The notes under the pieces were generated by a model. That model made no database searches. It saw nothing but the letters and a program-made list of their open reading frames with translations, and had not been told where the DNA came from. A stretch of 64,000 nt of DNA from the IMG/VR virus record IMGVR_UViG_3300008261_000001, positions 124,001 to 188,000 of that record, one strand, 5' to 3'. How positions within the stretch are numbered: position 1 is the first letter of the stretch; the number at the start of each line of letters is the position of its first letter. A program made the position numbers and the translations under genes. Shown piece after piece: positions 1 to 64,000 of this stretch.

Positions 1-1255
1 CTTGATCCACTTGTACGCTCATAGACTGAAGTGGAGCGGCGGCGAGGGCGAGGTTAATGAAAGGTCTAACAAGTGGAGGGGTATTACTAGCAGGGTGATA
101 AAGCATAACCTGCTCTATAGCCGCCTTCATCCACGCCTCTGCCTTAGACTCTGACATTAGCTCCACACCCCTAAGAAAACCAGAATCGGTACAAATCTTA
201 TGGGAGATAGAGTGTGTCGTAGAGCCAATAAAACGACCAGAATCCGATGCTCCATTCGAGTACTTAGATGCCCTAGACTTCAACTCGTTAGAAGCCTCCT
301 TGCCGAAGGTCGTGGCGATTATCTGATCAGGGCTGGCACCTAACTCGTTAATGGTGTAGGCGATCTTAGATGCCAACACACGAGTCTTACCAGAACCTGC
401 ACCCGCAGCAATAATCGACTTACCCGTCACCATCATCGCTTCCTCTTGCTCTGGAGTGAGCCTTTGGATCTCTCCAGTTCGAGTTTGGAAACTTGTGTTG
501 GTGTTGATTACACGACCCGCCTCTGCCAACAAAGCCTGCCTGTCTTCCGAACCTTTCGTCATATCCAAGAGCTTGTCGTACAAAACCTCGCGGTTTTGAA
601 GCATCTTGATCTGCTCCCCTTCAGGCAAACCACCCGCCCTGATCCTCGCATCTAAGCTCTTAATCTCCCCCGCCAGCTTCGCTACCTCCCTTATGTCCCT
701 AAGGCTTTGCTCCACAGGGTTCGCTTGCTCCAATAGAGCACACGCATCAGCTATCCATTTCCCTATCGACTGTGCCTTGCTCGCCCTCTCGACTAAGAGT
801 AGACCGTTAAGATCCACCATAACATCAAGACAAGCATTGCTAACCCCAATCAAAGCTACTTGAGTCGGCTTATCTGTAAAAGCTGACTTCAAAAGAGGCT
901 GACGAGTTTTAAACCAACCAAAAACACTCTTATAAACACGGCTTACAGCCACCACACGCTTTATCGTGACTTGTGGCGTCCCGACCAACCTAGATAAATA
1001 AGCCACTAAACGAGGCTTACTCTTTAAACCGTCAAACGCCTGCCCCTCAAGCAAACTTAAAATAGACTTCTCAGTTTCGAGAAACTCCTCTTTGAAACGC
1101 CTCAAGAGAGCCTCCGCATCTCCCATTAAAGCAGAAACATCGACACCGCTCTCTACAGAAAGCTCCTCAACAGCCCTAACAGCTAGAGAAAACTTGATTA
1201 AATCAGCTTGAAGCCTTGTCTCAGGCAAGGGTCCAGTAGCGGTCTTTACTCTCAT
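1..1255 (-). CDS. UvrD/Rep (SF1A) helicase with ~280-aa N-terminal extension, runs off window edge
   Basis: Not in ORF track; my translation from ATG at 1255 (MRVKTATGPL...) stays open to LTPEQEEAM..IIAAGAGSGKTRVL (Q motif + Walker A) and IIATTFGKEASNEL; AGGAG RBS upstream. Confidence 0.9.
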   Translation of the reverse strand, partial: MRVKTATGPLPETRLQADLIKFSLAVRAVEELSVESGVDVSALMGDAEALLRRFKEEFLETEKSILSLLEGQAFDGLKSKPRLVAYLSRLVGTPQVTIKRVVAVSRVYKSVFGWFKTRQPLLKSAFTDKPTQVALIGVSNACLDVMVDLNGLLLVERASKAQSIGKWIADACALLEQANPVEQSLRDIREVAKLAGEIKSLDARIRAGGLPEGEQIKMLQNREVLYDKLLDMTKGSEDRQALLAEAGRVINTNTSFQTRTGEIQRLTPEQEEAMMVTGKSIIAAGAGSGKTRVLASKIAYTINELGASPDQIIATTFGKEASNELKSRASKYSNGASDSGRFIGSTTHSISHKICTDSGFLRGVELMSESKAEAWMKAAIEQVMLYHPASNTPPLVRPFINLALAAAPLQSMSVQVDQ

Positions 1256-1317
1256 AAGTAGCTCCTATGTGTGCTTAGATTATCCAAACACACATAGGGT
1301 TATAAACAAAGTATAAA

Positions 1318-2391
1318 TTATAAACCCTTTGCCCCAATCCTTACATACCCACGCCTAGAACCTAACTCCCAATCACTACTTCTTAACAAGAGCTTCTTCG
1401 CACTACCTCGCCCCAAAAATACCACCTGCTTAGTCGTGTTGTTCCTTAAGTCTACACTCGCACTCTTAAACTCATAACCCAACCTCAACTTGTCCAAGTA
1501 CTCCCCACGAGCCACCGACACAACATCACCACTTGGACTCACCAACAACACCGGCTTATCCGACCACGACTTCACCTGCCCTTCCGACTTCACTTGCTTT
1601 ACTCCCTCTAGATTGGAAATCACATCGTAGTTCACCCTCTCAAGTCCATAATGCGTCCCAAACTGAAAACCATGCTCCACCACCAAGTGCTTCACCACAT
1701 CATGCTGTCCACAGCTATACACACCTATGTCCGAGCGGTAAATGTTCACCACCCCCTTCGAACATAAAGACCAACCTAATCGAAAATAATCGGATAACTC
1801 ATCTCGGTTAATGGATAAAACCACTCCGTTTTTCTCTATCCTTATTGGCTTAACCATGTTGCTCCTTCTAAGGTTCTCTCTCCTAGAAGCACAGCGAAAC
1901 CTACCCCTCAACCACTCCATGAAAATCGGGTCCCTGAGCTTAATCTTATAGGCTTCTATCCTTTTAACAGCTACGGAACCTTGCCTAGACAAGAGTACTT
2001 TTGCTCGATACTTGTTGTCTGCCCATAAAGACTTTCCAATTTGCCTAGACCGCTCTATGTTGCTTGGGTTTTTGTAAAATGCCCGCATAAAGGAAGAAGA
2101 AACCCCACGCCCACCCGCGTCCATGTTCAAACACAAAAGGTCGTGTTCCGCACCACCTATGTACTTCTCACCTATAAGCTCTCTCTCATAGGCATAGGCT
2201 TCGCTCTCATCCTCGAAGTCCTTTAAGATTTCTTTCTCAAAGTCCTGTGGGTGAGCCCTGTACTTACGCAAGAATAGAATACCAGACCCAAGATACCTCG
2301 AACCATCTGGGTCTTTAGACGAGTAAGTACCCTTGCCTATGTAGTACTCCCCCGTAACCTTGTTTAACTGCCGATACACATACGATGCCAT
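1318..2391 (-). CDS. GIY-YIG homing endonuclease (Seg-like, free-standing)
   Basis: YVYRQLNKVTGEYYIGKG...RYLGSG...AYAYERELI...LNM motifs; start moved to ATG 2391 behind GGGAG. Confidence 0.8.
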   Translation of the reverse strand: MASYVYRQLNKVTGEYYIGKGTYSSKDPDGSRYLGSGILFLRKYRAHPQDFEKEILKDFEDESEAYAYERELIGEKYIGGAEHDLLCLNMDAGGRGVSSSFMRAFYKNPSNIERSRQIGKSLWADNKYRAKVLLSRQGSVAVKRIEAYKIKLRDPIFMEWLRGRFRCASRRENLRRSNMVKPIRIEKNGVVLSINRDELSDYFRLGWSLCSKGVVNIYRSDIGVYSCGQHDVVKHLVVEHGFQFGTHYGLERVNYDVISNLEGVKQVKSEGQVKSWSDKPVLLVSPSGDVVSVARGEYLDKLRLGYEFKSASVDLRNNTTKQVVFLGRGSAKKLLLRSSDWELGSRRGYVRIGAKGL

Positions 2392-2475
2392 TAAAGCTCC
2401 CTTCAAAGTAGTTCTTGAAGGGTAGCATATACAAACACCTCAGTCAAATAATACCTCTGTCAAAATAACCCTATT

Positions 2476-3447
2476 TTACGACACTTCTGACCAATCCCAA
2501 TCCCCTGTTAACCCGTTAGCAGAGTAGTCGCTCACCGTGCCTTCAAAGAAGTTCTTGAAGGAGTCTCCGCTAATGATCCAATCGAGCCAAGAGATGGGGT
2601 TATCTTTTTGCTTAAAGATGGGTTTAAGACCAAGCTGTAGGAGTCGTCTATCAGCGAGGTAGCGGATGTAGGTCTTGATGTCTTTAGAGGTGAGGTCGTT
2701 GATGGCACCGTCTTTTGGAAAGACGAGGTCAACGAGAGCGTCTTCGAGTTCGACTGCCTTTTCGTAGTTGGTGTAGATGTACGACTTGAGGTCGTCACGC
2801 ACAACGCGGGGAAACTGCTCAATGTAGGCGTGAAAGAGCTTGGTCATGCCCTCTACATGAAGGGTTTCATCACGGATGGACCATTCCACGATTTCGCACA
2901 TACCCTTCATCTTTCCAAAACGCTGATAGTTAAGGAGCATGACGAAGGCAGAGAACAAGCTCATGCCCTCATTACAGACGGAGCGGGCAAGCTCAAAGGC
3001 GAGGTGGGTAGCCTTACCGAGACCCTCAGGAGCTTGGGTCATAAACTCGATCTTTTCCCGCATCTGCTGAAACTCAAGGAAAGCTGAGTACTCGCTCTCA
3101 GCCAAACCAAGCGTATCGTTCAGTAAAGCGTAAGCCCGCTGATGCGTCCCCTCACGATTGGCGAAGGATAACAACATATTTCGGATTTCGTTGTTCTTGA
3201 ACGCCTTGATGAAGATGTCGCAGTAGTTGCCACCTACAGCCACATCGGACTGAGTAAATATCCTCAGTATCTGAGTGATGTGTTCTTTCTCAGTGGGGGA
3301 AATGACCCCACCTTTCCATTGGTTCACATCGTCTTGTAGCTTGGCTTCCCAAGAACCCCAATGGATTTTCTCATGTTCTTCCGCAGCTTGCATAGCCCAC
3401 GGATAGGTGAAGGGCTTATAAGTCTTACTTGGATCTACGAGGCTCAT
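2476..3447 (-). CDS. nrdB: Ribonucleotide reductase class Ia beta subunit
   Basis: YKPFTYPW, FTQSD, EGTHQRAY, EGMSLFSAF, WSIRDETLH, NFFEGTVSDY; start at 3447 after GGAG. Confidence 0.95.
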   Translation of the reverse strand: MSLVDPSKTYKPFTYPWAMQAAEEHEKIHWGSWEAKLQDDVNQWKGGVISPTEKEHITQILRIFTQSDVAVGGNYCDIFIKAFKNNEIRNMLLSFANREGTHQRAYALLNDTLGLAESEYSAFLEFQQMREKIEFMTQAPEGLGKATHLAFELARSVCNEGMSLFSAFVMLLNYQRFGKMKGMCEIVEWSIRDETLHVEGMTKLFHAYIEQFPRVVRDDLKSYIYTNYEKAVELEDALVDLVFPKDGAINDLTSKDIKTYIRYLADRRLLQLGLKPIFKQKDNPISWLDWIISGDSFKNFFEGTVSDYSANGLTGDWDWSEVS

Positions 3448-3567
3448 ATATGTCTCCGATAGGATAGAGGGGGGAGTACCATACCCTCCCCTATCTATGA
3501 GAGACACCTATACAAGATCTAGTTGCGTTTTACTAACGCAGACCCACTTAACGCTCCCTTGTTCTCT

Positions 3568-3747
3568 CTAGAGCCCTATCCTCTTTCCCAACGGGATCAG
3601 CATCCCCTTGTATTGCTTTTTCTCCGTTGGGGAGAGAGTCATGAAGATAGCCGAGGCTTCAGAGTAAAGGGCTACAGCCTCCCCTAGCTTGCCTTGATCC
3701 ATAGCGTCTATGCCGTCTAGGATTAACAATAAAAGTTTCTTAGTCAT
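3568..3747 (-). CDS. Small hypothetical protein (59 aa, MTKKLLLLILDGIDAM...)
   Basis: Own translation; start overlaps the end of the upstream ORF; below ORF-track cutoff. Confidence 0.5.
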   Translation of the reverse strand: MTKKLLLLILDGIDAMDQGKLGEAVALYSEASAIFMTLSPTEKKQYKGMLIPLGKRIGL

Positions 3748-3925
3748 CGTGAAGTGCTTCCTCTCTCTTGTCGTATGCCCACAACCAGTCTTCTCTGGAG
3801 GGGGCTTGTTTCATGGTGTCGCTGAACTCAGCGAGCGTCTTATCGAAATCGCTACCCGTCACAGCGAAGTATGTGAGGGTTATGGCGAGGTTCTCGATCT
3901 TTTGTCTAAAGGCTTGCTTATCCAT
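3740..3925 (-). CDS. Hypothetical protein
   Basis: 61-aa ORF with AGGAG RBS. Confidence 0.65.
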   Translation of the reverse strand: MDKQAFRQKIENLAITLTYFAVTGSDFDKTLAEFSDTMKQAPSREDWLWAYDKREEALHDD

Positions 3926-3999
3926 TTTTTTGGTTCTCCTTGTGTAGTTGTTTTTTCAGCGACATTGAGGGACTATCTACCCTATTCTCCACACGCTAG

Positions 4000-4401
4000 T
4001 TAGGAGAGGGCTGATAGATAAAAATACTTATTGTAGTTAAGGGCTGAGACAGGGACACGCTGTACGAGGGTGAACTGACACTCCTCGAAGAGCTTGAGGT
4101 CAAACTCGGTTGCGTTTCGGCTCGCGGTCGAGGGTAGCATAACAACCACAGCGTCCCAATCCTTGAGGGTCACAAACCCTCCCTTACACTCGGTGGTGGT
4201 CAAACCTTTAGCGAGGGCGGCGGTGGACGGATGAGCGGGATTGATAGCGTTCTCAAGAACGCCCTTCTCCTCCGCAAGAGCGATGACCTCCTTCGCTTGG
4301 TCCGCTGTGAGGTCTTGGAAGTGGGCGAACCCCTCGCCCTCGATCATGCGGTTGGTGAAGGCGGAGCTGAGAACAATGCGGTTGGTAGGGAACTTGATCA
4401 T
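4000..4401 (-). CDS. DUF1874 (STIV B116 / AcrIII-1 ring nuclease)-like protein, divergent
   Basis: RIVLSSAFTNRMI ~ family YLxNAFSxNML; ENAINPAHPSTAALA ~ SAIGHxSTAxL; VTLKDWDAVVV ~ IKLxxGDxLxV; right size; AAGGA RBS. Confidence 0.6.
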   Translation of the reverse strand: MIKFPTNRIVLSSAFTNRMIEGEGFAHFQDLTADQAKEVIALAEEKGVLENAINPAHPSTAALAKGLTTTECKGGFVTLKDWDAVVVMLPSTASRNATEFDLKLFEECQFTLVQRVPVSALNYNKYFYLSALS

Positions 4402-4447
4402 GTATGTGTCCTTCGGAGTGTGTTGGTTCTGTCGCTGTCCCCCCTAC

Positions 4448-4544
4448 TAATGAGCTAGTTCCCCACTTGGGATAAAAATGAGAAAAAAATCTTTTTTTGA
4501 AAAACCTTTCCACTTTTTATCCCAAGTGGGGAACTAGCTCATTA
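4448..4544. promoter_or_regulatory. Perfect 31-bp inverted repeat made of two divergent TATCCCAA-N12-CTCATTA promoter-like elements
   Basis: 4448-4478 TAATGAGCTAGTTCCCCACTTGGGATAAAAA is the reverse complement of 4514-4544; faces genes 4401(-) and 4583(+). Confidence 0.8.
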
Positions 4545-4582
4545 ATGGGTGCGTACACACCCACACAGCTAAGGAGTCCCGC

Positions 4583-4822
4583 ATGGGCTACTACGAGCTT
4601 CAGCAGACCACCAACGACTTTGTCCTCGACACCGCCATGTCCCTCGACGATAAGCCCCTCACGGAAGCACAGCTCACCAAGCTCGTCAACACCTATATCC
4701 GCAAGGTTGCCCGTACTAAGGAGGGCAAGCTCGACCTCGCTGATGTCCTCGGGCTCAAGAAGGTGGAGAACATCCTCCCCTCCCTCGTCCGTCGGGTGAA
4801 GAACACTCAGAAGATCAAGTAA
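4583..4822 (+). CDS. Hypothetical protein (TATCCCAA-motif gene)
   Basis: 79 aa, AAGGAG RBS, C-ending codon bias. Confidence 0.75.
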   Translation: MGYYELQQTTNDFVLDTAMSLDDKPLTEAQLTKLVNTYIRKVARTKEGKLDLADVLGLKKVENILPSLVRRVKNTQKIK

Positions 4823-4840
4823 GACCCACCCCCACTCCGC

Positions 4841-7516
4841 TCACCCCTGACAGCTAAGGCACTCGTCTACTTCTTTAAGTGCCTTACGCTCGACCTTTTG
4901 GGAGACTTTATCTGCCACCACACCTGCTGAGGTACGGAGGTAATAGAGTCCCTTAAGTCCCTTCTTCCAAGCGGACAAGTGAACAGCGTTGACATAGTTC
5001 ACATCTGACCCTGCTGGAAAGAACAAGTTGACGCTCTGACCTTGACATATCCATTCTTGGCGGACAGAGGCGTGTTCGACTATCCACATTTGGTCTAGCT
5101 CGAACGCGGTCTTAAATACCTGCTTGTCGTGGTCGGTTAAGAAATCCAAGTGCTGTACGCTCCCTTGTTTAAGGATAACAGATTGGATAGTTTCATTGAG
5201 CCAACCATCGGGATTCTCTTGGGATAAGCTGTGAGTTTTTAGTTTATCCAATAGGTATTTATTCACCTGTAGGAAAGAACCTGCCCTAGTTCTATGGGTA
5301 AAGGCGTTGGACTTCCACGGCTCAATAGAGGGTGAAGTATCCAAAATGATGGCGGAGTTAGCGTTGGGGGCGATGGCGAGGAGGTGCGAGTTCCTCATGC
5401 CTGTGCCGATGCCGTCTAGGTACTCACCTTTAAGCTGTGCTAGACGCTGAGAAGAAGCGACCGACTTATCTTTTATGTGGTTAAAGATTTTCCTATTGGC
5501 GATGGTAGCCCAGAGGGACTCGAAGGCGATGTTTTTCTTTTGTAGATAGGAGTGGAAGCCCATAGTGCCGAGTCCAAGCGACCGCTCGTGTTTAGCCGAG
5601 TAAATAGCTTTGGATAACTTAGCGGGTGCATGGTCTATGAAGTACTGAAGCACATCGTCTAGGAACTCAACCAAGTCCTCAACGATGGTGGTGTTTTCCC
5701 ACTCGTCAAAGTACTCTAAGTTTAGGCTGGAGAGACAACAGACAGCGGAGCGGTCTTTGGCTGTGGGAAGATGGATCTCGTTGCAGTTTCCTGTGAGAAC
5801 CCCATTGAAAACACCCATATGTCGTAGGGGCTCGTTAAAACAATAGGTGTCTGCATAACCGTTTTCAGTCACACTCTCGATCTTGACGAAGCGAGAGGCA
5901 GAGCGGGAGGGTGTATGTTGTTCGATGGTGAGTCGGTGTGTCTTCAGTCCAAGATTGAGGAGCTTTTGTGTGTCTACGGAGTTAATAAGGATACGCCACG
6001 CTTCACGACACCTATAAACGCCTCCGCCTCTGACTCCGAAGTCGATGTTCCTCTCGCCTGCGAAGTGGGAAATCTTCGGTTGTACACCAAGAGTGTTGAG
6101 CATGAGGCTCAAGTCGGTCAAGAAACCCCTATTTGTGGACACTAGCTGTAGTGACTGATTTTTACCATTTCTTGACACACAACCGTCAGCGTCTAAGAGA
6201 CCAGAGAGCCAATCCATTCTCGTCTTGAGAGATAGGTTCAAAGGCACCTGAAACTTGGGCTTAATGTCTGATTTTGGATATTTCACAACGAGTCGGTTTT
6301 GATCCTCGTTTCTGTAAACCTTAGCCTGTGGGGTAATCAACTTATCCAATAAGGAGGTCTTTGCTCCATAAAGATAAGTGATGGGTTGCTTCACTTGGTT
6401 GTATGTCCCGTCTCCTGTGAAAAATCCGCAAGCATAAGCATTTTCCCAATAGCCTTGTCCATCGACTGTAGGTAAATCAAACTTCAGTAGCTTGAGTCCG
6501 CTCTTGAGGTCTTTTGCTTCAAGGACTCTCTCATTTTCGTCATAAAACTTGTGATAAGGGGTTGTATTAAGGGTGACTCCATTAGTGAGTTTCACCTCCA
6601 AAATCTGTTGGTTTTCACCCGTCTTTAAGATCCGAGTTTGAGACCAAGTCTTTCCATTCCAAACCTCCACCTCACGCCCCACTAGAGACTCAATCGGAAA
6701 GTATCCATTTTTCGTTAAGATTTGTGTGTCGCCTCTAACGCACAGATTAGAGCCGTGTATTTCTAACCCTTTGTCTTTGAGGGCTTGGGGTAAATGGCGA
6801 TTAGCCGTATCTATGAAGTTCAAGTAAGGCTCACCTGTACGAAACCTTACCTCTAAGATTCTCTGCCAAAGGCTACGGGCATCTAGGGTGTCCCTCACCT
6901 CTTTGCTCTTAGGGTCGATCAAGTCCCATGTGCCTCCCTTGAACACCGCCTCCATGAACTTATCCGTGATGTTGATGGCGTTGTTGAGGGTGAAGCACTT
7001 TCTGTTCGTATCTCCACCTGTGGGGACACGGATATTTAAGAACTCTACGATGTCGGGGTGGGACACCTCCAAATAAGCCGCATACGAGCCTTTACGGGTT
7101 GAACCTTGCTTATAAGCACCCATGTCGGCATCGACCGTCTTTAGAAAGGGAATGGGTCCAGGGGCTTTATTGGATACCGAGCGTATATTTGACCAATGTC
7201 CACCTACACCACCACCCAAGACGCTCATCCACCGCAGTTCTTCGGAGTGAGAAATCAACCCCTCGATGGTGTCGTCCACATAGGTGAGAAAACAAGAGAT
7301 GGGCATCCCTTGTCCCTCAGCGTTGGATAAGATGGGTGAGGAGAACATGAACCAACCTTTAGAGGCGTAGTCGAATATCCTCTGAGCTAGTTCTTTGTTG
7401 GGCGTGTACGCATAAGCGGCTCTCTTAAAAGCGTCTAGGGGAGAGCTGTCTTCTCCCTTTAGGTAGTAGCTCTCTAATAAAGACTTGGCGTGGTCTGAAA
7501 AATGGAAACTATCCAT
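4841..7516 (-). CDS. nrdA: Ribonucleotide reductase class Ia alpha subunit (no ATP cone), intein-containing
   Basis: FSSPILSN, PISCF, GGGVG, GEPY, GSNL/CNEI, VCCLSSLNL, AIAPNANS, QGQSVNL, KGLYYLR, C-terminal CLSCQG. Confidence 0.96.
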   Translation of the reverse strand: MDSFHFSDHAKSLLESYYLKGEDSSPLDAFKRAAYAYTPNKELAQRIFDYASKGWFMFSSPILSNAEGQGMPISCFLTYVDDTIEGLISHSEELRWMSVLGGGVGGHWSNIRSVSNKAPGPIPFLKTVDADMGAYKQGSTRKGSYAAYLEVSHPDIVEFLNIRVPTGGDTNRKCFTLNNAINITDKFMEAVFKGGTWDLIDPKSKEVRDTLDARSLWQRILEVRFRTGEPYLNFIDTANRHLPQALKDKGLEIHGSNLCVRGDTQILTKNGYFPIESLVGREVEVWNGKTWSQTRILKTGENQQILEVKLTNGVTLNTTPYHKFYDENERVLEAKDLKSGLKLLKFDLPTVDGQGYWENAYACGFFTGDGTYNQVKQPITYLYGAKTSLLDKLITPQAKVYRNEDQNRLVVKYPKSDIKPKFQVPLNLSLKTRMDWLSGLLDADGCVSRNGKNQSLQLVSTNRGFLTDLSLMLNTLGVQPKISHFAGERNIDFGVRGGGVYRCREAWRILINSVDTQKLLNLGLKTHRLTIEQHTPSRSASRFVKIESVTENGYADTYCFNEPLRHMGVFNGVLTGNCNEIHLPTAKDRSAVCCLSSLNLEYFDEWENTTIVEDLVEFLDDVLQYFIDHAPAKLSKAIYSAKHERSLGLGTMGFHSYLQKKNIAFESLWATIANRKIFNHIKDKSVASSQRLAQLKGEYLDGIGTGMRNSHLLAIAPNANSAIILDTSPSIEPWKSNAFTHRTRAGSFLQVNKYLLDKLKTHSLSQENPDGWLNETIQSVILKQGSVQHLDFLTDHDKQVFKTAFELDQMWIVEHASVRQEWICQGQSVNLFFPAGSDVNYVNAVHLSAWKKGLKGLYYLRTSAGVVADKVSQKVERKALKEVDECLSCQG
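5786..6742 (-). mobile_element. Intein with LAGLIDADG endonuclease (319 aa) at the catalytic SNL/C site of NrdA
   Basis: Begins CVRGDTQILT, has TTPYHKF, GFFTGDG and LSGLLDADG, ends DTYCFNEP..GVLTGN followed by C+1. Confidence 0.92.
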
Positions 7517-7649
7517 TTTTTATTTCTCCGTAGTTTTTAAGTTAATGGGAGTCGTACCCTATGCGGGCAGGACTCCCATCTATTATAGTGTTGACTGAAC
7601 AGCTTGTGGTTTATTCAACCCTTCGCTGTGGAACGATAGTAGTGCTTAT

Positions 7650-8594
7650 CTAAACACTAAAAACTTTCACGACTCCTACCTTAAACTTTACCCACGGATC
7701 CCTAGCACCCATACGCACCGCATCCTCACATTCATAAAGATGTCTCAGTAGCTTTCTTATCCTCAACACACCTAAGGCTTTGACTTTAGGGATGAGCATA
7801 TTCTCCACAAACCACGGATTCTTACCTGTGTCTTCTGCGATCCTCTGTGGTGTGTGTTTCGCCTCTAAACGCAAACCTATATCTATCCATTGCACGAGGT
7901 TGTACAACAATAATCCGTTACACACAGCCATCGTTTGGTCTGTAGATGTTGTGTTCTCTATCTTCTGACAGAGTTTTAGAAACTCCACCATATTTCCACT
8001 CGCCACAGAATCCACCAACTCGGCTCCATGTATTTCGGATAGTTCTGAAATACAACCCTTCACTATAGGGGCGGTTATCTCTTTAGTACCTTGCTTATGT
8101 GGCACACAAGCCATGTACTTTTTAAGCTCCCACCTCAAAACACCCAAATCCGTACCCACTCGCTTCACTATGGCATCGGCTAAGTTAGCCTTAAGCTCAT
8201 AACCCTCAGATTTGACGAAATCTAAAACAAAGTCCACCGCCCATTTCCGCTTCTCATTGTCGTACTTGGGCTCGTCTAGCTTTAAAGACGGATAAGTCTC
8301 TAAAGCCTTTGGAAGCCTATCGTTACGCTGAACCACCAACATCTCAACACCTGTTAAGCTCTCCAACACATTGGATAGTTTCTTCAACTTGGTGGGGTTA
8401 TTTAAAACTACAAATAAGGGATCCGTATCGAACAAGCTCGATTCACAAGACGCTAAGACCTCTTGCTCGTTAAGGTCTTTGCAGTCAACTTCACGCACCT
8501 CAAACCCTTTTGCCCTTTGTTCCTCTAAGATTGAGGCTAACCTCAGATTTATCCAATCTTCTGACGACCCATAGATGGTTCTAATCACCTGCAT
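7650..8594 (-). CDS. holA: DNA polymerase III delta (clamp loader)-like protein
   Basis: IYGSSEDWI, SLFD..FVVL, AIVKRVGTDLGVLRWELKK, KNPWFV, LYECEDAVRMG match the delta-subunit layout. Confidence 0.7.
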   Translation of the reverse strand: MQVIRTIYGSSEDWINLRLASILEEQRAKGFEVREVDCKDLNEQEVLASCESSLFDTDPLFVVLNNPTKLKKLSNVLESLTGVEMLVVQRNDRLPKALETYPSLKLDEPKYDNEKRKWAVDFVLDFVKSEGYELKANLADAIVKRVGTDLGVLRWELKKYMACVPHKQGTKEITAPIVKGCISELSEIHGAELVDSVASGNMVEFLKLCQKIENTTSTDQTMAVCNGLLLYNLVQWIDIGLRLEAKHTPQRIAEDTGKNPWFVENMLIPKVKALGVLRIRKLLRHLYECEDAVRMGARDPWVKFKVGVVKVFSV

Positions 8595-8627
8595 TTGCCC
8601 CTTTGGGTTGTGGGTTAAGATTCACTC

Positions 8628-8669
8628 TCATTATAGGCTACTAGGGCTTCATTATAGGCTACTAGGGCT
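8628..8669. repeat. 21-bp tandem duplication containing TATAAT on the minus strand
   Basis: TCATTATAGGCTACTAGGGCT twice, just upstream of the holA-like gene. Confidence 0.85.
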
Positions 8670-9246
8670 ACAACCCTAAGAAGTACCCATAGAGGGCGAC
8701 TTGACTCATCTGTGGTCGCCTCAATAACGACTTCAACCCCTCCGTATAGAACCTCAAGTCTCCCCTCTTAACACTCACTTCCACTAACGCTTCTAAAATG
8801 CCCCTATAATCGTCTTTTGAGAGGCTACCCACTACCCCACATACCCCCAAGAGGTTATCTTGCAATAGAGCCTCAAATAAACGCTCTCCTTCCTCATAGA
8901 GTCGGTGGCGTGTAGGGGGAGCAAAGTGATAACGCTCCCCACAGCGAGAGCGGATGGTTTCTGGGACCGATCCAAAGTCGTAAGCCCAAAGGATAAGCTC
9001 AGGTGCTCCCACATAGGGTTCCTCGATACGCTTGAGGAGAATATCCAATGTAGAGGGGTTGGCTTCGTCTAGGGGTCCAGCGACTAGGGTTGGATTCTTA
9101 TGAGGCCAAGTTTGGCTGTAAGCCTCGACCAAGTCCCTTACAGCGTCTGCCTTTAAATCTCTGTAGGGTGGCTTCACTAGGGTCTTACCCTCTAGGAGTT
9201 CACCGAGTCCTGTCTCCACACCTAGTCCATGATGTATCAGTATCAA
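8668..9246 (-). CDS. DNA polymerase III delta'-like protein (shortened)
   Basis: LKADAVRDL, LDILLKRIEEP, VPETIRSRC (SRC motif of clamp loaders). Confidence 0.75.
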   Translation of the reverse strand: MILIHHGLGVETGLGELLEGKTLVKPPYRDLKADAVRDLVEAYSQTWPHKNPTLVAGPLDEANPSTLDILLKRIEEPYVGAPELILWAYDFGSVPETIRSRCGERYHFAPPTRHRLYEEGERLFEALLQDNLLGVCGVVGSLSKDDYRGILEALVEVSVKRGDLRFYTEGLKSLLRRPQMSQVALYGYFLGL

Positions 9247-9299
9247 AGTCCTCTACCCCTTCTCGGTCTTACTTTATGTGTGACCATCACATATAGAGC

Positions 9300-10960
9300 T
9301 TATCCCTGTGACGCTGTAAGGCGACGCTACCACAACCCCCATTATAAGCATTTAAAGGGGGTCTCCTAAGGGTTTTAACCCCTACCCCCTAGTGGGACAC
9401 AAAAAACTTGTGAAGACCCTTAGGGATGTCGTATAAGGGAGGTTGTTCACTCCATAGGCTTTAGAGCTTATAGAGGCGTAGCCAAGTCACGAGTGGCTAG
9501 ACTTCTTTGAAACCTACCAAACTCGACAACCTAGAGGGGGTGGATACCCTTTAGGTTTGACTAGGCTATGGGTAACACCCACTAAGAGGGATCTGTCGTT
9601 TACGATACGCTCTTAGCGAACTCACCCCATAATCTAACCTGTTCATACGCTGAGGCTTAAGGGTCTATCCAATAGAGAAGAAGGTTCTCTATCTACGATG
9701 ACCAAACAGCCCTAGAGAGATGGATGGCTCCAATCACTTCCGTTGGAGGTTCTGTCTAGTACCTCGTCTTTAAGGTTATCCTTAGGACTCGTACTAAACT
9801 CCTTCTAGTCTCCTACTCCGTATCTCTCTCTTATCCACCACTAGAGAACAACACCTAGAAATATTGTTCTTCTCTAGCTGTCCTTCAGTATCCAATCCTC
9901 TAGGTGTTAGATACTGAGTCCTCTTATCCTCTCTACTACTAGATATCTCTCTCTTAGTACTACTAGTAAGACATCTACTACTAGTAAGACATCTACTACT
10001 GAATAGGATAAGAACTTACTAACTACTAAGTAGTAAGTATTATCCCTCTCTTTGAACTAAGAGAGGGGATAGTGGATATAGGACATGAGAGGATACGAAG
10101 TATCGTCTAAGGACTATAGCCAATAACTAATAACCAACCTACTCCACCTACTACTACTCAACTACCAACTACTCTCACTCAACCTCTAACTACTCAACAA
10201 CCTCTAACTACAACTCCTACAACTACTACTAATACTCAACTAACTCCTACTGCTCAACTAACTATAACTCCTACTGCTCAACTAACTACACCTACTACTA
10301 CAACTACCCTTATGACTCCTTCTAATCCTACTGCTCTTACAACTCCTAATCCTACTGCTCCTACTACTACTAATATAACCAATACACCTACTATGAATCC
10401 TACTCCTACTACCCTTATGACCTCTACTACTGCTGCTCCTACTCGTAATATGGATACTTCTCTTAGTACTTCTAATCCTACAGCTAGATCTCTTATAGCT
10501 CCTACTACTGCTCCTACTACTGCTCTTACTCCTACTACTAGAGTATCTCTAACTGAGTAGAGTTATCCAATATCTCTTAAAATAGATAAGGTGTTGGTTG
10601 AAGTCCAACACCTACTAGAAATAAGAAATATCATCATCCTCTATCCGTAATGGATAGATAGAACTTATCAGTTCAGTAAGAGAGAGAAGGGAAGATAGTA
10701 GATAGAGAGATAGAACTTATCAGTAAAGATAAGATGGAAAGAGATAGAACTTACTAGAGGATAGAGAGAGAGGGATAGATAGAGAGAGGGATAGATAGAG
10801 AGAGGGATAGAGAACTTATCAGTAAGGAGAGTAAATAGTCACCTTACGGAGATAAATGGATAGTCACCTTACTGAGATAAATGGAAAGAATGGGTTTAGG
10901 TTAGAGCTTATAGGTCTTGGGGAGTGAGTTAATCTTATAAGGGTTGGTTGAGAAGAAAGG
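9300..10960. other. Long non-coding repeat-rich region, probable replication origin
   Basis: Gene orientation and C/G skew flip here; many hairpins; tandem repeats (18 bp ~9958-10000, 25 bp ~10835-10884, AGAACTTATCAGT x3, AGAGAGGGATAGA x3). Confidence 0.6.
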
Positions 10961-10963
10961 AGG

Positions 10964-13108
10964 GTGAACCCTATGTATTGTGTGGCTAAGATTTTAGGTT
11001 CTATTTACGCTAATCCCCCTTATCATGTACTTAGGTGCATGGTTGCAACTGAGAGGGAGACTTATCCTATTGTCGTTAAGGGTAAGATTGCTGGACCTGT
11101 ACCTATTGGTGGGGTGATGACTTTTTCGGCTCAGGAGGTTATGGATAAGAAGACCTTAAAGCCTGTGTTGGAGGTGGTGAGGAATCCGATCAATCCGAGT
11201 TACTTGAGGGGTTCAGCGTTGACCCAATGGTTGGAGTGGTCGGACTTGGGGCTAACGGAGAGCCTAGAGGTCTTATCTTGTTTAACTGAGGCGGGGGTTC
11301 CCTCTGCTATGTTGAACTCTATTTGGAAGGAGGTGGAGGCAGACCCCTCTATGATTAAGAGGAATCCCTGGTACTTGGTCCATAAGGGGATGGATTTTCA
11401 AGCGACTGACAATATCGCTAAGACTTTATTGGGGGATGCCTTTGACCCTCACTCTAAGAGTCGAATCGAGGGGGCGATTTTTTGGTCTCTGTTACAGGGT
11501 GTGGGAAATGGGCAGTCTTATTTAGATGCCAACGCGGTCTTTAGGGATGTGGAACTCTTAACGGGTGTGGGTGTTGCTCAAGATATCGCCTTAAGCGTAA
11601 AGGCTATGAAGGACTCTCAGCCCCCGAGGGTTGTCGTAGAGAAGCTATGTGGTTTAAGCAGTGGTAATGCCCTTTATTTGCCGTCTTATCACAAGATGGA
11701 GGTGGAGGTAGCCACTGAGGTTTTATCCCCGATTAGAAGGGATGTTTTAAGCGTTGCGGAGGTGATGGGGAACCGAGTGACTCGTTTAACAGATGACGAG
11801 ATAAGGGGGTACTCAAAGTTTGCGTTAACGGATAAGCAACTAGAGGCGGTGAGGTTGGGTTTGGAGTCAGCGGTGTCTATAGTGACTGGGTTGCCTGGGA
11901 CGGGTAAGACGACTATTTTATCCGTATTGTGTCGTTGTTTAGAGGCACAAGGGGATAGGGTGTTATTGGTAGCCCCCACAGGTATCGCCGCAAAGAGGGC
12001 GGGTGCTTTAACAGGTATGGAGAGCATGACGATACATAGGGCATTTGGAGCTGGCGGTACAGGTGAGGATAAAGGCAAAGTATCCGATTATGAGGGTGTG
12101 AAAAAGGTGGAGGGGGACGAGGTTATGAAGGGGTCTATATCTTCAAGCCTAGACCCATCATCGGAGGTGTGGAGGCACAATAGGAAAAATCCTCGTGGGG
12201 AGAGTGTGGTGATTATAGACGAAGCCTCTATGGTGGACTTACATCAGATGTGGCGTGTTATGTGTGGCATAACCGAGCGTACACGGGTTGTTCTAGTGGG
12301 AGACATCGCACAGCTTCCACCTGTGGGTGCAGGATTTGTGTTGGCAGACTTATTGTCCTCTACAGCCATACCCCGTGTGCATTTATCCGAGGTTTTTAGA
12401 CAAGGAGAGGGAAGCGGTGTGACGCTCGCCGCACATAGTATCCATGCGGGTAAAATCCCAGAGCAAGACTCAAACTTGGACTTCGAGTTTATCGAGCTAT
12501 ATCGGAGCCAAGACATATTGGATAAGATATTGGATATATCGAGGGAGCTTCATTTAGAGGGTGTGGACTTTCATGTAATGAGTCCGACCCATCATGGTTT
12601 ATTGGGTGTGACGAACCTAAACAAAGAGCTTAGGAGCGTGTTAAACCCCTCGACCAAGATGACGCAGTCTTTACAGATTGGGAGTGGTACTTATCGTATG
12701 GGCGATAAGATTATGATAACTCGAAACGATTACGACTTGGGTGTTTACAATGGGGACATCGGTCGTATTGTGAACATCAATAAAGCAAGCGTAGAGGTGA
12801 TCCTCAAGGGTGTTGTGGATCAGAGGCTCGACTTGCCCTTAGATGAGATCTCAAAGCTACTGAGACTCGCCTACGCGACCACCGTACACAAAGCACAAGG
12901 GCAAGAATATCACACGATAGTGATGCCCATGTGTATTGAACACGGAAACAATCTCTTATTGAGGAGCTTGCTCTACACAGCCGTTACGAGGGCTAAGATT
13001 AAGGTTTACCTTGTGGGTGAGCGTGAAGCCATGATTAAGTGCGTGTTGAACGCTAACACAAGCACAAGGTACTCACGCCTAAAGGATAGACTCGAAGCTA
13101 ATAAGTAA
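10964..13108 (+). CDS. recD2: RecD2-like SF1B helicase
   Basis: TGLPGTGKTT, APTGIAAKR, TIHR, IIDEASMVD, LVGDIAQLPPVGAG, VFRQ, NGDIG, LAYATTVHKAQGQEY, LYTAVTRAK. Confidence 0.93.
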   Translation: MNPMYCVAKILGSIYANPPYHVLRCMVATERETYPIVVKGKIAGPVPIGGVMTFSAQEVMDKKTLKPVLEVVRNPINPSYLRGSALTQWLEWSDLGLTESLEVLSCLTEAGVPSAMLNSIWKEVEADPSMIKRNPWYLVHKGMDFQATDNIAKTLLGDAFDPHSKSRIEGAIFWSLLQGVGNGQSYLDANAVFRDVELLTGVGVAQDIALSVKAMKDSQPPRVVVEKLCGLSSGNALYLPSYHKMEVEVATEVLSPIRRDVLSVAEVMGNRVTRLTDDEIRGYSKFALTDKQLEAVRLGLESAVSIVTGLPGTGKTTILSVLCRCLEAQGDRVLLVAPTGIAAKRAGALTGMESMTIHRAFGAGGTGEDKGKVSDYEGVKKVEGDEVMKGSISSSLDPSSEVWRHNRKNPRGESVVIIDEASMVDLHQMWRVMCGITERTRVVLVGDIAQLPPVGAGFVLADLLSSTAIPRVHLSEVFRQGEGSGVTLAAHSIHAGKIPEQDSNLDFEFIELYRSQDILDKILDISRELHLEGVDFHVMSPTHHGLLGVTNLNKELRSVLNPSTKMTQSLQIGSGTYRMGDKIMITRNDYDLGVYNGDIGRIVNINKASVEVILKGVVDQRLDLPLDEISKLLRLAYATTVHKAQGQEYHTIVMPMCIEHGNNLLLRSLLYTAVTRAKIKVYLVGEREAMIKCVLNANTSTRYSRLKDRLEANK

Positions 13109-13119
13109 GGTGTGGGGGC

Positions 13120-13854
13120 TTATGGGGCATCTGGGTTGTTGATTTTTCCGTACTCGACATAGTTAGCGTGAGCGTTCGGCCAGAGACTTCTAATCTGTCT
13201 GCTGATTTCTTTGGCGAGTAGCCTCATTTCCCATTGAGCGTCAGCGTGATCCCGCTTAGAGATGAAACCAATCCAGTTATGGAGGTTGGAGGTAGCCCAA
13301 TATGTCGTGTAGATGTTCTGAGGCAACACCATACGAGCTTGTTCTCGGGCTACGCCCTTAGAGATCATTTCTTCATAAAGGTGCTTACACACCTCGGTTT
13401 GATAATGGATAGCCATCGTGCTTGGGGTATTGGGCTGTAAAAATGGATAGTTTTCTAAGATAGGGTCGAAGGTTTGGTTTAGGCTTGCTTGGCGGTTTTT
13501 GGTGTCTTGCAGTCGTAGTTCTTTTGGAAAGTAGAACTCTAGCTTTTCGCTCGTGTATCTACGGCTGATTTCGTTATAGCTCATCGTGCGGTGTCTCATG
13601 TGTTGCCGAGCTACAAACATGGGGACTTTTATCCAAAAGGTCAGCACATTGTGTTCAGCGGTGGATGTGTGACCCTCTTTAACCAAGAACTTGGATAGTT
13701 TGATTTCTCGGTCTCCCATGTGGGTGGAGAACTGATCGAGGCTCGCTCTTGCTGCGTTTACAGGTGTGATGTCCTCACCCATAGACTGAATGACGGCAAC
13801 TCCACCTATCTCGTCTCCGTAAATATCAACCTTACGCTCTAAGAAGTTATCCAT
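13120..13854 (-). CDS. thyX: Flavin-dependent thymidylate synthase
   Basis: VNAARAS, GHTSTAEH, ARQHMRHRTMSYNEISRRY, REQARMVLP, AQWEMR. Confidence 0.95.
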   Translation of the reverse strand: MDNFLERKVDIYGDEIGGVAVIQSMGEDITPVNAARASLDQFSTHMGDREIKLSKFLVKEGHTSTAEHNVLTFWIKVPMFVARQHMRHRTMSYNEISRRYTSEKLEFYFPKELRLQDTKNRQASLNQTFDPILENYPFLQPNTPSTMAIHYQTEVCKHLYEEMISKGVAREQARMVLPQNIYTTYWATSNLHNWIGFISKRDHADAQWEMRLLAKEISRQIRSLWPNAHANYVEYGKINNPDAP

Positions 13855-13926
13855 TATTTTACCTACCTTACAGGGGTGGTGGGGTGTTGGTGGGGGGGTG
13901 TGTGACTTTACCCTTTAAAGTTTTTT

Positions 13927-13953
13927 TATCCCAAGCTCTGATTCGGCTCATTA
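13927..13953 (+). promoter_or_regulatory. TATCCCAA-N12-CTCATTA promoter-like motif
   Basis: Exact motif 45 bp upstream of the 13999 ATG. Confidence 0.75.
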
Positions 13954-13998
13954 GGGGGGGTAGGTATCATCCACAACCCATCAGACAAGGACACGCAC

Positions 13999-14898
13999 AT
14001 GATCGTTATCCTCAGCCCCAACGCCCAGCTCGCCTCACAAACCATCGACCTCCCCACCCCTCCCGTTGTGACCATCGAGGCGGAGTACGGCTCATATGTG
14101 GCTCAGGGTTCTATCTACACCGCCGCTCACCATCAGCCCGTGGGTTCTGAGTTCGCAGGTCGTCATATCGGTGGGTCACGCCCTGCCCCTTGCAACGACA
14201 GCAAGATTCCCGTTGTTGGGGATAACGATGTGGTTCTTATCAGCCACATTGACGCAGACACGCTTGGTGGGCTCATGAGGGCGAGTGGGCAGTACGCCCC
14301 TCTTTTCAACCTTGAGGGGTTTTGGGAGTTTGTGGAGTTTGTGGACACTCATGGTTGGCACAAGGCTGACCCCACACACCCGCATTTCACGCACCTCTCC
14401 GCTATCGGTGCATACCTTCAGTCTAATCGCCCCAATACGCCTCGTGACACGAACTCTGATGTGACGGAGTTCGTGGTGGGTGCAATGGAGTTTGTCTCTC
14501 GACTCCTTAAGGGAGGGCTTGAGGAGCTTCAAGTCGGTGTTAAGTTCGTTAAGGCTCAGGACGACTTGAACTTGTCCTCGTGGGTCACTACCACCCCCTT
14601 CAATGTCGTTGTCCGTAGGGCTACGACCTTCACCAATCACCTCTATCGTGACCCTAACGGCATGGTGGGTGTGGGCATCGTGGCTTACAATGACTCCCTC
14701 GGCTCTATCACTATTTCTCTCGCAGACCCTATCAAGGGGGTCTCTTGTCGTGAGGTGGTGCAGTCTCTTTGGGGTCAGCAAGCAGGTGGGCATGATGGCA
14801 TCGCTGGCAGTCCTCGTGGTCAGATTATGACCGAGTTGGACTTTAAGAACGCCATTAACGCCTTCTCACAGGCTGTAGCCTACGCTCTGAACGCTTAA
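13999..14898 (+). CDS. Putative DHH/DHHA1-like phosphoesterase
   Basis: TAAHH, ISHIDAD, FVDTHG, AGGHDGIAGSPRG; AAGGA RBS; fold call is inference. Confidence 0.5.
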   Translation: MIVILSPNAQLASQTIDLPTPPVVTIEAEYGSYVAQGSIYTAAHHQPVGSEFAGRHIGGSRPAPCNDSKIPVVGDNDVVLISHIDADTLGGLMRASGQYAPLFNLEGFWEFVEFVDTHGWHKADPTHPHFTHLSAIGAYLQSNRPNTPRDTNSDVTEFVVGAMEFVSRLLKGGLEELQVGVKFVKAQDDLNLSSWVTTTPFNVVVRRATTFTNHLYRDPNGMVGVGIVAYNDSLGSITISLADPIKGVSCREVVQSLWGQQAGGHDGIAGSPRGQIMTELDFKNAINAFSQAVAYALNA

Positions 14899-14950
14899 TC
14901 GTTTATGAAGGTTCGCCTTTTGGACTTAACTATCCAAAAGGCGAAGCACC

Positions 14951-15487
14951 ATGAGCGAAGAAGAAGTGAAGGTAGGGTCTTTAGAGGACAAGCTATCGGA
15001 TGAAGAACAACAACAAGAGGACAAAGTGTGGGAGGAGCTTGAGGAGCTTCTAGAGGGTGAGGGGGAGTACAACAAGGGGTTGATTTTGGTTATCCAAAAG
15101 GACGGAAACTTGTTGGCTTTATTGGATACGGAAGAGGAGTACACGGACGAGCAGATGGCTATGTTTGCTCGTGTGTATATGTTGAAAAATCCATCTTGGG
15201 TTTTATGGGTGGTTTTATTCATAGAGATTTGGTTTACGGAGGCGATGTTATTGTGGGAGGAAAAGAAGCCTGTCTTATTGGATAAGTGGAAGACTCTTAA
15301 AGACGAGGGTGTTCGTCTTATGGTTTTATTAGGGGCTTATTGGTCGTCTTTATGTGTATGGGCTAGGGTTGTATGGGCTAGGGTTGTAGCGGTAAAGGCT
15401 CGTCTGAGGCGTAGGGGATTGGATAAGAAGTGGGAGTGGGTAAAGAAGCAGTTGGGGAAGGTCGTGGGTAGTTTATTTGAAAAGTGA
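14951..15487 (+). CDS. Hypothetical membrane protein
   Basis: Acidic N-terminus, two hydrophobic stretches. Confidence 0.6.
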   Translation: MSEEEVKVGSLEDKLSDEEQQQEDKVWEELEELLEGEGEYNKGLILVIQKDGNLLALLDTEEEYTDEQMAMFARVYMLKNPSWVLWVVLFIEIWFTEAMLLWEEKKPVLLDKWKTLKDEGVRLMVLLGAYWSSLCVWARVVWARVVAVKARLRRRGLDKKWEWVKKQLGKVVGSLFEK

Positions 15488-15580
15488 GGGGGGAGCATTT
15501 GTATATAGGGGTGTATCGGGTGGGGTAAAAGTAGCCCTGCTCAATTCTTCAACCCCTTGTGAGGGAGTAAGGTTTTCGTT

Positions 15581-16045
15581 ATGGCGAACGACAAGTGGAA
15601 AGCAGGACCTGAGGTACAGGATAAGATTAACGAGTTGGTGGGCAATCATCATCCACATCTTGCCGACATCGTGTACGACATTGTGGTTATTTTTAAGGAT
15701 AAAGCCTCACGCAAGGGTGGTTATCCAGTTTTGGGTAAGACTTCTAAGGCACCTGCGATTTTGAGCGTTTTGGGTGAGCGTCAGTATCAGTTTGTTATCG
15801 AGATTGGAAACGATGTGTGGCAGAAGCTGTCTGTAGAGCAACAGCTTGCTTTGCTCGACCATTTGTTGTCGTTTATTCGTGGGGAGGAGGACGAGCAGAC
15901 GGCAGAGATGAAGTACAGCTTGGCGGAGCCTGATATTTATTACTTCACCGAGGAGGTTGCTCGTCACGGATACTGGCGTCCTGACCTTTCGGATAAGGAA
16001 GAGGAGGCTGAGGGCGAGGGGTTGTTAGACCCCCTTGACGATTGA
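15581..16045 (+). CDS. Phage metallopeptidase-like protein with degenerate HExxH
   Basis: HHPHL, VLGKTSK, FVIEI..DVW, LALLDHLLSFI, PDI..F.EEVARHGYW. Confidence 0.65.
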   Translation: MANDKWKAGPEVQDKINELVGNHHPHLADIVYDIVVIFKDKASRKGGYPVLGKTSKAPAILSVLGERQYQFVIEIGNDVWQKLSVEQQLALLDHLLSFIRGEEDEQTAEMKYSLAEPDIYYFTEEVARHGYWRPDLSDKEEEAEGEGLLDPLDD

Positions 16046-16074
16046 GCTTATCGGAGCGTCTAAGGGGTTAGGTT

Positions 16075-17385
16075 TTATAAGAGGTCGGCAGTAATATCGG
16101 AGAGGGTGGAGCGTTCGGATTTGTGGAGGCTAACACAGCCGAATATGGACTGCCCTCTCATTTTTTCAATGACATAGGTGAAGCCGTTGGAGCGTTCGGT
16201 GAGGTAGGGGTGGTCGATTTGGCTTGGGTCACCAAGCAGAACGACTTTGGTTCCTTCAGCGGCACGGGTAATGATGCTTTTGATTTCGTGTTTGGTGAGG
16301 TTCTGAGCCTCGTCGATGATCATGAAGGCGTTTTTGAGTGATCTGCCTCGGATGGAGTTTATGGGTTGGATTTCTATCCTATTTTTCTCTAAGAACGACT
16401 CTTTATTGTCTGAGCCGAGGGGTGTGGTGTCCCACATGGGGTTTATTTGGTCTAGGTTGTCGAAGAAGCTCTGCATCCACGGCTCCATTTTTTCGGATAG
16501 GGATCCAGGTAGGAAGCCTATGCCATTGCCGACATCCACAACGGGTTTGGATAAGACGACTCTGTGGTAGAGGTTGGACTGATGGATAGCGGAGGCTAGG
16601 GCGAGATAGGTCTTACCTGTACCTGCTTTTCCAACAAGGGCAACGAGTTGAACATCTTTATCTAATAAGAGGTCGAGTGCGGCTCTTTGTTCCATATTGC
16701 GGGGTTTGATTTCTTTGGTGCGTGTTTTTTCTTTGTCGATGGGGTAGAGGGTTCCCTCTTTGTGCTGAAACAGGTGTTGTTTATTGTTGAAGTCGTTGAA
16801 CCACACATACTGATTTTCGTAAAAGTGTTCGTAGGAAAAGTCAGCGGGGAGGCGTGTTGCACCTTTCCAATAGGACTCTTTGAGTTCTGCCTCTAGGTGC
16901 ATATCAGGAAAGAACTCTTTAATGGCTACGGACTCTAGGGTGTTATTCGAGCCTGTGTCGGAGGTGAAGTCCTCGTTCTTGATATTTACACAGCCCGCGA
17001 GGATACGGAGGTTAACATCTTTGGAGATGAGGGTTAGATCGTAGGTTTTGTTGTGGTGTATAGCGGTTTGTAGGATAAGGAGGTCGAGGTATCTGATTTT
17101 AGACGCTTGGTCGAGAGCCTTGAGGTTAAGTTCACCTTCGTTGGCGATGACGATGATTTCTTTTGTGGCTTGCATCTCTAGGATAAGTTTTGAGGCTTGG
17201 CGGGCGAGGTGAGCCACATGGGTTTTGTCTTGGCGTGTGGAGTCTTTTAGTACATCAAGCTCCATAATGACGAAGATGGGGATGAGAACTTGGGTGTTAG
17301 GTGGGAAGGACTGCACCGAGAGTGGGTCGTAGATAAGAACCGATGTGTCAAGGATAACAGCTTTGGGTAGGTGGCTAGAGGTCAT
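16075..17385 (-). CDS. phoH: PhoH-family ATPase with N-terminal PIN domain
   Basis: ILDTSVLIYDP, ISKDVNLRI, GKAGTGKT, IGFLPG, IRGRSL, IIDEAQN, GDPSQID, SERS. Confidence 0.93.
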   Translation of the reverse strand: MTSSHLPKAVILDTSVLIYDPLSVQSFPPNTQVLIPIFVIMELDVLKDSTRQDKTHVAHLARQASKLILEMQATKEIIVIANEGELNLKALDQASKIRYLDLLILQTAIHHNKTYDLTLISKDVNLRILAGCVNIKNEDFTSDTGSNNTLESVAIKEFFPDMHLEAELKESYWKGATRLPADFSYEHFYENQYVWFNDFNNKQHLFQHKEGTLYPIDKEKTRTKEIKPRNMEQRAALDLLLDKDVQLVALVGKAGTGKTYLALASAIHQSNLYHRVVLSKPVVDVGNGIGFLPGSLSEKMEPWMQSFFDNLDQINPMWDTTPLGSDNKESFLEKNRIEIQPINSIRGRSLKNAFMIIDEAQNLTKHEIKSIITRAAEGTKVVLLGDPSQIDHPYLTERSNGFTYVIEKMRGQSIFGCVSLHKSERSTLSDITADLL

Positions 17386-17524
17386 GGGGTTATCCTTTCA
17401 CAGAGGGGAGTGGTATTGACTACAACACCTAAGGACTCTCATTAAATAACTATGGAAGGATGTAGCTTTGAGTTTTATTAAGTGTTTATATTCAGAAGGG
17501 TGTTAGATTAAAAGGAGCTAACAT

Positions 17525-18130
17525 ATGTCTATTGCACCTTCAGCGGAAAAGGTGGCGAAGCAGTATTTATCCAAAACTGCATCTGAACCTAAGGGTAAGG
17601 GTATTGGAAAGACAGCGGGTGAGGTTAGGTTCATTAAAGACCACGGAGACGACTCGTCTGCGTGGGCGTGGGGGCAACACCCACCTAGTCAGAGAACAAT
17701 GGATAAAAACCATCAGTTCAATAAGAGGTGTAGTAAGGACATGGCTAGAGTTCTGAGGGCGACTTTATCCGCACTTGGTCATGCCATGAGTGCCTACAGT
17801 GTGTTTGCTAAGATTAAGAGCCGAGACATAAGTCCCGATGGGAACTTGGGTGGTCGAGGCTACATAATGGAAATCAAGGGTATGCGTAGGCAATACATGA
17901 ACATCGTGGAGGCTCTCTCCGCCTTATCCGATACGCTGTATGACGAAATGACAGCGGATCATTGGAAAGAGGTACAGGAGAAGATGGTTCAGAAGGTCAT
18001 GCAAGATATTGAGGAAATAAAGGATGACCCAGAGGGTTGGGCTATTCAAGAAGAGACTGAGACCGATGAAGAGGGGTTGCGTAGAGATTTAACCTCGCCT
18101 AGAGACGATGAGGAGATGCCAAATGAGTAA
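17525..18130 (+). CDS. Hypothetical protein, probable virion head component
   Basis: AAGGAG RBS; KVA/KTA motifs near N-terminus; first gene of the plus-strand head block. Confidence 0.7.
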   Translation: MSIAPSAEKVAKQYLSKTASEPKGKGIGKTAGEVRFIKDHGDDSSAWAWGQHPPSQRTMDKNHQFNKRCSKDMARVLRATLSALGHAMSAYSVFAKIKSRDISPDGNLGGRGYIMEIKGMRRQYMNIVEALSALSDTLYDEMTADHWKEVQEKMVQKVMQDIEEIKDDPEGWAIQEETETDEEGLRRDLTSPRDDEEMPNE

Positions 18131-20498
18131 GACTAAAACCGCTACAAGTTATCTCCCAAATGGGGGGTATTCACTTGAACATGGCTCTAACTATATGTTG
18201 GACGGTTTTCAGTTCGATACCGAGTATGGAGCTGGTCCATACGAAAAGGCTCGTCTGCCCGAGGCAAAAGGTTTATCCTCTTTGCCTAGTGGGATGATTC
18301 CTATGGATAGCTCAGGTGAGTCCTCTTTACCCGATGGGGTGGAGGTGGATTTGCAGTTAGACCTAGAGGAGATGACTAAGGATGCGAGTCAGAATATCGC
18401 TCTTGTAGATCACTCTTGGCTTGCTACACAGTCTGAGCCTGATTTGTCTGGGCAGAGGTCACTTGAGGATATTTACGAGCATTTGGCGAAGGGGCGTTTT
18501 GAGAACCCTGAGGTGAATCAGTTCAAAAATCTTCAAGACGCTTGGGGAACTGAGAGCACTACGGGTTTGGACATAATCCCTAATACTCAACGCCACCACG
18601 AAAAGTACAAGAACACCTATGAGGGCGTATCCAAAGTCCCTGGTGATGATGAGCGTCAAGAACTAGAGAAAATCCGTAGGAAGCTCGCCTATGGCGAACC
18701 TCTATCTCTTATCCTAAAAGAAGCCTCTGACCCTTTATCCATTAAGGGAGTTGTAGAGGCTGATTATGGATTATCGGGGAGGGTGTACATCAAGGAAGCC
18801 CATTTCCCTGGGTTGTTCAACGGTCGTTGGAACGAAGTCCTCACTAATAGGTGCAAGACAGCGATGTACATTGTGTCTGCACATAAGGATTGTGCGTTCG
18901 ATAGATTTTTGGGTATGGAGGTGGTGAAGTCTGTTAAGGATATTCCGTGGAGGAAGGTAGCCTCTGCTTTATTGCCGAGATTGGAAACTTACGGCATCCG
19001 AGTAGCGTCCGAGGTAAGCGATAAAGATAGAGTGCGTCTTGCCTTCATAGACTTGATTGAGGGCAGAGTAGCTCGTCATGAACCAGCTCAGTCTTGGTTC
19101 CCCACCCAGCGTGACGACACCGCTTTGATTTCTTTGGATCATGCAAGGAGGAAGCTCGAAGCCTCTCAAGTAGAACACACTTTCATAGCCTCTCAAGAGG
19201 TGGTGGAAGAGGGTAAAATCGCCAAGAGGCTTGATAGGATATCCAAGCAGATTGTCGAGCAAGGTTTATTGGATAAAGAGATAGTGGAGTCAGTTGTAGG
19301 TACAAATAAGACTGCACAACAAAAAATAGACAGACTGTATCAGTTATCCGCACAATCTTTAAACCCTGTTGTGGGTGACTATAAGGGTCAAGGTGTTGGA
19401 TTGACCGCGACCTCGACGAAGGTGTCTTCTTTTACAGAGGCGGATAGGCAGTCTTTAAGAGAAGCATCCGCTAGGGGAGATACACAGAGGAATACTAAGG
19501 CGATGGAGAAGATAGCACTTCTCATCAAGGCTGGGTTGATTACACACGACGAGGTTGCCGTGGCTATTAAGGGGGTGAAAGATCCTGATGGCAGAGTGGC
19601 GAGTGTATGCTCTTACATTGCCAAACCAAAAGTCGTGGGGACATATAACGACTACGACCTCAAAGAACACCGCATGGTGAAGCACTCCAAGAAGTTGGAT
19701 GAGCTTCCAGATATGGAAAAGAGGGCGAGTGCTAATCTATGGCGTGAGGCTCATGCTAAGGTGGATCAGCTTCTCAAGAGTGGTTTACTGAGCAAGCACG
19801 ACTTCGACTCTATCCAATCCATAGGTGACGCTAATGCGTATGTAAAGAAGGCATTTGACTTAGCTTCCAAGCCCTCAAGCGTGTCTACCTATGAGGGAAC
19901 AGAGACAGCCCACATCATCACCAAAAAGACATCGGATAAGTTATCCGATACGGAGTTAAAGGTGGCGACTTGGTTGCGTCAAAAGATGAGCGAGGGGTCG
20001 GCAGGTCAAGAACTCGATGTGTTGTTGAAGAGCAGATTCTCTGAGAAGGTATTGGATACTTACGGCACAAAGATAGCTTCTCTTAGGTCACAACACGAGG
20101 GTTTAGCGGGTCACGCTTATGTAGACGCAGGTGCTTACGCCACCGAGGGAGCCGATGGTTGTGAGAAGGGTGCTTTGCTCCACAGGGCGAATCAAGTACC
20201 TGTGGTGCTGATGGTGGATAAGTGTGCGTCTTGTGTGTTCAATGTGGAGGGTACTTGCCAAAAGTACAATAAGGCTCTCATTACCTCTCCTGTAGAGATA
20301 ATCGAGGACTTATCCGATTATCAGCGTGAGAACATACGGCTTGCGAACGGCACAGACGCGGACAGAACGGCTTCCCTTTTCGTGAACGACTATGATCCTG
20401 ATGAGTTTGGACTACTTACGCCCGACCAAGTAGAAATATCGGACGAAGTATCCAATAAGGCATTGGGGGATGTGTTGTTCGGTGGCTTTGAGGTCTAA
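18123..20498 (+). CDS. Large hypothetical protein, probable head component with internal repeats and Cys cluster
   Basis: Start MSKTKTA after AGGAG; repeats GLSGRVYI/GLAGHAYV and LIKAGLI/LLKSGLL; CxxC..C near C-terminus. Confidence 0.7.
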   Translation: MSKTKTATSYLPNGGYSLEHGSNYMLDGFQFDTEYGAGPYEKARLPEAKGLSSLPSGMIPMDSSGESSLPDGVEVDLQLDLEEMTKDASQNIALVDHSWLATQSEPDLSGQRSLEDIYEHLAKGRFENPEVNQFKNLQDAWGTESTTGLDIIPNTQRHHEKYKNTYEGVSKVPGDDERQELEKIRRKLAYGEPLSLILKEASDPLSIKGVVEADYGLSGRVYIKEAHFPGLFNGRWNEVLTNRCKTAMYIVSAHKDCAFDRFLGMEVVKSVKDIPWRKVASALLPRLETYGIRVASEVSDKDRVRLAFIDLIEGRVARHEPAQSWFPTQRDDTALISLDHARRKLEASQVEHTFIASQEVVEEGKIAKRLDRISKQIVEQGLLDKEIVESVVGTNKTAQQKIDRLYQLSAQSLNPVVGDYKGQGVGLTATSTKVSSFTEADRQSLREASARGDTQRNTKAMEKIALLIKAGLITHDEVAVAIKGVKDPDGRVASVCSYIAKPKVVGTYNDYDLKEHRMVKHSKKLDELPDMEKRASANLWREAHAKVDQLLKSGLLSKHDFDSIQSIGDANAYVKKAFDLASKPSSVSTYEGTETAHIITKKTSDKLSDTELKVATWLRQKMSEGSAGQELDVLLKSRFSEKVLDTYGTKIASLRSQHEGLAGHAYVDAGAYATEGADGCEKGALLHRANQVPVVLMVDKCASCVFNVEGTCQKYNKALITSPVEIIEDLSDYQRENIRLANGTDADRTASLFVNDYDPDEFGLLTPDQVEISDEVSNKALGDVLFGGFEV

Positions 20499-20509
20499 GG
20501 AGAAACGAT

Positions 20510-21175
20510 ATGCTTCCATCATATGTAAACCGTATAGCGACCTCCCAACGCTTTAAGATGTTGGTGGGGCATAATCTTCGACCCTCAGACCCCTCAAAAG
20601 GAGAAGCGGGTAATCCGATCCCAATAAGAAGGGCTTTCGAGACTCAAGTGATAACGACTCATATGGGGAACGCTGTATTAGCGATAGCAAACCCCAATCA
20701 GACGGGAGTTAGGATAGTCGTAAACTCGTTAGATTTTGGAAATGTGAACTTGGGTGGTGCAGTTAAGTACGACTATGACGAGATACAAGTGCAAGCCACG
20801 AATATGTTCGACCAAGACCGTGTACCTGCACTACAGATTGGAAATCACATCTCTCGTTTAATGGGCGAGGGTGTAGGGAATGTGAACGACTTGGCAGGAG
20901 AGTTAGCTGACGCTCTCAACGAGTCTGGTATGGGTTTGAAGGCTGTTGTAGACCCACTGAGCTTAAACGAAGTTATTTGTACGACTTTGGGGACGACTGA
21001 TTCTTTATTCGTAAAGGTTTTGTCTTTTAGTTGGGATTTGTTGGGTGGTACACCGCCTTTTGTTATCCAAGACTTAGATGGTAATGTTTTGTACGATCCT
21101 GCTACTGCCACAAATAGTGGGGCGGTAGCACTCGTAATAAACGCTAAAAGCACATCACCTATGACTTCAAGCTGA
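20510..21175 (+). CDS. Hypothetical structural protein
   Basis: AAGGAG RBS, in head operon. Confidence 0.7.
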   Translation: MLPSYVNRIATSQRFKMLVGHNLRPSDPSKGEAGNPIPIRRAFETQVITTHMGNAVLAIANPNQTGVRIVVNSLDFGNVNLGGAVKYDYDEIQVQATNMFDQDRVPALQIGNHISRLMGEGVGNVNDLAGELADALNESGMGLKAVVDPLSLNEVICTTLGTTDSLFVKVLSFSWDLLGGTPPFVIQDLDGNVLYDPATATNSGAVALVINAKSTSPMTSS

Positions 21176-21194
21176 TAGGAAAAGGGAGCTATCC

Positions 21195-21902
21195 ATGTCG
21201 AACATACCAATACCTGCTGGAGCGTCAAGGGTGAGGGTGGAGGACGAGTTCGGTAAGACGATATGGAGAAAACCATCGGATATACTCCCAACGGATGTAG
21301 TGCCTCTAAACCCTAAAACTGGGGAACCCTTTGTCATGCTGAGTAATCCTGGACGAGGGAGTCCGAGCTTAAGGGCTACGGCAGTGCCTGTACCACAATC
21401 GTCTACTTCCACATATCAGGCACCTGTTGTGGCTAATAACCCAGCTCTCGCTATCCAAAATCAAAATCAGAGGAAGTTGGGTAAGTTGGATACTGATCCA
21501 GTGTATGGTCAGTTGAGGCAAAATCCAGATTCTTCGGATGTACTTACGCGAGTAATAGAGGGCTTATCCGAAGAGGCTGCGAGCTTGGCTTTTGAGCGTG
21601 AAGAAGCAGAGCGTAAAGGGGAGCCCACTTCTCAAATATCCTTAAGGCGAGTGAACGCTTTAAAAGCAGTTGGAGACACATGGATAAAGAAGCGTGAGAT
21701 TTTATCCTCAAAGTCCATAGACTTGGAGTCGAAGGCATTTAGAAGATTATTTGGGCATATAGCCGAGACTTTCCGTAGGGCGTGTGACGAGTCTGGGTGT
21801 CGTCCAGAGCTTGCGGAGAGCATATTCGCCACCTTTGGTAAGTTAGTGGACGAGGCGGAGTGGATAGCCGATGCGAAAAAGACTATGGAAGAGGATAAGT
21901 GA
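21195..21902 (+). CDS. Hypothetical protein, candidate terminase small subunit
   Basis: Directly upstream of terL, helical C-half; function inferred from position only. Confidence 0.45.
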   Translation: MSNIPIPAGASRVRVEDEFGKTIWRKPSDILPTDVVPLNPKTGEPFVMLSNPGRGSPSLRATAVPVPQSSTSTYQAPVVANNPALAIQNQNQRKLGKLDTDPVYGQLRQNPDSSDVLTRVIEGLSEEAASLAFEREEAERKGEPTSQISLRRVNALKAVGDTWIKKREILSSKSIDLESKAFRRLFGHIAETFRRACDESGCRPELAESIFATFGKLVDEAEWIADAKKTMEEDK

Positions 21903-21909
21903 GGGGTGA

Positions 21910-23766
21910 ATGAGTTTATCTTCAGTAGCAATAGCTGCCAGTGCTAAGGCAGGTAAACAATCTGAACACAATGCGGATATTATTGAGTTTGTCGAAGCCT
22001 CTTGGGGGCTGAAGATGACTCTTTTCCCTGTGCAGAAGGTTATCCTAAAAGCCCACTATGGGTTAGAGTTGGACGACACCAAGAAGTTTACGATTACCGA
22101 TTGGAGGAGACAGAACGCCCGTCATGTCACTGAAAAGGAGTACTTAAAAATCCTCTTTGAAGAGGGTAGATGCAACATAGGAGAGGTCATCCCTGGCAAA
22201 CAAAGGCGAGAGATGATTTTGTCCATAGGTCGTAGATCTGGTAAGACGACTATTTCCGCGTGTATAGCCGCTTACGAGACATACAAGCTCATTAAGAAGG
22301 GCGACCCTCAGAGATATTATGGGTTGCCCGCCTCTAACAATATACAGATTATTTCTGTGGCTACGGATAAAGACCAAGCTGGATTACTTTATCAAGAGGT
22401 GTCAGGACACTATCGCAACTGCTCGTTCTTTGGTCCATACACAGCGAATAACACCCTAAGCTACGCTCGTTTCCAAACACCTGCGGATGTGGACAAATAC
22501 GGAAGGTACTTGGACGATCCTTCTGCTAAAGCCACTCTGAAAGTGACTTTTAGGTCGTGTGTGGCGAAGGGTCTTCGTGGTGCAGGTAATATCTGTGTGA
22601 TACTCGACGAGGTGGCTCACTTTACGGATAAAGGTCAGTCAGGTGCAGAGGAGGTGTACAACGCGGTAGTACCTTCTACTTCTGCATATTCACCCAAAGA
22701 TCCCGTAAATCCCACTAAACCTATCGGTGAGGTGGAGGGTCGAGTTATCCTTATTTCTTCACCTTTAGGGAAGCAAGGGCTGTTTTACAATCTGTTTCAG
22801 ATAGGTATGCAAGGTGGTGCTGCTTCGGATAATATTCTAGCTGTGCAAGCTCCTACATGGGAGGTGAACCCTACGGTACCTGCGAGCGAGTTCGAAAAGC
22901 ATTACCTCAAAAATGCCACCGTGTTCTTTACAGAGTATGGAGGCGAGTTTACGGATAGAACTCGTGGTTGGTTGGAGTCGGCAGAAGACCTTTATGCGTG
23001 TGTAGATCCTAAACTAAAGCCCTCTACTTCCGCACCAGCTAGGAAACCCCACTACATGGGCATCGACTTGGGTTTGGTAGGGGACGCAAGTGCTATAGCT
23101 ATTGGACACCTAGAGGGTGATAAGATAGTGTTGGACTTGGTAGATCAGATTAAAGCAGGCGAGGGTAAGTACAAGGACAAGGAACGCTTGGACTTTGATG
23201 AGGTGGCGGATTGGATACATGGATGGAGTAAGAAGTTTTACATATCCGAGGCTATCTTCGACCAATGGGTGGGCATCCCTCTACAGCAAGCCCTAGAAAA
23301 GAGGGGTCTGAAACAGATGGTGTCGGTTAATATGACAAAGCAGTTAACCTCACAGATGTTCCAAAACTTTAAGGATATGATGTGGGACAGCAGACTGAAA
23401 CTCTACGACAAGCCAAACCCAGAAGTTAACGGTCATGAGCCTTATCTCTTAGAGTTGTTGGAGCTACAAGCGACTGTACACTCTAAGAACATAATCTCAG
23501 TCGAAGCACCCCAAGTAGCTGGCAAGCACGACGATATGTCGGATGCCCTTGTGCGTATGATATGGGTAGCTTCTAACCATATAGGCACACAGAAGCATTT
23601 CGCCATATCAGGCGGATCTTATAGACACCCCTTAGCGGCGGGTTCTAAGGTACTAGCCCAAGCGAGCTATGTGAGAGGTGGTAGCGATGAGAGGCGTATG
23701 GCACCTAAAGCACCTCGTCCAACATTGAGGGACGCTATCAATAAACGCTTTGGTGGCGGTGTTTAA
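21910..23766 (+). CDS. terL: Terminase large subunit
   Basis: GRRSGKT, VILDEVAHF, LISSPLG, YMGIDLG, HDDMSDA. Confidence 0.92.
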   Translation: MSLSSVAIAASAKAGKQSEHNADIIEFVEASWGLKMTLFPVQKVILKAHYGLELDDTKKFTITDWRRQNARHVTEKEYLKILFEEGRCNIGEVIPGKQRREMILSIGRRSGKTTISACIAAYETYKLIKKGDPQRYYGLPASNNIQIISVATDKDQAGLLYQEVSGHYRNCSFFGPYTANNTLSYARFQTPADVDKYGRYLDDPSAKATLKVTFRSCVAKGLRGAGNICVILDEVAHFTDKGQSGAEEVYNAVVPSTSAYSPKDPVNPTKPIGEVEGRVILISSPLGKQGLFYNLFQIGMQGGAASDNILAVQAPTWEVNPTVPASEFEKHYLKNATVFFTEYGGEFTDRTRGWLESAEDLYACVDPKLKPSTSAPARKPHYMGIDLGLVGDASAIAIGHLEGDKIVLDLVDQIKAGEGKYKDKERLDFDEVADWIHGWSKKFYISEAIFDQWVGIPLQQALEKRGLKQMVSVNMTKQLTSQMFQNFKDMMWDSRLKLYDKPNPEVNGHEPYLLELLELQATVHSKNIISVEAPQVAGKHDDMSDALVRMIWVASNHIGTQKHFAISGGSYRHPLAAGSKVLAQASYVRGGSDERRMAPKAPRPTLRDAINKRFGGGV

Positions 23767-23819
23767 CGCTTTATACTCCCTCGTATTAACTATCCAATAT
23801 CTGATGGGAGTATAAAGCA

Positions 23820-24071
23820 ATGACCGAGCCCATTTATCCAAAGAGTCGTAAGAGGGCGGACTACAGGGTGATAGCGAGGATCTTGGAGTTAAGCCACGGT
23901 CAGAACCACCCAAGTGATGACTTGCTAGAGGAGATTTCCATTTTCTACAAGAGCAAGGGGGGGACTTGGGTAAAGTTTTTTGAGGGTAATCCGGATCATA
24001 ATAAGTTATTAAAAGCAGCGATCTCGTTTATAATGAAGCAAAAGAAGGAGCTGTATGATAGACGACAATGA
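23820..24071 (+). CDS. Hypothetical protein
   Basis: 83 aa, GGGAG RBS, between terL and portal. Confidence 0.65.
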   Translation: MTEPIYPKSRKRADYRVIARILELSHGQNHPSDDLLEEISIFYKSKGGTWVKFFEGNPDHNKLLKAAISFIMKQKKELYDRRQ

Positions 24072-25740
24072 TGAGATGGGTAAGCCTGTAGCCGAGATTA
24101 AACAGAAATCTAAGGTGAGCACGAGGAAGTTGTCTCCAACGGAGATGAAGTCCCGTGTTAAGGTCGCTATGACCACAGGCGGTTCGATGATGGGTAGCGG
24201 TGGAAACTTCTACTCACCTGAACTATCCACAGATTTCTTAGAGCTACCCCAAAGCCAAGACGAGCAAAGGAACTACTTTAGGTTCTTTTATCGCACGGAT
24301 CCCTTTGTGGGGCAAGCGGTGGACTTACACACAGAGTTGCCGTTATCCAAAATCCGCTTGGGGTTGCCCAAAGCTAAAAATAGGGATATGGCTTATGAGG
24401 CGTTGCGGTTTTGTGAGAAGTGGTCGAAGCGTGTGGGTTTGCTTCATAGGCTCATAGAGATACTGCACGAGTACAACCTTTTGGGTGAGGTGTTTGTTTT
24501 CTGTGAAGACAATAACCCCGATATGCCCAAGACGGTCACACACAAGAAGATCAATAAGCTCACTCGTGAAGGGGAAGCGATTGAGGATTGGGAGGAGTAC
24601 GAGGACTCTCTAGATAGAGCTTACAAGTGGCTTAAAAAGAACTATAAGGGTTGGACAAGCCTAAAGGTATTGCCACCCGAACAAGTACATATGGAGACTT
24701 TTCCATTTACATCCGAAAAGATCGTGGAACTGATTCCAGACTCCAAGACAAAGGCGGTGGTGGAGCGAGCTTCCATGCAAGACCCCTCTGCAATGAGGGT
24801 CGTAGAGTCAATGCCTTCTGATGTAGTGGAGGCACTAAGGGAGGGTCGCAACATCCCCTTAAACACAGATCCAGATGCTGGTAGCTTTGTGTACTTCATG
24901 GCTCGTAAGAAGTCTCAGTATGAGCCAAGAGGTCACTCTATCCTAGAACGCTGTCTGCGTATCCTTATTTACAGGGATAAGCTGAGGCAAGCCCAGACCT
25001 CGATAGCGTCTAGACACATGACACCCATACGCCTTGTCTATGCGGAAGACATGGACGCGGCTGATGTCGAGGCGTTGCGTGACCAAGTGGACTTAGCTCT
25101 GCAAGACCCAGATTACTCGATCATTGCTAACTTCCAAGTGTCTTGGGAGGAGATGGGTGCTGATTCGCGTCTATTGGACTTGAGCGGTGAGTACGATATG
25201 ACGGATAGACAAATGTACGCGGGCTTAGGCGTGACTGAGTCTCTGTTGTCGGGCGAGTCTAGCTACTCAGGCGATAGGATAAACCTAGAGGTCATTAACA
25301 CACGCTATATGCTCATGCGTGAAGTGCTTCAAGAGATGGTGGAGGAAAATATCCTAAAGCCCATGTGTAAGCGTATGGGCTTCATAGAGGAAGACGAGGA
25401 CGGAGAAGAGGTAGTCGTTCACCCAACCTTGAGCTTTACTCGCTTAGGGTTGAGGGATAACCAAGACACCTTTGACGCTCTCTTTAATCTCTATCAGAAG
25501 GGTTCTTTGGACATCGACATCATCTTGGAGTTGTTGAACATAGACCCACAGACGACCAAAGCGAAGCTAGAGAGGGATATGTTCACGCTGAACGACTCTC
25601 AGTTCAACGAGGTGTTGAGGGGCATTTATGGAGATGCAGGGTCTAAGCTGGCTGAAAACTCTGACGCGATAGAGCGTATCGCTAGAAATCTAGGTTTGAA
25701 GTACACACCTCCAGCGGATGAAGATGGCGGTCGGTTCTAA
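24055..25740 (+). CDS. Portal protein
   Basis: 561 aa after terL; FYRTDPFVGQAVDLHTELPLSK, RGHSILERC, GLGV..SLLSGESSYS. Confidence 0.8.
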   Translation: MIDDNDEMGKPVAEIKQKSKVSTRKLSPTEMKSRVKVAMTTGGSMMGSGGNFYSPELSTDFLELPQSQDEQRNYFRFFYRTDPFVGQAVDLHTELPLSKIRLGLPKAKNRDMAYEALRFCEKWSKRVGLLHRLIEILHEYNLLGEVFVFCEDNNPDMPKTVTHKKINKLTREGEAIEDWEEYEDSLDRAYKWLKKNYKGWTSLKVLPPEQVHMETFPFTSEKIVELIPDSKTKAVVERASMQDPSAMRVVESMPSDVVEALREGRNIPLNTDPDAGSFVYFMARKKSQYEPRGHSILERCLRILIYRDKLRQAQTSIASRHMTPIRLVYAEDMDAADVEALRDQVDLALQDPDYSIIANFQVSWEEMGADSRLLDLSGEYDMTDRQMYAGLGVTESLLSGESSYSGDRINLEVINTRYMLMREVLQEMVEENILKPMCKRMGFIEEDEDGEEVVVHPTLSFTRLGLRDNQDTFDALFNLYQKGSLDIDIILELLNIDPQTTKAKLERDMFTLNDSQFNEVLRGIYGDAGSKLAENSDAIERIARNLGLKYTPPADEDGGRF

Positions 25741-25902
25741 TAGATTATTTATACTCCAAGATAGCGGATAGGTTAACCCTTAACCCAACCCCTGTCTTGG
25801 AGTAATCAAGATGAGAACAGCATCGGAAGTATTAAGAAGCCTTGAGGCTCGTATCGCTCGTTTAGAGGGTCGCACAGCTTCTTCAAAGAGAAGTGCAAGC
25901 CT
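25725..25902 (+). repeat. Direct repeat copy 1 (portal 3' end + promoter + UTR hairpin + leader codons)
   Basis: Near-identical to 26380-26557. Confidence 0.92.
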
Positions 25903-26293
25903 TACCCCCCACCTTCGTAAAGTTTCTTCGATGATGAAATTAAACTTCAAAGTGTACACAGATGACTATGACCTTTCAGAGGATGATAGGGATATGCTCC
26001 TTGATTCCGCTGTTAAGCACCTAAGTAAAGTATTCGGTGGGAGGGTAAGTATTGATGGTGGTAGTTATGGAGAGTTTCATCTGTGCAGTATGGGTGTGAC
26101 TCTAAAAGAGGCAGGGGAGATTATGAGTCTTGTGGAAAGAAAAGATGTTGGTCATCTCACCATACCCGTAGGAATGGGAGCCTCCCCCGTTTACGCACAA
26201 GACTTCTATCTAAGTGATGTTCGTGGGAAAACTATTGCTGAGGGAGATGATCTGATTGAGTATCTTACTAATGCAGGTGTGATGATCAACTAA
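25811..26293 (+). CDS. MRTASEVL-leader cargo protein 1
   Basis: Shared 31-aa leader; GGAG RBS. Confidence 0.85.
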   Translation: MRTASEVLRSLEARIARLEGRTASSKRSASLTPHLRKVSSMMKLNFKVYTDDYDLSEDDRDMLLDSAVKHLSKVFGGRVSIDGGSYGEFHLCSMGVTLKEAGEIMSLVERKDVGHLTIPVGMGASPVYAQDFYLSDVRGKTIAEGDDLIEYLTNAGVMIN

Positions 26294-26379
26294 GCCTTAG
26301 TGCTAAGTTTATTAGTGGTTTTGACTCAATAAACCCTTTATGAACCAACACCCCTAGATTTATCGCCCATAATGAACCC

Positions 26380-26557
26380 TGGCGGTCGGTTCTAATAGAT
26401 TATTTATACTCCAAGATAGCGGATAGGTTAACCCTTAACCCAACCCCTGTCTTGGAGTAATCAAGATGAGAACAGCATCAGAAGTCTTAAGAAGCCTTGA
26501 AGCTCGTATTGCCCGTTTAGAGGGTCGCACAGCTTCTTCAAAGAGAAGTGCAAGCCT
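26380..26557 (+). repeat. Direct repeat copy 2
   Basis: Near-identical to 25725-25902. Confidence 0.92.
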
Positions 26558-26963
26558 CACCGCCCCCCATCGTAAATCTGCCTCTCATAACGATATGGAC
26601 TATAAAGTTTGGACATATGATTTGATGTTCACTCTTTATCAAGAAGGCAGCATCCTTTCAGATGACGAACTGGAAAAAATGCTCAGAGCGAGTGTTAATG
26701 ATCTAACAAAGATATTTGACGAAAAAGTATATATTGAAGATTATATGGATGGGAGACTTTCATGCGGTATTTCAAATTTGGATCTAGAATCCGTCCATCG
26801 GATTATGAAATATGTGGATAGATTTGCTGTAGGTCCTTACACCATAGAAACAAGACGGGGATCAGGTGTTTACGCAAATGGCTTTGTGCTGTTGGACGAC
26901 AACTCCGGTCGCCGCGTGGCGGAGGGGGACGAACTGATGGATTTGCTTGAGAGGTGGGCGTAA
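26466..26963 (+). CDS. MRTASEVL-leader cargo protein 2 (distant paralog of cargo 1)
   Basis: Identical leader; cargo aligns weakly with 25811 (VGHLTI/VGPYTI, IAEGDDL/VAEGDEL). Confidence 0.85.
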   Translation: MRTASEVLRSLEARIARLEGRTASSKRSASLTAPHRKSASHNDMDYKVWTYDLMFTLYQEGSILSDDELEKMLRASVNDLTKIFDEKVYIEDYMDGRLSCGISNLDLESVHRIMKYVDRFAVGPYTIETRRGSGVYANGFVLLDDNSGRRVAEGDELMDLLERWA

Positions 26964-27035
26964 ATAGCCAATCAATAAACCCTTTATGAACCAACACCCC
27001 TAGATATAACTATCCAATATCTAGGGGTGTTGTTT

Positions 27036-27647
27036 ATGAGTCAGCACGAAAAGGATATGGGCTTATTGCCCATAATGAACCCTTTGTTCAACCTGCGTGA
27101 GATATGTAAGCAGATGGTGTTGCTAGAAGACCATCTGAACAATCCGCGTAAGCGTTGTCCCGACTGCATCTCAAAGCACTTCATCACAATAGAGGCTTTC
27201 TTTGAGGAAGCTATCTCATTGGATAAGGATTTGAAGTACAGCAAGCTCCTAGACGGCAAGGCTCAGATAATGAGGGACTTGCAGGGGTTGTGGTTGAAAT
27301 TCAAGGATACGGATAAAGAGGACAGGGGTTATGCCTTAGTAGCTCAGTTCTTGAGGCGACTGCGTAAGGACATACTGCCCATGTCGTTTGATGTAAGGAA
27401 GATGGCGTGTTTATCCGTTTCTTGTCCTCATCGGAAGCGTGTTGCTACCTTGACCCAAACGGAAAAAGAGGAGCGTGAGGTGGAGTCTCTAATCAAGACC
27501 TCGCCTAAGAAGAAGCCCCCTCGTAAGGATAAGATGAGGCGTAGGGTGGATGTTGAGGATAAAGATTTGGGTGGGAATAAGACCGACCCAGACCTCAAGA
27601 AAGCCTCTCTTATTCAGCGTGTGGTTGATCGCTATTTATCCCATTAA
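27036..27647 (+). CDS. Hypothetical protein with Cys/His cluster and basic tail
   Basis: LREICKQMVLLEDHL..RCPDCISKH; AATA-N5-TTTAT upstream. Confidence 0.7.
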   Translation: MSQHEKDMGLLPIMNPLFNLREICKQMVLLEDHLNNPRKRCPDCISKHFITIEAFFEEAISLDKDLKYSKLLDGKAQIMRDLQGLWLKFKDTDKEDRGYALVAQFLRRLRKDILPMSFDVRKMACLSVSCPHRKRVATLTQTEKEEREVESLIKTSPKKKPPRKDKMRRRVDVEDKDLGGNKTDPDLKKASLIQRVVDRYLSH

Positions 27648-27665
27648 ACCTAAGGTTGTATCAGT

Positions 27666-30600
27666 ATGAATGTCTTTTCCTTATTGCGTGAAATAGAGGC
27701 TGTGGGCGAAAGGATTGAATCGCTCTCTAGGAGGGTGGGTTTAAATGTTCGCACAAGTGCTAAAAAGAAAAAGGATACCCCTCTCTCTGAACAAGCGAAA
27801 TCGAACTTAAAAGACAACACCTACAAGGATGTAGACACAAAAAAGGACATATCCTTTGGGACTGCTTTAAAGAAAGAGCACCCAAAGGCGGTCAAGGACT
27901 ACAAAAAGGAGTTGTCCAAAATAAAGGGAACGAAGAAGCCCCTAAAGAACTCAGAGTACAGATCGGGTGGTCAGTTTTCAGCCGATGTAAGAGTAGACCT
28001 TGAGGGGGCGTTCTCAAACGCGAGTGTAAGGGTGGATATTGAGAGCTTATCAATACCACAAGAAATGGGTATGAGAGCCGTTATAAGTGTTGTGGTTAAT
28101 GTGGCGACCGATATAGACGATGGCTATGAGTATGAGGAAAAGGAAAAAGGTGCTAGGAAACCTAAACAAAAGGGTTTGGATAAACAAAAGGGTTTGGATA
28201 AACAACAAGTCTTACCCAAAGACAAAAAGGCTCGTGTCAAAAAGATAAAAGATAAACTCGACGAGGTTTTACCCACACAGATAGATCTCCCCAACGGAGA
28301 AACCCTACCCGTTAATACGGAGGCTTTATCCAATATGACTACTGAGCGTCTAGAGGAGACACAAAAGACTCTAGACGCTCGTGCTGAGGAAAGGCAAGAA
28401 ACAGACTCCGAGTCTAAGGCTGATGAGAAGTCTTTATCCGAGCAGATAGAAAAGAAGATTTATTCGTCTAAGCTAAAGACAAGGGAAGAGCCAAGTGAGC
28501 TAGAGTCCGCGTTGAATCGGACAATAGATAAAATGTTCGAGGACGACGAGGGGTTTTTGAGTTCGGAGAAGGTACGGACTCAAAAGAGCGAGCTAAAGGG
28601 TCTTACGAGGTCGATTCAGTCGATGTCGCTCGAAGAGGCTGAGGAGGTGGCTAAGGCGTATGAGAAGCAAGGGGAGAGCCTCATAAACTCTTTTACGGGC
28701 AAAGACAGCGACTATGAGGGATTGAGTGAGCTTTACAAAGCCACACAAGAGGTTTTAAAAGCTGGGATACCTCAGAACCCTTTAGAGGATGAGGATATAG
28801 AGCATAAGCTCTTGGCGGAAGCCTCATTGGAAAAGTTATCCAAAGTCTCCAAACTCGATCAGCTAGAGACACTTAATGAAAAGCTAAAGGATAAGTCCCT
28901 TTCCAAAGAGGAAGCAAAAACCATTAAAGAGGAGATATCCAATATTGAGAAGGGAGCTAAAGCGTTATTGGAGGCAGAGGGCATTGATCCTTCAGCATAT
29001 AAAGCCTTCGTAGCGTACAGAAAGAATCCAGAAAAAGGGTTCAAAGATTTCGCCTCTGCTTTGGAAAAGTCCAAGTGGATGTCGGATAACTTAGAAGATA
29101 TACAAGGCGAGGTAGATCAAAAGAAGTCGGCTATAACCAAGCCCTACAGAGAGCAAGTTGGTAAGTATCTGGCGGCAAAAGCGATGGAGGAGGGATTTAT
29201 TCGAGATCCCATGTACGGAGTAAAGAGTATTGGAAAGACCGATATGAACGACTCTGATGTGGTAGCTCATCGCAGGCAGGTTAGGATAAACCAAGCTAGG
29301 CGATATAAGCAGATGAGTTCTGAAATACGCGATCTAGCCGTCCTAGAAACACAAGACTTATCCAATGACAACGCAAAGCTGATTGCAGAACTCGAAGAGA
29401 AACAATCTAAGGGTGAGGATGTATCCCAAGCCTTACAACAAGCGAGGGAGAAGCAGAATCAATATCAAGACACTCTTGCGGGCTTAAATACAGCAAGGCT
29501 TTTATTGGGTGAAAAGCCTATAGATGGTTTTCAAGAGGTCGATGAGAACCTCTTGAACTTAGCCAAGAGCGTAGACGACAATAATCTTTTAGAGGCGGTC
29601 TCCGTTTTAGGTTCACCCACAGGTGGGGGTAAAGACAGAGAACAAACACGGGAGGCTGTTAAGGGTGCCTTATCCGAAATGTCCTTAGATCGTTTTGGGC
29701 AGATCGTGGGAGATCAGTACGAGGATATGCTCGATGTCCTTAAACCCACTTACTGCCCATCTACACCAAAAAACGAAGCGGCAGGTTTAGCGGATAAACA
29801 TCTTACGGAGGGGCAGAAGTGTCCAGAGCCTTTAGACCCACGACTACATGACCTTATGCGTAGGTACATCACTGACTCGTATGCAGACACACAAAGCATA
29901 CGGAGTGAAGATAGGGGTGGTTTCGATGAAGGTAGATCGAAACAAGTATCCACTCAACAGCGTAAGGAGTTCAAAGAGCTTTGGGATAAAAGCAAAGAGG
30001 AAGTCCTAAAAGCCATAACCATGAGCGAGGACGACCCCGCATATGATGAAGACGCTGTGGTGAGTACCCTAGAGCTATTTGGGTTGGAACTGAGGATGAG
30101 GAACTATGAAACGCTGATGGTGGACGGCAAGAAGATAGTCGGTCATGAAGCCATCATGAAGTACATCCGCAAGGTTCAAGAAATGGATAAGAAGGAGCGA
30201 GAGAAAAAGGTAAAGGAGTTGGCGAAGCAGTTTGAAGATTTCTTAAAGCAGAATGAACCTGAGGCTTCTGAAACACCCCCTCGTACAGCAAATATATTTA
30301 ATAAATCTTTTATAGACCCACGCTTAAATATCGCAGGAGACTTTCTTATGAAGAAAAGTGCGACAACCTATGTGGACTATCAAGCTCTAGCCTCAACATT
30401 TGAGGTTGGGATGAGTGTATTTACGCATAGTGGTGGCGATCCTGCTCGATCAGGTGTTGTGGTTGCCGTATTTCCAGCTATTGGAATGGTCGATGTACAG
30501 TTTCCACACGGAAGCACTCGTCTCCCAGTAGAGGATCTTGTCATTGACCATACTAAAGAAATAGCACCACTACCGGATAGTTTGATATCCGTACCTGGCG

Positions 30601-30854
30601 GTGTGGGTACACAGCCTGTGTCTTTAGGTGTAAAGCGTGTAGCTTCAGCCTATATGGAAAAGACAGCACTTTATTGGTGGGCTAAAGATAGGGTGTACAG
30701 AAAATCGAAATCCGAGGTTAAACCATCGTGTCCTAAGTGCAAAGACATGATGAAGCCCTCGGTGTATAAGAGGCGAAATGGAAAGAGCGACAGACTTTTA
30801 GTTTGTACCTCTTGTGTTTTCGTCATAAAGACCACCGACATCGTGGAAGGATAA
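27666..30854 (+). CDS. Large charged helical protein with C-terminal Zn ribbon; probable head protein
   Basis: 1062-aa ORF; CPKC..CTSC at C-terminus; internal in-frame start at 30348. Confidence 0.75.
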   Translation: MNVFSLLREIEAVGERIESLSRRVGLNVRTSAKKKKDTPLSEQAKSNLKDNTYKDVDTKKDISFGTALKKEHPKAVKDYKKELSKIKGTKKPLKNSEYRSGGQFSADVRVDLEGAFSNASVRVDIESLSIPQEMGMRAVISVVVNVATDIDDGYEYEEKEKGARKPKQKGLDKQKGLDKQQVLPKDKKARVKKIKDKLDEVLPTQIDLPNGETLPVNTEALSNMTTERLEETQKTLDARAEERQETDSESKADEKSLSEQIEKKIYSSKLKTREEPSELESALNRTIDKMFEDDEGFLSSEKVRTQKSELKGLTRSIQSMSLEEAEEVAKAYEKQGESLINSFTGKDSDYEGLSELYKATQEVLKAGIPQNPLEDEDIEHKLLAEASLEKLSKVSKLDQLETLNEKLKDKSLSKEEAKTIKEEISNIEKGAKALLEAEGIDPSAYKAFVAYRKNPEKGFKDFASALEKSKWMSDNLEDIQGEVDQKKSAITKPYREQVGKYLAAKAMEEGFIRDPMYGVKSIGKTDMNDSDVVAHRRQVRINQARRYKQMSSEIRDLAVLETQDLSNDNAKLIAELEEKQSKGEDVSQALQQAREKQNQYQDTLAGLNTARLLLGEKPIDGFQEVDENLLNLAKSVDDNNLLEAVSVLGSPTGGGKDREQTREAVKGALSEMSLDRFGQIVGDQYEDMLDVLKPTYCPSTPKNEAAGLADKHLTEGQKCPEPLDPRLHDLMRRYITDSYADTQSIRSEDRGGFDEGRSKQVSTQQRKEFKELWDKSKEEVLKAITMSEDDPAYDEDAVVSTLELFGLELRMRNYETLMVDGKKIVGHEAIMKYIRKVQEMDKKEREKKVKELAKQFEDFLKQNEPEASETPPRTANIFNKSFIDPRLNIAGDFLMKKSATTYVDYQALASTFEVGMSVFTHSGGDPARSGVVVAVFPAIGMVDVQFPHGSTRLPVEDLVIDHTKEIAPLPDSLISVPGGVGTQPVSLGVKRVASAYMEKTALYWWAKDRVYRKSKSEVKPSCPKCKDMMKPSVYKRRNGKSDRLLVCTSCVFVIKTTDIVEG

Positions 30855-30858
30855 GCAC

Positions 30859-32244
30859 ATGGCTTTTTTAAGATATGCTAAGGCTAATGTGGTCAATCCT
30901 CAACTCAACTTTAAGGGTTGGGATAAGGTGCGTGTGGCGAGTGGTTCTAAATCTTCATTGGGTGGTGGATTGGTTCAGAAAGCCCAAGACATCTTGGGTG
31001 AGCCTTGCACACCTGAGAGGTTTTTACTTACCCACTCAACCATAGTCTGTTCAGTAGATGCGGTAACCGTTCCTAACTCCAAGACGGGTTCTATCGTAGA
31101 GCAAGGCTTAAAGATTAACCGCAAGTACGCTAATTGGCGAGTCACATCTGAAACGGATAAGTTCATAAATAACAACCTAGATTGTTGGTCTAGGGAGGTT
31201 ATTATGAAGTCCTACAAGACTTTCATTGGGGCTCAGAACTTTTTGGAGCATATACAGGTTGAAGAACTCTCTAAGGGTCGGATTATTGATGCTGTTCTTC
31301 GAGATGTTGGTGAATCTTTATATGTGGACATCTTGGTAGCCACTGACAGAAAACACACCGACTTGGTTAATCAAATAATCAAGGGCGAAATGAACGCCAT
31401 GAGCATGGGTTGTTCTGTAGAGGCGACCATATGCACCAAGTGCGGTCATGTGGCTGCGGATGAGACTGAGTTCTGTCCCCATGTGAAGTACGAAAAGGGA
31501 AATGTCTTTTATGACGAACAGGGTAATAAGCACCGAGTTGCAGAACTCTGTGGACATGAGGACATGGGCGAGACAGGTGGCGTGACTTTTATTGAGGCAT
31601 CTTGGGTGGCAACCCCTGCCTTTAAGGGTGCAGTCACTCGTAATATCCTTGAGCTTCCTCAGACTAAACAAGCCTCAGAAGCTATCCTAAATCAAATCCC
31701 ATCGGCTTGGTTATCCAAAGTGGCTGGTCCGTTTGATGACGAGGAAGAAGATGCAGGAGAGGAAGCTCCCGCTGAACCCCCCAAGTCACTTATGCAACAG
31801 CTAGAGGATGTGTATCAGACAGCTATCCTCGATAGGTTGCGTGTAAAGCTAGAGAACGAAATCAAAGAGGAACAGGCTAAGTTAGTCTTAAATCCTCCTA
31901 TTGATAAGTCCACGGCTGAACAGAACGACACCGTCATTAAAGAAGGGTCTCGTACTCTAAAGAAATCCTACTTAAAGGCATTAGAGTTAAGTATTAAGAC
32001 TGCCTCTAGCATAGACGAGGCAGTCTTGAACTTATCTTTGGTTAATAGCCATTATGGGGTAAAGATACCTGCTCACATTTATAAGCTCGCCCAAAAGCTA
32101 GGGTCGGCTTCTAACTTTAAGAGCGTAGACTCTTACCTCAAGCAAGCCAATGTTTTACATGGCTCAAATCTTTCTGAGTCGGATAAGGTAAAACTTATCC
32201 GATTTGCAAAGCTCCTCTCCCTCCACCAATCGGGCAGAAAATAA
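30859..32244 (+). CDS. Prohead (capsid maturation) protease with Zn-finger insert
   Basis: NFLEH, GRIIDA, MSMGCSV..ICTKCG..CPH, FIEASWVATPAF; upstream of scaffold and capsid. Confidence 0.75.
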   Translation: MAFLRYAKANVVNPQLNFKGWDKVRVASGSKSSLGGGLVQKAQDILGEPCTPERFLLTHSTIVCSVDAVTVPNSKTGSIVEQGLKINRKYANWRVTSETDKFINNNLDCWSREVIMKSYKTFIGAQNFLEHIQVEELSKGRIIDAVLRDVGESLYVDILVATDRKHTDLVNQIIKGEMNAMSMGCSVEATICTKCGHVAADETEFCPHVKYEKGNVFYDEQGNKHRVAELCGHEDMGETGGVTFIEASWVATPAFKGAVTRNILELPQTKQASEAILNQIPSAWLSKVAGPFDDEEEDAGEEAPAEPPKSLMQQLEDVYQTAILDRLRVKLENEIKEEQAKLVLNPPIDKSTAEQNDTVIKEGSRTLKKSYLKALELSIKTASSIDEAVLNLSLVNSHYGVKIPAHIYKLAQKLGSASNFKSVDSYLKQANVLHGSNLSESDKVKLIRFAKLLSLHQSGRK

Positions 32245-32272
32245 GTCCTGCCCCACTCGAAAGGAAATACCT

Positions 32273-33757
32273 ATGTCAAGGTATGGTCGTAGATTGAATC
32301 GTAGGGCTACCTCCGCTATGCCCGGTACTGATAACCTCGGTTGGGACAGCTTCGGTCACCCCGCCTCTTCCGCACAGCCCGAAGTCGATGCTTATGGTTT
32401 CGACGCTGAGTTTGGTGAGGGTGTTCGTAAGGGCCCTTATCGCTCTGGTCCTGCTCCCGCCTCTTATGGTTGGACACCTGATCATCCTGCCGCTAAGGAT
32501 ACTTTAGTTGAGGACTTTGCCTTAACTGAGGATCTTCGTAATGAGAACCTCAAGCTCGCTATGGAGCGTAAGGCGGCTAAGTGTATCCGTATTGCTGAGT
32601 CTCGTCTTGGCAAGAAGGCTTCTCCCCGTGAGATCGAGGAACTAGCCCTTCGTTTTATGGATCTCCCCAATCACACCATCAACGCTCGCGTTGCTTCTCT
32701 CTCTCGTAGGGCAGACAATGCAGTGCAAGTGAACACTGGCTATGATCAGGGTCTCGACTTCACAGGTCCTTTCAACGCAGAGGACGAGCTAGTCGCTGAC
32801 GATATGTGGGCAGACGACCTTGAGGCTGATGAGCTTGAGGCACATGGCATCTCTGACGAGTACGACTTCGACATGGACGGCATGGTATCGAGTGAGGAGT
32901 GGGGTGGCTCTGAGAGCGTGTTCGACTCTATGGACAGCGATGCAGACGGTTTCCTCGACCATGAGGAGATGTCGATGGGTCTTGGTGAGTCTTTTGCGGA
33001 AGACATGATGGGTTCACGCATGGCTTCAAGGCGTGTTCGTGCTCAAGAGACCACCGCTGCTGATTTACTTGCTGAGGAGCTTGCAATGCTCAAGGCGGCT
33101 AACGCTCGCCTCGCTCGTCAAGTCCGTAAGTTAGCGGACAACACCACACAGCAGAACACAGGCTACACTGTCGAAGACTTCTCTGAGAAGATTGAGACCA
33201 AGCCTGAGTTTGAAGAGGGTATGGGCGAGCCTACCCCTCGCCTTGCAAGTCGTAAGCCTAGCCTCAATCGTCTTGCTACTGCTCTTTCCGAGTACATGGC
33301 AGATCAAAATGATCCTCGTGCCTTCTATAGCAAGCCCTCTGAGAAGAAGGCTGACTTCATGGCTGACGAGATGGCTGAACTCATGGCTGAACTTGAGGAG
33401 ACCTCGGGTGAGGATGTCATGGGCTTAGACTCAAGCGAGGCTCAAGCGTCTGCAATGGATCCCAAGCTCGCCCGCATTTTCCAAGCCGCTGACGAGGCTG
33501 AGGAAGAGGCTGAGGAAGAGGCTCCTGAGGAAGAGGCTGAAGAGGAAGAGGTCAAGATGACCGATGACGAGGAGGAGGAAGAAGAGAAGCCTGCTCCTAA
33601 GAAGTCTGAGGCTAAGAAGGCTTCCTATCGTCCTAAGGCACCTGCTCGCCAAGCGTCTGTGAAGACCCTCGGCAACATCAGTCGTGAGGCATCAGCTTCC
33701 GATGAGCTTTCCAAGCTCTGGGAGACTGCTCCTGATGTGAGCAAGTTCTTTAACTGA
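32273..33757 (+). CDS. Capsid scaffolding protein (acidic, EF-hand pair)
   Basis: Very acidic with coiled coils; between protease and capsid genes; start at 32273 after AAGGA. Confidence 0.7.
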   Translation: MSRYGRRLNRRATSAMPGTDNLGWDSFGHPASSAQPEVDAYGFDAEFGEGVRKGPYRSGPAPASYGWTPDHPAAKDTLVEDFALTEDLRNENLKLAMERKAAKCIRIAESRLGKKASPREIEELALRFMDLPNHTINARVASLSRRADNAVQVNTGYDQGLDFTGPFNAEDELVADDMWADDLEADELEAHGISDEYDFDMDGMVSSEEWGGSESVFDSMDSDADGFLDHEEMSMGLGESFAEDMMGSRMASRRVRAQETTAADLLAEELAMLKAANARLARQVRKLADNTTQQNTGYTVEDFSEKIETKPEFEEGMGEPTPRLASRKPSLNRLATALSEYMADQNDPRAFYSKPSEKKADFMADEMAELMAELEETSGEDVMGLDSSEAQASAMDPKLARIFQAADEAEEEAEEEAPEEEAEEEEVKMTDDEEEEEEKPAPKKSEAKKASYRPKAPARQASVKTLGNISREASASDELSKLWETAPDVSKFFN

Positions 33758-33903
33758 TAGTTTCCAATAGGGTGTAATAGTTCTTTTATACCCTAACGCA
33801 TAATACACAAACCTAACTTGGGGCGGTTCATGGTGAACCACCTCTTAAATACAACACACTACTTCCTTGAAAACAGGGAGTACGAGAACATAGGAAAATA
33901 ACT

Positions 33904-34509
33904 ATGGCTCTACTTGGACAAGCTAGTGGTGGTTTTACTGAGTCAAGCTCGGCTCTCCGTATCCTCCATGTTGGTGTTCGTAACACCATCGGGCAGCTTA
34001 CGGCAGACAGCTTTACACAGGTGAACCCCCCCAATCCTAACGCTGTTGCAGGTGCGTCTGCCACACAAGCTCCCGGTCTTTTGACTAGCGTGTTTGGTGT
34101 ACTCAGCGGCTCTATCGCCTTCACCCGTGGTGACGAGGGTGCTTCCTTCCACGGTGGTCCTACAGCAGAGGCTGGTCGTGCTCATGCGGAGCGTGTACTA
34201 GGCGTTTATATCAATAACGCTGTTGGTAACGCTTTTGAGAATCAGCCTGGCGTAGCCTCAAACCGTGGTCCTTATGTATCCGCTCAAGGTGCATATGGCA
34301 ACCGTCTTTACGAGACTCGTGACATTGACGGTGGTGGTGCTCTCACCACCGCTTATGCACCTGGCGTAGCTCTCGTAGCTTCCGTTAACGGATACCTCAC
34401 CACCTCGGTGGATGCGGCTCACGATCACACGGACGACACCCTCATCGGCATTGTAACCATCGCTCCCGACTCCAACGATGATGAGTTGGTTTACGATCAG
34501 CGTATCTAA
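33904..34509 (+). CDS. Capsid decoration/cement protein
   Basis: G/A/T-rich 201 aa directly before MCP; same high-expression codon style. Confidence 0.6.
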   Translation: MALLGQASGGFTESSSALRILHVGVRNTIGQLTADSFTQVNPPNPNAVAGASATQAPGLLTSVFGVLSGSIAFTRGDEGASFHGGPTAEAGRAHAERVLGVYINNAVGNAFENQPGVASNRGPYVSAQGAYGNRLYETRDIDGGGALTTAYAPGVALVASVNGYLTTSVDAAHDHTDDTLIGIVTIAPDSNDDELVYDQRI

Positions 34510-34530
34510 TAGAAGGATAGGAGCAATAAA

Positions 34531-35409
34531 ATGAGCAATACCGTAGATAATGCAGTCAAGCAGAAGATCATTAGCGACTACATCAAGACCCCTCAAGGTC
34601 GTGCTAAGTTAGCCGCTTCGATGACTCAGCCTTTGCGTCTCCGCAGAGACTACACCTCTGTCGGTCGCAAGACTTTCCTTGTTGAGCAGTTGCCCGATGG
34701 TGCTCTGCCCATCTATGACAAGGATCCCGATGTGACCGCGTTCGTGGTTGGTGAAGAGGGTCAGAACATCCTCGCTATCACCAAGCCCCGCCGTGTGATC
34801 TTCCCCTTGTTCGAGATTGCCTCGAACCCTGAGATCCCCTTAACTCAGATTAAGGAGAGGCGTTTCGACCTCATCGAAAGGGCTCAGGATCTCGCAAGGG
34901 CTCAGATCCAAGCCGCTGAGGATGAGCGTGTATTCGCTATCCTTGACGCTGTGGCAACACAGGGCTTCGACAGCCTCCCTGGTCAGACCAACGCTGACAT
35001 CCCTGTCATCGCTCCCCTCAATGGTGCGGTGCTTGCGGATGCGTTCTCGCTCATCGAGCGTCACGACCTTCGCGTAGCTCGCGTGTTCATGAACGCTCGT
35101 GACTATGCAGACATCAGAAAGTTCGGTCGTGACATCCTCGACATCGAGAGCCAAGCGGCACTCTTAAAGACAGGTCTACAGGCTACCCTTTGGGGCTCTC
35201 AGATCATCACCTCACGCCTCGTGCCTGTTGGTACGGTGTATGTGTGCTGTGAGCCTGAGATGTTCGGTCGTATCCCTGTTCGTACAGAGCTTACCGTTCT
35301 CTCAGCGGACGATCCTAAGGCTCGTACCATCGGCTTCTCCGTGTTCGAGAACCTCGGTATCGGTGCATACAACCCCCGTGGTCTTGCCCGTCTCACCGTG
35401 ACCCGCTAA
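34531..35409 (+). CDS. Major capsid protein (HK97 fold, encapsulin-like size)
   Basis: GRAKLAASMTQPLR, FEIASNPEI, IQAAEDERVF, VFMNARDYADIRK, ENLGIGAYNPRG; strong RBS; terminator follows. Confidence 0.85.
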   Translation: MSNTVDNAVKQKIISDYIKTPQGRAKLAASMTQPLRLRRDYTSVGRKTFLVEQLPDGALPIYDKDPDVTAFVVGEEGQNILAITKPRRVIFPLFEIASNPEIPLTQIKERRFDLIERAQDLARAQIQAAEDERVFAILDAVATQGFDSLPGQTNADIPVIAPLNGAVLADAFSLIERHDLRVARVFMNARDYADIRKFGRDILDIESQAALLKTGLQATLWGSQIITSRLVPVGTVYVCCEPEMFGRIPVRTELTVLSADDPKARTIGFSVFENLGIGAYNPRGLARLTVTR

Positions 35410-35460
35410 GGGTAGCTGATTACTATCCCCTCGGTGCGTAGAGGGGCATAGTTAAGGCTA

Positions 35461-35519
35461 ACTAGAGCCTCTATTGAACCACCCATCCAAAAATGGAAAG
35501 GTTCGGTAGAGGCTCTAGT
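35461..35519 (+). terminator. Long hairpin after capsid gene
   Basis: ACTAGAGCCTCTA...TAGAGGCTCTAGT. Confidence 0.65.
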
Positions 35520-35524
35520 GCTTT

Positions 35525-35592
35525 AATAGGTTATTTATACTCCGAGATAGGGGATAGGTTTTAACCCTTAACCCAACCCCTATCACGGAGTA
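35525..35592 (+). promoter_or_regulatory. AATA-N5-TTTAT promoter-like motif plus RBS-occluding hairpin (third copy of cassette UTR)
   Basis: Homologous to 25739-25804; TACTCCGAGATAGGGG pairs with CCCCTATCACGGAGTA. Confidence 0.75.
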
Positions 35593-36261
35593 ATGAAGAT
35601 GATAAGATCAGCCAGTCTATCGCAAGAAGATCAAAGAGTGATTCAACTCTTTACCTATAGAGAAAAAGGTCAATCCAAAAGCATGAACTCTACGGGGGAT
35701 CGTTTAGATGGACCAGGACCAGAACTAAAGGGGGTTGCATTTTGGGAAAACGACCAAATTTGGTTTGTGGAAAAGGGATCTAGAACAGGACAACAAATCC
35801 ACAAATTGATTAAAAAGTTGAACCCTTATCCAGAGGTTTTGGGTGGTTATAAAAAGGAAGCACCCATGTTGGTTATGAGAAGATCAGCAAGCGAAGTATT
35901 AAGAAGTCTAGAGCAGAGAGTCGCATCCCTTGAGGCACAAGCGGCTCGCCTTGTTCTGCCTAGCAGGGCTAGGATGAAGGGCAAGAGGGTCGGTAAGAAA
36001 GACTTATCCGATTTGCTTATGGAGTTTATCAGTTCTGAGTACATGAGCGGGGGAGACGAGTTCTCTAGCTTTAACTTAGATGGCGATAAGTTCTCATTTC
36101 AGATCATGACAGACGATGGGGACGAGACTTTTTGGGCGGGCAAAATCATCGACAGAGGTGTTGCTCAGTCCGCACTCCTTAGCCAAGACAGCTATGCCCT
36201 AGAGGACGCTGTGATGGTTAAGCGTGATAGAAACCGAGACAGCGGTTTCGGTTATCGCTGA
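35593..36261 (+). CDS. Two-module cargo protein with internal MRRSASEVL leader
   Basis: N-terminal MKMIRSAS; internal MRRSASEVLRSLEQRVASLE at 35875. Confidence 0.8.
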   Translation: MKMIRSASLSQEDQRVIQLFTYREKGQSKSMNSTGDRLDGPGPELKGVAFWENDQIWFVEKGSRTGQQIHKLIKKLNPYPEVLGGYKKEAPMLVMRRSASEVLRSLEQRVASLEAQAARLVLPSRARMKGKRVGKKDLSDLLMEFISSEYMSGGDEFSSFNLDGDKFSFQIMTDDGDETFWAGKIIDRGVAQSALLSQDSYALEDAVMVKRDRNRDSGFGYR

Positions 36262-36290
36262 ATAGGTTCTAACCCCTACTCATTGGAGTA

Positions 36291-36686
36291 ATGAATATGA
36301 GAACTGCAAGCGAAGTATTAAGAAGTCTAGAGGCTCGTATTGCTCGCCTCGAAAGTCGCACCGCAGGTGCGACCAATAAGACTGCTAATGAGATAGCCAC
36401 TACTATCCTTCAACAGCTTGGTGGTAGTCGCAAGTTGCAGATGATGATTGGTCTCAAGCAAGTCATTAGTGATCCTCTAGGTGTCACGCTAGTGTTCCCT
36501 TTGCCTTCACATGAGGGTGCTGTAAATCGTGTCCGTATCACTCTTAATGGGCTTGATCTTTATGATATGGATTTTATCCGTACTAGAGGTACTAGCCAAA
36601 AGGTGGTTAAAGAGTTTGATAATGTCTATGCAGAGGACTTGAAGAGTATGTTTGAGAAAGGGACAGGTCTTTACATTAGGTTCTAA
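36291..36686 (+). CDS. MRTASEVL-leader cargo protein (IAxTILQQLGG...TGLY domain)
   Basis: Leader followed by a domain I recall as a common stand-alone phage hypothetical. Confidence 0.8.
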   Translation: MNMRTASEVLRSLEARIARLESRTAGATNKTANEIATTILQQLGGSRKLQMMIGLKQVISDPLGVTLVFPLPSHEGAVNRVRITLNGLDLYDMDFIRTRGTSQKVVKEFDNVYAEDLKSMFEKGTGLYIRF

Positions 36687-37144
36687 CCCCACACATACTC
36701 TAAGCCAGCTTCAACATCGGTGAAGTGGTGCTTGTAGTGGGAATAATCCTTTTCTAAGAGCTTAGACCTATGTGACCGATGGATAGCCTCCTTACCCCAC
36801 CAAGTGGGAGGCGACTTATCCGTATTGATGTTTATAAGCCTCCATGCTTCAAACCGAGGGAGCATGGTGTCTTTATAGCCCCGACTTATCCATTCTTTAC
36901 ATACGGCTTCAGCGTAGAGACAGAGAAACCACTCGTGTCCCTTCCACATGAGGACAGCAGGATGGCTTACCCAACCCCTCTTACGGAGAACACCATTTTT
37001 ATCCGTGATGTAAAGGTTTCCATTTTGGAGGCTTTCGAGGGTGTTGAGTATTTGCCAAGCCTCGACCCTTTGCTTACCGAGCCTCTTTTGATCGAGGGTC
37101 TTGGGTATAGCTTCTAAGTCGGCATACGGTACAAAAGTCTGCAT
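36683..37144 (-). CDS. Pyrimidine-dimer DNA glycosylase-like (MSMEG_6728 type)
   Basis: MQTFVPY, LDQKRLGKQRVEAWQIL, HPAVLMWKG, HRSHRSKLLEKD. Confidence 0.85.
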   Translation of the reverse strand: MQTFVPYADLEAIPKTLDQKRLGKQRVEAWQILNTLESLQNGNLYITDKNGVLRKRGWVSHPAVLMWKGHEWFLCLYAEAVCKEWISRGYKDTMLPRFEAWRLININTDKSPPTWWGKEAIHRSHRSKLLEKDYSHYKHHFTDVEAGLEYVWG

Positions 37145-37214
37145 TTTAAATCCTTTATAAGAGAAAGCAATCGTGTTCTAACCCCTCCAACCTCGCCACA
37201 TTATAGGAATCCTT

Positions 37215-37391
37215 ATGATGTCCATAATAGCTTGGGCGTTGATAATCGTGCATTCGATTTGGATCTTCGCTATGGTGTCTGTAGCCCTAGATAGAAACAT
37301 GAGTGACGACACCGAGCCTGGAATGATTATTGGCTCGCTTGCGGTGTACTTCTTACATTGGTACTTGTTCTTGTATTGCCCTGTATTGTAA
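37215..37391 (+). CDS. Small membrane protein (58 aa)
   Basis: Own translation MMSIIAWALII...; AGGA RBS; two hydrophobic segments. Confidence 0.5.
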   Translation: MMSIIAWALIIVHSIWIFAMVSVALDRNMSDDTEPGMIIGSLAVYFLHWYLFLYCPVL

Positions 37392-37440
37392 GGCGAAGGT
37401 GATGGTTCAGAAGGTTCTCCAATACACCATAGGCTCTGAT

Positions 37441-37734
37441 ATGTTAGAGGCATATAAAGATGGGTCTTTAAGGGTTAACGGAGACACTTATCTGTCCATA
37501 AGAGACTATGAGTCTAAAAATGGATTAATATTAGAGAAGACTTATCCATTTTGGCTTGTTGTTAACATGAAGAGGATGTTGGGTTGGAGGCTTCTGTGTA
37601 GGGGAGGTGTGTATTACGAACAGGCGTTTAAGGACTACTACAAAATACAAGACGGTTCTTTCTTACCATGTAAGAAGCCAAAAGGTGCTGTAGAGGTCGC
37701 ATGGGATCGACACCCATTTAAGGCAGATTTTTAG
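37441..37734 (+). CDS. Hypothetical protein
   Basis: 3' part of ORF 37330-37734; start uncertain. Confidence 0.45.
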   Translation: MLEAYKDGSLRVNGDTYLSIRDYESKNGLILEKTYPFWLVVNMKRMLGWRLLCRGGVYYEQAFKDYYKIQDGSFLPCKKPKGAVEVAWDRHPFKADF

Positions 37735-37778
37735 TGTTTTTATAGAGTGGTTTATCCATACAGAAATGGAAAAAAGAG

Positions 37779-38066
37779 ATGTTTTCACAATCCCACACGA
37801 ACTTCCCCTCTAGTTGGGTTTATGCGTTTTTTATTTTGGTTCTTGTTCTAACCTCTATCGGTTTGTTTTTATCGAAAACCACCTTGAATGTTGTCGTGTG
37901 TCATGATGCTAGGGGTTTATTATTTGTAGGGCATAAGAACTCTTATGTTAGTTTACTGAGCAATGGTTTTATTCCAACCAATGCGGTCTGTTCAGAGAAG
38001 TCTATAACGAGAAGTGATTGGGATTTTCTTTCCAAAACCCTTAGGGCAAAACCCCATGAGGATTAA
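37779..38066 (+). CDS. Hypothetical membrane-anchored protein
   Basis: N-terminal hydrophobic segment. Confidence 0.55.
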   Translation: MFSQSHTNFPSSWVYAFFILVLVLTSIGLFLSKTTLNVVVCHDARGLLFVGHKNSYVSLLSNGFIPTNAVCSEKSITRSDWDFLSKTLRAKPHED

Positions 38067-38069
38067 GAG

Positions 38070-38612
38070 ATGAGCAAGAGAGCGGATAGGATAAAAGAGA
38101 AGGTTCCTTTATTGGGTGTCTTAGCTTATTACGGATATGGTGTCGGTAGTTCATCGGATACTGAGTATCAGTTCCGTTGTGACTTACATGGTGATGGATC
38201 GGACAATGCACCTAGTGCAAGAGTCTATCCGTCAACGAACACTTGGTACTGCTTTGCCTGTGGAAAGATCCGAGACTCTATTTCTACGGTTATGGAAAAA
38301 GAGGGTTTAGATTTCTCTAGTGCTTGTAAGGCGTTGGAGTTGAAGTTCGGTTTGCCCGTGTGGACTTGGCAAGAAAAAGACCCCTTCGAGGAAACAGATG
38401 GGGGTGTTTCCAATGAGCAGAGTGACCTTGATCTTCTCAAAAAGCGGATAGGTCTAAAGCTATCTGATTTGATTAAGGCGAGGGTATTATCTAAAGAGCA
38501 GAGCCTCAAGTATTGGGAGGCTTACTCTATGTTGGAAACATTGGATAAAACCACCGAGGCTCAATGGATGAGGCTCTACTACTCGCTACAAGGGGCTGTG
38601 ACCCCTAAATAG
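38070..38612 (+). CDS. CHC2 zinc-finger protein (primase zinc-binding domain only)
   Basis: CDLH..DNAPSARVY..WYCFACG..DSISTVMEKEGLDFSSA; no TOPRIM domain. Confidence 0.85.
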   Translation: MSKRADRIKEKVPLLGVLAYYGYGVGSSSDTEYQFRCDLHGDGSDNAPSARVYPSTNTWYCFACGKIRDSISTVMEKEGLDFSSACKALELKFGLPVWTWQEKDPFEETDGGVSNEQSDLDLLKKRIGLKLSDLIKARVLSKEQSLKYWEAYSMLETLDKTTEAQWMRLYYSLQGAVTPK

Positions 38613-38622
38613 GGGATTGGAA

Positions 38623-38949
38623 ATGATAGAAGAACCTGATGGTGATGCTCTACTACATATGCTCAAACAGCTACTGATCGCCCTTGTGGGTAAAGACCCA
38701 ACAGACGAGCAAGTTATTCGTTTTTGGTTTCATCTTGGACACACCATCGGCATCGGCAATATCTTTCCTTACATGAAAGTTGTCGTGACTCCAGACCCAG
38801 AGCGTTCAGAAGACGACAATGCAGTGGTTGCCCTATTAGCTAGTCCATCAGAAGCCCTCGTAGAAGTTCTCTCCAGCCAAACCGTCTTTAAAGAGCGTGT
38901 AATGGATATCGTCTTAGAAGATTACAGGACTCAACGCAATAAGCTCTAG
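38623..38949 (+). CDS. Hypothetical protein
   Basis: ORF in operon context. Confidence 0.6.
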   Translation: MIEEPDGDALLHMLKQLLIALVGKDPTDEQVIRFWFHLGHTIGIGNIFPYMKVVVTPDPERSEDDNAVVALLASPSEALVEVLSSQTVFKERVMDIVLEDYRTQRNKL

Positions 38950-38961
38950 GGTTTCTTATCC

Positions 38962-39384
38962 ATGATGTTCAGAAGAGATGGCATGGTGTTCGTCACTTTT
39001 ACGGATAGTGTGTGGCAGAACCCCAAGTTCGCTCGCATACTGCCCACTAGCTCATCTTGGGGCATCTACGAGGCTTTATCCAATGACCCACTGTGGATAA
39101 GATTAATACCCCAAGTGTCTCTTGAGATATTGGATAGATCACACAGAGGCGATTGTACTCCCTTAATGAACTCAGGCGTGAGAGAGCCTTACGGATGTCT
39201 CAAGCTCTTGAATATCCCCAAGCCCTGTGCTGAGAAAAAAATCTGCCTCACACATAAGGATAACCTGTGTGTCTTAGGGCATAAAAATATGCCCGATTGT
39301 TTTGTACCCCAAGCAGATACCCTTATCACCCCTCTTATCAAAGCGTGGTATGATGGTTATCGGATAGTCCGCGAAGCCGATTAG
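38962..39384 (+). CDS. Hypothetical Cys-rich protein
   Basis: 140 aa with five Cys in the C-half. Confidence 0.6.
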   Translation: MMFRRDGMVFVTFTDSVWQNPKFARILPTSSSWGIYEALSNDPLWIRLIPQVSLEILDRSHRGDCTPLMNSGVREPYGCLKLLNIPKPCAEKKICLTHKDNLCVLGHKNMPDCFVPQADTLITPLIKAWYDGYRIVREAD

Positions 39385-39449
39385 TTTTAAGGGTTCTATG
39401 AGCCTATCACTATAGACACGCACCCCCTTCTTTGAGAGAGAGGTCACAC

Positions 39450-40100
39450 ATGAGAAATCTAATGTCACGCCCAACAGCTAGACGGGTCTATATGGACGAG
39501 AGTATTGAAGCTCTGTCTCCTAATATGAGTGACAGCAAGGATTATTATGGAGACCTTACAACTGCGGAAAACCACATTTACTTCTATCAAGAGGTGACCC
39601 CCAAGACCATCATGAAGCTTGGGCTTGCCATCAAGTCCATCGAACAACAGCTTATAAACCTCGCCACCAATCTGAGCTTATCCCAAGTCCCAGCTATCCA
39701 TTTACACATAAACTCAGGTGGTGGCTGTGCCTTTAGCGGTCTTGCAGGTGCAGGACATATCCTTAACTCTCAAATCCCCGTCTTCACCTATGTAGAGGGA
39801 AATGCCGCTTCAGCCGCCACGATCATGTCGTGTGTTGGTGCGAAGCGTTTCATCACCGAACATAGCTTCATGCTTATCCACCAAGTAAGTACAGACTTCT
39901 GGGGCACCTATGAAAATCTTAAAGATGAAAAAGAGTCGATGGATGCACTCATGGATATGGTGTCTAGCATCTACTTGAAGCACACAGGACTGAAAAAGAA
40001 ACAGCTCAAGGCGTTGCTCAAGCGGGACTTATTCCTTAACGCTGAGTCTTGCCTTGAGCTGGGTCTTGTCGATGAGGTTATGAACTTCGAGAGGGTCTAG
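39450..40100 (+). CDS. clpP: ClpP-like protease subunit
   Basis: LHINSGGG, GNAASAAT, MLIHQ, RDLFLNAESCLELGLVD. Confidence 0.88.
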   Translation: MRNLMSRPTARRVYMDESIEALSPNMSDSKDYYGDLTTAENHIYFYQEVTPKTIMKLGLAIKSIEQQLINLATNLSLSQVPAIHLHINSGGGCAFSGLAGAGHILNSQIPVFTYVEGNAASAATIMSCVGAKRFITEHSFMLIHQVSTDFWGTYENLKDEKESMDALMDMVSSIYLKHTGLKKKQLKALLKRDLFLNAESCLELGLVDEVMNFERV

Positions 40101-40115
40101 CCCTCTATCCCCCTC

Positions 40116-40631
40116 TTAGGGGAGGGTCTCCACCATCTCCCACGAGACCACAGGGATTGAGATCCACTCCGCGAAGTGGAGGTTCTGCTTCACCACATCC
40201 TTGAGGGCGGTGAGGTACTCCTTGTGCTTCTCCGCAGGGGGGTTGTTGGGGTCGAGAGGCTTCTTGCTGATGACAAGCCCCTTCACATAGTACTGCTTGG
40301 TCTTGTCGTTGATGTAGACCCCTTGAGCGATGAGGCGGAGGGGCTCTTCTTTCTTAGCCCTGGGGTTTCCGTTGGGGCTGATGGAGTCGGTGATGGAGGT
40401 GTAGATGCCCACACAGGGCTGGCCTCCACCGAAGATAGCCGCGTCCACCTCTTGGGGGGTGGCGTTCTCAAAGCCCTTCACAGAGCGGACGAGATTGGTG
40501 GCGGTGGTGAGGTCGAGGCGGCGGGTAAAGCTGTCGATCTTGTTGAAGTTCTGGATGAGGCAGTCGCGGTAGCTGACCTCAGGGTTGAAGATGTAGGTGT
40601 TGTTGTTGCTCTTGGCGATGATGTATGCCAT
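40116..40631 (-). CDS. Hypothetical protein, paralog of 43801-44397
   Basis: TATCCCAA motif upstream; GVYINDKTKQYYVKGLVI ~ GVVIHKTTGEIHIRGIIV. Confidence 0.75.
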   Translation of the reverse strand: MAYIIAKSNNNTYIFNPEVSYRDCLIQNFNKIDSFTRRLDLTTATNLVRSVKGFENATPQEVDAAIFGGGQPCVGIYTSITDSISPNGNPRAKKEEPLRLIAQGVYINDKTKQYYVKGLVISKKPLDPNNPPAEKHKEYLTALKDVVKQNLHFAEWISIPVVSWEMVETLP

Positions 40632-40690
40632 CTGTCGAAGCCCTTTCTCTAGGCGGTGTTTTTATCTGTCTCTGTCTGCTGTCCCCCTAC

Positions 40691-40717
40691 TAATAAGGGG
40701 GTGTGAGGTTTGGGATA
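40691..40717 (-). promoter_or_regulatory. TATCCCAA-N12-CTTATTA motif
   Basis: Exact motif upstream of the 40631 start. Confidence 0.75.
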
Positions 40718-40733
40718 ATCTTTTTCTCTATTT

Positions 40734-41117
40734 TTAGAAGTTCAGCTTCTGCCTCCAGACCCCATACGAGGTTGCCCCCGTGATGTCGTCAACGAAGCGG
40801 ATCTTGGTGAGGATGTACACCTCGCCTTTTGAGATACCCCTCTCAGGGTAGTCCTTACGGGCTCTGACCTCTTTCGAGGTACACTTAAAGTGGGTGTTGG
40901 TGTCTTGATCCCACACATAGTCGGAGAGGTATCTGTTCGGATCTCTCTCTACGATGCTCCCATAGGAGCGTGAGAAGTGGTACTCCGCATAAGTCCAGTA
41001 GTGGTTGTTTTCAACCTCAACCTCAACCGCTGTGGTCTTAGGAGTGGTGTTCACCGCCCAACCGATGATGGGCAGTACTTGGCTCTCAGCGGGAGTCTGA
41101 ATAGTGGTGTTCCACAT
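40734..41117 (-). CDS. Hypothetical protein
   Basis: ATG after AAGGA; motif at 41165-41191. Confidence 0.7.
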   Translation of the reverse strand: MWNTTIQTPAESQVLPIIGWAVNTTPKTTAVEVEVENNHYWTYAEYHFSRSYGSIVERDPNRYLSDYVWDQDTNTHFKCTSKEVRARKDYPERGISKGEVYILTKIRFVDDITGATSYGVWRQKLNF

Positions 41118-41164
41118 ATTGTGTGTTTCCTTATCGTTGGTGTAGTCTATCGCTTGCACCTCTA

Positions 41165-41191
41165 TAATGAGGTGCTTTGAGCTTTGGGATA
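41165..41191 (-). promoter_or_regulatory. TATCCCAA-N12-CTCATTA motif
   Basis: Exact motif. Confidence 0.75.
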
Positions 41192-41196
41192 AAGAA

Positions 41197-41736
41197 ATGC
41201 CGATTTACACAGAGAAAAATGATGTGGGTCAGAGAGTCCCTTGTCCAAGAACGGAGACATACATCACTTGGGCTTGGGTCGGCAGAAATATGAAGGGTTG
41301 TGTGCGTGTAGATTTCTCTACTTTGGTGTGCGAGTTCTTAGCCGAGATCGGCTTCTCACCGCCCCACATAGCTGACTTTCAGAATTCTTATCGTGAACTC
41401 AGACGAGCGAGTTTTAGTTTCCCTTCCGATTATCCATTTACGCTACAGCTTACATGGGACATACGGGGTAGGGTCTTATCCACAAGGACTTATCCAATAG
41501 ACGAAGAAGACGAGTTTTATGAAGCTCTGAGTCCTTACTTACCGCAGGTGCGTTGTGCCTTATGGAAAAATAACAATAAGGGTGTGTGCCACTATGGAAC
41601 CTATACACACCACCTTCAAGATTGGGAGTACGACCCCAAGAGCGTTGGAGATCTGTTAGATTTCTTGTTGAGTTTTATACGGAGTGGTTACGGAATAACA
41701 CACACCCTTATCCCAAACCCTAAAGCTCTTTATTAA
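41197..41736 (+). CDS. Paralog family member 1 (IRSxY end)
   Basis: QVRCAL...LLDFLLSFIRSGY; start uncertain. Confidence 0.65.
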   Translation: MPIYTEKNDVGQRVPCPRTETYITWAWVGRNMKGCVRVDFSTLVCEFLAEIGFSPPHIADFQNSYRELRRASFSFPSDYPFTLQLTWDIRGRVLSTRTYPIDEEDEFYEALSPYLPQVRCALWKNNNKGVCHYGTYTHHLQDWEYDPKSVGDLLDFLLSFIRSGYGITHTLIPNPKALY

Positions 41737-41793
41737 GAACCACACGCCAAACACAGACGGATTAAAAAATCTTGCTCGGCAAGGAGATAAATT

Positions 41794-42294
41794 ATGTGCT
41801 ACACCGAAATCGTAACTGGAAAGAGGTTTTTCACCTATGACAGTCTCCCCCTCACCGACTTGGGGGACATCACCCCATATTTGATGGGGGCTATGGAGGA
41901 GATGGGTTTCACCTATCTAATGGATAGGTTTTCAACCGACAAAACCTCTGGGGCGAGTGTTTTTGTCCTAGAGTTTAAGAGGGACGCTATGGTGGTGAAG
42001 GTGTGGTACTCGGTCGATGGGGTTAAAGACCTCACTTGGACAGATTGTGAGCCTGAGGATTGTGTACTCAACGAGTTTTCCAAAAGCACAAAACAACAAC
42101 ACATTAGGCAATCTGTTTACTTCGAAGACTCTATACGCCCTCTCGATTACACCTATTCCATAGACCTTAGAAGGTCTAGCTACCTAGAAGACTTCGAGGG
42201 GACTTTTACAGCAGATGAGGTAATGAACCCCATCATCGAAAATATCCGTAGAGCTTATTTCCAATCTATCCCAAACTCCCGAACCCCTTATTAG
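41794..42294 (+). CDS. Paralog family member 2
   Basis: HIRQSV...IIENIRRAY; AAGGAG RBS; motif at 41709-41735. Confidence 0.75.
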   Translation: MCYTEIVTGKRFFTYDSLPLTDLGDITPYLMGAMEEMGFTYLMDRFSTDKTSGASVFVLEFKRDAMVVKVWYSVDGVKDLTWTDCEPEDCVLNEFSKSTKQQHIRQSVYFEDSIRPLDYTYSIDLRRSSYLEDFEGTFTADEVMNPIIENIRRAYFQSIPNSRTPY

Positions 42295-42334
42295 TGGGAG
42301 CAGAATGCACTACCCAATAAACAGGAGTAACATC

Positions 42335-42838
42335 ATGCAGTTCACCCACATTGTAAATGGTAAGAGAGTCGCCACCCCCTCCCAGACGGGTCGTTTGACA
42401 GATCTAAATTTAACTTATTCCGTGGGGGAGTACATCCAGAGCAACTTCACATGGAATATGGTCGATAGCCTCAACGAAGCTAAAATAACCTATATTAATA
42501 GATTTGAGGTCGAGGGGGTGAAGATGTACTGCTATGAGAGAGAGGACTGCGGTCTCGAACTAAAGGTGTGGTGGGGTGTACCTACTAATAGCGACTTGAT
42601 AGACCTCAATGGGACAGACACTTACGGTGAGGACGAACACTTCACACCAACCGACACACCTTCTCACATGAGAGCTTGTGTAAAAGTAGAAGGTAAAGCC
42701 CACTATTACAGCTTGACCCTAGATCAGATGCCCCTTCCAAACTGGAAGACTAGATGGCCTTTGAAGGTTGCTGTGGAGTGGGAGACCATCTTGAACTTTA
42801 TTCTGAGCAGTATCCGAAGCTCCTTCCCTACCCCTTAG
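42335..42838 (+). CDS. Paralog family member 3
   Basis: HMRACV...ILNFILSSIRSSF; AGGAG RBS; motif at 42267-42293. Confidence 0.75.
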   Translation: MQFTHIVNGKRVATPSQTGRLTDLNLTYSVGEYIQSNFTWNMVDSLNEAKITYINRFEVEGVKMYCYEREDCGLELKVWWGVPTNSDLIDLNGTDTYGEDEHFTPTDTPSHMRACVKVEGKAHYYSLTLDQMPLPNWKTRWPLKVAVEWETILNFILSSIRSSFPTP

Positions 42839-43376
42839 GATGGGATTTAATGTAGTCTTCGTAGGAGCTACGGATAGATAAGAGGATATAGCTAACAATA
42901 TGTCCTAGTGATGTGGCGTAGCTCCAAGCCCTCCCCGCTGTCGGTACGCTGAAACCAAATGGATAAGTCTCGGAGGGGTAGCCAACACACACCCTAAGGT
43001 GATGTGGGTGCTGATGGCCCACTTGGTTTAGTTTCTTATCCTCTGGAAACACATCTACACTATCGAGAGATGTCACCTTTCCATTTTCATCTGGCGTAGC
43101 CCACCATGCCGAGAACTTGATTTGAGGTGTGCAATCTAAACGCTCGAAGTCTATCCTTTCGATTTTTAATCCAGCTCTAGGTGCGTTGTACAAGTCGTGT
43201 TTTTCGACCAGCACAAAACCTGCTTCTTTCATAACCTCTTCAAGTACGCTACTGAAATGAAGCGGGTTAGCGAACTTAGAACTAGTCGTATGGACTTCGT
43301 CTAGGTTTGTCATGGTATTTTTGGAAAACTCCGTTGGAGTTCTCTTTGACTGTTTGATTTCTGTCCATCTATCCAT
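42828..43376 (-). CDS. Paralog family member 4 (convergent)
   Basis: HLRVCV...IVSYILLSIRSSY. Confidence 0.75.
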   Translation of the reverse strand: MDRWTEIKQSKRTPTEFSKNTMTNLDEVHTTSSKFANPLHFSSVLEEVMKEAGFVLVEKHDLYNAPRAGLKIERIDFERLDCTPQIKFSAWWATPDENGKVTSLDSVDVFPEDKKLNQVGHQHPHHLRVCVGYPSETYPFGFSVPTAGRAWSYATSLGHIVSYILLSIRSSYEDYIKSHPKG

Positions 43377-43461
43377 ATGGTTATCCCCCTTCTTGAGTGC
43401 CTACAGCAAAACCCTATAGGGTTTTATAGGGAAGGGGGTTGTGGATCTCGTCGTGTGGGTA

Positions 43462-43632
43462 TTAAAGACCCTTTCTGAGCGGCCACTTCCCTGCTCGGAC
43501 ATCCATTTCACGGAGTAGATGAAACAGAGCCTCTTGCTCCTGCTGAGTCATTTTGGAGATGCCTTGCTCCAAAAGAGTCCTGTTGTGGCGATACTTGTGT
43601 GTGATGGGGAGGATGTACCGAAGCCAACTCAT
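43462..43632 (-). CDS. Small hypothetical protein (56 aa, MSWLRYILP...)
   Basis: Own translation; AGGAG RBS; motif at 43673-43700. Confidence 0.65.
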   Translation of the reverse strand: MSWLRYILPITHKYRHNRTLLEQGISKMTQQEQEALFHLLREMDVRAGKWPLRKGL

Positions 43633-43672
43633 ACTTCTTGCTCCTAGCGATTGGTGGGTTGTGCCCCTCCCC

Positions 43673-43748
43673 TAATGAGAGTGGACTCCGCTTTGGGATA
43701 AAAAATCTTTTTACTCGTTTTTATCCCAACCCTTAGTGACCCTTATTA
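43673..43748. promoter_or_regulatory. Second divergent pair of TATCCCAA-N12/13-YTYATTA motifs
   Basis: 43673-43700 (-) and 43722-43748 (+). Confidence 0.75.
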
Positions 43749-43800
43749 GGAGGGCAGAGAGAGAAACACACCCTAGAGCCTACAGAAAGGGCTTAGAGAC

Positions 43801-44397
43801 ATGGATACCATCATCAACATCAACACCCTCAACGGCAACATCACCTTCACCACCACAAAGAAGGGTATGGCGGATCTCAAGAAGGACGGTGGTGCGGTTC
43901 GTGGTCGCCACAAGGTGGCTGTGACGCTCCGCTCTAACCTTGACCACAAGGATCTGGCTGGGCTTGACCTTATCCGCCTTAAGAACGCTGACCTCAACGC
44001 TCTTCGCCTCAAGGCGGAGGAGAAGCTCGGCACTATTACCGATGACGATTGGGAGGACGCTCTCCGTGGAACCCTCCCTCGTAAGAAGGGCTTGATTATC
44101 AGCCTTCACGAGTCGAGCCTCGGTGATAATGAGGACAACAAGCATCTTGAGGCTTATGAGCCTCACCCTTGTGGGGTCTCAGGGGTGGTTATCCATAAGA
44201 CCACGGGCGAAATCCATATCCGTGGGATTATCGTGAAGGAGGAGATCCTTGAGGCAGACCCTCTTGGTGACGCTCGTAAGGTGGACAGTGGGCTTCATGT
44301 GAGGATTAAGAACTTTATTAGCAAGGACTTGGATCTCCACTCCTCAAAGTGGAGGCAGTATGCCCTGCCAGCTTCTGTAGAGGTGGTAGTGGGCTGA
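43801..44397 (+). CDS. Hypothetical protein, paralog of 40116-40631
   Basis: Shared C-terminal motif and shared UTR segment AGAAAGGGCTT. Confidence 0.75.
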   Translation: MDTIININTLNGNITFTTTKKGMADLKKDGGAVRGRHKVAVTLRSNLDHKDLAGLDLIRLKNADLNALRLKAEEKLGTITDDDWEDALRGTLPRKKGLIISLHESSLGDNEDNKHLEAYEPHPCGVSGVVIHKTTGEIHIRGIIVKEEILEADPLGDARKVDSGLHVRIKNFISKDLDLHSSKWRQYALPASVEVVVG

Positions 44398-44475
44398 CCC
44401 CAAAGGGTAGGGTAGGTTTGTGGGAGTTAATATCTTTTTTATGATTGGATAACCCTAAATAAAGGAGTTATCCAA

Positions 44476-44778
44476 ATGAGCGAACAGCAACAGAGCATAA
44501 TAGAGTGGGTGTTTAAAGGGCTATCTGCGGTGGTTTTACCTGTAGCTCTTTATGTACTCAATATGTCCACAACCATAGCTTTACAAGAGCAACAAATAAA
44601 GGCTCTTCAAGAGCAGGTGATGGAACATAAATCGGAGTTGAAAAAGGTTCAAGAGGGGATGGTTGCTGTTCAGTTATTGGGGCAAGAGTTGAAGCAGATA
44701 AAGGACGATCTTCAACGCAATAATCAAATGATGAAAGAAGTCTATGACCACATATTGAGATCGGGTAGCCCAAAATGA
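44476..44778 (+). CDS. Single-TM coiled-coil protein (holin-like?)
   Basis: N-terminal TM plus heptads; AATA-N5-TTTAT and AAGGAG upstream. Confidence 0.55.
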   Translation: MSEQQQSIIEWVFKGLSAVVLPVALYVLNMSTTIALQEQQIKALQEQVMEHKSELKKVQEGMVAVQLLGQELKQIKDDLQRNNQMMKEVYDHILRSGSPK

Positions 44779-45146
44779 AATCTTTGATTGTAGCTTGTTT
44801 ACTGACGGTGGGGGGAGCGGTTGCTCTAGCACTAAGTACACACGGTGTAGAACTAGAAAAGGGTGTTGGGGGGGTAGAAGTGTCCGAAAGGCTTAAAGAG
44901 CACTCGCCACCCAAAGTGAATATGGATAAGTCCTTTTTGCGTGGTATTAGGAAAGAGCGGGAGGAGTGGAACACTCGGACTCGCTGTTTAAGAGAACTAC
45001 TCATAGGAGACACAAAAGATGAGCGAGACAAATCAAGCACCTCAGCAAGTGGGACAGCTAACGGAGGAAGAGCTACAGGCGATTGCACAGCTAAGAAATC
45101 AAGCGACTCAGCTTCTAGGACTTCTAGGGCAGTTGGAAATCCGTAA
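44775..45146 (+). CDS. Possible secreted/membrane protein
   Basis: ATGA coupling and signal-peptide-like start, but overlaps the next gene by 128 nt. Confidence 0.35.
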   Translation: MKSLIVACLLTVGGAVALALSTHGVELEKGVGGVEVSERLKEHSPPKVNMDKSFLRGIRKEREEWNTRTRCLRELLIGDTKDERDKSSTSASGTANGGRATGDCTAKKSSDSASRTSRAVGNP

Positions 45147-45300
45147 GTCACGCCTTGTGGGACAGCTAGAGCGTAATGAGACACAAGCCCAACAGATTTT
45201 ATCCGAAGCTCGTAAGAAAGCTGGTGTGACTGACGATATGCCGTGGCAGATTCAAGAGGATGGGAAGATCTTAGCTATTCTGCCCAAGAGTGAGAGTTAA
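45019..45300 (+). CDS. Small coiled-coil protein
   Basis: AGGAG RBS; Q/L heptads. Confidence 0.7.
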   Translation: MSETNQAPQQVGQLTEEELQAIAQLRNQATQLLGLLGQLEIRKSRLVGQLERNETQAQQILSEARKKAGVTDDMPWQIQEDGKILAILPKSES

Positions 45301-45349
45301 ATAATCCATTTATGAGACAACCCTTTAGTACACAGCTAAAGGGGGTTGT

Positions 45350-46744
45350 ATGTCTCACGGATGGTATGACTCAAGGTCGGCTTATCCATTACCGCCAACG
45401 AATACCTCAGCGACTTCACCCTTTTTGAAGGGTGAAATGGATGTGAGGTGGGACAACCCTGCTCTCTTACATGGGAACGAGGGTTGGATACTTCGTGGGG
45501 TCAATATCTATCGGTCAGGCGACTCAGATAGAGGACCATATCGAAGGGTCAATATGACACCTGTCGGTGGGACTTTTTATCGTGACCGCGTGGACTCGTG
45601 GCTTGTCTATGAAGAACCCATACTTGCAGAGAGTTGGATAAGTAAGGGGGATCAGCCCGAGGATCCTTATCGTTTTAGGACTGAGTATCCAATAGCGAGA
45701 ATAGGTAGCCCCTCTGAGGCATCGTTTTCGGGTAGGGATGTGATAGTGACGATAGATGGGGAAGAAGTCCCTGTACTGAGAACGATGGGGCAGGTAAGAG
45801 AAGTTATCCTATTGTACACAGGGGTTTCCCTTGCCAAGCCTTTAGAGATGAGGGCGGTTAGTTATCCTCCACCGATAACTGAGGACTCGGTGGTGAAGAT
45901 CACCTATGTGGCTTATGACCCTTCATTTAGGTTGAGGGTAGGGACGGATAAGAGAGATTTCTATCGTGTGGCGAGTGTTGCGGAGGATCCAAAGACGGGA
46001 GAGTTGCATGAGACTCCTTTGGAGTATTGTCAGCCTTTTTCGGATAGAGAAGTAGAGCGTGTGGATTACATATGGCGAGAGGGCATGAGGAGGAACAATT
46101 GGATACTCGATCAAGGTGGTGAGCGGGTGAAGTTATTTACCAAGCGTGTGGTGGGTATCCCTTGTATTTGTGGAGCGTTTAATCGAGAGACGCTGATATT
46201 TGCAAAGCAACCTGACTCGTTGTGTTCAATCTGTTTTGGTACGGGCATACGAGGAGGTTATGACGGACCATACGACATAATCATAGGACCAGATGAGGGG
46301 GATAAGAGGGTAAGCCAAGATGTGAGGGGTAGGCGTAAGGAACATTCGTATGAGGTGTGGATAGGTCCTAGTCCGATAGTCTCTCAGAGGGACTTCATTG
46401 TGAAGATGAATAACGACCGCTATTCAATAGGCGGTGTTCGTTATCCATCTAACAGGGGGAATGTGCTTCAACAGCACTTCAACATCGCTTATTTAGACTC
46501 GCAGGACATACGCTATAAGGTTCCGATAGATGGGGTTCCTGTTTCATGGCCGAAGACAACCTTTGGATACTTGCCGTATAGAGACACCTATACGGCTCGT
46601 GGGGACTCTAACTTTCCAATCACACCTGATACGAGTTATCCGATGGACTCGGACAGACCCGACATACCATCAGCGTTGGAACAGAGGGGTCGTACAGCGA
46701 CATGGGAGAACCATCACGCTAATGGTGGTAAGAAGGGTTATTAA
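45350..46744 (+). CDS. Probable neck/head-closure protein with Zn finger
   Basis: FN3-like GVNIYRS start; CxC..CxxCFGTG..GGY; AATA-N5-TTTAT upstream. Confidence 0.55.
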   Translation: MSHGWYDSRSAYPLPPTNTSATSPFLKGEMDVRWDNPALLHGNEGWILRGVNIYRSGDSDRGPYRRVNMTPVGGTFYRDRVDSWLVYEEPILAESWISKGDQPEDPYRFRTEYPIARIGSPSEASFSGRDVIVTIDGEEVPVLRTMGQVREVILLYTGVSLAKPLEMRAVSYPPPITEDSVVKITYVAYDPSFRLRVGTDKRDFYRVASVAEDPKTGELHETPLEYCQPFSDREVERVDYIWREGMRRNNWILDQGGERVKLFTKRVVGIPCICGAFNRETLIFAKQPDSLCSICFGTGIRGGYDGPYDIIIGPDEGDKRVSQDVRGRRKEHSYEVWIGPSPIVSQRDFIVKMNNDRYSIGGVRYPSNRGNVLQQHFNIAYLDSQDIRYKVPIDGVPVSWPKTTFGYLPYRDTYTARGDSNFPITPDTSYPMDSDRPDIPSALEQRGRTATWENHHANGGKKGY

Positions 46745-46747
46745 AAT

Positions 46748-47272
46748 ATGGACGAGCGAGATCCTAGAAAGAAGTTCAACCTTAAAAAGTACAAGGTGGG
46801 TCGGACGACTTTTAAGTCTCCTGTACTAAGGAACACTAAGATTACGAAGCGTATGTTAGAAATCTTAGGTGAAGAGATGGTGAGGGGTGTCCGAGAGGAG
46901 GCATCTAGGGCATCAGGTTTGGGTACGGGTATTCCAAGCACGACTGAGTTTTTGGAAAGTTTTGGTTATGAGATAGTGAGTGGGGACTCAATAAGGATAA
47001 CTTCGGATTGGAAATGGGTCTCTGCGTACTTAAAGGCGAGGGCTCCTTTTAAGATGACTTGGCTTACTCAGCAGAAGGGAGCACCTAAGGTGATACCTTT
47101 AAGGGATAAGAACGGTGACATAGTGTTTAGGACAACGCCTCTGAGGTTGGCTGATGCGTGGGTTCACCCTGCCATTTACAAGTATAACTTCATAGATAAG
47201 GGTATTAAGCGTGGATTGACAAGGGCTACCACAAGGATACTTTTCGAACTCGGTTCGGATGTATTTAGGTGA
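46748..47272 (+). CDS. Probable neck/tail-completion protein
   Basis: Basic; WLTQ..VIPL..VFRT..WVHPAI..FIDKGI. Confidence 0.5.
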   Translation: MDERDPRKKFNLKKYKVGRTTFKSPVLRNTKITKRMLEILGEEMVRGVREEASRASGLGTGIPSTTEFLESFGYEIVSGDSIRITSDWKWVSAYLKARAPFKMTWLTQQKGAPKVIPLRDKNGDIVFRTTPLRLADAWVHPAIYKYNFIDKGIKRGLTRATTRILFELGSDVFR

Positions 47273-47324
47273 TTTGGTTTCGAGAATCCCATAAGGGGTT
47301 TGTACCTATCGAAAGGATGAACTC

Positions 47325-47612
47325 ATGAGTTGGCACTACGAGATGATTTTAGTTAAGAAAGCGGTTGAAGACTACGAGGAGGACGAGGGTCGTCTTGTGG
47401 AGATTTACCTAGAGGACGATGGATCTGTGTTGGGTTTTGCTTTTGCACACCTTGTGACGATTGGGGACTTGGAGCTTGCACATCAAGATGTGTTGAAACA
47501 AGGTGGGAAGCTCAACACATGGTTTTACGACAGAGGTAAGTTTTCATGGGAGAATGGAAAGTTGGTGTATGAGCCGAACGAGGATGGGATAGTGGTAATC
47601 AAGAGAACTTGA
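47325..47612 (+). CDS. Hypothetical protein
   Basis: AAGGA RBS. Confidence 0.65.
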   Translation: MSWHYEMILVKKAVEDYEEDEGRLVEIYLEDDGSVLGFAFAHLVTIGDLELAHQDVLKQGGKLNTWFYDRGKFSWENGKLVYEPNEDGIVVIKRT

Positions 47613-47711
47613 TAATCATCAATGCCCTTTAAACAATCACCTTGACTTATTTTAGACTGCTCCCTAGCGTATGGGTTATCCGTTAACTCAGAGGTGCTAA
47701 GGATGTAGCAG

Positions 47712-47960
47712 ATGAGAGATGAAGTAAAGATAGGTGAGATTGTGGATATTGTTTTACGCCCCGCCTCCCAAGAGCATGGGGCAACAATCGAAGAACACGA
47801 CGAGTGGCTTGACGGTGGCGAGGATTGGAAAGATTTCTCATTAGTTCACCAAGAGGTGAACTCAGTGAACATAATCGACTTGAAGGGTAAGGCGTTCAAG
47901 TTTACGGGTACTTATTTACTGAGCCTTGTGGGGGATAGCGTTTACCTTCGGGCTAAATAG
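47712..47960 (+). CDS. Hypothetical protein
   Basis: AAGGA RBS. Confidence 0.6.
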   Translation: MRDEVKIGEIVDIVLRPASQEHGATIEEHDEWLDGGEDWKDFSLVHQEVNSVNIIDLKGKAFKFTGTYLLSLVGDSVYLRAK

Positions 47961-48005
47961 TTCATTTATACCCATGAAGGGGTCAGGCACCCATTCATGG
48001 AGTAA

Positions 48006-48566
48006 ATGGATATGAGAACTGCAGGTGAAGTATTAAGAAGCCTAGAGTACAGAATAGCTCGTTTAGAGCGTCAGTCTGCTCGTGTTCGCCCACCAGCTCC
48101 ACAGCGTACTCCATCCACTAGGGGTCGTATGAAAGATCTGTCTGTACACTCAGACCTTCTAACTGCTTTGCAGTTGATCTATCATTACTCTGAAGCTGAC
48201 AGATTGGCTTTCACAAGTGAGTTGTCGAGTTATAAGGGTGTTTTTGAGGTTGGTGGGTGGCCAGGAACTCATTACGACTCAGCCACTAATAGTATTGTTT
48301 TCTACCTTACCCTAGAGGGCAATCCTAACACAATTCACCGTTTGGCTGATAAATATGGCATAAATATCATAGATGTTTCCATAAAGTTAGACGGACAGAA
48401 GAACGATAAGACCGTCTATGAGTTGGGTTTGAGCTTAGACTCGGCTAAATACAAGGGTGTTTGGAAGGAGTTTATGGGCAACGCTTCTATGCAGAACACC
48501 CTTCGTGAGCTTCCTGAAGCTGTAAGACGCTCGGAGCGTTTGTTCTTTGGTATCGACTTTAAGTAA
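48006..48566 (+). CDS. MRTAGEVL-leader cargo protein
   Basis: MDMRTAGEVLRSLEYRIARLERQSA leader; AATA-N5-TTTAT at 47956. Confidence 0.85.
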   Translation: MDMRTAGEVLRSLEYRIARLERQSARVRPPAPQRTPSTRGRMKDLSVHSDLLTALQLIYHYSEADRLAFTSELSSYKGVFEVGGWPGTHYDSATNSIVFYLTLEGNPNTIHRLADKYGINIIDVSIKLDGQKNDKTVYELGLSLDSAKYKGVWKEFMGNASMQNTLRELPEAVRRSERLFFGIDFK

Positions 48567-48625
48567 TCTGTTTTCCATTATCCTTTTATGAGTCTCTATC
48601 CTTAAGCTAATAAGGGGAGCGACTC

Positions 48626-50179
48626 ATGAGACACAAGAGATTTGCAGACTTCTATAGGGAGGTATCCCCTCCTGACTCGTTGTCTAGTTTATCCAATGGT
48701 TCAGCCGAAAAGGGTACTAACCCTGATGGCACAGCAAACCATAGTGCGTTGCCTAATGGGGATAGCTCTAGGAACATAGGTCGCCCAAGTCCTGACTCAC
48801 CCAACCTCAAGTATCGGAACTTGGATAGATCTGAGTCGTATGGGAGAACTCCAGCTAACAAGCTCGACACAGGGTATGTGCATGACAGCGGTAGTGGTTC
48901 AGCTAGGGTAATCCCTTATGACTCTGGGTTTTCCAATAACTCCTCATCTACTCGTGTTGGTAAGGCTAAGAATGTACCTGTAGATGAAAAGCTATGGGCG
49001 GAGATACAGGCTCTTGCTAAGGGTGAGTCGGATAAACCCGTCACAAGGGGAGATGAGACTGCTAACCCTGTTAATGACGGAAAGGGCTTCACGACTTTTC
49101 CGTCTGCATATGCAAATGGTTGGGCGTTGGCTCAGTATAAGCGTCTTGGGGGAAAATGGAAAAAAGAGGGTTCTGAGTACGAGATGCCTCGTAAGTGGGA
49201 CAAGGAGCATTGTGAGTCTAAGACTTGTGATGAGATGGGGTTTTCAGAAAAGGCATCGTGCAGACCCTACAAGGATTGCTACAGCAAGTCAGCAAGCCGA
49301 GTAGCGGAAAGGTACTCAGCCAAGAGGGACGACTCGAAGATGAAGAACACGGGTAAGGGTGGGTTGAGTACTTGGTTTGCGGGGCATGGTGGAGGAGATC
49401 CTGATGAGAGGGCTACATGGGGAGATTGGATAGCGGTCACCCCTGTGAAGCACACCGTCACGAAAGAGGATGGAGAGAAGAAGACCTATGAACCTGGAGA
49501 CATTGTTGGCCCATGTGCCGTATCTAGTGAGCCAGAGTGGGCGGATGTCACAAGTGGAGGAAAGAAGCCTCTCAAGTGTATGCCTAGAGAAAAAGCATGG
49601 GATATGCCCAAAGAAGACAGAGCGGAGCTTGCCAAAAAGAAGCGTAGGGAGGAGGCGAAGCATCGTGGGCAGAAACCTGTTAACACTCCGACTTTTAGTG
49701 AGGAAGCTAAAGAGGTCACTAAGAAGAAGGCTGTAGTTCAGTCTATGGCTCGTAGGGTGGCGTATTTGTACTTACAAGGTGCTTCTCAGCCAGCACAAGA
49801 TTTAGCTGGTGTTAAGACATGGGTAGAGAAGACACGGCAAGACCAAGTAGAGAGCGACACAAACCCCGAGAAGTCTAGAGAGGACTACGAGGACGGAAAG
49901 CCACAGCGAGATAGGGTGTTGCCTTTACCGAGTGGGCATCCTGAGGGCAGAGACGAACATAGGGTAGGACCACCTGTTTACAACACACCTTCAGATAGCT
50001 CAGGTGCTTCTACCTCTTATGGAAAACAGCCCAATCCAAACGCCATACCGAATCAGCCTGATGGGAAGCCCTTACATGAGCGTCCTCGTTCGAGTGGGTT
50101 GCCTGGAGATCAGTACGGTCATCCATACATAAACCAACAGAACAGCACAGGTATGAAGAGGCGGACAGATGACATCTGA
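48626..50179 (+). CDS. Modular hydrophilic protein, probable processed head polyprotein
   Basis: Modules FPSAYANGW..YKRLGGKW, CESKTCDEMGFSEKASC, GLSTWF..GPC..KCMP separated by KSA/RVA/KKA. Confidence 0.65.
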   Translation: MRHKRFADFYREVSPPDSLSSLSNGSAEKGTNPDGTANHSALPNGDSSRNIGRPSPDSPNLKYRNLDRSESYGRTPANKLDTGYVHDSGSGSARVIPYDSGFSNNSSSTRVGKAKNVPVDEKLWAEIQALAKGESDKPVTRGDETANPVNDGKGFTTFPSAYANGWALAQYKRLGGKWKKEGSEYEMPRKWDKEHCESKTCDEMGFSEKASCRPYKDCYSKSASRVAERYSAKRDDSKMKNTGKGGLSTWFAGHGGGDPDERATWGDWIAVTPVKHTVTKEDGEKKTYEPGDIVGPCAVSSEPEWADVTSGGKKPLKCMPREKAWDMPKEDRAELAKKKRREEAKHRGQKPVNTPTFSEEAKEVTKKKAVVQSMARRVAYLYLQGASQPAQDLAGVKTWVEKTRQDQVESDTNPEKSREDYEDGKPQRDRVLPLPSGHPEGRDEHRVGPPVYNTPSDSSGASTSYGKQPNPNAIPNQPDGKPLHERPRSSGLPGDQYGHPYINQQNSTGMKRRTDDI

Positions 50180-51296
50180 CAGCCTTGTACTAATGGATAG
50201 TTCAGAGGGTTGGTGGGATATAGACTCTGAAGGTTTATTGGTGCGTGTTGGTTCTGATGTGGTGCATTTGGGTGAGATAAGAGTTCTTCCACCTCGTAGG
50301 AGACAGCGTACACAAAAGGGGCAGGTTAAGAGGGATTACTTGGTGCGTAGGCGTAAGAACCGCAAGAACAAGTACAAGGTAAAGCTGAGGCGTAAGCGTT
50401 ATTACAGGCGTAATAAGAGGCGTATCCTCAGATACCAAAAGCAGTACAGAGAGAACCCCCATTTGTTTAAGAGGCTTGAGGGTGGTGGGGTGTCTACAAG
50501 AAAACAAAAGAACGACCGAGACGACAGAAAGAAGAGAGCTATGTTGGACTTGCACCTAGATGCTATCCGAAGTGTAATGGATAAACGCTATAGGGTTGCA
50601 GAAGAGCTTGAGGGGGATTTTGAACTAGAGGGGGCTCTAGCTCGTGCTCCTCGTGGTCCAATGAAGCGTATGAAGCAAAAGACTCGTGCGTTAAGGCGTA
50701 GACCCGACAATCAAAGGCGTAGGTTATTACGGAAAGTCTATCGGAAACGACTGAGGTCGGATGCGAGATTTAGGAAATACCGTAAGGACTATGCTAAGAA
50801 GTACTACAAGAAGAACAAAAGTAAAATCAGACAACGCAGAAAGAGAGGAACAGAAATGATGAATAAACTATCCGTAATGCAGGCATTGTTGGCAATCCTA
50901 AGAGCGGCACATTGGTCGCATTGGACTTCTCATTGGCAAGTAAAGGGTACAGCCTCTTATGGCGACCATTTATTGATGGAGAAGCTCTATGCGGGCTTGG
51001 TGGACGAGATAGACACCCTTGCAGAAAAGATCATAGGCGAGTTCGGTTCTGACGCACTTGACGCAGTAGACCAAGCACAGCTTATGACTTCGAACTTAAT
51101 CACGCAGAGTCAAGGTGAGAAATCGCCCTTGAAGCGAGCGTTGCATATCGAAGAGAACCTTCAGAAGACGCTGAAGGTGTTTTACGATATGTTAAAACAG
51201 CACGGGATGTTATCGTTGGGTTTGGACGATTATGTAATGAGCCTTGCGAACGCCCATGAGACGAACCTTTATCTACTGAGGCAGAGGCACAGATAA
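50169..51296 (+). CDS. Arg/Lys-rich (protamine-like) region fused to a Dps/ferritin-like domain
   Basis: Two long R/K/Y tracts; HWTSHWQVKG..YGDHLLMEKLY..IDTLAEK in the C-terminal ~145 aa. Confidence 0.75.
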   Translation: MTSDSLVLMDSSEGWWDIDSEGLLVRVGSDVVHLGEIRVLPPRRRQRTQKGQVKRDYLVRRRKNRKNKYKVKLRRKRYYRRNKRRILRYQKQYRENPHLFKRLEGGGVSTRKQKNDRDDRKKRAMLDLHLDAIRSVMDKRYRVAEELEGDFELEGALARAPRGPMKRMKQKTRALRRRPDNQRRRLLRKVYRKRLRSDARFRKYRKDYAKKYYKKNKSKIRQRRKRGTEMMNKLSVMQALLAILRAAHWSHWTSHWQVKGTASYGDHLLMEKLYAGLVDEIDTLAEKIIGEFGSDALDAVDQAQLMTSNLITQSQGEKSPLKRALHIEENLQKTLKVFYDMLKQHGMLSLGLDDYVMSLANAHETNLYLLRQRHR

Positions 51297-52415
51297 ATGT
51301 TCCACCATTTGACGCTTGCCGTGAGGGATAGGATAATCAAGGAGTTTAGGGAGTATTGGGCGGATCACCCTAGATATCCTGATTTGGCTCAGAACATACA
51401 AGGTAAGTATTCGTTTGATGAGCGTCCTCAGTTTGGCATGGTGGTCAAAACGGGTGGTGCAAGCAATGTGGTTTTATCCAATGATAACTACATGGGCATA
51501 ATAGAGGGCTATGTGTCATTGGCACAGGTTCCTCCGTACAAGGGTAAATCCATCGAGTGGGTTCGGGACGATATGATGAAGACTCCAGAAGAGGGGGTGT
51601 ACATCATATCCATTATTGAGCCGACTGTAGAGGTGGAAGACCCCTACATAAAGTATGCGGTTATCCAAAAGTACAGACGGGTTCATGAAACCTCTTTGAT
51701 TTTTAGCTCGCCTACGGAGATTTCCTTATTGGGTGAGCCGATAGAAAACTCGTTGAGGTTGATAGAGTATCCGTCAGGTAGGTTATTGAGTTCGTCCGAG
51801 TACACCTTAGATGGTTCTACGGTGACTTTAACGGAGGCGTTGCCCTCATCTAAGTTGAGGTTAGAGGCGAGGTACACCGAGCAAGACGCACAGACAGGTC
51901 CTTATGCGGTACAGCCAGCGTTGGCTTACAGAAATCTAATCAATGGTGTGGTGGTGGCTTTTGGTCGTGAGCTAGAGGCTGGGGATAAGATGGCAGTTTT
52001 GGTGGAGGGTACGAGGACACAAGTAAGCAAGGAATATGGTGGGCGGTGGGACATAAGCGTAGATGTAGATTTGGTAACGAGGGATGTCCACTCACAGGCG
52101 GACATAGCGGATAAGACGGTGGTGTGGCTGTGGTCTATTTTAAGACCGAAGTTATCCACTATGGGTCTGGAGTTATCGAATGTGTCGTTAGGGGGAGAGG
52201 GAGAGGAGGCGTATGACGACAATGGGGATGATTATTTCTACACAGCGTCTATATCTTTCACGATCCAAGCCGATTGGTTTATCCATTATCCGTTAGTTAT
52301 TCCGATCTTGTCGGTGTCTACAAACAATGTGGTGCCGATGGAGTTGATGCCTATGGGTCAACCGATAGTGGGTGTTGGAAACTCGGACAGCTTTAGACAG
52401 CGGATTATTGGATAG
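51297..52415 (+). CDS. Probable tail terminator/sheath stabiliser
   Basis: Just upstream of sheath; beta-rich; FYTASISFTIQADW. Confidence 0.5.
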   Translation: MFHHLTLAVRDRIIKEFREYWADHPRYPDLAQNIQGKYSFDERPQFGMVVKTGGASNVVLSNDNYMGIIEGYVSLAQVPPYKGKSIEWVRDDMMKTPEEGVYIISIIEPTVEVEDPYIKYAVIQKYRRVHETSLIFSSPTEISLLGEPIENSLRLIEYPSGRLLSSSEYTLDGSTVTLTEALPSSKLRLEARYTEQDAQTGPYAVQPALAYRNLINGVVVAFGRELEAGDKMAVLVEGTRTQVSKEYGGRWDISVDVDLVTRDVHSQADIADKTVVWLWSILRPKLSTMGLELSNVSLGGEGEEAYDDNGDDYFYTASISFTIQADWFIHYPLVIPILSVSTNNVVPMELMPMGQPIVGVGNSDSFRQRIIG

Positions 52416-52503
52416 TGCATAATGGATAAAAGAGGTGGGGTGGTTCAATAATCTATCTATGATAGATAGCTATATAAACGCATAGCTTTTACATGGAGTA
52501 TAG

Positions 52504-52935
52504 ATGCCCATCTTATCCTATCAGTGTCACGATTGTGGACTTTCCCAAAAGAAAAGGACTTCTAAGGAAGTTCAAGAGATCCGCTGTGAGTGTGGTGGTT
52601 CAGCCATGCTTGAGGTTGGGTCTCTAAGTATTGGGTTTAGCTCTGCTGTGAAGAACGATAGTGGTTTGGTGAAGGCACAAGATAGTGGCATCGAGTCTTT
52701 TGATTTGGATTACGACCGAGTCATAGGTGAAGACGCACAAGACAAGTGGAGTGTAATCTATTACCGCAAGCGGGCGAAAATAGACCTAGTGGATTCCACC
52801 GAGGGTGCGACTTCTAAAGATGTCATGAAAATGCCTGATGGGACATACGCTGTGAAGCCAAATGAGAGCGAGGCGTTTAGGAAAGAACGCTTACGCAGAC
52901 TCAATCTAACTAACACCCCCAATAAACAGGAGTAA
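52504..52935 (+). CDS. FmdB-like zinc-ribbon protein
   Basis: MPILSYQCHDCG...CECGG. Confidence 0.7.
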   Translation: MPILSYQCHDCGLSQKKRTSKEVQEIRCECGGSAMLEVGSLSIGFSSAVKNDSGLVKAQDSGIESFDLDYDRVIGEDAQDKWSVIYYRKRAKIDLVDSTEGATSKDVMKMPDGTYAVKPNESEAFRKERLRRLNLTNTPNKQE

Positions 52936-52939
52936 GAAT

Positions 52940-55900
52940 ATGGCTATCAGAGGTGGTTATGCTCCCCCAGGAGTTTACACGGAGTCTGTGTTTGACCTTC
53001 AAACACAACCCAATGTTGTAGTCACAGGTAAAGTACCTTTATTGATTGGCTCAGGTCGTGAGACAATCATCTCTAAAGGCAATACCCTTGTAAGAGGAAG
53101 CTCTGCTTCTGTAGACCAACGCATTGTGGAAGAAGATGCTACGGGTAGAGCACTTGTTTCTACAAACCCAGATGGTTCTTTTGAGCTTGGTGACTTTGAT
53201 GGGGAAATAACCTCCATTGTTGTCCGCAATCTCCCCATCGTAACTGGTGATGGCTCTGCTACCGTAGCGACCAATCCTACCTCGGTATCCGTTTTGATAA
53301 ACGGAACCAACACTGTTGTCCTCTCAGTGAATGGCACCACAGGTGTTGTCACCATCGCAGAAGCACCTTCTGCTGACGACGATGTGAGGGTATCTTACTT
53401 CTTCGACCGTAAAGACACGCTTGTGACTGACGAGGACATGAGTTCTCAAATCACTAGCACACAGACTGAGTTGTTGGGTTCAGCAGGCTCTTTTGCTTTT
53501 ACAGCAACCTCTAACACCTTTGTCGTCACCTGTGACCAAACCGTATATCAAGTGACTCTGCCCCTCTCCGATGGGACAGATCGTTTGGACAGCTTGGATC
53601 GCGTAGTCGGTGTCATTAATGCGGCTGAGATGGGTTCCCTCTCAGCTTCTACATATACGGATAACAATGGCTCTGTAAACCTCAAGCTCGTTGCCGATGG
53701 GTTTATCCGAATCGGCACAGGCACAGCTAATGGGGGTATGGGGCTTTACGAGAACCAAACAGGTTCAAGCCGTTCTGTTGTGTTTTACACCCAACACGCC
53801 CCCATTGTAGATGGGACTAATAGTGGTGTAACCACGACCGATGTCACCGATGTTATCGTGAAGATAGATGGTAGCCTTGTGACCCCTGCCTCTGTAGACG
53901 GGCAAACAGGTGCCATCACTCTATCCAATCCCCCAAGTGTGGGCTCCACCCTCTTGGTGTCTTACTACTTTAACTCGTTCAGAGATCAGTTCGACTTCAT
54001 CCCTGGACGCGACATTGTCTCCGTGGACAGAGTCTCTCTCGTGGCAAGCGGTGGTGGTGCTTCCGCTCAGTTCATCGAGGGTGTGGATTGGATACTTCAA
54101 GACGATAAGATTGTGTGGGGTACTGCATCGTTAGTTTCCAATGGCTCGGTGCAGAATGGAACAACACCTTTTGGAGAGATACAGGTATCCGCAAGCCTCA
54201 AAGACGAGAGAGCTTTCTTGGTGGAGTGTTCACCCGTGGTGAACACCTCTGTGGTTCCTCCTCGTGTCTTGGCTAACACCTTTCAGCTTCCTTATCAACC
54301 CACAGATGGAACAGGTACTGGACTCCCCACAAGTCGTACTGATCTTATTTCTGTTTACACTGGTACATCCCTATCCGATGCAATAGAGAGAGATCCAGTG
54401 AGTGTGGTGAGGCTTAACCCAACGAACTCACAAGTGACTTTGGGTTCCGCAGTACCTTCGAATCACAAGGTGTTCGCCACTTTCTACTATAACAACATCC
54501 AAGACCAAATCGCCTCTGTCGGTGGTGGTTATGTGCTGAAGGTAGAAACCGCAGGTACATCTGGAATCGGCACATACTCTATTACCAAAGAGGGTGTATC
54601 CCTTTATGGTGTGAGTTTTGAGGGCAAGGGTACAGACTTAGATGCTGTCACCCTTAACTTCCCCTCGGGTTCCGAAGCTGTTAGTGATGCCCGTATAGAG
54701 GGTGGCACACCTGTGTCCGAAAATGTGACGGTTGAGTTAATGGACTTCGACTCAACATCGGCTGTGTTCAGTTTCACAGGTACATCCCCTTACTTCCCTG
54801 TAAGTACCAAATCAGACACCCTTGAGCTAGAGGTGGATTCGACCTCGATCTCCGTGAGCTTGGGGGACACAACGGATACTAACCTCCGTCACCCTTTGAC
54901 TCAGTATGTGGGTGGTTTACTCCCCTACACTGAGTCGTCCAATAAGACCGACTTGGGCGAGGGCTTGGTTTCTAGCCTTAACCTTGTTGTGGATGGTGTT
55001 TCCATTACGCCCTCCATGAGCGGAGACAATTTGGACATTACAGATTGGGTAAGCTCCATCAACTTGGCGGCGGCATCCGCACCTCCTGTTTATGTGGGTA
55101 TGTCTCGTTTATCCACACTAGATATCGCTGCTGATTCGTACCAGCTATTCACTATGCACTACACAGGTAATGTGAATGGTCCTTCTGGAAATATCTCTGT
55201 CGGTATAACACCTGGTGCTTACGCTAATGCCTCAGCCCTCGCCTCCGCTATAGACACCGCAGTTTCCAATGCGGTCACCATCTTGGTTTTGGGACAGCCA
55301 GACTTCTCTGGCTTAACCTTTAGCGTAACCGCAGATGCGAGTGGACGCTTGGTGTTTACTCTAGAGAGCTTGCCTAATGGACTTGGCACAACAGATACCT
55401 ATGGTTATGTTGAGTTTATTGCTGCCGACGATACTTCTTTCTGTTCTATTGGTGGATTGGACGCAGACACCGCCACAGGTGGCACACAGACTAAGTGGGG
55501 CTTCTTACCTGTAGCCGCTTCTTCTGTAAAGACCACAGACTCACTTGAGTCTCAAGCTCGACTTATCCTAAAGAGCAGAACTCTTTGTGGTAACACTTAC
55601 TACCCCCAAACGGATGTGGGCTTGTCCCTTACAGGGGGTACTGACACAGCTAAAGCAGGATTACCTTCGACACTATCCAATTTAAATGCGAAGTGTGTGG
55701 TTTCTCTGCCTAGCTTGTTATTAAGCGTGGGTTGGACTGTGCAAGATGGTTCTCTCCCAGCTACTTTGTTCTATGATGGCACTGATGTGAACAACGCTGT
55801 TAACGATCAGCTTGTGTTATCCATTAATGGAGTGAGCGTCGTCACGAACTTCACTTCATCTGCCTCTGGTAGCTTGTTGAATCTCCAAGCCATTAAGTCG

Positions 55901-57757
55901 GAGCTAGAGGCGGCAATCCTCTCAGCCTCGGCAGACGCTGTGGTTTTGATTGAGGGTGCTGGACTGCGTGTTGTATCGACCAAAGAGGATACGAACGCGA
56001 GCATTGTAGTAGGTGCAGGTTCTGCCAACGACACCTTCAGCGTGAGTGAGGGTGCGATAAGCTCTACGAGTGTGGCGACTGCTCTCGGTGTTGTATCTGG
56101 ACTCATGTCCCATAATAACTCGGGTGCTAACTTGTCCTCGTTCTTGTTCTCTGAAGACCCTCAAGGGGATGCAGGTTTTGCATACTTCACAGAGACAGCA
56201 ATCGCCTACACCTTTACGGATAGTGTGGGTAAGACTTCTGTGATCTTAGAGAGCATGGGTTTCGGTTCCACCAGCTACATTTCCATTACTGGCGGCAACG
56301 CTGTCACCACTAAGGGTAATGGCTTTAAGTTGGCTGTGGGTGAGGGTGCTGTTGGTGAGGATTCTTATCAGGGCTTTGTGGTCACATCGGATAACCCCAA
56401 AGGTTCAGGTTCTGCGAATACCTCTAGTCTCAACGATGGTGTTGGACAAGATGGTGTAGTGGGACAGACTTATGTTGACACAGTGACAGGGTTAACCTTT
56501 ACGCTGTTGCCTAGAGAGGGCGGTCTCACCTATCCCACAGGTGGAGACGCAACGCTGTCCTTTAAGGTAGCTAAGGTCGTTAAGACCAACGCGAATGTCC
56601 CTGTGAACATGATTTACGGTGTGAGCCTAACGGTGTCCAATACCGTAGGTGCTGAGGTGGGCGATACAGCCTTAGTGGAGACCTTCTTTAAGGGTGGCAA
56701 GGAGCCGACCATAGGGCAGGTCTACTACATAGACTACACTCGCCAACGCACTCGTTTTGGTACGAGCGTATTCACCAATATGGCGGATGTGATCTCCACC
56801 TATGGAGAGATTAATCCTCAGAACACCTTGAGCTTAGGTGCTTATCTTGCATTTGCGAATGGAGCGAGGGCGGTCGCACTCCATCAAGTACCTTTAGAGG
56901 CTGGACAGACGACACTCACCGAGCAACAAGTCCTCGATGCGATTGTGGCTGTAGAGGGTGACATATCGGATGGCTTATCTCCCAATGTGATTGTTCCTCT
57001 TTTCCCTGCCACCTCGTCTATCCTATCTTCTCTCTCGAACCATGTGGATTTGCAGAGCAGTATCCGCTTCCGTTCGGAGCGTAGAGCGATACTTGGTTGC
57101 AGAGCTGGGACTCAACCTCGTGAGGTACAGGCTTTAGCTACCGCTACTTCTAATATGCGTGTGTGCCTTGTGTACCCTGACATCGGTCGTGTTTCTTTTG
57201 TAGACGCGAGCGGTGTGACACAGAACTTCCTAGTGGATGGTTCGTATTTTGCGGTGGCGTTAGCCGCCGCTACGACAAACAACACGGTAGACCCTGCGAC
57301 TCCGTGGACGAATAGGGCTATCCGTGGGTTTACTGCACTAGGTCGTGTACTAGACGCTGTGGACGCAAATCAGACAGCCAACGCGGGCGTGACTGTTCTG
57401 AAGTCGGAGCGTGGTGTTATTTCTGTGCGTCATGGTTTAACGACCAATATGACCTCAGTCTTAACCAAGACCCCCACCGTTATCCAAATCGCTGACGAGG
57501 TACACCTTAGGGCGAGGGATACACTGAATCAGTACATCGGTGTGAAGTTCTTGCCCAATGTGATCCCTCAGATAGAGGGCAAGGTCAACGCGATGTTCAA
57601 ACAGCTTGTGAGCGAGCAGTTAATCACCACCTACACAGGCTTGAGCGTCACACAAGACCCTAACGACCCTACTGGCTTATTGGTCGAAGCGTTTTACAAG
57701 CCTGTGTTCCCTCTGTTGTACATTCAGTTCACCTTCAATGTAAGAAGCTCTCTCTAA
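52940..57757 (+). CDS. Contractile tail sheath protein with large insertions (1605 aa)
   Basis: N-terminal YAPPGVYTE; C-terminal ERRAILG, VRHGLTT, IQIADEV, YKPVFPLLYIQFTF. Confidence 0.85.
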   Translation: MAIRGGYAPPGVYTESVFDLQTQPNVVVTGKVPLLIGSGRETIISKGNTLVRGSSASVDQRIVEEDATGRALVSTNPDGSFELGDFDGEITSIVVRNLPIVTGDGSATVATNPTSVSVLINGTNTVVLSVNGTTGVVTIAEAPSADDDVRVSYFFDRKDTLVTDEDMSSQITSTQTELLGSAGSFAFTATSNTFVVTCDQTVYQVTLPLSDGTDRLDSLDRVVGVINAAEMGSLSASTYTDNNGSVNLKLVADGFIRIGTGTANGGMGLYENQTGSSRSVVFYTQHAPIVDGTNSGVTTTDVTDVIVKIDGSLVTPASVDGQTGAITLSNPPSVGSTLLVSYYFNSFRDQFDFIPGRDIVSVDRVSLVASGGGASAQFIEGVDWILQDDKIVWGTASLVSNGSVQNGTTPFGEIQVSASLKDERAFLVECSPVVNTSVVPPRVLANTFQLPYQPTDGTGTGLPTSRTDLISVYTGTSLSDAIERDPVSVVRLNPTNSQVTLGSAVPSNHKVFATFYYNNIQDQIASVGGGYVLKVETAGTSGIGTYSITKEGVSLYGVSFEGKGTDLDAVTLNFPSGSEAVSDARIEGGTPVSENVTVELMDFDSTSAVFSFTGTSPYFPVSTKSDTLELEVDSTSISVSLGDTTDTNLRHPLTQYVGGLLPYTESSNKTDLGEGLVSSLNLVVDGVSITPSMSGDNLDITDWVSSINLAAASAPPVYVGMSRLSTLDIAADSYQLFTMHYTGNVNGPSGNISVGITPGAYANASALASAIDTAVSNAVTILVLGQPDFSGLTFSVTADASGRLVFTLESLPNGLGTTDTYGYVEFIAADDTSFCSIGGLDADTATGGTQTKWGFLPVAASSVKTTDSLESQARLILKSRTLCGNTYYPQTDVGLSLTGGTDTAKAGLPSTLSNLNAKCVVSLPSLLLSVGWTVQDGSLPATLFYDGTDVNNAVNDQLVLSINGVSVVTNFTSSASGSLLNLQAIKSELEAAILSASADAVVLIEGAGLRVVSTKEDTNASIVVGAGSANDTFSVSEGAISSTSVATALGVVSGLMSHNNSGANLSSFLFSEDPQGDAGFAYFTETAIAYTFTDSVGKTSVILESMGFGSTSYISITGGNAVTTKGNGFKLAVGEGAVGEDSYQGFVVTSDNPKGSGSANTSSLNDGVGQDGVVGQTYVDTVTGLTFTLLPREGGLTYPTGGDATLSFKVAKVVKTNANVPVNMIYGVSLTVSNTVGAEVGDTALVETFFKGGKEPTIGQVYYIDYTRQRTRFGTSVFTNMADVISTYGEINPQNTLSLGAYLAFANGARAVALHQVPLEAGQTTLTEQQVLDAIVAVEGDISDGLSPNVIVPLFPATSSILSSLSNHVDLQSSIRFRSERRAILGCRAGTQPREVQALATATSNMRVCLVYPDIGRVSFVDASGVTQNFLVDGSYFAVALAAATTNNTVDPATPWTNRAIRGFTALGRVLDAVDANQTANAGVTVLKSERGVISVRHGLTTNMTSVLTKTPTVIQIADEVHLRARDTLNQYIGVKFLPNVIPQIEGKVNAMFKQLVSEQLITTYTGLSVTQDPNDPTGLLVEAFYKPVFPLLYIQFTFNVRSSL

Positions 57758-57872
57758 TACCCACACTTATTCGAGGTTTTGCCTTTGGGTAGGCTCTTAA
57801 AACCTATACTTTTGTCAGCCCTACAAACCGTGTTGGTATTGTAGGGTAAACAAACGACAGAGGTATTAGTTT

Positions 57873-58412
57873 ATGAGCAAAGAGTGTAAAGTACAATGGA
57901 AGATAGAGTCAGATGGACTCACCAAGTCTTGGAGGTGCATGGCTCATTTAACCCCCACGATTTGGTTTAATGAAGCCTCAAAAAGTTGTTACTACGCAAA
58001 TTGTTGCGGTCGCAGTGATGCTGGAAAGCCTCTTAATCAAGAAGAACTAAGGGTACATAAACTTACGAAAACCCTAGAGAAAGAGTACTTGGATAATGGT
58101 GGTCTACCGCTAGTTAAAAACTCAGTTGTTTATTATTGTCTTTCACCCTTATGTGGTAAAGAAATCCCTAAAGGCAAAAACTCAACAAGGTACTGCTCAG
58201 AGAACTGCCGTAAGAACTACTCTCGCCACAAAATGAGGGCTATAAAGGCAGAAAAGCTCTTGGAGGATAAGATTCCCAAGTGCCAAGCTGTCGGTTGCCC
58301 TAATAAGCTATCCGATAAGAAGGGTGGTAAGGGGATAATGGATAAGAAGTACTGTTCAGAGAACTGCCGTAAGAGGGCTTATAGGCAGAGGAAGAGTTTG
58401 TCCGCCATTTAA
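57873..58412 (+). CDS. Multi-zinc-finger protein
   Basis: Two C..C...YCSENCRK repeats. Confidence 0.75.
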   Translation: MSKECKVQWKIESDGLTKSWRCMAHLTPTIWFNEASKSCYYANCCGRSDAGKPLNQEELRVHKLTKTLEKEYLDNGGLPLVKNSVVYYCLSPLCGKEIPKGKNSTRYCSENCRKNYSRHKMRAIKAEKLLEDKIPKCQAVGCPNKLSDKKGGKGIMDKKYCSENCRKRAYRQRKSLSAI

Positions 58413-59047
58413 AAGCCTGTGAAGTAAAGAACCCCACCCTTTACTTGAGCCTTGAGTCCTTTGATGTGGCTGTCACCCTTGCTGTCTGTCATTAGGTGGA
58501 AAATGGTTTCTGCTTGAGCCTCGGCTGTGAATGTGTCGTATCCAAACTCGCTACGGGTATCCTTAAAGACGACCTTGAGTATGGATCCCGTTTGTTGAAA
58601 CTTGTAGTCGAAATCCATTTCCACCGACACATCAGATATAGACTCTTTGAGTTCCTCTTTTGCCATCTCGAATAGTTGGGTATTGGCGGTTCTTCTCATA
58701 GAGTCTTCTACTATGGTGGGCTTTGGCTTAGGTACGAAGGTAGAGGCTTGGTCTACAAGTTCTCTGTCTTCATGAGTAAGCTGTTGTCTGTAGAAAGCGT
58801 CACCCATCGTAATCAGAGCGTAGCTAGTCCTATCCAAATCTCGCTCCATTTTGGATAAGTGTAGCTCCATATTAGAAAAGCTATCCCCACAGAGCGTATA
58901 GACGGCTTCTTTAACTTGGGGTTGGTCGTCAAGAGCAGATAGAACTTGGTTAAGTGCTGACCTAAGGATGTGAGCCTCGACCCTTGCTCCGCTTACACCC
59001 TCAGAAAGAAGCGACCAGCTCGCTTGGCTTGACGATTTCTTCTTCAT
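58409..59047 (-). CDS. Hypothetical protein, possible virion protein
   Basis: 212 aa; internal RRTA; TTTATA upstream. Confidence 0.65.
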   Translation of the reverse strand: MKKKSSSQASWSLLSEGVSGARVEAHILRSALNQVLSALDDQPQVKEAVYTLCGDSFSNMELHLSKMERDLDRTSYALITMGDAFYRQQLTHEDRELVDQASTFVPKPKPTIVEDSMRRTANTQLFEMAKEELKESISDVSVEMDFDYKFQQTGSILKVVFKDTRSEFGYDTFTAEAQAETIFHLMTDSKGDSHIKGLKAQVKGGVLYFTGF

Positions 59048-59146
59048 TACTAAACCCCATGTTTATGATCTGTGTAAAAGGCTCCCTATAAACAGAAAAA
59101 AACTTGTATATTATCCCTTATGTGTGGTATAAGGGTTTAGTTAGAC

Positions 59147-59221
59147 GCTCCCATCGTCTAGTCTGGCCTAGGACGCAGGACTTTCACTCCTGTAACACGG
59201 GTTCAAATCCCGTTGGGAGTA
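59147..59221 (+). tRNA. tRNA-Glu (TTC)
   Basis: GCTCCCA/TGGGAGT acceptor, CAGGA-CTTTCAC-TCCTG, GGTTCAAATCC. Confidence 0.92.
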
Positions 59222-59230
59222 CTCTCAACC

Positions 59231-59265
59231 GAACCCCCACTTAGCTCACCCCTAAGTGGGGGTTT
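59231..59265 (+). terminator. Hairpin after tRNA-Glu
   Basis: AACCCCCACTTAG...CTAAGTGGGGGTT. Confidence 0.6.
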
Positions 59266-59287
59266 CTCATTTAAGGGGTACACAAAG

Positions 59288-59485
59288 ATGAATCAGATAC
59301 ACAAGCGTGTTTGGGACTTTGTCAGTGAATCTCTTGGCACTAAAAAAAGAACCTTAAAGTCCCATATGGAAGGGAGCTTTAAAACCCCTTTTGGATACAC
59401 TCACGAGGCTTATACTGCGTTGCTTGAAGAAGAGATTTCTACGCTTGAGAAGATCCTAGAGAAGATAACTAACTTAGACGACTAG
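59288..59485 (+). CDS. Small hypothetical protein
   Basis: MNQIHKR start after AAGGGG. Confidence 0.55.
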   Translation: MNQIHKRVWDFVSESLGTKKRTLKSHMEGSFKTPFGYTHEAYTALLEEEISTLEKILEKITNLDD

Positions 59486-59624
59486 GCTCTTATAATGGAT
59501 ACCGAACGGAGGTGTCCAAGTATGAACGGAAACTTTAACTTTATGGTGTTCTACGCGGTGGTTTCTTTGCTTGTGTGGTTCTTTTGTGCGGACTATGAGT
59601 TCATAGCGTTTATGATATGCTTAC

Positions 59625-60497
59625 TCAGCGTTGGGCATTTCTTCGGTTGGATGCTTGACGAACTCGGTTATGAGTAGCTTGCCACCTTGAGGCGACCCGT
59701 TTGTGAGCGAGCTTTTGCTGTCCGAACTCTTTCTCGTACCAATCAAGATAACCTGGTGCATCCTCTGAAGACTCCGCCCCACTTATCCATTTTAAGTAGG
59801 CAGGTGTGAGTAGCTCGGTGATGGGGATTTGTGAAAGAGCCGCCGCCTTAGCGGGACCAATAAACTTAGAAGCCCAAACAGGCATAGAGTGCAATACCAC
59901 TTCCACAATCACGATGGGTAGTGCAGTCTTGATTCCGTACTTCTTAACCGCGTGTACGATTTGCTTTATGAGTTCAATGGGGTTGAGGGTGTGCAGTATA
60001 TCGCTTAGTTTAGTGGAAACCACCTTTTGACCTACAAGGTCACTCCACTCTCGTAATCCTTGCTCCACCACCATCTTTTGGAGTCTAGGACTCCAAGTAC
60101 TGCCTCTGTTCTCCTCGTAGTACATATATCCAGCGTTCCAATCCTCATTGCCCTTAGAGGGCTTGAGGTCAAGCTCGGCATAACCCTCTGAGAAGGTCAG
60201 CTCTTGTTGACGAGCCTCAAATCCTGCTTTCCATTCTTCCACATGGAGTTCTATCTGAGCCTCTCGGATAACCCTCGTCATCTCAGGGGCGAGGTGCTTA
60301 ATCGTGATGTCGAAGAGTTCCTCAAGAGGCTGACCCCACAGCTTCTTAGGCAGATCCACGAGTTTCATTGTGGGGTTTTTGATATAGTCAACGAAGAAGG
60401 TTTTGAGGCTGTCACCTACACCAGCTTCATGCTCAAGTAGAGCGACTTTTACTTGTAGTTCTGCGATACGCTTTAGCTGTGCTTGTCTATCCATCAT
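59625..60497 (-). CDS. Hypothetical protein with leader-like N-terminal helix, possible virion protein
   Basis: AGGAG RBS; RQAQLKRIAELQVKVALLE; C-terminal KRVASRW. Confidence 0.7.
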   Translation of the reverse strand: MMDRQAQLKRIAELQVKVALLEHEAGVGDSLKTFFVDYIKNPTMKLVDLPKKLWGQPLEELFDITIKHLAPEMTRVIREAQIELHVEEWKAGFEARQQELTFSEGYAELDLKPSKGNEDWNAGYMYYEENRGSTWSPRLQKMVVEQGLREWSDLVGQKVVSTKLSDILHTLNPIELIKQIVHAVKKYGIKTALPIVIVEVVLHSMPVWASKFIGPAKAAALSQIPITELLTPAYLKWISGAESSEDAPGYLDWYEKEFGQQKLAHKRVASRWQATHNRVRQASNRRNAQR

Positions 60498-60603
60498 GGT
60501 TAGTTCTCCTGTGTTGTTTAAGCCAATATGGGTTGGTCTATAAACAAATAAATAGTGGTATTATGGTGTGTGTTCTTAACCCCACCCTTAGGAGTGAGAA
60601 GCT

Positions 60604-60906
60604 ATGAGCGATTTTGAGACAAAGCAGACAGAACTTAAGTTGGAGAAGAAGCACCTTGATTTTGAAAAGAAGTGCCGTGAGGAGAGCTTGCGTTTTGAGG
60701 TGCTTCAGTTCGCACTAGAGGTCGCTCGTTTATCCAATACTGATTCGCCCATCTCTTACGACCATCTTTTGTTTATTGCTGAGGATATGCTCTCGTTTGT
60801 ACAGAACAAGAAGTCTAAGGCAGAGCCTATTGCAGTCGAGGTGGAAGCACCCAAGAAGAAGGTGTCCTCGAAGCTGAAGGCGAACCCTTCGAGCTTGCTT
60901 CCTTAA
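60604..60906 (+). CDS. Hypothetical protein
   Basis: AGGAG RBS. Confidence 0.65.
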   Translation: MSDFETKQTELKLEKKHLDFEKKCREESLRFEVLQFALEVARLSNTDSPISYDHLLFIAEDMLSFVQNKKSKAEPIAVEVEAPKKKVSSKLKANPSSLLP

Positions 60907-60953
60907 GATTTTTTTTAACACACCCTTTCATTTGGTATAAAGGGGTGTACTTC

Positions 60954-61027
<74 letters not shown>

Positions 61028-61034
61028 GCTCTTT

Positions 61035-61117
61035 GGGGGGATGTCCGAGTGGTCAAAGGAATCGGGCTGTAAACCCGACCTCGTTAGAGTTCGGAGGTTC
61101 AAATCCTCCTCCCCCCA
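61035..61117 (+). tRNA. tRNA-Tyr (GTA)
   Basis: TCGGG-CTGTAAA-CCCGA, long variable arm, GGTTCAAATCC. Confidence 0.93.
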
Positions 61118-61132
61118 CTCGTTTTAACTTAT

Positions 61133-61204
61133 GCGGGAATAGCTCAATGGTAGAGCGTCAGCCTTCCAAGCTGAATGTTGCGGGTTCAAGTCCCGTTTTC
61201 CGCT
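61133..61204 (+). tRNA. tRNA-Gly (TCC)
   Basis: TCAGC-CTTCCAA-GCTGA, GGTTCAAGTCC. Confidence 0.93.
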
Positions 61205-61248
61205 CTCTACAAGCACAAACCTCTTTGAAAGAAACAAAAGGACTTAAG

Positions 61249-61800
61249 GTGAGAAATCTTATTGTATCTTTATCTATCCTATTCTTGGGCATGAGCGTGA
61301 GCTACGCTGAAGTCCCTACTTGTGCAGGCTCTAAGTACTCTATCCCCTTTAAGGGGATAACCTTTGGCATGAAGCAAGCAGATGCTGTTAAGAAGTTGAG
61401 GGCAGACAATCCATCTCTGATTGTGACCGCAGACGCAGAGGGTGTTAAGATGAAATACCCTCTCTCTCAGCAACAGATTTTTGATGAGGTTCGCCTTCTT
61501 ATCCTCGATGGGTATGTACACGAGGTGCTTATTTCTTACAGCAACAGCTTCCAAGACGAGCAAGGCGGACCTGCGAAGGCAGCGTTGAATATCATTAAGA
61601 ACGCAAACGAGAAGTTCGGACTAGCCCTCGACAAAGAGCCTGTAGAGGGTGGTTTCCGATTCGTTTGGGCATCCGACAATGGTGCAGGCTTCCGAGTGAC
61701 AGCTAAAGACCCTTACACGATTGTGATGGGTTATAACTGCGAGCCCCTTACGGACTACCTCACAGAGAAGAAGCGTAAGACCACAAACTTCGGCTTCTAA
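61249..61800 (+). CDS. Secreted/periplasmic hypothetical protein
   Basis: GTG start after AAGGA; signal peptide MRNLIVSLSILFLGMSVSYA. Confidence 0.75.
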   Translation: MRNLIVSLSILFLGMSVSYAEVPTCAGSKYSIPFKGITFGMKQADAVKKLRADNPSLIVTADAEGVKMKYPLSQQQIFDEVRLLILDGYVHEVLISYSNSFQDEQGGPAKAALNIIKNANEKFGLALDKEPVEGGFRFVWASDNGAGFRVTAKDPYTIVMGYNCEPLTDYLTEKKRKTTNFGF

Positions 61801-61958
61801 GCTCCAATAATGGTTGCGAGGGCGAGGGCGATGAGGACATAGAAGGGTGCGGTTACAAGAGCGTTCATTAGTGCCATCCGAGGGTTGCCCTCGGAGTACT
61901 GAGCGGATTGGTAAAAGGCAAGGGTAGTAGCCCAACCGACAAGTAGTGCGTCTGTCAT
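61797..61958 (-). CDS. Small membrane protein (53 aa)
   Basis: Own translation MTDALLVGWATT...; ATGA-coupled to upstream gene. Confidence 0.55.
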   Translation of the reverse strand: MTDALLVGWATTLAFYQSAQYSEGNPRMALMNALVTAPFYVLIALALATIIGA

Positions 61959-62113
61959 TTTGTAATCCATAGGTGTATGCTTGTGAAGAGAAGCATATAG
62001 ATGGGTGAGAGGAGGGGCATGACGAATATCGTCCCGACAGCTTTTACGCTGTGGTATCCGCCTAAGAAAAATCCAAAGAGCAAGATGGCTAGTTGTTGTT
62101 CTTCGTGTGTCAT
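61955..62113 (-). CDS. Small membrane protein (52 aa)
   Basis: Own translation MTHEEQQLAILLFG...; AAGGAG RBS. Confidence 0.6.
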   Translation of the reverse strand: MTHEEQQLAILLFGFFLGGYHSVKAVGTIFVMPLLSPIYMLLFTSIHLWITK

Positions 62114-62220
62114 TTTATCTCCTTCTGTTGCCCACCTTATATGGTGGCTTCGAGGTTGACAATAACTTTCTTTATAGGAAAGTTGTGTAAACGATGGTAT
62201 AATCCCATCGATGGTTCTAT

Positions 62221-62293
62221 GCGACTATAGCTCAGTTGGTAGAGCATCGGTCTTACACACCGAATGTCACAGGTTCAAGCCCTGTTGGTCGCA
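62221..62293 (+). tRNA. tRNA-Val (TAC)
   Basis: TCGGT-CTTACAC-ACCGA, GGTTCAAGCCC. Confidence 0.92.
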
Positions 62294-62398
62294 GTCTGAT
62301 ACCCACAATCCCGTGGGTACAGAGCATACCCGCCTGGGTTGTGCGTGTTGTGGTGGGGGGTGGTGGGTTTGGTCGTACCTCGTGTTCGGTCAGACCCA

Positions 62399-62734
62399 TC
62401 ACCCCCCATGTCCTTTTATAAGTTTATTAAGCTCTTCTATTAAGACTGAGATAAGGCTGAAGTGTAGTTGAATCGTTTCTCCTCTGATTGTAATCACAGC
62501 CCTTTGGGTAGCGTGGTACAAACAGATACAATACTGCCCCTCTGCCATAACTTCCACATCGAAGTTGTTAAAGGACTTTTCACTTCGTTTTAAGCCTCTG
62601 TTAAGAAAACCTTCGATATTAGCAAGTTCTCTAGGCGAAACCTTAACCTGTAGGGTCTCTGGGCTTACGCATCCGTGGTCATCAAGGTAAGCGACTTGGA
62701 GGTACTCATTCTCTGTGATTCGACAAATAATCAC
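62399..62734 (-). CDS. Hypothetical protein
   Basis: 111-aa ORF with GTG start. Confidence 0.55.
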   Translation of the reverse strand: MIICRITENEYLQVAYLDDHGCVSPETLQVKVSPRELANIEGFLNRGLKRSEKSFNNFDVEVMAEGQYCICLYHATQRAVITIRGETIQLHFSLISVLIEELNKLIKGHGG

Positions 62735-62808
62735 TTTAGCCCCTTTGTTCTGCTGTTATAACACCCTCTCATGTTTATAGATTCAGCAGTAGGGCTACGA
62801 CAGCAAAA

Positions 62809-62881
62809 CGCTCTCTCTAGGACTTGAACCTAGAACCTATCGGTTAACAGCCGATTGCTCTGACCATTGAGCTAAGAGAGC
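62809..62881 (-). tRNA. tRNA-Asn (GTT)
   Basis: Reverse strand GCTCTCT acceptor, ATCGG-CTGTTAA-CCGAT, GGTTCAAGTCC. Confidence 0.92.
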
Positions 62882-62910
62882 TTATTTATATACCAAGTAC
62901 CCCTTAGCTT

Positions 62911-63363
62911 TTATTGGATACTTTTAAGCAGATTGGCTATTTCTTGTTGCTGATTGGATAAGTCGTATGTGGGAACACCAAATGCTTTTGCGGCTAGAAG
63001 GCACGCCCTAATATCTTCATCTTGTTCGTTGTCACAGAGGTAGATTAAGAAATCTCTACCCTCGACTAAAGCTACATGGCGTAGCCGATTGGATATTTCA
63101 ATGCCGATCATTTTCTCGATGCCCTCGTAGATATTACACCCCACATCGAGTACCGAGTCCTTAAATGGAAAGTGGTTTTCACCTTTGGGTAGGTTTACTT
63201 TATCTTCGTGGGCTGTGTTTATTATTTGCTCGGCAGACGAGTCACCCCGTGTCCAAAGGATGTACCCCTTATTGGATAAGTAGGCACCGATGCGTTCTAG
63301 GCGTTGGGACAGCTTACTTTCCAATAGGGTGTGTAAGTTGGAAACGAAGGCGTATGTTTTCAT
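62911..63363 (-). CDS. Degenerate DprA/SLOG-like protein
   Basis: IGAYLSNKGYILWTRGDSSAEQ ~ LAxxGYxLRSGGAxGAD; AAKAFGVPTYDL ~ AxxxGIPVFNL. Confidence 0.5.
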   Translation of the reverse strand: MKTYAFVSNLHTLLESKLSQRLERIGAYLSNKGYILWTRGDSSAEQIINTAHEDKVNLPKGENHFPFKDSVLDVGCNIYEGIEKMIGIEISNRLRHVALVEGRDFLIYLCDNEQDEDIRACLLAAKAFGVPTYDLSNQQQEIANLLKSIQ

Positions 63364-63559
63364 GACAGTATGATTTCCACCCATATGCAGAAGCAGAGGG
63401 CCATCTCTTCACTGTAATAGCATTCCCACATGGAAGCTCCTTTTGTCAGCTTATAGATTTCTAGGTACTTGTATAGTACGCTGTTGGTTAGATCTTCGAG
63501 CATAAGATACTGCCTTGTAGACACACAAGCGGTGGTTATAAAGAGGTTAGGGTTAGCTT

Positions 63560-63916
63560 ATGAAGACCATACACAGACAAGCGATGGTAGCAGCACTATC
63601 TAATGGGGGAAAGTACCATGTGGCTTGTGTTCTCTATAGACGAGGGAAGCCAGTTTATATAGGCATCAATACGGATAAGACACACCCACGATTTAGGCGT
63701 ATAGCGGCAGATGGTACAGAGGTGTGTACGCTTCATGCTGAGATGTCAGCGTTGAGGTTTAGCCAGCCTGGAGACTCGTTGGAGGTGATGAGGTTTTTAA
63801 AGGATGGGACAAGGACGATGGCACAACCCTGTGTTCATTGTATGAACCACATAAGGCGAAGTGGGCTGAGTCGCGTGAAGTACACGACATGGGATGGTAG
63901 TTGGGGGAGCCTATAA
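63560..63916 (+). CDS. Zn-dependent cytidine/dCMP deaminase-like protein
   Basis: HAE and PCVHC motifs. Confidence 0.85.
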   Translation: MKTIHRQAMVAALSNGGKYHVACVLYRRGKPVYIGINTDKTHPRFRRIAADGTEVCTLHAEMSALRFSQPGDSLEVMRFLKDGTRTMAQPCVHCMNHIRRSGLSRVKYTTWDGSWGSL

Positions 63917-63925
63917 AAATCGAAA

Positions 63926-63955
63926 CCCTAGTCTCCTATTCGGAGGACTAGGGTG
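63926..63955 (+). terminator. Hairpin after deaminase
   Basis: ACCCTAGTC...GACTAGGGT. Confidence 0.55.
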
Positions 63956-64000
63956 TCCGACAGCACGACTTTTGTTATTAGGGGTCTAAAAGCGAGAGGT

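What the first reader, a model, noticed from the sequence alone, without database searches (positions are those of the whole stretch)
4000..4401. Divergent AcrIII-1 (DUF1874) ring-nuclease-like gene between nrdA and nrdB
By eye the 133-aa protein aligns along its length with DUF1874 (SIRV1 gp29/STIV B116 as I recall them): LSSAFTNRMI, NAINPAHPSTAALA (His retained, but the GH motif becomes NPAH), VTLKDWDAVVV, CQFTLV. Known: AcrIII-1 degrades cyclic tetra-adenylate and blocks type III CRISPR signalling. The family NR arginine appears replaced (KGG), so specificity may differ or it may only bind the signal. It lies behind the TATCCCAA motif, consistent with early anti-defence expression.
Basis: partly seen in the sequence, partly recalled or inferred. 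Interest (0 to 1): 0.68.

Follow-up and report, generated by a model that had tools for sequence, protein, structure and literature searches.

The report
Divergent DUF1874 (AcrIII-1-like) phage protein
[quoted passage not shown] It keeps that enzyme's fold, dimer and catalytic histidine but has lost an arginine the known enzymes need, so it may act differently.

Summary
The ORF is real: window 4000-4401, minus strand, 133 aa, with a Shine-Dalgarno site. It lies between nrdB and an intein-bearing nrdA.

No library names it. Pfam, PHROGs and NCBIfam give nothing, and the Pfam DUF1874 model does not match at E <= 10.

Homology to DUF1874 is nevertheless firm:
- Profile-profile comparison gives 97.4% probability (E 1e-11).
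- The AlphaFold model (pLDDT 88.5) matches only DUF1874 structures: STIV B116 at Z 14.4, AcrIII-1 and Crn2 at Z 12.5-12.9, and the next fold at Z 2.5.
- A predicted homodimer (0.55 against 0.00 for controls) uses the same strand and loop as solved DUF1874 dimers.

The catalytic His and the Ser-Thr after it are kept (H57, S59, T60). So is an Arg...Glu pair in the lid loop (R95, E99).

The arginine and asparagine that hold the scissile phosphate are Gly and Ser throughout this family, and GH has become NPxH.

The family is rare: 23 clusters among 1.84 billion proteins. It was found only on aquatic phage contigs, never in the cellular genomes scanned.

A bipartite promoter-like motif (29 copies in the genome) ends 45 nt upstream of the start codon.

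Best reading: a cyclic-oligoadenylate ring nuclease or binder that counters host signalling. Activity, substrate, timing and host are untested.

The parts
4000..4401 (-). CDS of the 133-aa DUF1874-fold protein (P0001); stop codon at 4000-4002
   Evidence: ORF and translation. There are 22 homologues. AF2 model pLDDT 88.5. DUF1874 structures are the only strong fold matches. hhalign 97.4%.
4409..4414 (-). Shine-Dalgarno-like GAAGGA, 7 nt before the ATG
   Evidence: Read directly from the sequence.
4447..4474 (-). Bipartite promoter-like motif (TATCCCAA, 12-13 nt, YYATTAG) that ends 45 nt before the start codon
   Evidence: TATCCCAA occurs 14 times in the window against 2.2 expected. The full bipartite form has 29 copies in the 290-kb genome; 25 of them have an ORF start within 150 nt downstream, at 4-72 nt.
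4518..4545 (+). Mirror copy of the same motif, facing the divergent 79-aa ORF (4583-4822, +). The two copies form a roughly 33-bp inverted repeat around an A/T-rich centre.
3740..3925 (-). 61-aa ORF directly downstream, same strand; probably co-transcribed; no family match
   Evidence: No terminator-like site on the minus strand between 3400 and 4000. Not conserved next to the homologues.
3568..3747 (-). 59-aa ORF, same strand, overlapping the 61-aa ORF by 8 nt and followed by nrdB; no family match

Best explanation
The gene encodes a homodimeric protein of the DUF1874 (AcrIII-1/Crn2) fold. It belongs to a small sister family that the Pfam model does not reach. By analogy with the solved relatives, the two subunits pair through strand beta2 (residues 22-30) and the beta1-beta2 loop (A14-R18). 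This forms a cradle into which a two-fold symmetric cyclic oligoadenylate, most likely cA4, binds. H57, on the N-P-x-H-x-S-T loop, would protonate the leaving group. S59 and T60 would contact the ligand. The mobile lid (residues 90-101), with R95 and E99, would close over it. The result would be removal of the second messenger made by a host type III CRISPR (or similar) system, protecting the phage. SHOWN: the ORF, its conservation, the fold, the predicted dimer mode, which residues are kept and which are lost, and the promoter-like motif. INFERRED: ligand binding, cleavage, the identity of the ligand, the counter-defence role and the time of expression.
For: Fold: the AF2 model has pLDDT 88.5 and pTM 0.82. 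All Foldseek PDB hits at E <= 0.001 are DUF1874 entries (2j85, 6scf, 2x4i, 8y7f/g, 2j6b). VIA-align gives Z 14.4 (rmsd 2.1 A over 108 residues) to B116, 12.9 to Csx1-Crn2 and 12.5 to AcrIII-1; the next fold scores Z 2.5. BFVD gives the same families. Sequence: the A1 profile's best PDB hit is B116 (E 0.067). hhalign of A1 against a DUF1874 alignment gives 92.7%, and the wider alignment A3 gives 97.4%, E 1.2e-11. Residues: H57, S59 and T60 align with H47, S49 and T50 of SIRV1 gp29. H47 is the general acid (H47A loses more than 2500-fold activity) and S49 and T50 contact cA4 (10.1101/778746). H57, R95 and G74/G75 are at least 90% conserved, and P90 and E99 are invariant, across the wide family. 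Dimer: ipSAE 0.55 against a best control of 0.00. That mark was reached by 20 of 30 proteins solved as pairs and by 1 of 23 solved as single chains. The runs agree in at least 67% of contacts and the partner pLDDT is at least 78. The interface is residues 14-18, 20, 22-30, 87, 89, 111 and 113. This matches the beta2-beta2 and beta1-beta2-loop contacts described for AFV3-109 and B116 (PMC1796864). Distribution: only phage contigs were found, none in 185,579 species genomes by pattern scan, and there is no conserved neighbouring gene. This fits a stand-alone phage factor like AcrIII-1. In three of four other samples the same gene has Q at codon 89, the counterpart of the cA4-contacting Q81.
Against: R66 (R514 in Crn2) and N8 (N451) stabilise the scissile phosphate. 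R514A and N451A markedly reduce Crn2 activity (PMC11317161). Here they are G74 and S13, in every member of the family. R66 is present in all 11 diverse true DUF1874 proteins aligned. The lid motif R-L-x-E-G is not reproduced: hhalign stops before it, and the Arg-Glu spacing is 4 residues rather than 3. The window's own copy also lacks the Arg before the His (A56) that most kin have, and it has L89 instead of Q. The Pfam model does not match. The host is unknown, so a type III CRISPR target is not shown. There is no RNA evidence. In its native virus, the DUF1874 protein SIRV2 gp37 is a middle/late product with no Acr effect (10.1101/2023.01.10.523387).
Confidence: 0.45

Rival explanations
1. 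The fold and pocket are the same but the chemistry or target differs. The family may bind a cyclic nucleotide without cutting it (a sponge). Or it may cut a signal other than cA4, such as cA6, cA3 or a CBASS-type nucleotide, because the phosphate-clamping Arg and Asn are gone and two glycines open the floor of the site.
For: R66 to G74 and N8 to S13 hold throughout the family, and G74/G75 are nearly invariant, which argues for selection rather than decay. R514A and N451A cripple Crn2. In AFV3-109 the arginine equivalent to R66 hydrogen-bonds the carbonyl of the glycine of the GH motif (PMC1796864). The two motif changes (GH to NPxH, NR to GG) therefore touch each other and look like a coordinated remodelling of the site. 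The field expects viral enzymes for cA3 and cA6 but has not found them in this fold (PMC8284326).
Against: The general-acid His is at least 90% conserved, which a pure sponge would not need. The lid Arg and Glu are conserved.
Confidence: 0.27
2. The DUF1874 fold is used for something unrelated to cyclic nucleotides. Candidates are binding and inhibiting a host protein (as SIRV2 gp37 does with a lysine methyltransferase), binding nucleic acid, or an accessory role in the replication and nucleotide-metabolism module.
For: In this phage the gene sits between nrdA and nrdB. In the marine kin it sits back-to-back with DNA polymerase A, so it is always in the replication module. SIRV2 gp37 has no Acr effect natively and binds SiL_1451. 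Many archaeal-virus homologues lie outside anti-defence islands. Two catalytic-site residues are lost.
Against: The most conserved positions are exactly the cradle-lining loops (AFS motif, NPxHxST, lid R/E), not a surface patch. The gp37 partner is restricted to Crenarchaeota. There is no conserved neighbour that would suggest a partner.
Confidence: 0.2
3. It is a chance ORF or a decayed remnant, and the resemblance is spurious.
For: No curated family matches. The ESM Atlas single-sequence model is poor, with pLDDT 0.34.
Against: Full-length homologues exist on many independent contigs and in at least 14 studies. There are 25 invariant columns. No indels or stops were listed in the ORF in other samples. 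The alignment-based model is confident, and its DUF1874 matches are strong and specific.
Confidence: 0.01

Closest known systems
AcrIII-1 / viral ring nuclease (SIRV1 gp29, PDB 6scf and 2x4i; STIV B116, 2j85; AFV3-109, 2j6b); Pfam PF08960 DUF1874
   Same: It has the same fold over residues 7-116 (Z 11.4-14.4). The predicted dyad dimer forms through beta2 and the beta1-beta2 loop in the same way. The N-terminal L-x-x-A/T-F-S/T-x-x-M motif is shared. The catalytic His followed by x-S-T, and the Asp after beta4, are shared. The lid loop has similar length and carries a conserved Arg and Glu. It is a stand-alone small phage gene.
   Different: There is no Pfam match. G-H is replaced by N-P-x-H, an insertion. 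N-R (R66) is replaced by G-G. N8 is replaced by Ser. The lid motif is S/N-R-x-G/A-x-E instead of R-L-x-E-G. The alpha3 helix is shorter, and this copy has an extra low-confidence C-terminal helix. Identity is about 20%. It occurs in aquatic jumbo phages rather than archaeal viruses or phages of Firmicutes, Fusobacteria and cyanobacteria.
Crn2 (cellular DUF1874 ring nuclease; Marinitoga Csx1-Crn2, PDB 8y7f/8y7g)
   Same: It matches the fold at Z 12.9. H495 and probably E536 have counterparts here (H57, E99).
   Different: Crn2 is CRISPR-associated or fused to Csx1; this family was found only on phage contigs. R514 and N451, which Crn2 needs for activity, are absent here.
Other phage counter-measures against nucleotide signalling (sponges such as Tad1, Tad2 and Acb2; nucleases such as Acb1)
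   Same: The proposed biological logic is the same: remove or sequester a host second messenger.
   Different: The fold is unrelated. No such structure appears among the Foldseek hits at E <= 0.001. This comparison rests on general knowledge only and was not tested further.

Membership tests
DUF1874 / AcrIII-1 / Crn2 (Pfam PF08960) | Match to the Pfam PF08960 profile at or above its curated cut-off (26 bits) | tested here: not met
   hmmscan of P0001 at E <= 10 lists only a chance 'tify' hit. A six-frame search of the whole phage genome with PF08960 gives 0 matches at E <= 10. None of 22 wide-family members matches at E <= 1.
DUF1874 / AcrIII-1 / Crn2 | The DUF1874 fold: a five-stranded mixed sheet with helices on one face | tested here: met
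   AF2 model pLDDT 88.5. Foldseek E 3e-7 with TM 0.70/0.79 to 2j85. Z 14.4, 12.9, 12.8, 12.5 and 11.4 to five DUF1874 entries, with the next fold at 2.5.
DUF1874 / AcrIII-1 / Crn2 | Detectable sequence homology by profile-profile comparison | tested here: met
   hhalign of A3 against A2 gives 97.4%, E 1.2e-11 over 85 columns. A1 against A2 gives 92.7%.
DUF1874 / AcrIII-1 / Crn2 | Dyad homodimer through beta2-beta2 pairing and the beta1-beta2 loop, forming the ligand cradle | tested here: met
   This is a prediction only. ipSAE is 0.55 against a best control of 0.00. The mark was reached by 20 of 30 solved pairs and 1 of 23 single chains. Contacts agree at 67% or more and pLDDT is 78 or more. 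Contacts are 26:26, 16:16, 22-30 and 14-18. The mode is as described in PMC1796864. The pass may partly reflect the model's memory of solved relatives.
DUF1874 / AcrIII-1 / Crn2 | Catalytic His (gp29 H47) followed by x-S/T-T in the beta3-alpha2 loop | tested here: met
   H57, S59 and T60 align with H47, S49 and T50. H57 is invariant in A1 and at least 90% conserved in A3.
DUF1874 / AcrIII-1 / Crn2 | Gly directly before the His (G-H) | tested here: not met
   The motif is N-P-x-H, with N54 and P55 nearly invariant, against G-H in 10 of 11 true members aligned and S-H in one.
DUF1874 / AcrIII-1 / Crn2 | Arg that holds the scissile phosphate (gp29 R66 = Crn2 R514) | tested here: not met
   G74 aligns with R66. 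G74/G75 are at least 90% conserved in the family. The Arg is present in all 11 diverse DUF1874 proteins aligned. R514A markedly lowers activity.
DUF1874 / AcrIII-1 / Crn2 | Asn of the N-A-F-S motif (gp29 N8 = Crn2 N451) | tested here: not met
   S13 stands in its place and is invariant in A1.
DUF1874 / AcrIII-1 / Crn2 | Lid loop with Arg and Glu (gp29 R85 and E88, motif R-L-x-E-G) | tested here: inconclusive
   A 12-residue loop (90-101) lies at the same place in the fold. R95 is at least 90% conserved and E99 is invariant. However, the motif and spacing differ, hhalign ends before it, and MAFFT offsets the Arg by two residues.
DUF1874 / AcrIII-1 / Crn2 | Metal-independent cleavage of cA4 to A2>P | not testable with these tools
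   This needs biochemistry. cA4 is not among the ligands offered for co-folding.
Anti-CRISPR (functional class) | Expressed early enough, in a host with a cA4-signalling type III system, to block it | not testable with these tools
   The host is unknown. No RNA run holds the locus. A promoter-like motif is present but its class is unknown.
CARF / SAVED-type ring nucleases (Crn1, Csx15 etc.) | Rossmann-like CARF or SAVED sensor fold | tested here: not met
   The best hit outside DUF1874 in the second look is cA6-bound Cam1 (8t66), at Z 2.5 only.

The most novel reading that the evidence does not exclude
This family is the first DUF1874-fold protein with a remodelled active site (GH to NPxH, NR to GG, N to S). 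It would recognise or destroy a signal other than cA4, for example cA6, cA3 or a CBASS-type nucleotide, or act as a His-containing sponge. That would give aquatic jumbo phages a counter-defence of new specificity.
Probability: 0.2. Interest if true: 0.72.

Novelty: new variant of a known kind. Interest (0 to 1): 0.48.

Why it matters
AcrIII-1 is the model enzyme for viral destruction of a prokaryotic immune messenger, and its known members are recognised through one Pfam model. This gene shows that a sister family exists which that model misses. It is confined, so far, to large aquatic phages. It has the same fold and His, but the residues that clamp the scissile phosphate are systematically replaced.

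If it is active on cA4, it shows that the catalytic requirements of this fold are looser than mutagenesis of Crn2 suggests, and it widens surveys of anti-type III genes. If it has another substrate or only binds, it is a new specificity in a fold so far known only for cA4. Either outcome can be tested with a 133-aa protein and commercial cyclic oligoadenylates.

It also gives a hint about the unknown host of this freshwater jumbo phage, which would probably use nucleotide signalling for defence.

Tried and rejected
- **Family libraries.** Pfam, PHROGs and NCBIfam scans of the protein gave nothing usable.
- **Single-sequence PDB search.** phmmer against PDB gave only chance hits.
- **ESM Atlas.** The feature search gave no usable hit. 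The Atlas's own model is poor (pLDDT 0.34), so its structural neighbours are meaningless.
- **Reference phages.** tblastn of the protein and megablast of the locus against 50,697 phage records found no match. The RecD-like helicase finds only relatives below 40% identity, so there is no cultured relative and no host.
- **Pattern scans.** With A1, 10 viral loci were found and none in the species genomes. The genome scan used narrow patterns, so distant cellular kin are not excluded.
- **Contigs of distant family members.** Those of P0068, P0070 and P0071 are 0.6-3 kb and carry no informative neighbours.
- **Paralogue idea.** The 133-aa gene just upstream in the marine kin is not a paralogue: hhalign gives 0.1%.
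- **Conserved operon partner.** Rejected. The downstream small ORFs of the window have no counterpart beside the kin. The kin lie next to DNA polymerase A, not the nrd genes.
- **Sigma-70-type promoter.** None was found in 3400-4900.
- **Expression.** No RNA run holds the stretch, so expression timing could not be examined. The contigs laid show presence and variants only.
- **More bacterial-type DUF1874 proteins.** The word search with P0063 gave only 4 more. Diverse phage members were taken from GenBank records instead.

Full report
**1. The observation**

Window 4000-4401 (minus strand) is an ATG-started ORF of 133 codons plus stop. A GAAGGA Shine-Dalgarno site lies 7 nt before the ATG, at 4409-4414.

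The flanking genes are as stated:
- nrdB at 2476-3507(-), PF00268, E 6e-63.
- nrdA at 4841-7516(-), PF02867, E 3e-106, interrupted by an intein with a LAGLIDADG domain.

Two small ORFs of 61 and 59 aa follow the target on the same strand before nrdB. A 79-aa ORF diverges from it on the plus strand.

The window is bases 124001-188000 of a 290,179-bp virus record, estimated 93% complete, with 47.3% G+C.

**2. Is it a real gene?**

The word search found 22 full-length homologues at 43-74% identity, all unnamed. Some lie on contigs of 250-360 kb. Their alignment (A1) has 25 invariant columns, concentrated in three motifs.

The same stretch is held by freshwater, lake and drinking-water metagenomes from about 15 studies. 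I laid contigs from four of these runs on the locus:
- No indel or stop was listed inside the ORF; indels were listed only in the intergenic leaders.
- Of the 13 listed substitutions, about half are silent third-position changes.
- The replacements are F4Y, L89Q, T92Q and V116I.

Three of the four runs carry Q at codon 89, which is also the family consensus. The chance-ORF reading is rejected.

**3. What the libraries say**

Pfam, PHROGs and NCBIfam give no usable match. The Pfam DUF1874 model (PF08960) finds nothing in the whole phage genome at E <= 10, although the same search rings in its control genomes. A single-sequence search of PDB chains gives only noise. By the usual annotation criterion this protein is therefore not a DUF1874 member.

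**4. Remote homology**

- A profile of A1 against PDB sequences ranks STIV B116 first (E 0.067). It aligns L-S-S-A-F-S-N-R-M-L with L-T-N-A-F-S-I-N-M-L, and N-A-I-N-P-R-H-E-S-T with N-A-I-G-H-D-S-T.
- I took B116 and SIRV1 gp29 from their GenBank records and from the word search and built a DUF1874 alignment, A2. hhalign of A1 against A2 gives 92.7%, E 4e-7.
- The exhaustive profile search of 1.84 billion cluster representatives found only 23 clusters at E <= 0.001, so the family is rare.
- Aligning these gave A3. None of its members hits PF08960 at E <= 1. Yet A3 against A2 gives 97.4%, E 1.2e-11 over 85 columns. The more distant members have an N-terminal motif (L-S-S-T-F-S-I-N-M-L) that is almost the DUF1874 one, so they bridge the two families.

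**5. Fold**

AlphaFold2 with A1 gives a confident model: mean pLDDT 88.5 and pTM 0.82, with only the last 8 residues poor.

| Search | Result |
|---|---|
| Foldseek vs PDB | All hits at E <= 0.001 are DUF1874 entries: B116 2j85 (E 3e-7, TM 0.70/0.79, rmsd 2.1), AcrIII-1 6scf, SIRV1 ORF114 2x4i, Marinitoga Csx1-Crn2 8y7f/8y7g, AFV3-109 2j6b |
| VIA-align second look | Z 14.4 (rmsd 2.1 A, 108 residues) for B116; 12.9 for Crn2; 12.8 and 12.5 for SIRV1 gp29; 11.4 for AFV3-109; then a drop to 2.5 |
| BFVD | The same archaeal-virus proteins and the Thermoanaerobacterium phage THSA-485A homologue |

The ESM Atlas's own single-sequence model of this very protein is poor (pLDDT 0.34), which explains why the Atlas search gave nothing.

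**6. Dimer**

Two copies were co-folded. The score was 0.55 (runs 0.54-0.59) against a best control of 0.00. That mark was reached by 20 of 30 proteins solved as pairs and by 1 of 23 solved as single chains. The runs agree in at least 67% of their contacts, and the partner's pLDDT is at least 78.

The confident contacts are residues 22-30 pairing antiparallel across the dyad (26 with 26), the 14-18 loop (16 with 16), and residues 87, 89, 111 and 113.

The AFV3-109 paper describes exactly this arrangement: beta2-beta2 antiparallel pairing as the main contact, and a short antiparallel stretch of the beta1-beta2 loop, forming a ten-stranded cradle (PMC1796864). The pass may owe something to the model's memory of the solved relatives. 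It shows likeness of the interface, not binding.

**7. Active-site accounting**

For SIRV1 gp29, H47 is the general acid (H47A loses more than 2500-fold). R85 on the mobile loop 82-94 locks the closed dimer. N8, S11, N13, S49, T50, R66 and Q81 contact cA4 (10.1101/778746).

For Marinitoga Csx1-Crn2, N451 and R514 stabilise the scissile phosphate. E536 (= E88) steadies the His. N451A, H495A, R514A and E536A all markedly reduce cleavage (PMC11317161).

Using the hhalign and MAFFT alignments, the counterparts here are:

| gp29 residue | This protein | Note |
|---|---|---|
| H47 | H57 | kept |
| S49, T50 | S59, T60 | kept |
| A9, F10, M14 | A14, F15, M19 | kept |
| S11 | T16 | Ser in most kin |
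| D75 | D83 | kept |
| Q81 | L89 | Q in kin and in three of the four other runs laid |
| N8 | S13 | replaced, family-wide |
| N13 | R18 | Asn in the distant members |
| G46 | N54-P55-x | an insertion |
| R66 | G74 | G-G nearly invariant |

I aligned 11 diverse true DUF1874 proteins, taken. They come from archaeal viruses and from Fusobacterium, Thermoanaerobacterium, Synechococcus, Microcystis and Hydrogenobaculum phages. R66, R85, E88 and G89 are present in every one of them. The loss of R66 is therefore a real departure from the family, not ordinary variation.

In AFV3-109 the arginine equivalent to R66 hydrogen-bonds the carbonyl of the glycine of the G-H motif.

The lid is present: loop 90-101 lies between beta4 and a short alpha3. 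It carries R95 (at least 90% conserved) and E99 (invariant across A3). However, its motif is S/N-R-x-G/A-x-E rather than R-L-x-E-G, and the local alignments do not extend through it. The equivalence of R95 with R85 and of E99 with E88 is therefore an inference.

**8. Context and distribution**

All 10 loci found in IMG/VR are phage contigs of up to 376 kb, and none was found in 185,579 species genomes by the pattern scan.

One locus is the same phage. The other nine belong to a marine lineage (TARA samples). There the gene is divergently transcribed from DNA polymerase A and followed by unrelated small ORFs and a NUDIX gene. The nrd position is thus not conserved. The downstream small ORFs are not conserved. 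The upstream 133-aa gene of the marine phages is unrelated.

The protein therefore acts without a fixed genetic partner, as AcrIII-1 does. It does always sit at the head of a transcription unit inside the replication and nucleotide-metabolism region.

**9. The upstream motif**

TATCCCAA occurs 14 times in the window against 2.2 expected, and none of 100 shuffles reached 14. Genome-wide it is the first half of a bipartite element: TATCCCAA, then 12-13 nt, then Y-Y-A-T-T-A-G, often followed by G-rich sequence.

There are 29 copies. Twenty-five of them have an ORF start within 150 nt downstream, at distances of 4-72 nt. Most of those ORFs are small (56-200 aa), and the copies are often arranged as back-to-back divergent pairs. 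The target's copy (4447-4474, minus strand) ends 45 nt before its ATG. Its mirror copy (4518-4545, plus strand) serves the 79-aa ORF.

This behaves like a phage promoter class. No sigma-70-type site is present. The marine kin have a different conserved upstream motif.

Nothing shows that the class is early. No terminator-like site separates the target from the two small ORFs and nrdB, so the promoter may simply drive the nrdB unit. No RNA run holds the stretch.

The timing matters. SIRV2 gp37, a true DUF1874 ring nuclease, is a middle/late product and has no anti-CRISPR effect in its native infection. It also binds a host lysine methyltransferase (10.1101/2023.01.10.523387).

**10. Verdict**

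This is a remote DUF1874/AcrIII-1 homologue, established by profile, fold and predicted quaternary structure. It has the His retained and the N-R arginine lost.

I would not file it as a DUF1874 member in the annotation sense. It fails the Pfam model and three motif features. It is best described as a sister family of the same fold.

What it most likely does is bind a two-fold symmetric cyclic oligoadenylate in the dimer cradle and cleave it with H57, as a phage counter-measure. My confidence in that full chain is about 0.45. The same pocket with different chemistry or a different ligand gets about 0.27, and an unrelated use of the fold about 0.2.

The host, the substrate, the activity and the time of expression are all untested.

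Noticed in passing
window 4841-7516 (-): The nrdA large subunit is interrupted by an intein with a LAGLIDADG homing-endonuclease domain (about residues 293-549). The Ribonuc_red_lgC match is split in two.
   Followed up: partly
window 1318-2406 (-): A 362-aa ORF between nrdB and a UvrD-like helicase matches phage homing endonucleases (phrog_314, E 4e-16) but no Pfam family. It is a second mobile element in the nucleotide-metabolism cluster.
   Followed up: partly
whole genome G000; in the window e.g. 13927, 40717, 41191, 41709, 42267, 43700, 43722: A bipartite promoter-like motif (TATCCCAA, 12-13 nt, YYATTAG) has 29 copies in the 290-kb genome. Most lie 4-72 nt before ORF starts, and many are divergent back-to-back pairs. 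They cluster at genome positions 38-60 kb and 164-168 kb. The polymerase or factor that reads it is unknown.
   Followed up: partly
window 4136 (codon 89) and 4411: Three of four other freshwater samples have Q instead of L at codon 89, the counterpart of the cA4-contacting Q81. All four samples carry an extra T after 4411 in the 5' leader, so the window's record may have a one-base difference there.
   Followed up: yes
window 59147-62881: A cluster of six tRNA genes (Glu, Arg, Tyr, Gly, Val, Asn).
   Followed up: no
window 52940-57757 (+) and 16075-17385 (-): A 1605-aa protein whose last 90 residues match the phage tail-sheath C-terminal domain, and a PIN-PhoH fusion protein. Several other ORFs of 460-1060 aa (18108-20498, 21910-23766, 24055-25740, 27666-30854, 30859-32244, 45350-46744) have no Pfam match at all.
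   Followed up: no
L004, L006-L008 and L015-L023, about 60-100 nt before the homologue's start: The marine kin share a different conserved upstream element (AACCCCTTAT, then TATA, then TTATGTCATCAAC-like sequence). Each lineage appears to have its own promoter type in front of this gene. An Hc1 histone-like gene lies nearby in those phages.
   Followed up: no
BFVD hits A0A1B2IEC3, A0A1B2IEJ3, A0A1B2IEG6 and J7KCD4 (Erwinia jumbo phages Kwan and phiEaH2): Several uncharacterised proteins of Erwinia jumbo phages give weak DUF1874-like fold matches to the model (E 2e-3 to 0.2, TM 0.4-0.5). They may be further unrecognised relatives of this fold in jumbo phages.
   Followed up: no
P0069 and P0077 (hits): P0069 joins a 4HBT thioesterase-like N-terminus to the last 47 residues of this family and is probably a chimeric contig or a mis-called gene. 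P0077 (1402 aa, 20 short matched stretches) looks like a repeat-driven false hit.
   Followed up: partly

What the first reader, a model, noticed from the sequence alone, without database searches (positions are those of the whole stretch)
4448..43748. Non-sigma70 bipartite motif TATCCCAA-N12-YTYATTA marks a candidate early regulon
Nine copies: 4448(-), 4518(+), 13927(+), 40691(-), 41165(-), 41709(+), 42267(+), 43673(-, N13), 43722(+). Each lies about 40-60 bp before an accessory gene, twice as back-to-back divergent pairs. Fixed spacing with a variable spacer suggests a promoter for a phage or alternative host sigma factor/RNA polymerase. The downstream genes (including the AcrIII-1-like and DHH-like ones) form a shortlist of host-takeover or anti-defence candidates.
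Basis: partly seen in the sequence, partly recalled or inferred. Interest (0 to 1): 0.6.

Follow-up and report, generated by a model that had tools for sequence, protein, structure and literature searches.

The report
Phage sigma-type promoter for accessory genes
A 27-base two-box motif repeated about 32 times in a 290-kb freshwater jumbo phage is most likely that phage's own promoter class, read by host RNA polymerase carrying a phage-encoded ECF-like sigma factor, and it mainly switches on small genes of unknown function.

Summary
All nine copies are at the stated places: eight with N12 (0.03 expected by chance) and one with N13. The whole 290,179-bp virus record holds 22 strict and about 32 profile-level copies. 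Every copy points at a start codon 6-87 nt downstream (median 44.5).

The full element is an A/T-rich tract, TTATCCCAA, 12 nt, CTTATTAG, a G-run, and then a leader with only 8.9% T. Its geometry (TATCCC, 16 bp, TATTAG) fits a sigma-70-family promoter, but its letters do not match the canonical one.

No phage RNA polymerase, MotA or AsiA was detected. A core 203-aa gene outside the window is an ECF-like sigma factor. Nine sampled relatives keep a bipartite (in G012 near-contiguous) upstream motif with lineage-specific letters. The boxes drift stepwise as the sigma diverges (82%, 77%, 69%, then about 50% identity).

Best explanation: a phage-sigma-dependent early or delayed-early promoter class, analogous to SPO1 gp28. 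This is a new member of a known kind.

"Early" timing and the transcription start are untested, because no RNA data exist. The "AcrIII-1-like" and "DHH-like" labels got no Pfam or PHROG support. The ten proteins behind the nine window copies match no family.

The parts
4448..4474 (-). Promoter copy 1: TATCCCAA-GTGGGGAACTAG-CTCATTA. It forms a divergent pair with copy 2.
   Evidence: Exact match; PWM score 54.
4000..4401 (-). First gene behind copy 1 (133 aa, no family). It heads a minus-strand run that reaches a UvrD-type helicase lying partly left of the window.
   Evidence: Start codon 46 nt after ATTA. No Pfam or PHROG hit. UvrD domain in the 1123-aa ORF.
4518..4544 (+). Promoter copy 2, with the same spacer and box 2 as copy 1.
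4583..4822 (+). Gene behind copy 2 (79 aa, no family).
   Evidence: Start codon 38 nt after ATTA.
13927..13953 (+). Promoter copy 3.
13999..14898 (+). Gene behind copy 3 (299 aa, no family). It is followed by a 178-aa ORF and a 154-aa phage metallopeptidase (15581-16045).
   Evidence: Start codon 45 nt after ATTA. PF18894 E 7e-20 for 15581-16045.
40691..40717 (-). Promoter copy 4.
40116..40631 (-). Gene behind copy 4 (171 aa, no family).
   Evidence: Start codon 59 nt after ATTA.
41165..41191 (-). Promoter copy 5 (box 2 is CTCATTAT).
40734..41117 (-). Gene behind copy 5 (127 aa, no family).
   Evidence: Start codon 47 nt after ATTA.
41709..41735 (+). Promoter copy 6. It lies in the last codons of ORF 41197-41736.
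41794..42294 (+). Gene behind copy 6 (166 aa, no family).
   Evidence: Start codon 58 nt after ATTA.
42267..42293 (+). Promoter copy 7. It lies in the last codons of gene 41794-42294.
42335..42838 (+). Gene behind copy 7 (167 aa, no family).
   Evidence: Start codon 41 nt after ATTA.
43673..43700 (-). Promoter copy 8, the N13 variant. It forms a divergent pair with copy 9.
   Evidence: Sequence context; PWM score 31.
42828..43632 (-). Two genes behind copy 8: 43462-43632 (56 aa) and 42828-43376 (182 aa). Neither has a family.
   Evidence: Start codon 41 nt after ATTA.
43722..43748 (+). Promoter copy 9. Its leader shares 32 identical bases with the copy at genome position 49627.
43801..44397 (+). 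First gene behind copy 9 (198 aa, no family). It heads a long plus-strand run.
   Evidence: Start codon 52 nt after ATTA.

Best explanation
The motif is the core of a phage-specific promoter class with about 32 copies in the 290-kb genome, nine of them in the window. The consensus is an A/T-rich upstream tract, TTATCCCAA, 12 variable nt, CTTATTAG, a G-run, and then a T-poor leader ending in AGGAG and ATG. Read as hexamers, it is TATCCC, 16 bp, TATTAG, which is the geometry of a sigma-70-family -35/-10 promoter with non-canonical letters. Most likely the host core RNA polymerase is redirected to these sites by the phage's own 203-aa ECF-like sigma factor. That gene lies at genome 270,799-271,410, outside the window. 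In this model its sigma-4 domain reads the TATCCC(AA) box and its sigma-2 domain reads TATTAG. Transcription would start 1-10 nt after ATTA, within or just past the G-run. The sigma gene itself sits behind a host-type TTGACT-N16/17 element. The inferred cascade is therefore: a few host-sigma-70 promoters (immediate-early, including the sigma gene), then the TATCCCAA class (delayed-early, mostly small lineage-specific genes), then a separate TTTATA class (replication and structural genes). Shown: the motif, its statistics, orientation and geometry, the sigma fold, the lack of detectable phage polymerase, and lineage-specific motifs in relatives. Inferred: which protein reads the motif, the start site, and the timing.
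For: (1) Statistics and placement: 8 copies against 0.03 expected. Genome-wide there are 22 strict copies and 0 in the control. All of about 32 profile copies are co-oriented with a start codon 6-87 nt downstream.
(2) Extended anatomy: position -28 to -20 is TTATCCCAA, -7 to +1 is CTTATTAG, and +3 to +6 is a G-run. The upstream 30 nt are 68% A+T. The leader is 8.9% T against 26.5% in the genome.
(3) It is not the canonical host type. The -35 letters differ, and the hexamer's last base is G in 81% of copies where TATAAT has its final T. Sigma-70-like sites in 39.5-45.5 kb number 1 against 6.4+/-2.4 expected. TTGACA occurs only 38 times on both strands of the genome.
(4) The 203-aa protein is a sigma factor. 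JGI names its homologs 'sigma24 family'. A family profile hits PDB 3mzy sigma-H at E 3e-5 across regions 2-4. The AlphaFold2 model has pLDDT 81. The 50 listed Foldseek PDB hits are almost all sigma factors or sigma-RNA polymerase models, led by an RPSH-RPOB integrative model, Mycobacterium tuberculosis SigH and E. coli SigE.
(5) No T7-like or multisubunit RNA polymerase domains, and no AsiA or MotA, were found. The giant ORFs give no polymerase signal.
(6) Comparative evidence: there are 0 exact copies in 21 relatives. Each of nine sampled lineages has its own bipartite (in G012 near-contiguous) motif. Four orthologous core genes carry the lineage's own motif in five genomes.
(7) The sigma is a core gene with a nearly invariant sigma-2 and a variable sigma-4 helix.
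(8) Graded drift. At 82% sigma identity the motif is CATCCCAA-N12-TnTATTAG. At 77% it is TATCCCAA-N12-nnTATTA(G/A). At 69% it is TTTCCCA(A/C)-N12-(T/C)G(T/C)ATTAG. At about 50% it is CCCCC...(G/T)ATAAG.
(9) Published context: jumbo phages without their own polymerase encode sigma factors to recruit the host enzyme (PMC7824862). SPO1 switches from host sigma-A to phage sigmas (PMC13401047).
Against: There is no transcript data. No public RNA run holds this phage, so the start site, strand and timing are untested. The link between this sigma and this motif is correlative. Close relatives share everything, so co-divergence is confounded by phylogeny. No pair of lineages isolates a single sigma change with a single box change. 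G017 has a sigma homolog but a very different motif, and G007 (73% complete) shows no sigma homolog. A second sigma-4-like core protein (189 aa) and several HTH proteins exist. Pfam would miss a very divergent polymerase, and the PF00940 control rang in no genome. If these really are the first genes expressed, a sigma that must first be synthesised is awkward unless it is packaged in the virion. The host is unknown.
Confidence: 0.6

Rival explanations
1. Sigma appropriation. The host primary sigma reads the -10-like TATTAG, while a phage DNA-binding activator sits on TATCCCAA at about -30. The activator could be the 189-aa sigma-4-like protein or one of the HTH_23 proteins. This would work like MotA/AsiA at T4 middle promoters.
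For: The box lies at a fixed distance from a TA-rich -10-like element. Several HTH proteins lie inside the regulon: 427, 277 and 132 aa. The core 189-aa protein has sigma-region-4-like domains; Pfam Sigma70_r4 scores 31 bits, and the fold matches -35-binding domains with TM 0.7-0.8. A TTGACA-N16-TATAAG promoter at genome 55270 also ends in G, so the host enzyme may tolerate that -10 variant.
Against: No MotA or AsiA homologs were found. The hexamer's last base, which is T in canonical TATAAT, is G in 81% of copies. The HTHs of the 189-aa protein are almost invariant across lineages whose boxes differ, so it cannot set box specificity. The HTH_23 proteins are not core genes, whereas the promoter class occurs across the clade.
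Confidence: 0.15
2. The promoters serve an unrecognised phage-encoded RNA polymerase, possibly delivered with the virion. This would make them true host-independent early promoters, as in N4, crAss-like or phiKZ-type phages.
For: The motifs carry very high information and are lineage-specific, which is typical of phage polymerase promoters. G012's version is almost contiguous over about 24 nt. The targets are small accessory genes of the kind usually expressed first. Several giant core ORFs (2898, 2658, 2451 aa) have no assigned function.
Against: Pfam T7-type and beta/beta' domains are absent. The conserved centre of the 2898-aa ORF has no DxDGD-type motif, and its only weak look-alikes are viral structural or tail-type clusters. 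There is no PDB sequence hit. The variable 12-nt spacer and -35/-10 geometry suit a sigma factor better. An N4-like hairpin is not supported: mean stem 3.5 against 3.24+/-0.14 in re-paired controls, P about 0.05.
Confidence: 0.07
3. The motif is read by a host factor alone, either the host's primary sigma with an unusual consensus or a host alternative sigma.
For: The geometry is that of a sigma-70-family promoter. The host is unknown, so its consensus cannot be checked.
Against: Relatives of similar G+C and habitat (G001, G002, G012, G017, at 45-47.5% G+C) use different boxes, and none of 21 relatives has a single exact copy. A host consensus would not drift stepwise with a phage gene. The phage's own sigma gene keeps a canonical TTGAC(A/T) element in four lineages, which suggests the hosts use the ordinary consensus.
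Confidence: 0.05

Closest known systems
Bacillus phage SPO1 middle promoters read by gp28, a phage sigma with host core polymerase
   Same: A phage without its own polymerase encodes a small sigma. That sigma redirects host core polymerase to a bipartite, non-host consensus, after a first phase driven by host sigma (PMC13401047 abstract). The SPO1 consensus letters I give are from memory.
   Different: The box sequences differ (SPO1 AGGAGA / TTTnTTT, from memory). There is no detectable sequence kinship to gp28. Here the targets are mainly small lineage-specific genes. The sigma-promoter link has not been tested experimentally.
Bacterial ECF (group 4) sigma factors and their promoters, such as SigE, SigH and SigW
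   Same: The 203-aa protein has the two-domain sigma-2/sigma-4 architecture, and its best structural matches are ECF sigmas. The promoters are bipartite, of high information content, and have fixed spacing.
   Different: The boxes lack the usual ECF 'AAC' -35 and 'CGT' -10 cores (from memory). The protein has an extra N-terminal segment of about 60 residues. No anti-sigma partner was identified. The gene is encoded by a virus and is a core gene of the clade.
T4 early and middle promoters, and the promoter cassettes of T4-type hyperplastic regions (PeSL; from memory, Arbiol et al. 2010)
   Same: Many near-identical strong promoters, often divergent, each drive one or two small ORFs that differ between related phages. 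Some promoter-leader cassettes are duplicated at distant loci, with 32- and 27-nt identical leaders.
   Different: T4 early promoters are host sigma-70 promoters, and T4 middle promoters need MotA/AsiA, which are absent here. An associated stem-loop was not examined.
Jumbo-phage promoters of phiKZ/AR9-type multisubunit polymerases
   Same: They are jumbo phage genomes with short, conserved, phage-specific early motifs.
   Different: No beta/beta' homologs were found here. The clade fits the 'no polymerase but sigma factors' type described by Iyer et al. 2021 (PMC7824862).

Membership tests
Sigma-70-family (ECF-like) promoter served by a phage-encoded sigma | Two conserved boxes at fixed spacing, with -35/-10 geometry | tested here: met
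   TATCCC, 16 bp, TATTAG in 30 of about 32 copies, with two N13 variants.
Sigma-70-family (ECF-like) promoter served by a phage-encoded sigma | Sites lie upstream of genes and are co-oriented with them | tested here: met
   All of about 32 copies have a start codon 6-87 nt downstream on the same strand.
Sigma-70-family (ECF-like) promoter served by a phage-encoded sigma | The phage encodes a protein with sigma-2 and sigma-4 domains | tested here: met
   The 203-aa protein at genome 270,799-271,410: profile hit to sigma-H 3mzy at E 3e-5, pLDDT 81, and nearly all of the listed fold hits are sigma factors.
Sigma-70-family (ECF-like) promoter served by a phage-encoded sigma | Sigma and promoter boxes change together among relatives | tested here: inconclusive
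   Boxes drift stepwise at 82, 77, 69 and about 50% sigma identity. G003 and G004 have near-identical sigma-4 regions and near-identical motifs. This is confounded by overall relatedness.
Sigma-70-family (ECF-like) promoter served by a phage-encoded sigma | Transcription starts 5-9 nt after the -10 box and depends on that sigma | not testable with these tools
   No RNA run holds the phage.
Canonical host sigma-70 promoter (TTGACA-17-TATAAT) | A -35 hexamer close to TTGACA and a final T in the -10 hexamer | tested here: not met
   The -35 is TATCCC, and the last base of the -10 hexamer is G in 81% of copies. The consensus scan finds 1 site against 6.4 expected in 39.5-45.5 kb.
T7-type single-subunit polymerase promoter | A phage T7-like polymerase gene and a contiguous conserved promoter of about 20 bp | tested here: inconclusive
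   PF00940 gives no hit, but its control rang in no genome. The 12-nt spacer is variable, unlike T7-type promoters.
N4-type hairpin promoter with a giant virion polymerase | A copy-specific hairpin at the promoter | tested here: not met
   The longest stems are barely above re-paired controls: 3.5 against 3.24+/-0.14, P about 0.05.
T4 middle promoter (MotA box) | MotA and AsiA genes present | tested here: not met
   PF09158 and PF09010 give no hit at E<=1.
phiKZ/AR9-type multisubunit phage polymerase promoters | Split beta/beta' genes in the phage | tested here: not met
   PF00623 and PF00562 give no hit at E<=10, while their controls ring in 14 of 14 genomes. Very divergent homologs cannot be excluded.
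   No hit anywhere in the genome at E<=1. The regulon proteins have no Pfam or PHROG family. Folds were not tested.

The most novel reading that the evidence does not exclude
The TATCCCAA class is transcribed from the first minute by machinery brought in with the DNA, independent of host sigma. That machinery would be either an unrecognised polymerase hidden in one of the giant core ORFs or the ECF-like sigma packaged in the virion. This huge-phage clade would then carry a fast-evolving private transcription system that works across hosts ranging from 31 to 64% G+C.
Probability: 0.08. Interest if true: 0.85.

Novelty: new member of a known kind. Interest (0 to 1): 0.5.

Why it matters
The motif gives a sequence-only way to read the transcription programme of an uncultivated jumbo phage. 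That phage, or near-identical ones, appears in freshwater metagenomes from 16 studies. The motif delimits about 32 transcription units and flags the small, lineage-specific genes that the phage drives with its own promoter class. These make a reasonable shortlist for host-takeover or counter-defence functions, although none has a recognisable family yet.

Across the clade, one conserved ECF-like sigma goes with clearly different high-information promoters in each lineage. If the pairing holds experimentally, this is a natural series of potentially orthogonal sigma-promoter pairs. It would also be a clean system for studying how sigma specificity evolves.

The T-depleted leaders and the scarcity of TTGACA in the genome are further testable features of how this phage shapes its expression signals.

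Tried and rejected
- A megablast of the region against GenBank phages found nothing.
- Using the 375-aa core protein to fetch the orthologous divergent promoter region from many relatives failed: 0 loci with the single protein and 6 with an alignment. A broad covariation test was therefore not possible.
- TerL in 185,579 species genomes gave no relative, so there is no host clue.
- No RNA run holds the phage. Laying contigs of four DNA runs on window 40001-45000 (5,000 letters, within the operators' limit) listed no variant inside the six promoter cores. However, 117 differences were not shown, so this is weak evidence. Contigs break at the promoter repeats.
- The hairpin (N4-like) idea was rejected.
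- The giant 2898-aa ORF was considered as a polymerase and got no support.
- MotA and AsiA are absent.
- AcrIII-1 and DHH domains are absent at the Pfam level.
- The 189-aa sigma-4-like protein was rejected as the specificity factor, because its HTHs are invariant across lineages with different boxes.
- The 'moraphage' paper (PMC12619734) describes another lineage and was not used.

Full report
**What the window is.** The window is bases 124,001-188,000 of a 290,179-bp IMG/VR virus record (93% complete, 47% G+C). It encodes:
- terminase (21910-23766), portal (24055-25740), major head protein (34531-35409) and a sheath-like protein (52940-57757);
- ribonucleotide reductase and helicases;
- six tRNAs.

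The nearest GenBank record is the unannotated 485-kb 'uncultured phage' LR745208.1, with TerL 64% identical. IMG/VR holds many related huge phages. Near-identical DNA occurs in freshwater, lake and drinking-water metagenomes from 16 studies, but in no RNA run.

**Observation.**
- All eight N12 copies are exact at the stated coordinates, against 0.03 expected. The N13 copy at 43673-43700(-) is also real.
- Genome-wide there are 22 strict copies and none for the backwards-read control.
- A profile built from the copies finds about 32 sites, after which scores fall from 20 to 12.
- Every site points at a start codon 6-87 nt downstream (median 44.5) that is preceded by AGGAG.
- Copies cluster at genome 24-60 kb, in the window at 4.4, 13.9 and 40.7-43.7 kb, and at genome 267.8, 272.1 and 278.5 kb.

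**Anatomy.**
- Upstream of the first box lies an A-tract followed by a T-tract; these 30 nt are 68% A+T.
- The first box is TTATCCCAA, with each position at 88-100%.
- The 12-nt spacer is biased rather than conserved. It starts G/C then C/T, has an A-rich middle, and has a C-rich 3' end.
- The second box is CTTATTAG. ATTA is invariant and the following G is at 81%.
- Next comes a G-run at +3 to +6.
- The leader has 8.9% T, against 26.5% in the genome.
- Read as hexamers, the element is TATCCC, 16 bp, TATTAG. This is the same geometry as the rare canonical-looking TTGACA-N16-TATAAG promoter at genome 55270.
- A copy-specific hairpin across the second box is not supported.

**Other promoter classes.**
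- A second motif, TTTATA, lies in 51 of 201 oriented upstream regions, against about 5 expected. It precedes the DNA polymerase, the clamp-loader operon and the head and tail genes.
- Canonical sigma-70-like sites are very scarce. TTGACA occurs 38 times on both strands. A strict TTGAC[AT]-N16-18-TAnn[AT]T pattern occurs once. The consensus scan of 39.5-45.5 kb finds 1 site against 6.4+/-2.4 in shuffles.

**Who reads the motif.**
- Pfam models for T7-type and multisubunit polymerases find nothing. The T7 model's control rang nowhere, so that particular negative is weak.
- The giant ORFs give no polymerase signal. MotA and AsiA are absent.
- A 203-aa ORF at genome 270,799-271,410 scores weakly for Sigma70_r2. 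Its 45 homologs include several that JGI names 'sigma24 family'.
- A profile of the family matches the sigma-H structure 3mzy across regions 2-4, at E 3e-5.
- The AlphaFold2 model has pLDDT 81. The 50 listed Foldseek PDB matches are almost all sigma factors, mostly ECF type.
- A second core protein of 189 aa has sigma-region-4-like domains only. It lies in an operon with a clamp loader and a KOW protein, behind a TTTATA motif.

**Comparative evidence.** None of 21 relatives (TerL 42-79% identical) has a single exact copy. I assembled eight relatives from fetched stretches and called genes crudely. Each has its own high-information upstream motif:

| Relative | G+C | Motif | Copies in the print-out (regex on upstream regions) |
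|---|---|---|---|
| G001 | 47% | nTCCCCCC-N12-(C/T)ATATAAG | 11 |
| G006 | 38% | CCCCC-N10-TTGATAAG | 17 |
| G005 | 64% | GGACCCCCC-N8-CCGGTTAGGG | 8 (one doubtful) |
| G003 | 31% | GTTGCAAAG-N13-AAGTGTTA | 41 |
| G004 | 32% | ACTTGCAAT-N14-AAGTGTT | 24 |
| G012 | 45% | GTAACCCCTTATCTATnnnCTAGT | 14 |
| G017 | 47.5% | GGTATTGGTGAG-N9-TTGGG | 7 |
| G002 | 46% | TCCTTGT-N11-AATAGAGA | 6 |

- Four orthologous core genes (genome 56,630-61,041) carry the lineage's own motif in all five genomes compared.
- The 203-aa sigma is one of 94 core genes. Its sigma-2 part is almost invariant, and its sigma-4 recognition helix varies. The HTHs of the 189-aa protein do not vary.
- Contigs carrying closer sigma homologs show graded drift:

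| Sigma identity to G000 | Motif |
|---|---|
| 82% | CATCCCAA-N12-T(A/C)TATTAG, at positions orthologous to G000 |
| 77% | TATCCCAA-N12-nnTATTA(G/A) |
| 69% | TTTCCCA(A/C)-N12-(T/C)G(T/C)ATTAG |

- The sigma gene's own upstream region keeps TTGAC(A/T)-N16/17 in G000, G001 and the 77% and 69% lineages.

These facts point to a phage-encoded, co-evolving recognition factor, and the sigma is the only core candidate found. They do not prove it, because co-divergence is confounded by relatedness.

**The regulon.**
- The ten proteins behind the nine window copies have no Pfam or PHROG family.
- Genome-wide, 17 of 32 first genes lack a homolog in eight relatives, against 88 of 293 other genes (odds ratio 2.6, p=0.015).
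- The class also drives core genes: an AAA_5-like ATPase cluster, a UvrD-helicase operon, and a cluster that looks like DNA base modification.
- DUF1874 (AcrIII-1) and DHH domains are absent from the whole genome at the Pfam level.

**Timing.** By elimination, this class looks 'early'. Replication and structural genes use TTTATA, and host-type promoters are almost absent. However, a sigma that must first be synthesised implies a delayed-early class, fired after a handful of host-type promoters that include the sigma gene's own. This is inference.

**Verdict.** The motif is a real promoter class of strikingly high information content. It fits the known kind 'phage sigma redirects host polymerase': SPO1 gp28 (PMC13401047) and the sigma-bearing jumbo phages of Iyer et al. 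(PMC7824862). Its consensus is new, and it comes from an uncultivated clade whose lineages each have their own version.

**Confidence:**
- promoter class of the phage's own: about 0.9;
- read by the 203-aa sigma with host core polymerase: about 0.6.

Noticed in passing
window upstream of genes starting at 17525, 23820, 25811, 26466, 33904, 35599, 37215, 37779, 48006 (+) and of the minus-strand genes 58409-59047, 59625-60497, 62911-63384; about 50 sites genome-wide: A second, separate upstream motif, (G/A)TTTATA, has no -35-like partner. It lies 30-60 nt before structural genes, the DNA polymerase and the clamp-loader operon. It is probably the middle/late promoter class, and it also occurs in relatives G001 and G006.
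   Followed up: partly
window about 25741-25810, 26396-26465 and 35530-35598; also genome 21.5 kb, 22.0 kb, 224.9 kb and 278.5 kb: A near-identical leader of about 55 nt follows TTTATA: CTCCGAGATAGGGGATAGGTT..AACCCTTAACCCAACCCCTATCTCGGAGTAAT. It would form a long hairpin whose 3' arm contains the Shine-Dalgarno GGAG, so it may be a translational control element of highly expressed late genes.
   Followed up: no
G000 109,661-112,246 (outside the window; locus L024:1661-4246): An operon of a clamp loader (408 aa, DNA_pol3_delta2), a KOW/NusG-like protein (171 aa), a sigma-region-4-like protein (189 aa, core gene with invariant HTHs) and an 85-aa ORF. It is reminiscent of T4's clamp-coupled late transcription. 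It is followed by an 1838-aa SNF2-helicase protein.
   Followed up: partly
whole genome G000: The hexamer TTGACA occurs only 38 times on both strands of 290 kb, against roughly 140 expected from length alone. This may be avoidance of host -35 elements.
   Followed up: no
G000 272,127-278,124 (outside the window), behind the motif copy at 272,064: A cluster whose orthologs on contig L354 carry weak thymidylate-synthase, asparagine-synthase-like, PLP-enzyme and N6/N4-methyltransferase Pfam hits. It may be a DNA base hypermodification pathway driven by the TATCCCAA class. A thymidine kinase gene lies next to the sigma gene.
   Followed up: no
window 43750-43800 and genome 49,655-49,708; window 4402-4447 and genome 58,888-58,931: Promoter-leader cassettes are duplicated between distant loci, with 32- and 27-nt identical leaders. 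Metagenome contigs break at these repeats.
   Followed up: partly
window 62137-62163 (-): A hybrid-looking element, ATTGTCAA-N12-CATATAAG-GTGGG, lies before a 52-aa ORF in the tRNA region. It has the same layout as the motif, but with a sigma-70-like TTGTCA in place of TATCCC.
   Followed up: no
window 59147-62881: A cluster of six tRNA genes: Glu-TTC, Arg-TCT, Tyr-GTA, Gly-TCC, Val-TAC and Asn-GTT.
   Followed up: no
window about 10000-10311 and 7595-7650; genome 37.5 kb, 47.9 kb and 103.0 kb: Many intergenic leaders contain short tandem repeats of 15-20 nt, for example CCCTAGTAGCCTATAATGA twice before gene 7650-8594(-). Their function is unknown.
   Followed up: no
window 4841-7516 (-) and relatives: Gene sizes differ greatly between orthologs. 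The RNR large subunit is 891 aa here and 572 aa in G003. TerL is 618 aa here and 1040 aa in G006. This suggests inteins or other insertions.
   Followed up: no

What the first reader, a model, noticed from the sequence alone, without database searches (positions are those of the whole stretch)
14898..52503. AATA-N5-TTTAT motif systematically followed by an RBS-occluding hairpin
Exact motif at 25739, 26328, 26394, 26974, 30300, 33776, 35525, 44429, 45300, 47956; variants near 14902, 17485, 23761, 48576, 52447 and on the minus strand near 1300, 59090, 60540. In many the bases at or just after TTTAT pair with the Shine-Dalgarno region: TACTCCAAGATAG/CTGTCTTGGAGTA (25811), with a compensatory A-T to G-C change at 35593; GCTTTATACTCCC/GGGAGTATAAAGC (23820); CAACACCCCTAGATAT/ATATCTAGGGGTGTTG (27036); TTCGCCTTTTGGA/TCCAAAAGGCGAA (14951); TTGGATAAC/GTTATCCAA (44476). 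Known: T4 e, soc, 49 and I-TevI are silenced this way on early read-through RNA. Inference: late initiation inside the 5' arm frees the RBS, and here this is applied to many genes.
Basis: partly seen in the sequence, partly recalled or inferred. Interest (0 to 1): 0.62.

Follow-up and report, generated by a model that had tools for sequence, protein, structure and literature searches.

The report
Phage promoter motif with RBS-masking hairpins
In an uncultivated 290-kb lake phage, a 14-base promoter-like signal sits before dozens of genes and, where an upstream gene is read in the same direction, is followed by a hairpin that hides the ribosome-binding site; this looks like a trick known from a few phage T4 genes, used genome-wide.

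Summary
AATA-N5-TTTAT occurs 10 times in the window (0.5 expected). It occurs 23 times in the 290-kb phage genome and 29 times in a 297-kb relative, against 1 in each control. It is always on the gene's strand, 28-74 nt before an SD+ATG, and only the N5 spacing is enriched.

New result: strong RBS masking needs both the motif and a co-directional upstream gene. The median cost to open SD..AUG on read-through RNA is 11-13 kcal/mol there. It is 5-8 at motif sites with a divergent neighbour, and 6-8 at co-directional genes without the motif. This replicated in both genomes.

Orthologous sites keep motif and hairpin while the leader sequence is completely replaced.

If RNA starts about 6-7 nt after TTTAT, the masking falls to background. 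If it starts right after TTTAT, the masking persists.

The phage encodes an ECF-like sigma factor. A second, early-type promoter motif also exists.

Best reading: a middle/late promoter whose -10-to-start segment encodes the anti-SD arm, as in T4 e, soc and I-TevI, applied to most co-directional late genes. No transcription start is measured, so the mechanism remains an inference (about 0.5).

The parts
14893..14906 (+). weak motif variant (TTTAT at 14902-14906; poor AATA half)
   Evidence: sequence; PWM below 11
14904..14953 (+). hairpin; core stem 14912-14924 / 14933-14945; outer pairs reach the ATG at 14951
   Evidence: -23.9 kcal/mol, z -7.15
23761..23774 (+). motif variant (TTTAT at 23770-23774) before the 83-aa gene that heads the portal gene
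23768..23818 (+). hairpin that includes TTTAT itself and the SD; ATG at 23820
   Evidence: -22.9 kcal/mol, z -7.14
25739..25752 (+). exact motif; AATA overlaps the portal gene's stop codon
25752..25804 (+). SD-masking hairpin; anti-SD at motif positions +15..+18; ATG at 25811
   Evidence: z -6.0
26328..26341 (+). exact motif; partial copy of the 26974 promoter plus the start of its 5' arm; no gene of its own
26394..26407 (+). exact motif (duplicate of the 25739 unit)
26407..26459 (+). SD-masking hairpin; ATG at 26466
26974..26987 (+). exact motif
26985..27038 (+). hairpin covering SD and ATG (27036); anti-SD at +23..+26
   Evidence: -28.3 kcal/mol, z -8.1
30300..30313 (+). exact motif inside ORF 27666-30854; followed by SD and an in-frame ATG at 30348; no hairpin
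   Evidence: z +1.0; the orthologous site in G001 is conserved
33776..33789 (+). exact motif followed by a 115-nt structured leader (33790-33903) that does not mask the SD; ATG at 33904
   Evidence: z -3.4; leader sequence conserved in G001 and G004
35525..35538 (+). exact motif
35538..35592 (+). SD-masking hairpin with the AU to GC compensatory pair; ATG at 35593
   Evidence: z -6.7
43673..43711 (+). copy of the second, early-type bipartite motif (TAATGAG-N12-TTGGGATAA); reads through gene 43801-44397 towards the 44429 site
44429..44442 (+). exact motif
44445..44475 (+). hairpin covering the SD-ATG spacer and part of the SD; ATG at 44476
   Evidence: -14.5 kcal/mol, z -4.8
45300..45313 (+). 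exact motif before the 464-aa gene
45317..45349 (+). SD-masking hairpin; anti-SD at +21..+25; ATG at 45350
   Evidence: z -2.9; orthologues in G001 and G002 have different hairpins
47956..47969 (+). exact motif
47969..48004 (+). SD-masking hairpin; ATG at 48006 or 48012
   Evidence: z -2.7
48576..48589 (+). motif variant (CATT-N5-TTTAT, PWM 13.3)
48587..48628 (+). hairpin from the AT of TTTAT to the ATG (48626); masks SD and start codon
   Evidence: -17.2 kcal/mol, z -4.5
52447..52460 (+). motif variant (AATA-N5-TCTAT, PWM 16.2)
52456..52497 (+). hairpin pairing the motif's 3' half with the SD region; ATG at 52504
   Evidence: z -2.5
1302..1315 (-). motif variant (TATA-N5-TTTAT, PWM 16.5) before a 1123-aa helicase gene that starts at 1255 and runs off the window
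1264..1298 (-). hairpin whose 3' arm carries part of the SD
   Evidence: -23.6 kcal/mol, z -6.1
60540..60553 (-). weak variant (PWM 13.0) with a divergent upstream gene; no hairpin; ATG at 60497
   Evidence: z -0.4
17476..17489 (+). weak variant with a divergent upstream gene; no significant hairpin; ATG at 17525
   Evidence: z -1.5

Best explanation
The 14-mer YT-AATA-R-N4-TTTAT-R is a phage-specific middle/late promoter element. It is read on double-stranded DNA, probably by host RNA polymerase carrying a phage factor; an ECF-like sigma is encoded at G000:270787-271410.

Where the upstream gene runs in the same direction and no terminator intervenes, RNA polymerase reads in from upstream. 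On that long RNA, the stretch from TTTAT to about 15 nt beyond it pairs with the SD of the next gene, and often with its AUG. The gene is then translationally silent.

RNA started at the gene's own promoter begins inside or past that 5' arm, an inferred 6-12 nt after TTTAT. It cannot form the mask and keeps at most an inner stem-loop just 5' of a free RBS.

Shown: the motif, its orientation and spacing, its conservation in relatives, the hairpins, and their dependence on motif x co-directional context.

Inferred: that the motif is a promoter, where transcription starts, that read-through RNA exists, and that translation is affected.
For: - Motif enrichment, strand and distance rule.
- Only N5 spacing is enriched. 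The two blocks lie about one helical turn apart, which suggests recognition on duplex DNA.
- Divergent gene pairs share overlapping back-to-back motifs in 73-91-nt intergenic regions, which leaves no room for another promoter.
- Motif genes lie in the terminase-portal-protease-sheath region and among ORFans. DNA polymerase, ribonucleotide reductase, DnaB and the RecD-like helicase lack the motif.
- Sigma70-consensus promoters are depleted in the motif region: 7 found against 22.7 expected.
- The phage sigma matches sigma-H in PDB (profile E 9e-8) and folds like ECF sigmas.
- Leader dG, co-directional against divergent: -20.3 vs -9.6 in G000 and -16.3 vs -10.1 in G001, pooled p 6e-6. The difference survives removal of paralogous leaders (p 0.003 and 0.0015).
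- 2x2 comparison of RBS-opening cost. Motif with co-directional neighbour: 11.2 and 13.1. Co-directional without motif: 6.8 and 7.8. No motif with divergent neighbour: 5.9 and 6.3. Pooled p 3.6e-6.
- With a start at +20 the co-directional/divergent difference disappears (4.9 vs 4.7; 6.6 vs 5.9). With a start at +14 it persists (10.5 vs 5.0; 9.9 vs 7.0).
- Orthologous sites in G000, G001 and G002 keep motif and hairpin with non-alignable leader sequences. The divergent pair 6308/6347 lacks hairpins in both phages.
- Within one homologous leader family, the only member in a divergent context (g278531) has lost 4 of 12 outer pairs.
[quoted passage not shown] Phage-sigma single-element promoters start 6-9 bp downstream of the element (PMC8948821).
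Against: - No transcription start is known.
- A purine follows TTTAT in 78% of sites, which could itself be the start. The layout TAATA...TAT-R also loosely recalls T7-type promoters, which start right after the TATA.
- In G001 the anti-SD lies mostly at +21..+27. A start at +20 leaves a weak 5'-terminal SD hairpin there, and only a third to a half of SDs are at least 50% open even at +24..+27.
- An ECF-type sigma normally reads a -35/-10 pair 16-17 bp apart, not two blocks 5 bp apart. The sigma may instead belong to another promoter class.
- Many upstream genes carry the same motif, so the T4 rationale of early versus late does not apply directly.
- About 27% of co-directional sites have only weak hairpins. 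About a third of divergent ones have some hairpin.
- Gene calls came from my own crude ORF caller.
Confidence: 0.5

Rival explanations
1. Transcription starts at the purine right after TTTAT, or inside TTTAT, as in T7-type or AR9-type promoters. Every own-promoter mRNA would then carry the whole hairpin at its 5' end. The RBS would have to be freed afterwards, either by cleavage in the stem (RNase III or E, as at T7 promoter-plus-RNase III sites) or by a phage factor or helicase. The hairpin might also stabilise the 5' end.
For: - A purine is at +14 in 78% of sites, and A at +15 in 45%.
- Stems very often begin at A12/T13 of the motif and end at the ATG, so the leader is essentially one hairpin.
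- In G001 the anti-SD lies at +21..+27.
- The T7 arrangement of a promoter followed by an RNase III hairpin is from my own knowledge of T7; I did not check it in a paper here.
Against: - It predicts a hairpin at every motif site. Divergent motif sites in G000 sit at background (5.3 against 11.2).
- Genes at co-directional sites would be about 5 kcal/mol harder to translate than those at divergent sites, for no reason.
- No T7-like or multisubunit RNA polymerase was found, although the T7 model had no positive control.
- Many stems are only 9-13 bp, short for RNase III.
Confidence: 0.2
2. The hairpins mainly serve the upstream gene, as 3'-end protectors or processing sites of its mRNA. They overlap the next gene's SD only because intergenic space is tight.
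For: - They occur where there is a co-directional upstream gene.
- The motif often overlaps the upstream stop codon, so the hairpin starts about 12 nt after it.
Against: - Co-directional intergenic regions of the same length without the motif have no excess structure at the RBS (6.8 and 7.8 against 11.2 and 13.1).
- The SD is inside the stem far too regularly.
- There are no U-tracts.
- Hairpin strength does not depend on distance to the upstream stop (p 0.74).
Confidence: 0.08
3. The motif works in RNA, as the binding site of a phage translational activator. The protein would sit just 5' of, or on the base of, the stem and melt it, as Com does on Mu mom mRNA.
For: - The motif abuts or enters the stem base. 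UUUAU is often paired with the bases before the AUG.
- The distance rule to the ATG also fits a leader element.
Against: - The motif is present without a hairpin at divergent sites.
- Overlapping back-to-back motifs in 73-91-nt divergent intergenic regions leave no room for separate promoters upstream of each.
- No other conserved element lies upstream of the motif.
- The blocks are spaced one helical turn apart.
Confidence: 0.05
4. Translational coupling. The ribosome finishing the upstream gene, whose stop often overlaps AATA, unwinds the stem and so licenses the next gene.
For: The upstream stop codon overlaps or abuts the motif at 39 of 61 co-directional sites (gap of 12 nt or less).
Against: - Hairpin strength is the same whether the stop is within 12 nt or further away (-17.0 vs -16.8, p 0.74).
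- A ribosome at a stop at positions -1..+1 reaches only to about +10, short of the anti-SD at +15..+27. This rests on ribosome footprint geometry from my own knowledge.
- It does not explain the need for the motif.
Confidence: 0.04

Closest known systems
T4 late genes masked on early or middle read-through RNA (e, soc, 49, I-TevI/II/III, segB; mobE of Aeh1)
   Same: A hairpin sequesters the RBS on long transcripts. A short phage-specific promoter lies in the DNA that encodes the 5' strand of that hairpin. No terminator lies between the genes (PMC3014915, PMC2988022).
   Different: - The promoter sequence is different (AATA-N5-TTTAT against TATAAATA).
- The likely factor is an ECF-like sigma, not gp55.
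- The device appears at about 20-25 sites per genome rather than a handful of genes.
- It is used between genes that seem to belong to the same class.
- Transcription starts and translation effects are not measured here.
Single-element promoters of phage-encoded sigma factors (phiEco32 gp36: tAATGTAtA, start 6-8 bp downstream)
   Same: A short conserved element without a -35 partner lies upstream of middle/late genes in a phage that encodes its own sigma (PMC8948821).
   Different: The sequence here is bipartite, with a strict 5-bp gap. The sigma here appears to have a region-4-like domain. No link between this sigma and this motif has been tested.
T7 promoter followed by an RNase III processing hairpin
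   Same: The order gene end - promoter - hairpin - RBS is repeated along a long co-directional gene array.
   Different: - No T7-like polymerase was found (weak test).
- The stems here contain the SD and are often too short for RNase III.
- The hairpins are absent at divergent sites.
Mu Com-mom translational activation
   Same: A hairpin masks the SD and AUG, with a specific sequence at its 5' flank.
   Different: The motif here also occurs without any hairpin, and in overlapping divergent pairs. That fits a DNA signal better.

Membership tests
T4-type promoter-inside-hairpin translational masking | The RBS is paired in a stable hairpin on RNA that enters from upstream | tested here: met
   Predicted folds have z -2.5 to -8. 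The opening cost is 11-13 kcal/mol against 6.3-6.4 for ordinary genes. This is prediction only; no structure probing was done.
T4-type promoter-inside-hairpin translational masking | The local promoter's start lies inside or past the 5' arm, so its RNA cannot form the mask | not testable with these tools
   No RNA data exist. In silico, a start at +20 abolishes the excess masking and a start at +14 does not. In G001 the anti-SD at +21..+27 needs a start at +24 or later for full release.
T4-type promoter-inside-hairpin translational masking | Upstream transcription reads into the gene, with no terminator between | tested here: inconclusive
   No terminator-like sites lie at or before the motifs. 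The stop codon often overlaps the motif. An early-type promoter at 43673(+) points at the 44429 site. The transcripts themselves have not been seen.
T4-type promoter-inside-hairpin translational masking | The mask separates temporal classes: an early or middle transcript against a late promoter | tested here: inconclusive
   Timing is unknown. Many upstream genes carry the same motif, so here the mask may separate transcripts of one class.
Phage-sigma-dependent promoter | A conserved element lies at a fixed range upstream of genes, on the gene's strand, in related phages | tested here: met
   It is absent from the more distant LR745208.1.
Phage-sigma-dependent promoter | The phage encodes a sigma-family protein | tested here: met
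   A 207-aa protein matches phrog_1740 (E 3e-6), PDB sigma-H (profile E 9e-8) and ECF sigma folds with probability about 1. Pfam Sigma70_r2 scores below its cut-off.
Phage-sigma-dependent promoter | That sigma directs initiation at this element | not testable with these tools
   This needs in vitro transcription. The 5-bp gap does not fit the usual ECF -35/-10 geometry.
T7-type promoter plus RNase III site | A single-subunit RNA polymerase gene is present | tested here: inconclusive
   PF00940 found nothing, but the control genomes also gave nothing. PHROGs and Pfam found no polymerase among the large ORFs that were scanned.
Intrinsic terminator | A GC-rich stem is followed by a U-tract | tested here: not met
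   The motif-linked stems are not in the terminator-like lists except 45321, which has a weak tail. Overall counts are near the shuffle level.
Com-mom-type RNA operator | The motif works only together with the masked hairpin and lies inside the transcript | tested here: not met
   The motif occurs without a hairpin at divergent sites, and as overlapping back-to-back pairs.

The most novel reading that the evidence does not exclude
Own-promoter mRNAs also carry the full mask, because transcription starts at the purine after TTTAT. Most late genes of this phage clade would then be made as translationally locked messages. They would be opened together by a dedicated phage factor or by a processing step, giving a genome-wide translational licensing switch for late genes.
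Probability: 0.15. Interest if true: 0.8.

Novelty: new variant of a known kind. Interest (0 to 1): 0.6.

Why it matters
If the starts lie where inferred, this clade of uncultivated freshwater jumbo phages uses promoter-gated translation as its general rule for late gene arrays. A gene would be translated only from RNA made at its own promoter, and RNA that reads in from upstream would stay silent.

That would let a phage without terminators set each protein's dose by promoter strength. It could also expose untranslated read-through RNA to Rho or to decay. Both points are my inference.

In T4 the device is known only for a few special genes.

The result also gives a promoter model (about 50 sites per genome) and a candidate sigma for a phage group that has no cultured member. 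The motif x context test can be reused on other genomes.

Tried and rejected
- RNA evidence. The one search for runs returned three small lake metatranscriptomes that hold next to none of the stretch. Laying them on 43500-49400 gave nothing.
- Near relatives. Megablast and tblastn against GenBank phages found no near relative. Only TerL gave a hit, to LR745208.1, which has just one exact motif.
- RNA polymerase genes. Rpb2, Rpb1 and T7-polymerase Pfam models found nothing in the genome.
- Sigma structure. The single-sequence model of the sigma-like protein was useless (pLDDT 35). The model built from an alignment worked.
- Rfam. No family covers the hairpins; only tRNAs were found.
- Pairing of TTTAT as evidence that the motif is transcribed. 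I dropped this test. A12 pairs about as often at divergent sites (10/26) as at co-directional ones (29/62), so it looks compositional or an end effect of folding.
- A start-site signal downstream of the motif. Only a faint A-rich patch at +28..+30 turned up.
- Terminators upstream of the co-directional sites with weak hairpins, which might have explained those exceptions. None were found.
- Translational coupling. Rejected because hairpin strength is independent of the gap to the upstream stop.
- Chance or composition. Rejected by the shuffles, by the reversed-sequence controls and by the spacing scan.

Full report
**What the window is**

The window is bases 124001-188000 of a 290,179-bp IMG/VR virus record (93% complete) from lake water. 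It carries a large terminase (21910-23766), a portal (24055-25740), a prohead protease (30859-32244) and a 1605-aa protein with a sheath C-terminal domain. It also has six tRNAs.

No close relative is in GenBank phages. The best is LR745208.1, with TerL 64% identical. IMG/VR holds relatives:
- G001, 296,642 bp, 66% identity in the 464-aa protein.
- G002, 110 kb, about 72% nucleotide identity.
- G004, 17 kb.

I fetched G001, G002 and G004 whole.

**The motif**

- AATA-N5-TTTAT occurs 10 times in the window against 0.51 expected. It occurs 23 times in the genome against 1 in the reversed control. G001 has 29 against 1, G002 has 9 and G004 has 4. LR745208.1 has only 1.
- Only the 5-base gap is enriched.
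- The consensus is YT-AATA-R-W-Y-Y-N-TTTAT-R, with nothing conserved 25 nt upstream or 30 nt downstream.
- A weight matrix finds 48 sites in G000 and 60 in G001 at a threshold where the reversed controls give 10 and 4.
- Sites lie on the gene's strand, and the last T lies 28-74 nt (median about 41) before an SD+ATG.
- Divergent gene pairs share overlapping back-to-back copies in intergenic regions of 73-91 nt.
- Motif genes lie in the structural region and among ORFans; one is a tail protein and one a helicase. DNA polymerase, ribonucleotide reductase, DnaB and the RecD-like helicase lack the motif.
- Sigma70-consensus matches are depleted in the motif-rich region.

I read the motif as a phage-specific middle/late promoter element.

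**A candidate factor**

G000:270787-271410 encodes a 207-aa protein with these matches:
- phrog_1740, 'sigma factor', E 3e-6.
- Pfam Sigma70_r2, below its cut-off.
- PDB sigma-H, by profile, E 9e-8.
- ECF sigmas (SigH, SigE, SigW, AlgU), by an AlphaFold model with pLDDT 79.

It has 46 homologues, several of them on contigs of 139-360 kb. Whether it reads this motif is untested. The 5-bp gap does not fit the usual ECF geometry.

**A second promoter class**

G000 has about 22 good copies of ccccTAAT(A/G)AG-N11-12-cTTGGGATAAt. The search gave 35 hits against 5 in the control. The second half looks like an extended -10 element. The copies cluster at 40-60 kb among small genes on alternating strands.

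In the window they lie at 4448+, 4544-, 13953-, 40691+, 41165+, 42293-, 43673+ and 43748-. They look like early promoters. The copy at 43673(+) reads through gene 43801-44397 straight into the 44429 motif and its hairpin.

**The hairpins**

Their z-scores run from -2.5 to -8.1. The exceptions are:
- 30300, which lies inside an ORF (z +1.0).
- 17485 and 60553(-), which both have a divergent upstream gene (z -1.5 and -0.4).
- 33776, which has a long structured leader that does not mask the SD.

Stems typically begin at A12/T13 of the motif and end at or in the ATG, so the leader is essentially one hairpin. None matches an Rfam family. None is terminator-like apart from a weak call at 45321.

**The key test**

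I classed every site by whether the nearest upstream gene is co-directional or divergent.

Leader dG:

| Genome | Co-directional | Divergent |
|---|---|---|
| G000 | -20.3 (n 30) | -9.6 (n 9) |
| G001 | -16.3 (n 36) | -10.1 (n 19) |

The pooled p is 6e-6. Leader dG is -12 kcal/mol or stronger at 48/66 co-directional sites against 9/28 divergent ones (Fisher 4e-4). After removing five paralogous leaders the p values are 0.003 and 0.0015.

The median cost of making SD..AUG single-stranded on read-through RNA is 11.0 against 5.2 kcal/mol in G000 and 13.4 against 7.8 in G001. Ordinary genes cost 6.3-6.4.

A 2x2 comparison, limited to intergenic lengths of 35-160 nt, shows that the excess needs both factors:

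| Class | G000 | G001 |
|---|---|---|
| Motif, co-directional | 11.2 | 13.1 |
| No motif, co-directional | 6.8 | 7.8 |
| Motif, divergent | 5.3 | 10.1 |
| No motif, divergent | 5.9 | 6.3 |

For motif against no motif within co-directional sites, p is 0.0016, 0.0006 and 3.6e-6 pooled. Several 'no motif' outliers are degenerate motif copies (22022, 119035, 147820 and 209063).

Hairpin strength does not depend on the distance to the upstream stop codon (p 0.74).

**Where transcription would have to start**

If the RNA begins at motif position +14, the co-directional excess persists (10.5 against 5.0; 9.9 against 7.0). If it begins at +20, the excess is gone (4.9 against 4.7; 6.6 against 5.9). Most of the masking energy therefore comes from bases +14..+19. 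For a -10-like element, that is the segment between the element and the expected start. Phage-sigma single-element promoters start 6-9 bp downstream of the element (PMC8948821).

In G000 the bases paired to the SD lie mostly at +15..+20. In G001 they lie mostly at +21..+27. There a start at +20 removes the outer stem and the AUG pairing but leaves a weak terminal SD stem.

**Evolution**

Orthologous genes in G000, G001 and G002 keep the motif at the same place and keep a hairpin, while the leader sequences cannot be aligned. Examples are 78779/258415, 104854/198737, 223747/5458 and 279004/182451. The divergent pair 6308/6347 lacks hairpins in both phages.

The 464-aa gene has a different SD-masking hairpin in each of three lineages. 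In two of them it lacks a canonical motif.

In a family of seven homologous leaders, one pair covaries (3 AU: 3 GC) and several positions change to wobble pairs. The member in a divergent context has lost 4 of 12 outer pairs.

**Interpretation**

The data fit the T4 e/soc/I-TevI design: the late promoter lies in the DNA that encodes the 5' strand of an RBS-masking structure, and the long RNA is silent (PMC3014915, PMC2988022). Here the design is applied to most co-directional motif sites, about 20-25 per genome.

It differs from T4 in several ways:
- The promoter sequence and the likely factor are different.
- The upstream genes often carry the same motif, so the mask would separate transcripts of one class rather than early from late.
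- Nothing has been measured.

**Rivals**

- A start at the purine right after TTTAT, with later processing or activation, remains open. It does not explain why divergent motif sites in G000 lack hairpins.
- A pure 3'-end role for the upstream mRNA is contradicted by the no-motif co-directional class.
- An RNA operator is contradicted by motif sites without hairpins and by overlapping divergent pairs.
- Translational coupling is contradicted by the independence from the gap to the upstream stop.

**Limits**

- Gene calls came from a simple ORF caller of my own.
- Fold energies are predictions.
- Paralogous leaders inflate the G000 counts unless removed.
- The number of divergent sites is small (9 and 19).
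- No public RNA data for this phage were found.

Noticed in passing
window 4448(+), 4544(-), 13953(-), 40691(+), 41165(+), 42293(-), 43673(+), 43748(-); many more at G000 24-60 kb: A second bipartite motif, ccccTAAT(A/G)AG-N11-12-cTTGGGATAAt. The search gave 35 hits against 5 in the control, of which about 22 are good copies. It looks like an extended -10 promoter, probably the early class. It is present in G000 but not recognisably in G001.
   Followed up: partly
window 25811, 26466, 36297, 48012; G000 21576, 22028, 45074(-), 120787(-), 121822(-), 159881, 212872(-), 214384, 219745(-), 224901(-), 229684(-), 278452(-): At least 16 genes begin with, or contain near the N-terminus, the same 20-aa peptide (MRTASEVLRSLEARIARLE-like) ahead of unrelated bodies. 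This resembles a capsid-targeting or propeptide signal. G001 has only one weak match.
   Followed up: partly
window 25739-26293 and 26394-26963; 26328-26345: A tandem duplication of promoter + hairpin + gene. Between the copies sits a fragment that copies the 26974 promoter and the first bases of its 5' arm.
   Followed up: partly
window 30300-30350 inside ORF 27666-30854: An exact motif, an SD and an in-frame ATG at 30348 would give a nested 168-aa C-terminal protein just upstream of the prohead protease. In G001 the orthologue is a separate 170-aa ORF with the same motif.
   Followed up: partly
window 33790-33903: An unusually long (115-nt) leader with two stable stem-loops. Its 3' part is nearly identical in G001 and G004, although other leaders have turned over. 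It may be a separate regulatory RNA element before the 201-aa gene.
   Followed up: no
G000:270787-271410 (outside the window): A 207-aa ECF-like sigma factor, conserved in G002 and in 46 metagenomic homologues, several on contigs of 139-360 kb.
   Followed up: yes
window 59147-62881: A cluster of six tRNA genes: Glu, Arg, Tyr, Gly and Val on the + strand, and Asn on the - strand.
   Followed up: no
window 52940-57757: A 1605-aa ORF whose last 90 residues match the phage tail sheath C-terminal domain, making it an exceptionally long sheath-like protein. It is preceded by a 143-aa zinc-ribbon protein that has its own motif and hairpin.
   Followed up: no
G000 about 40159-40260 (outside the window): A short tandem repeat (units containing GTGATATTGGATAACTAACTC) that turned up as a false hit of the second motif.
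   Followed up: no
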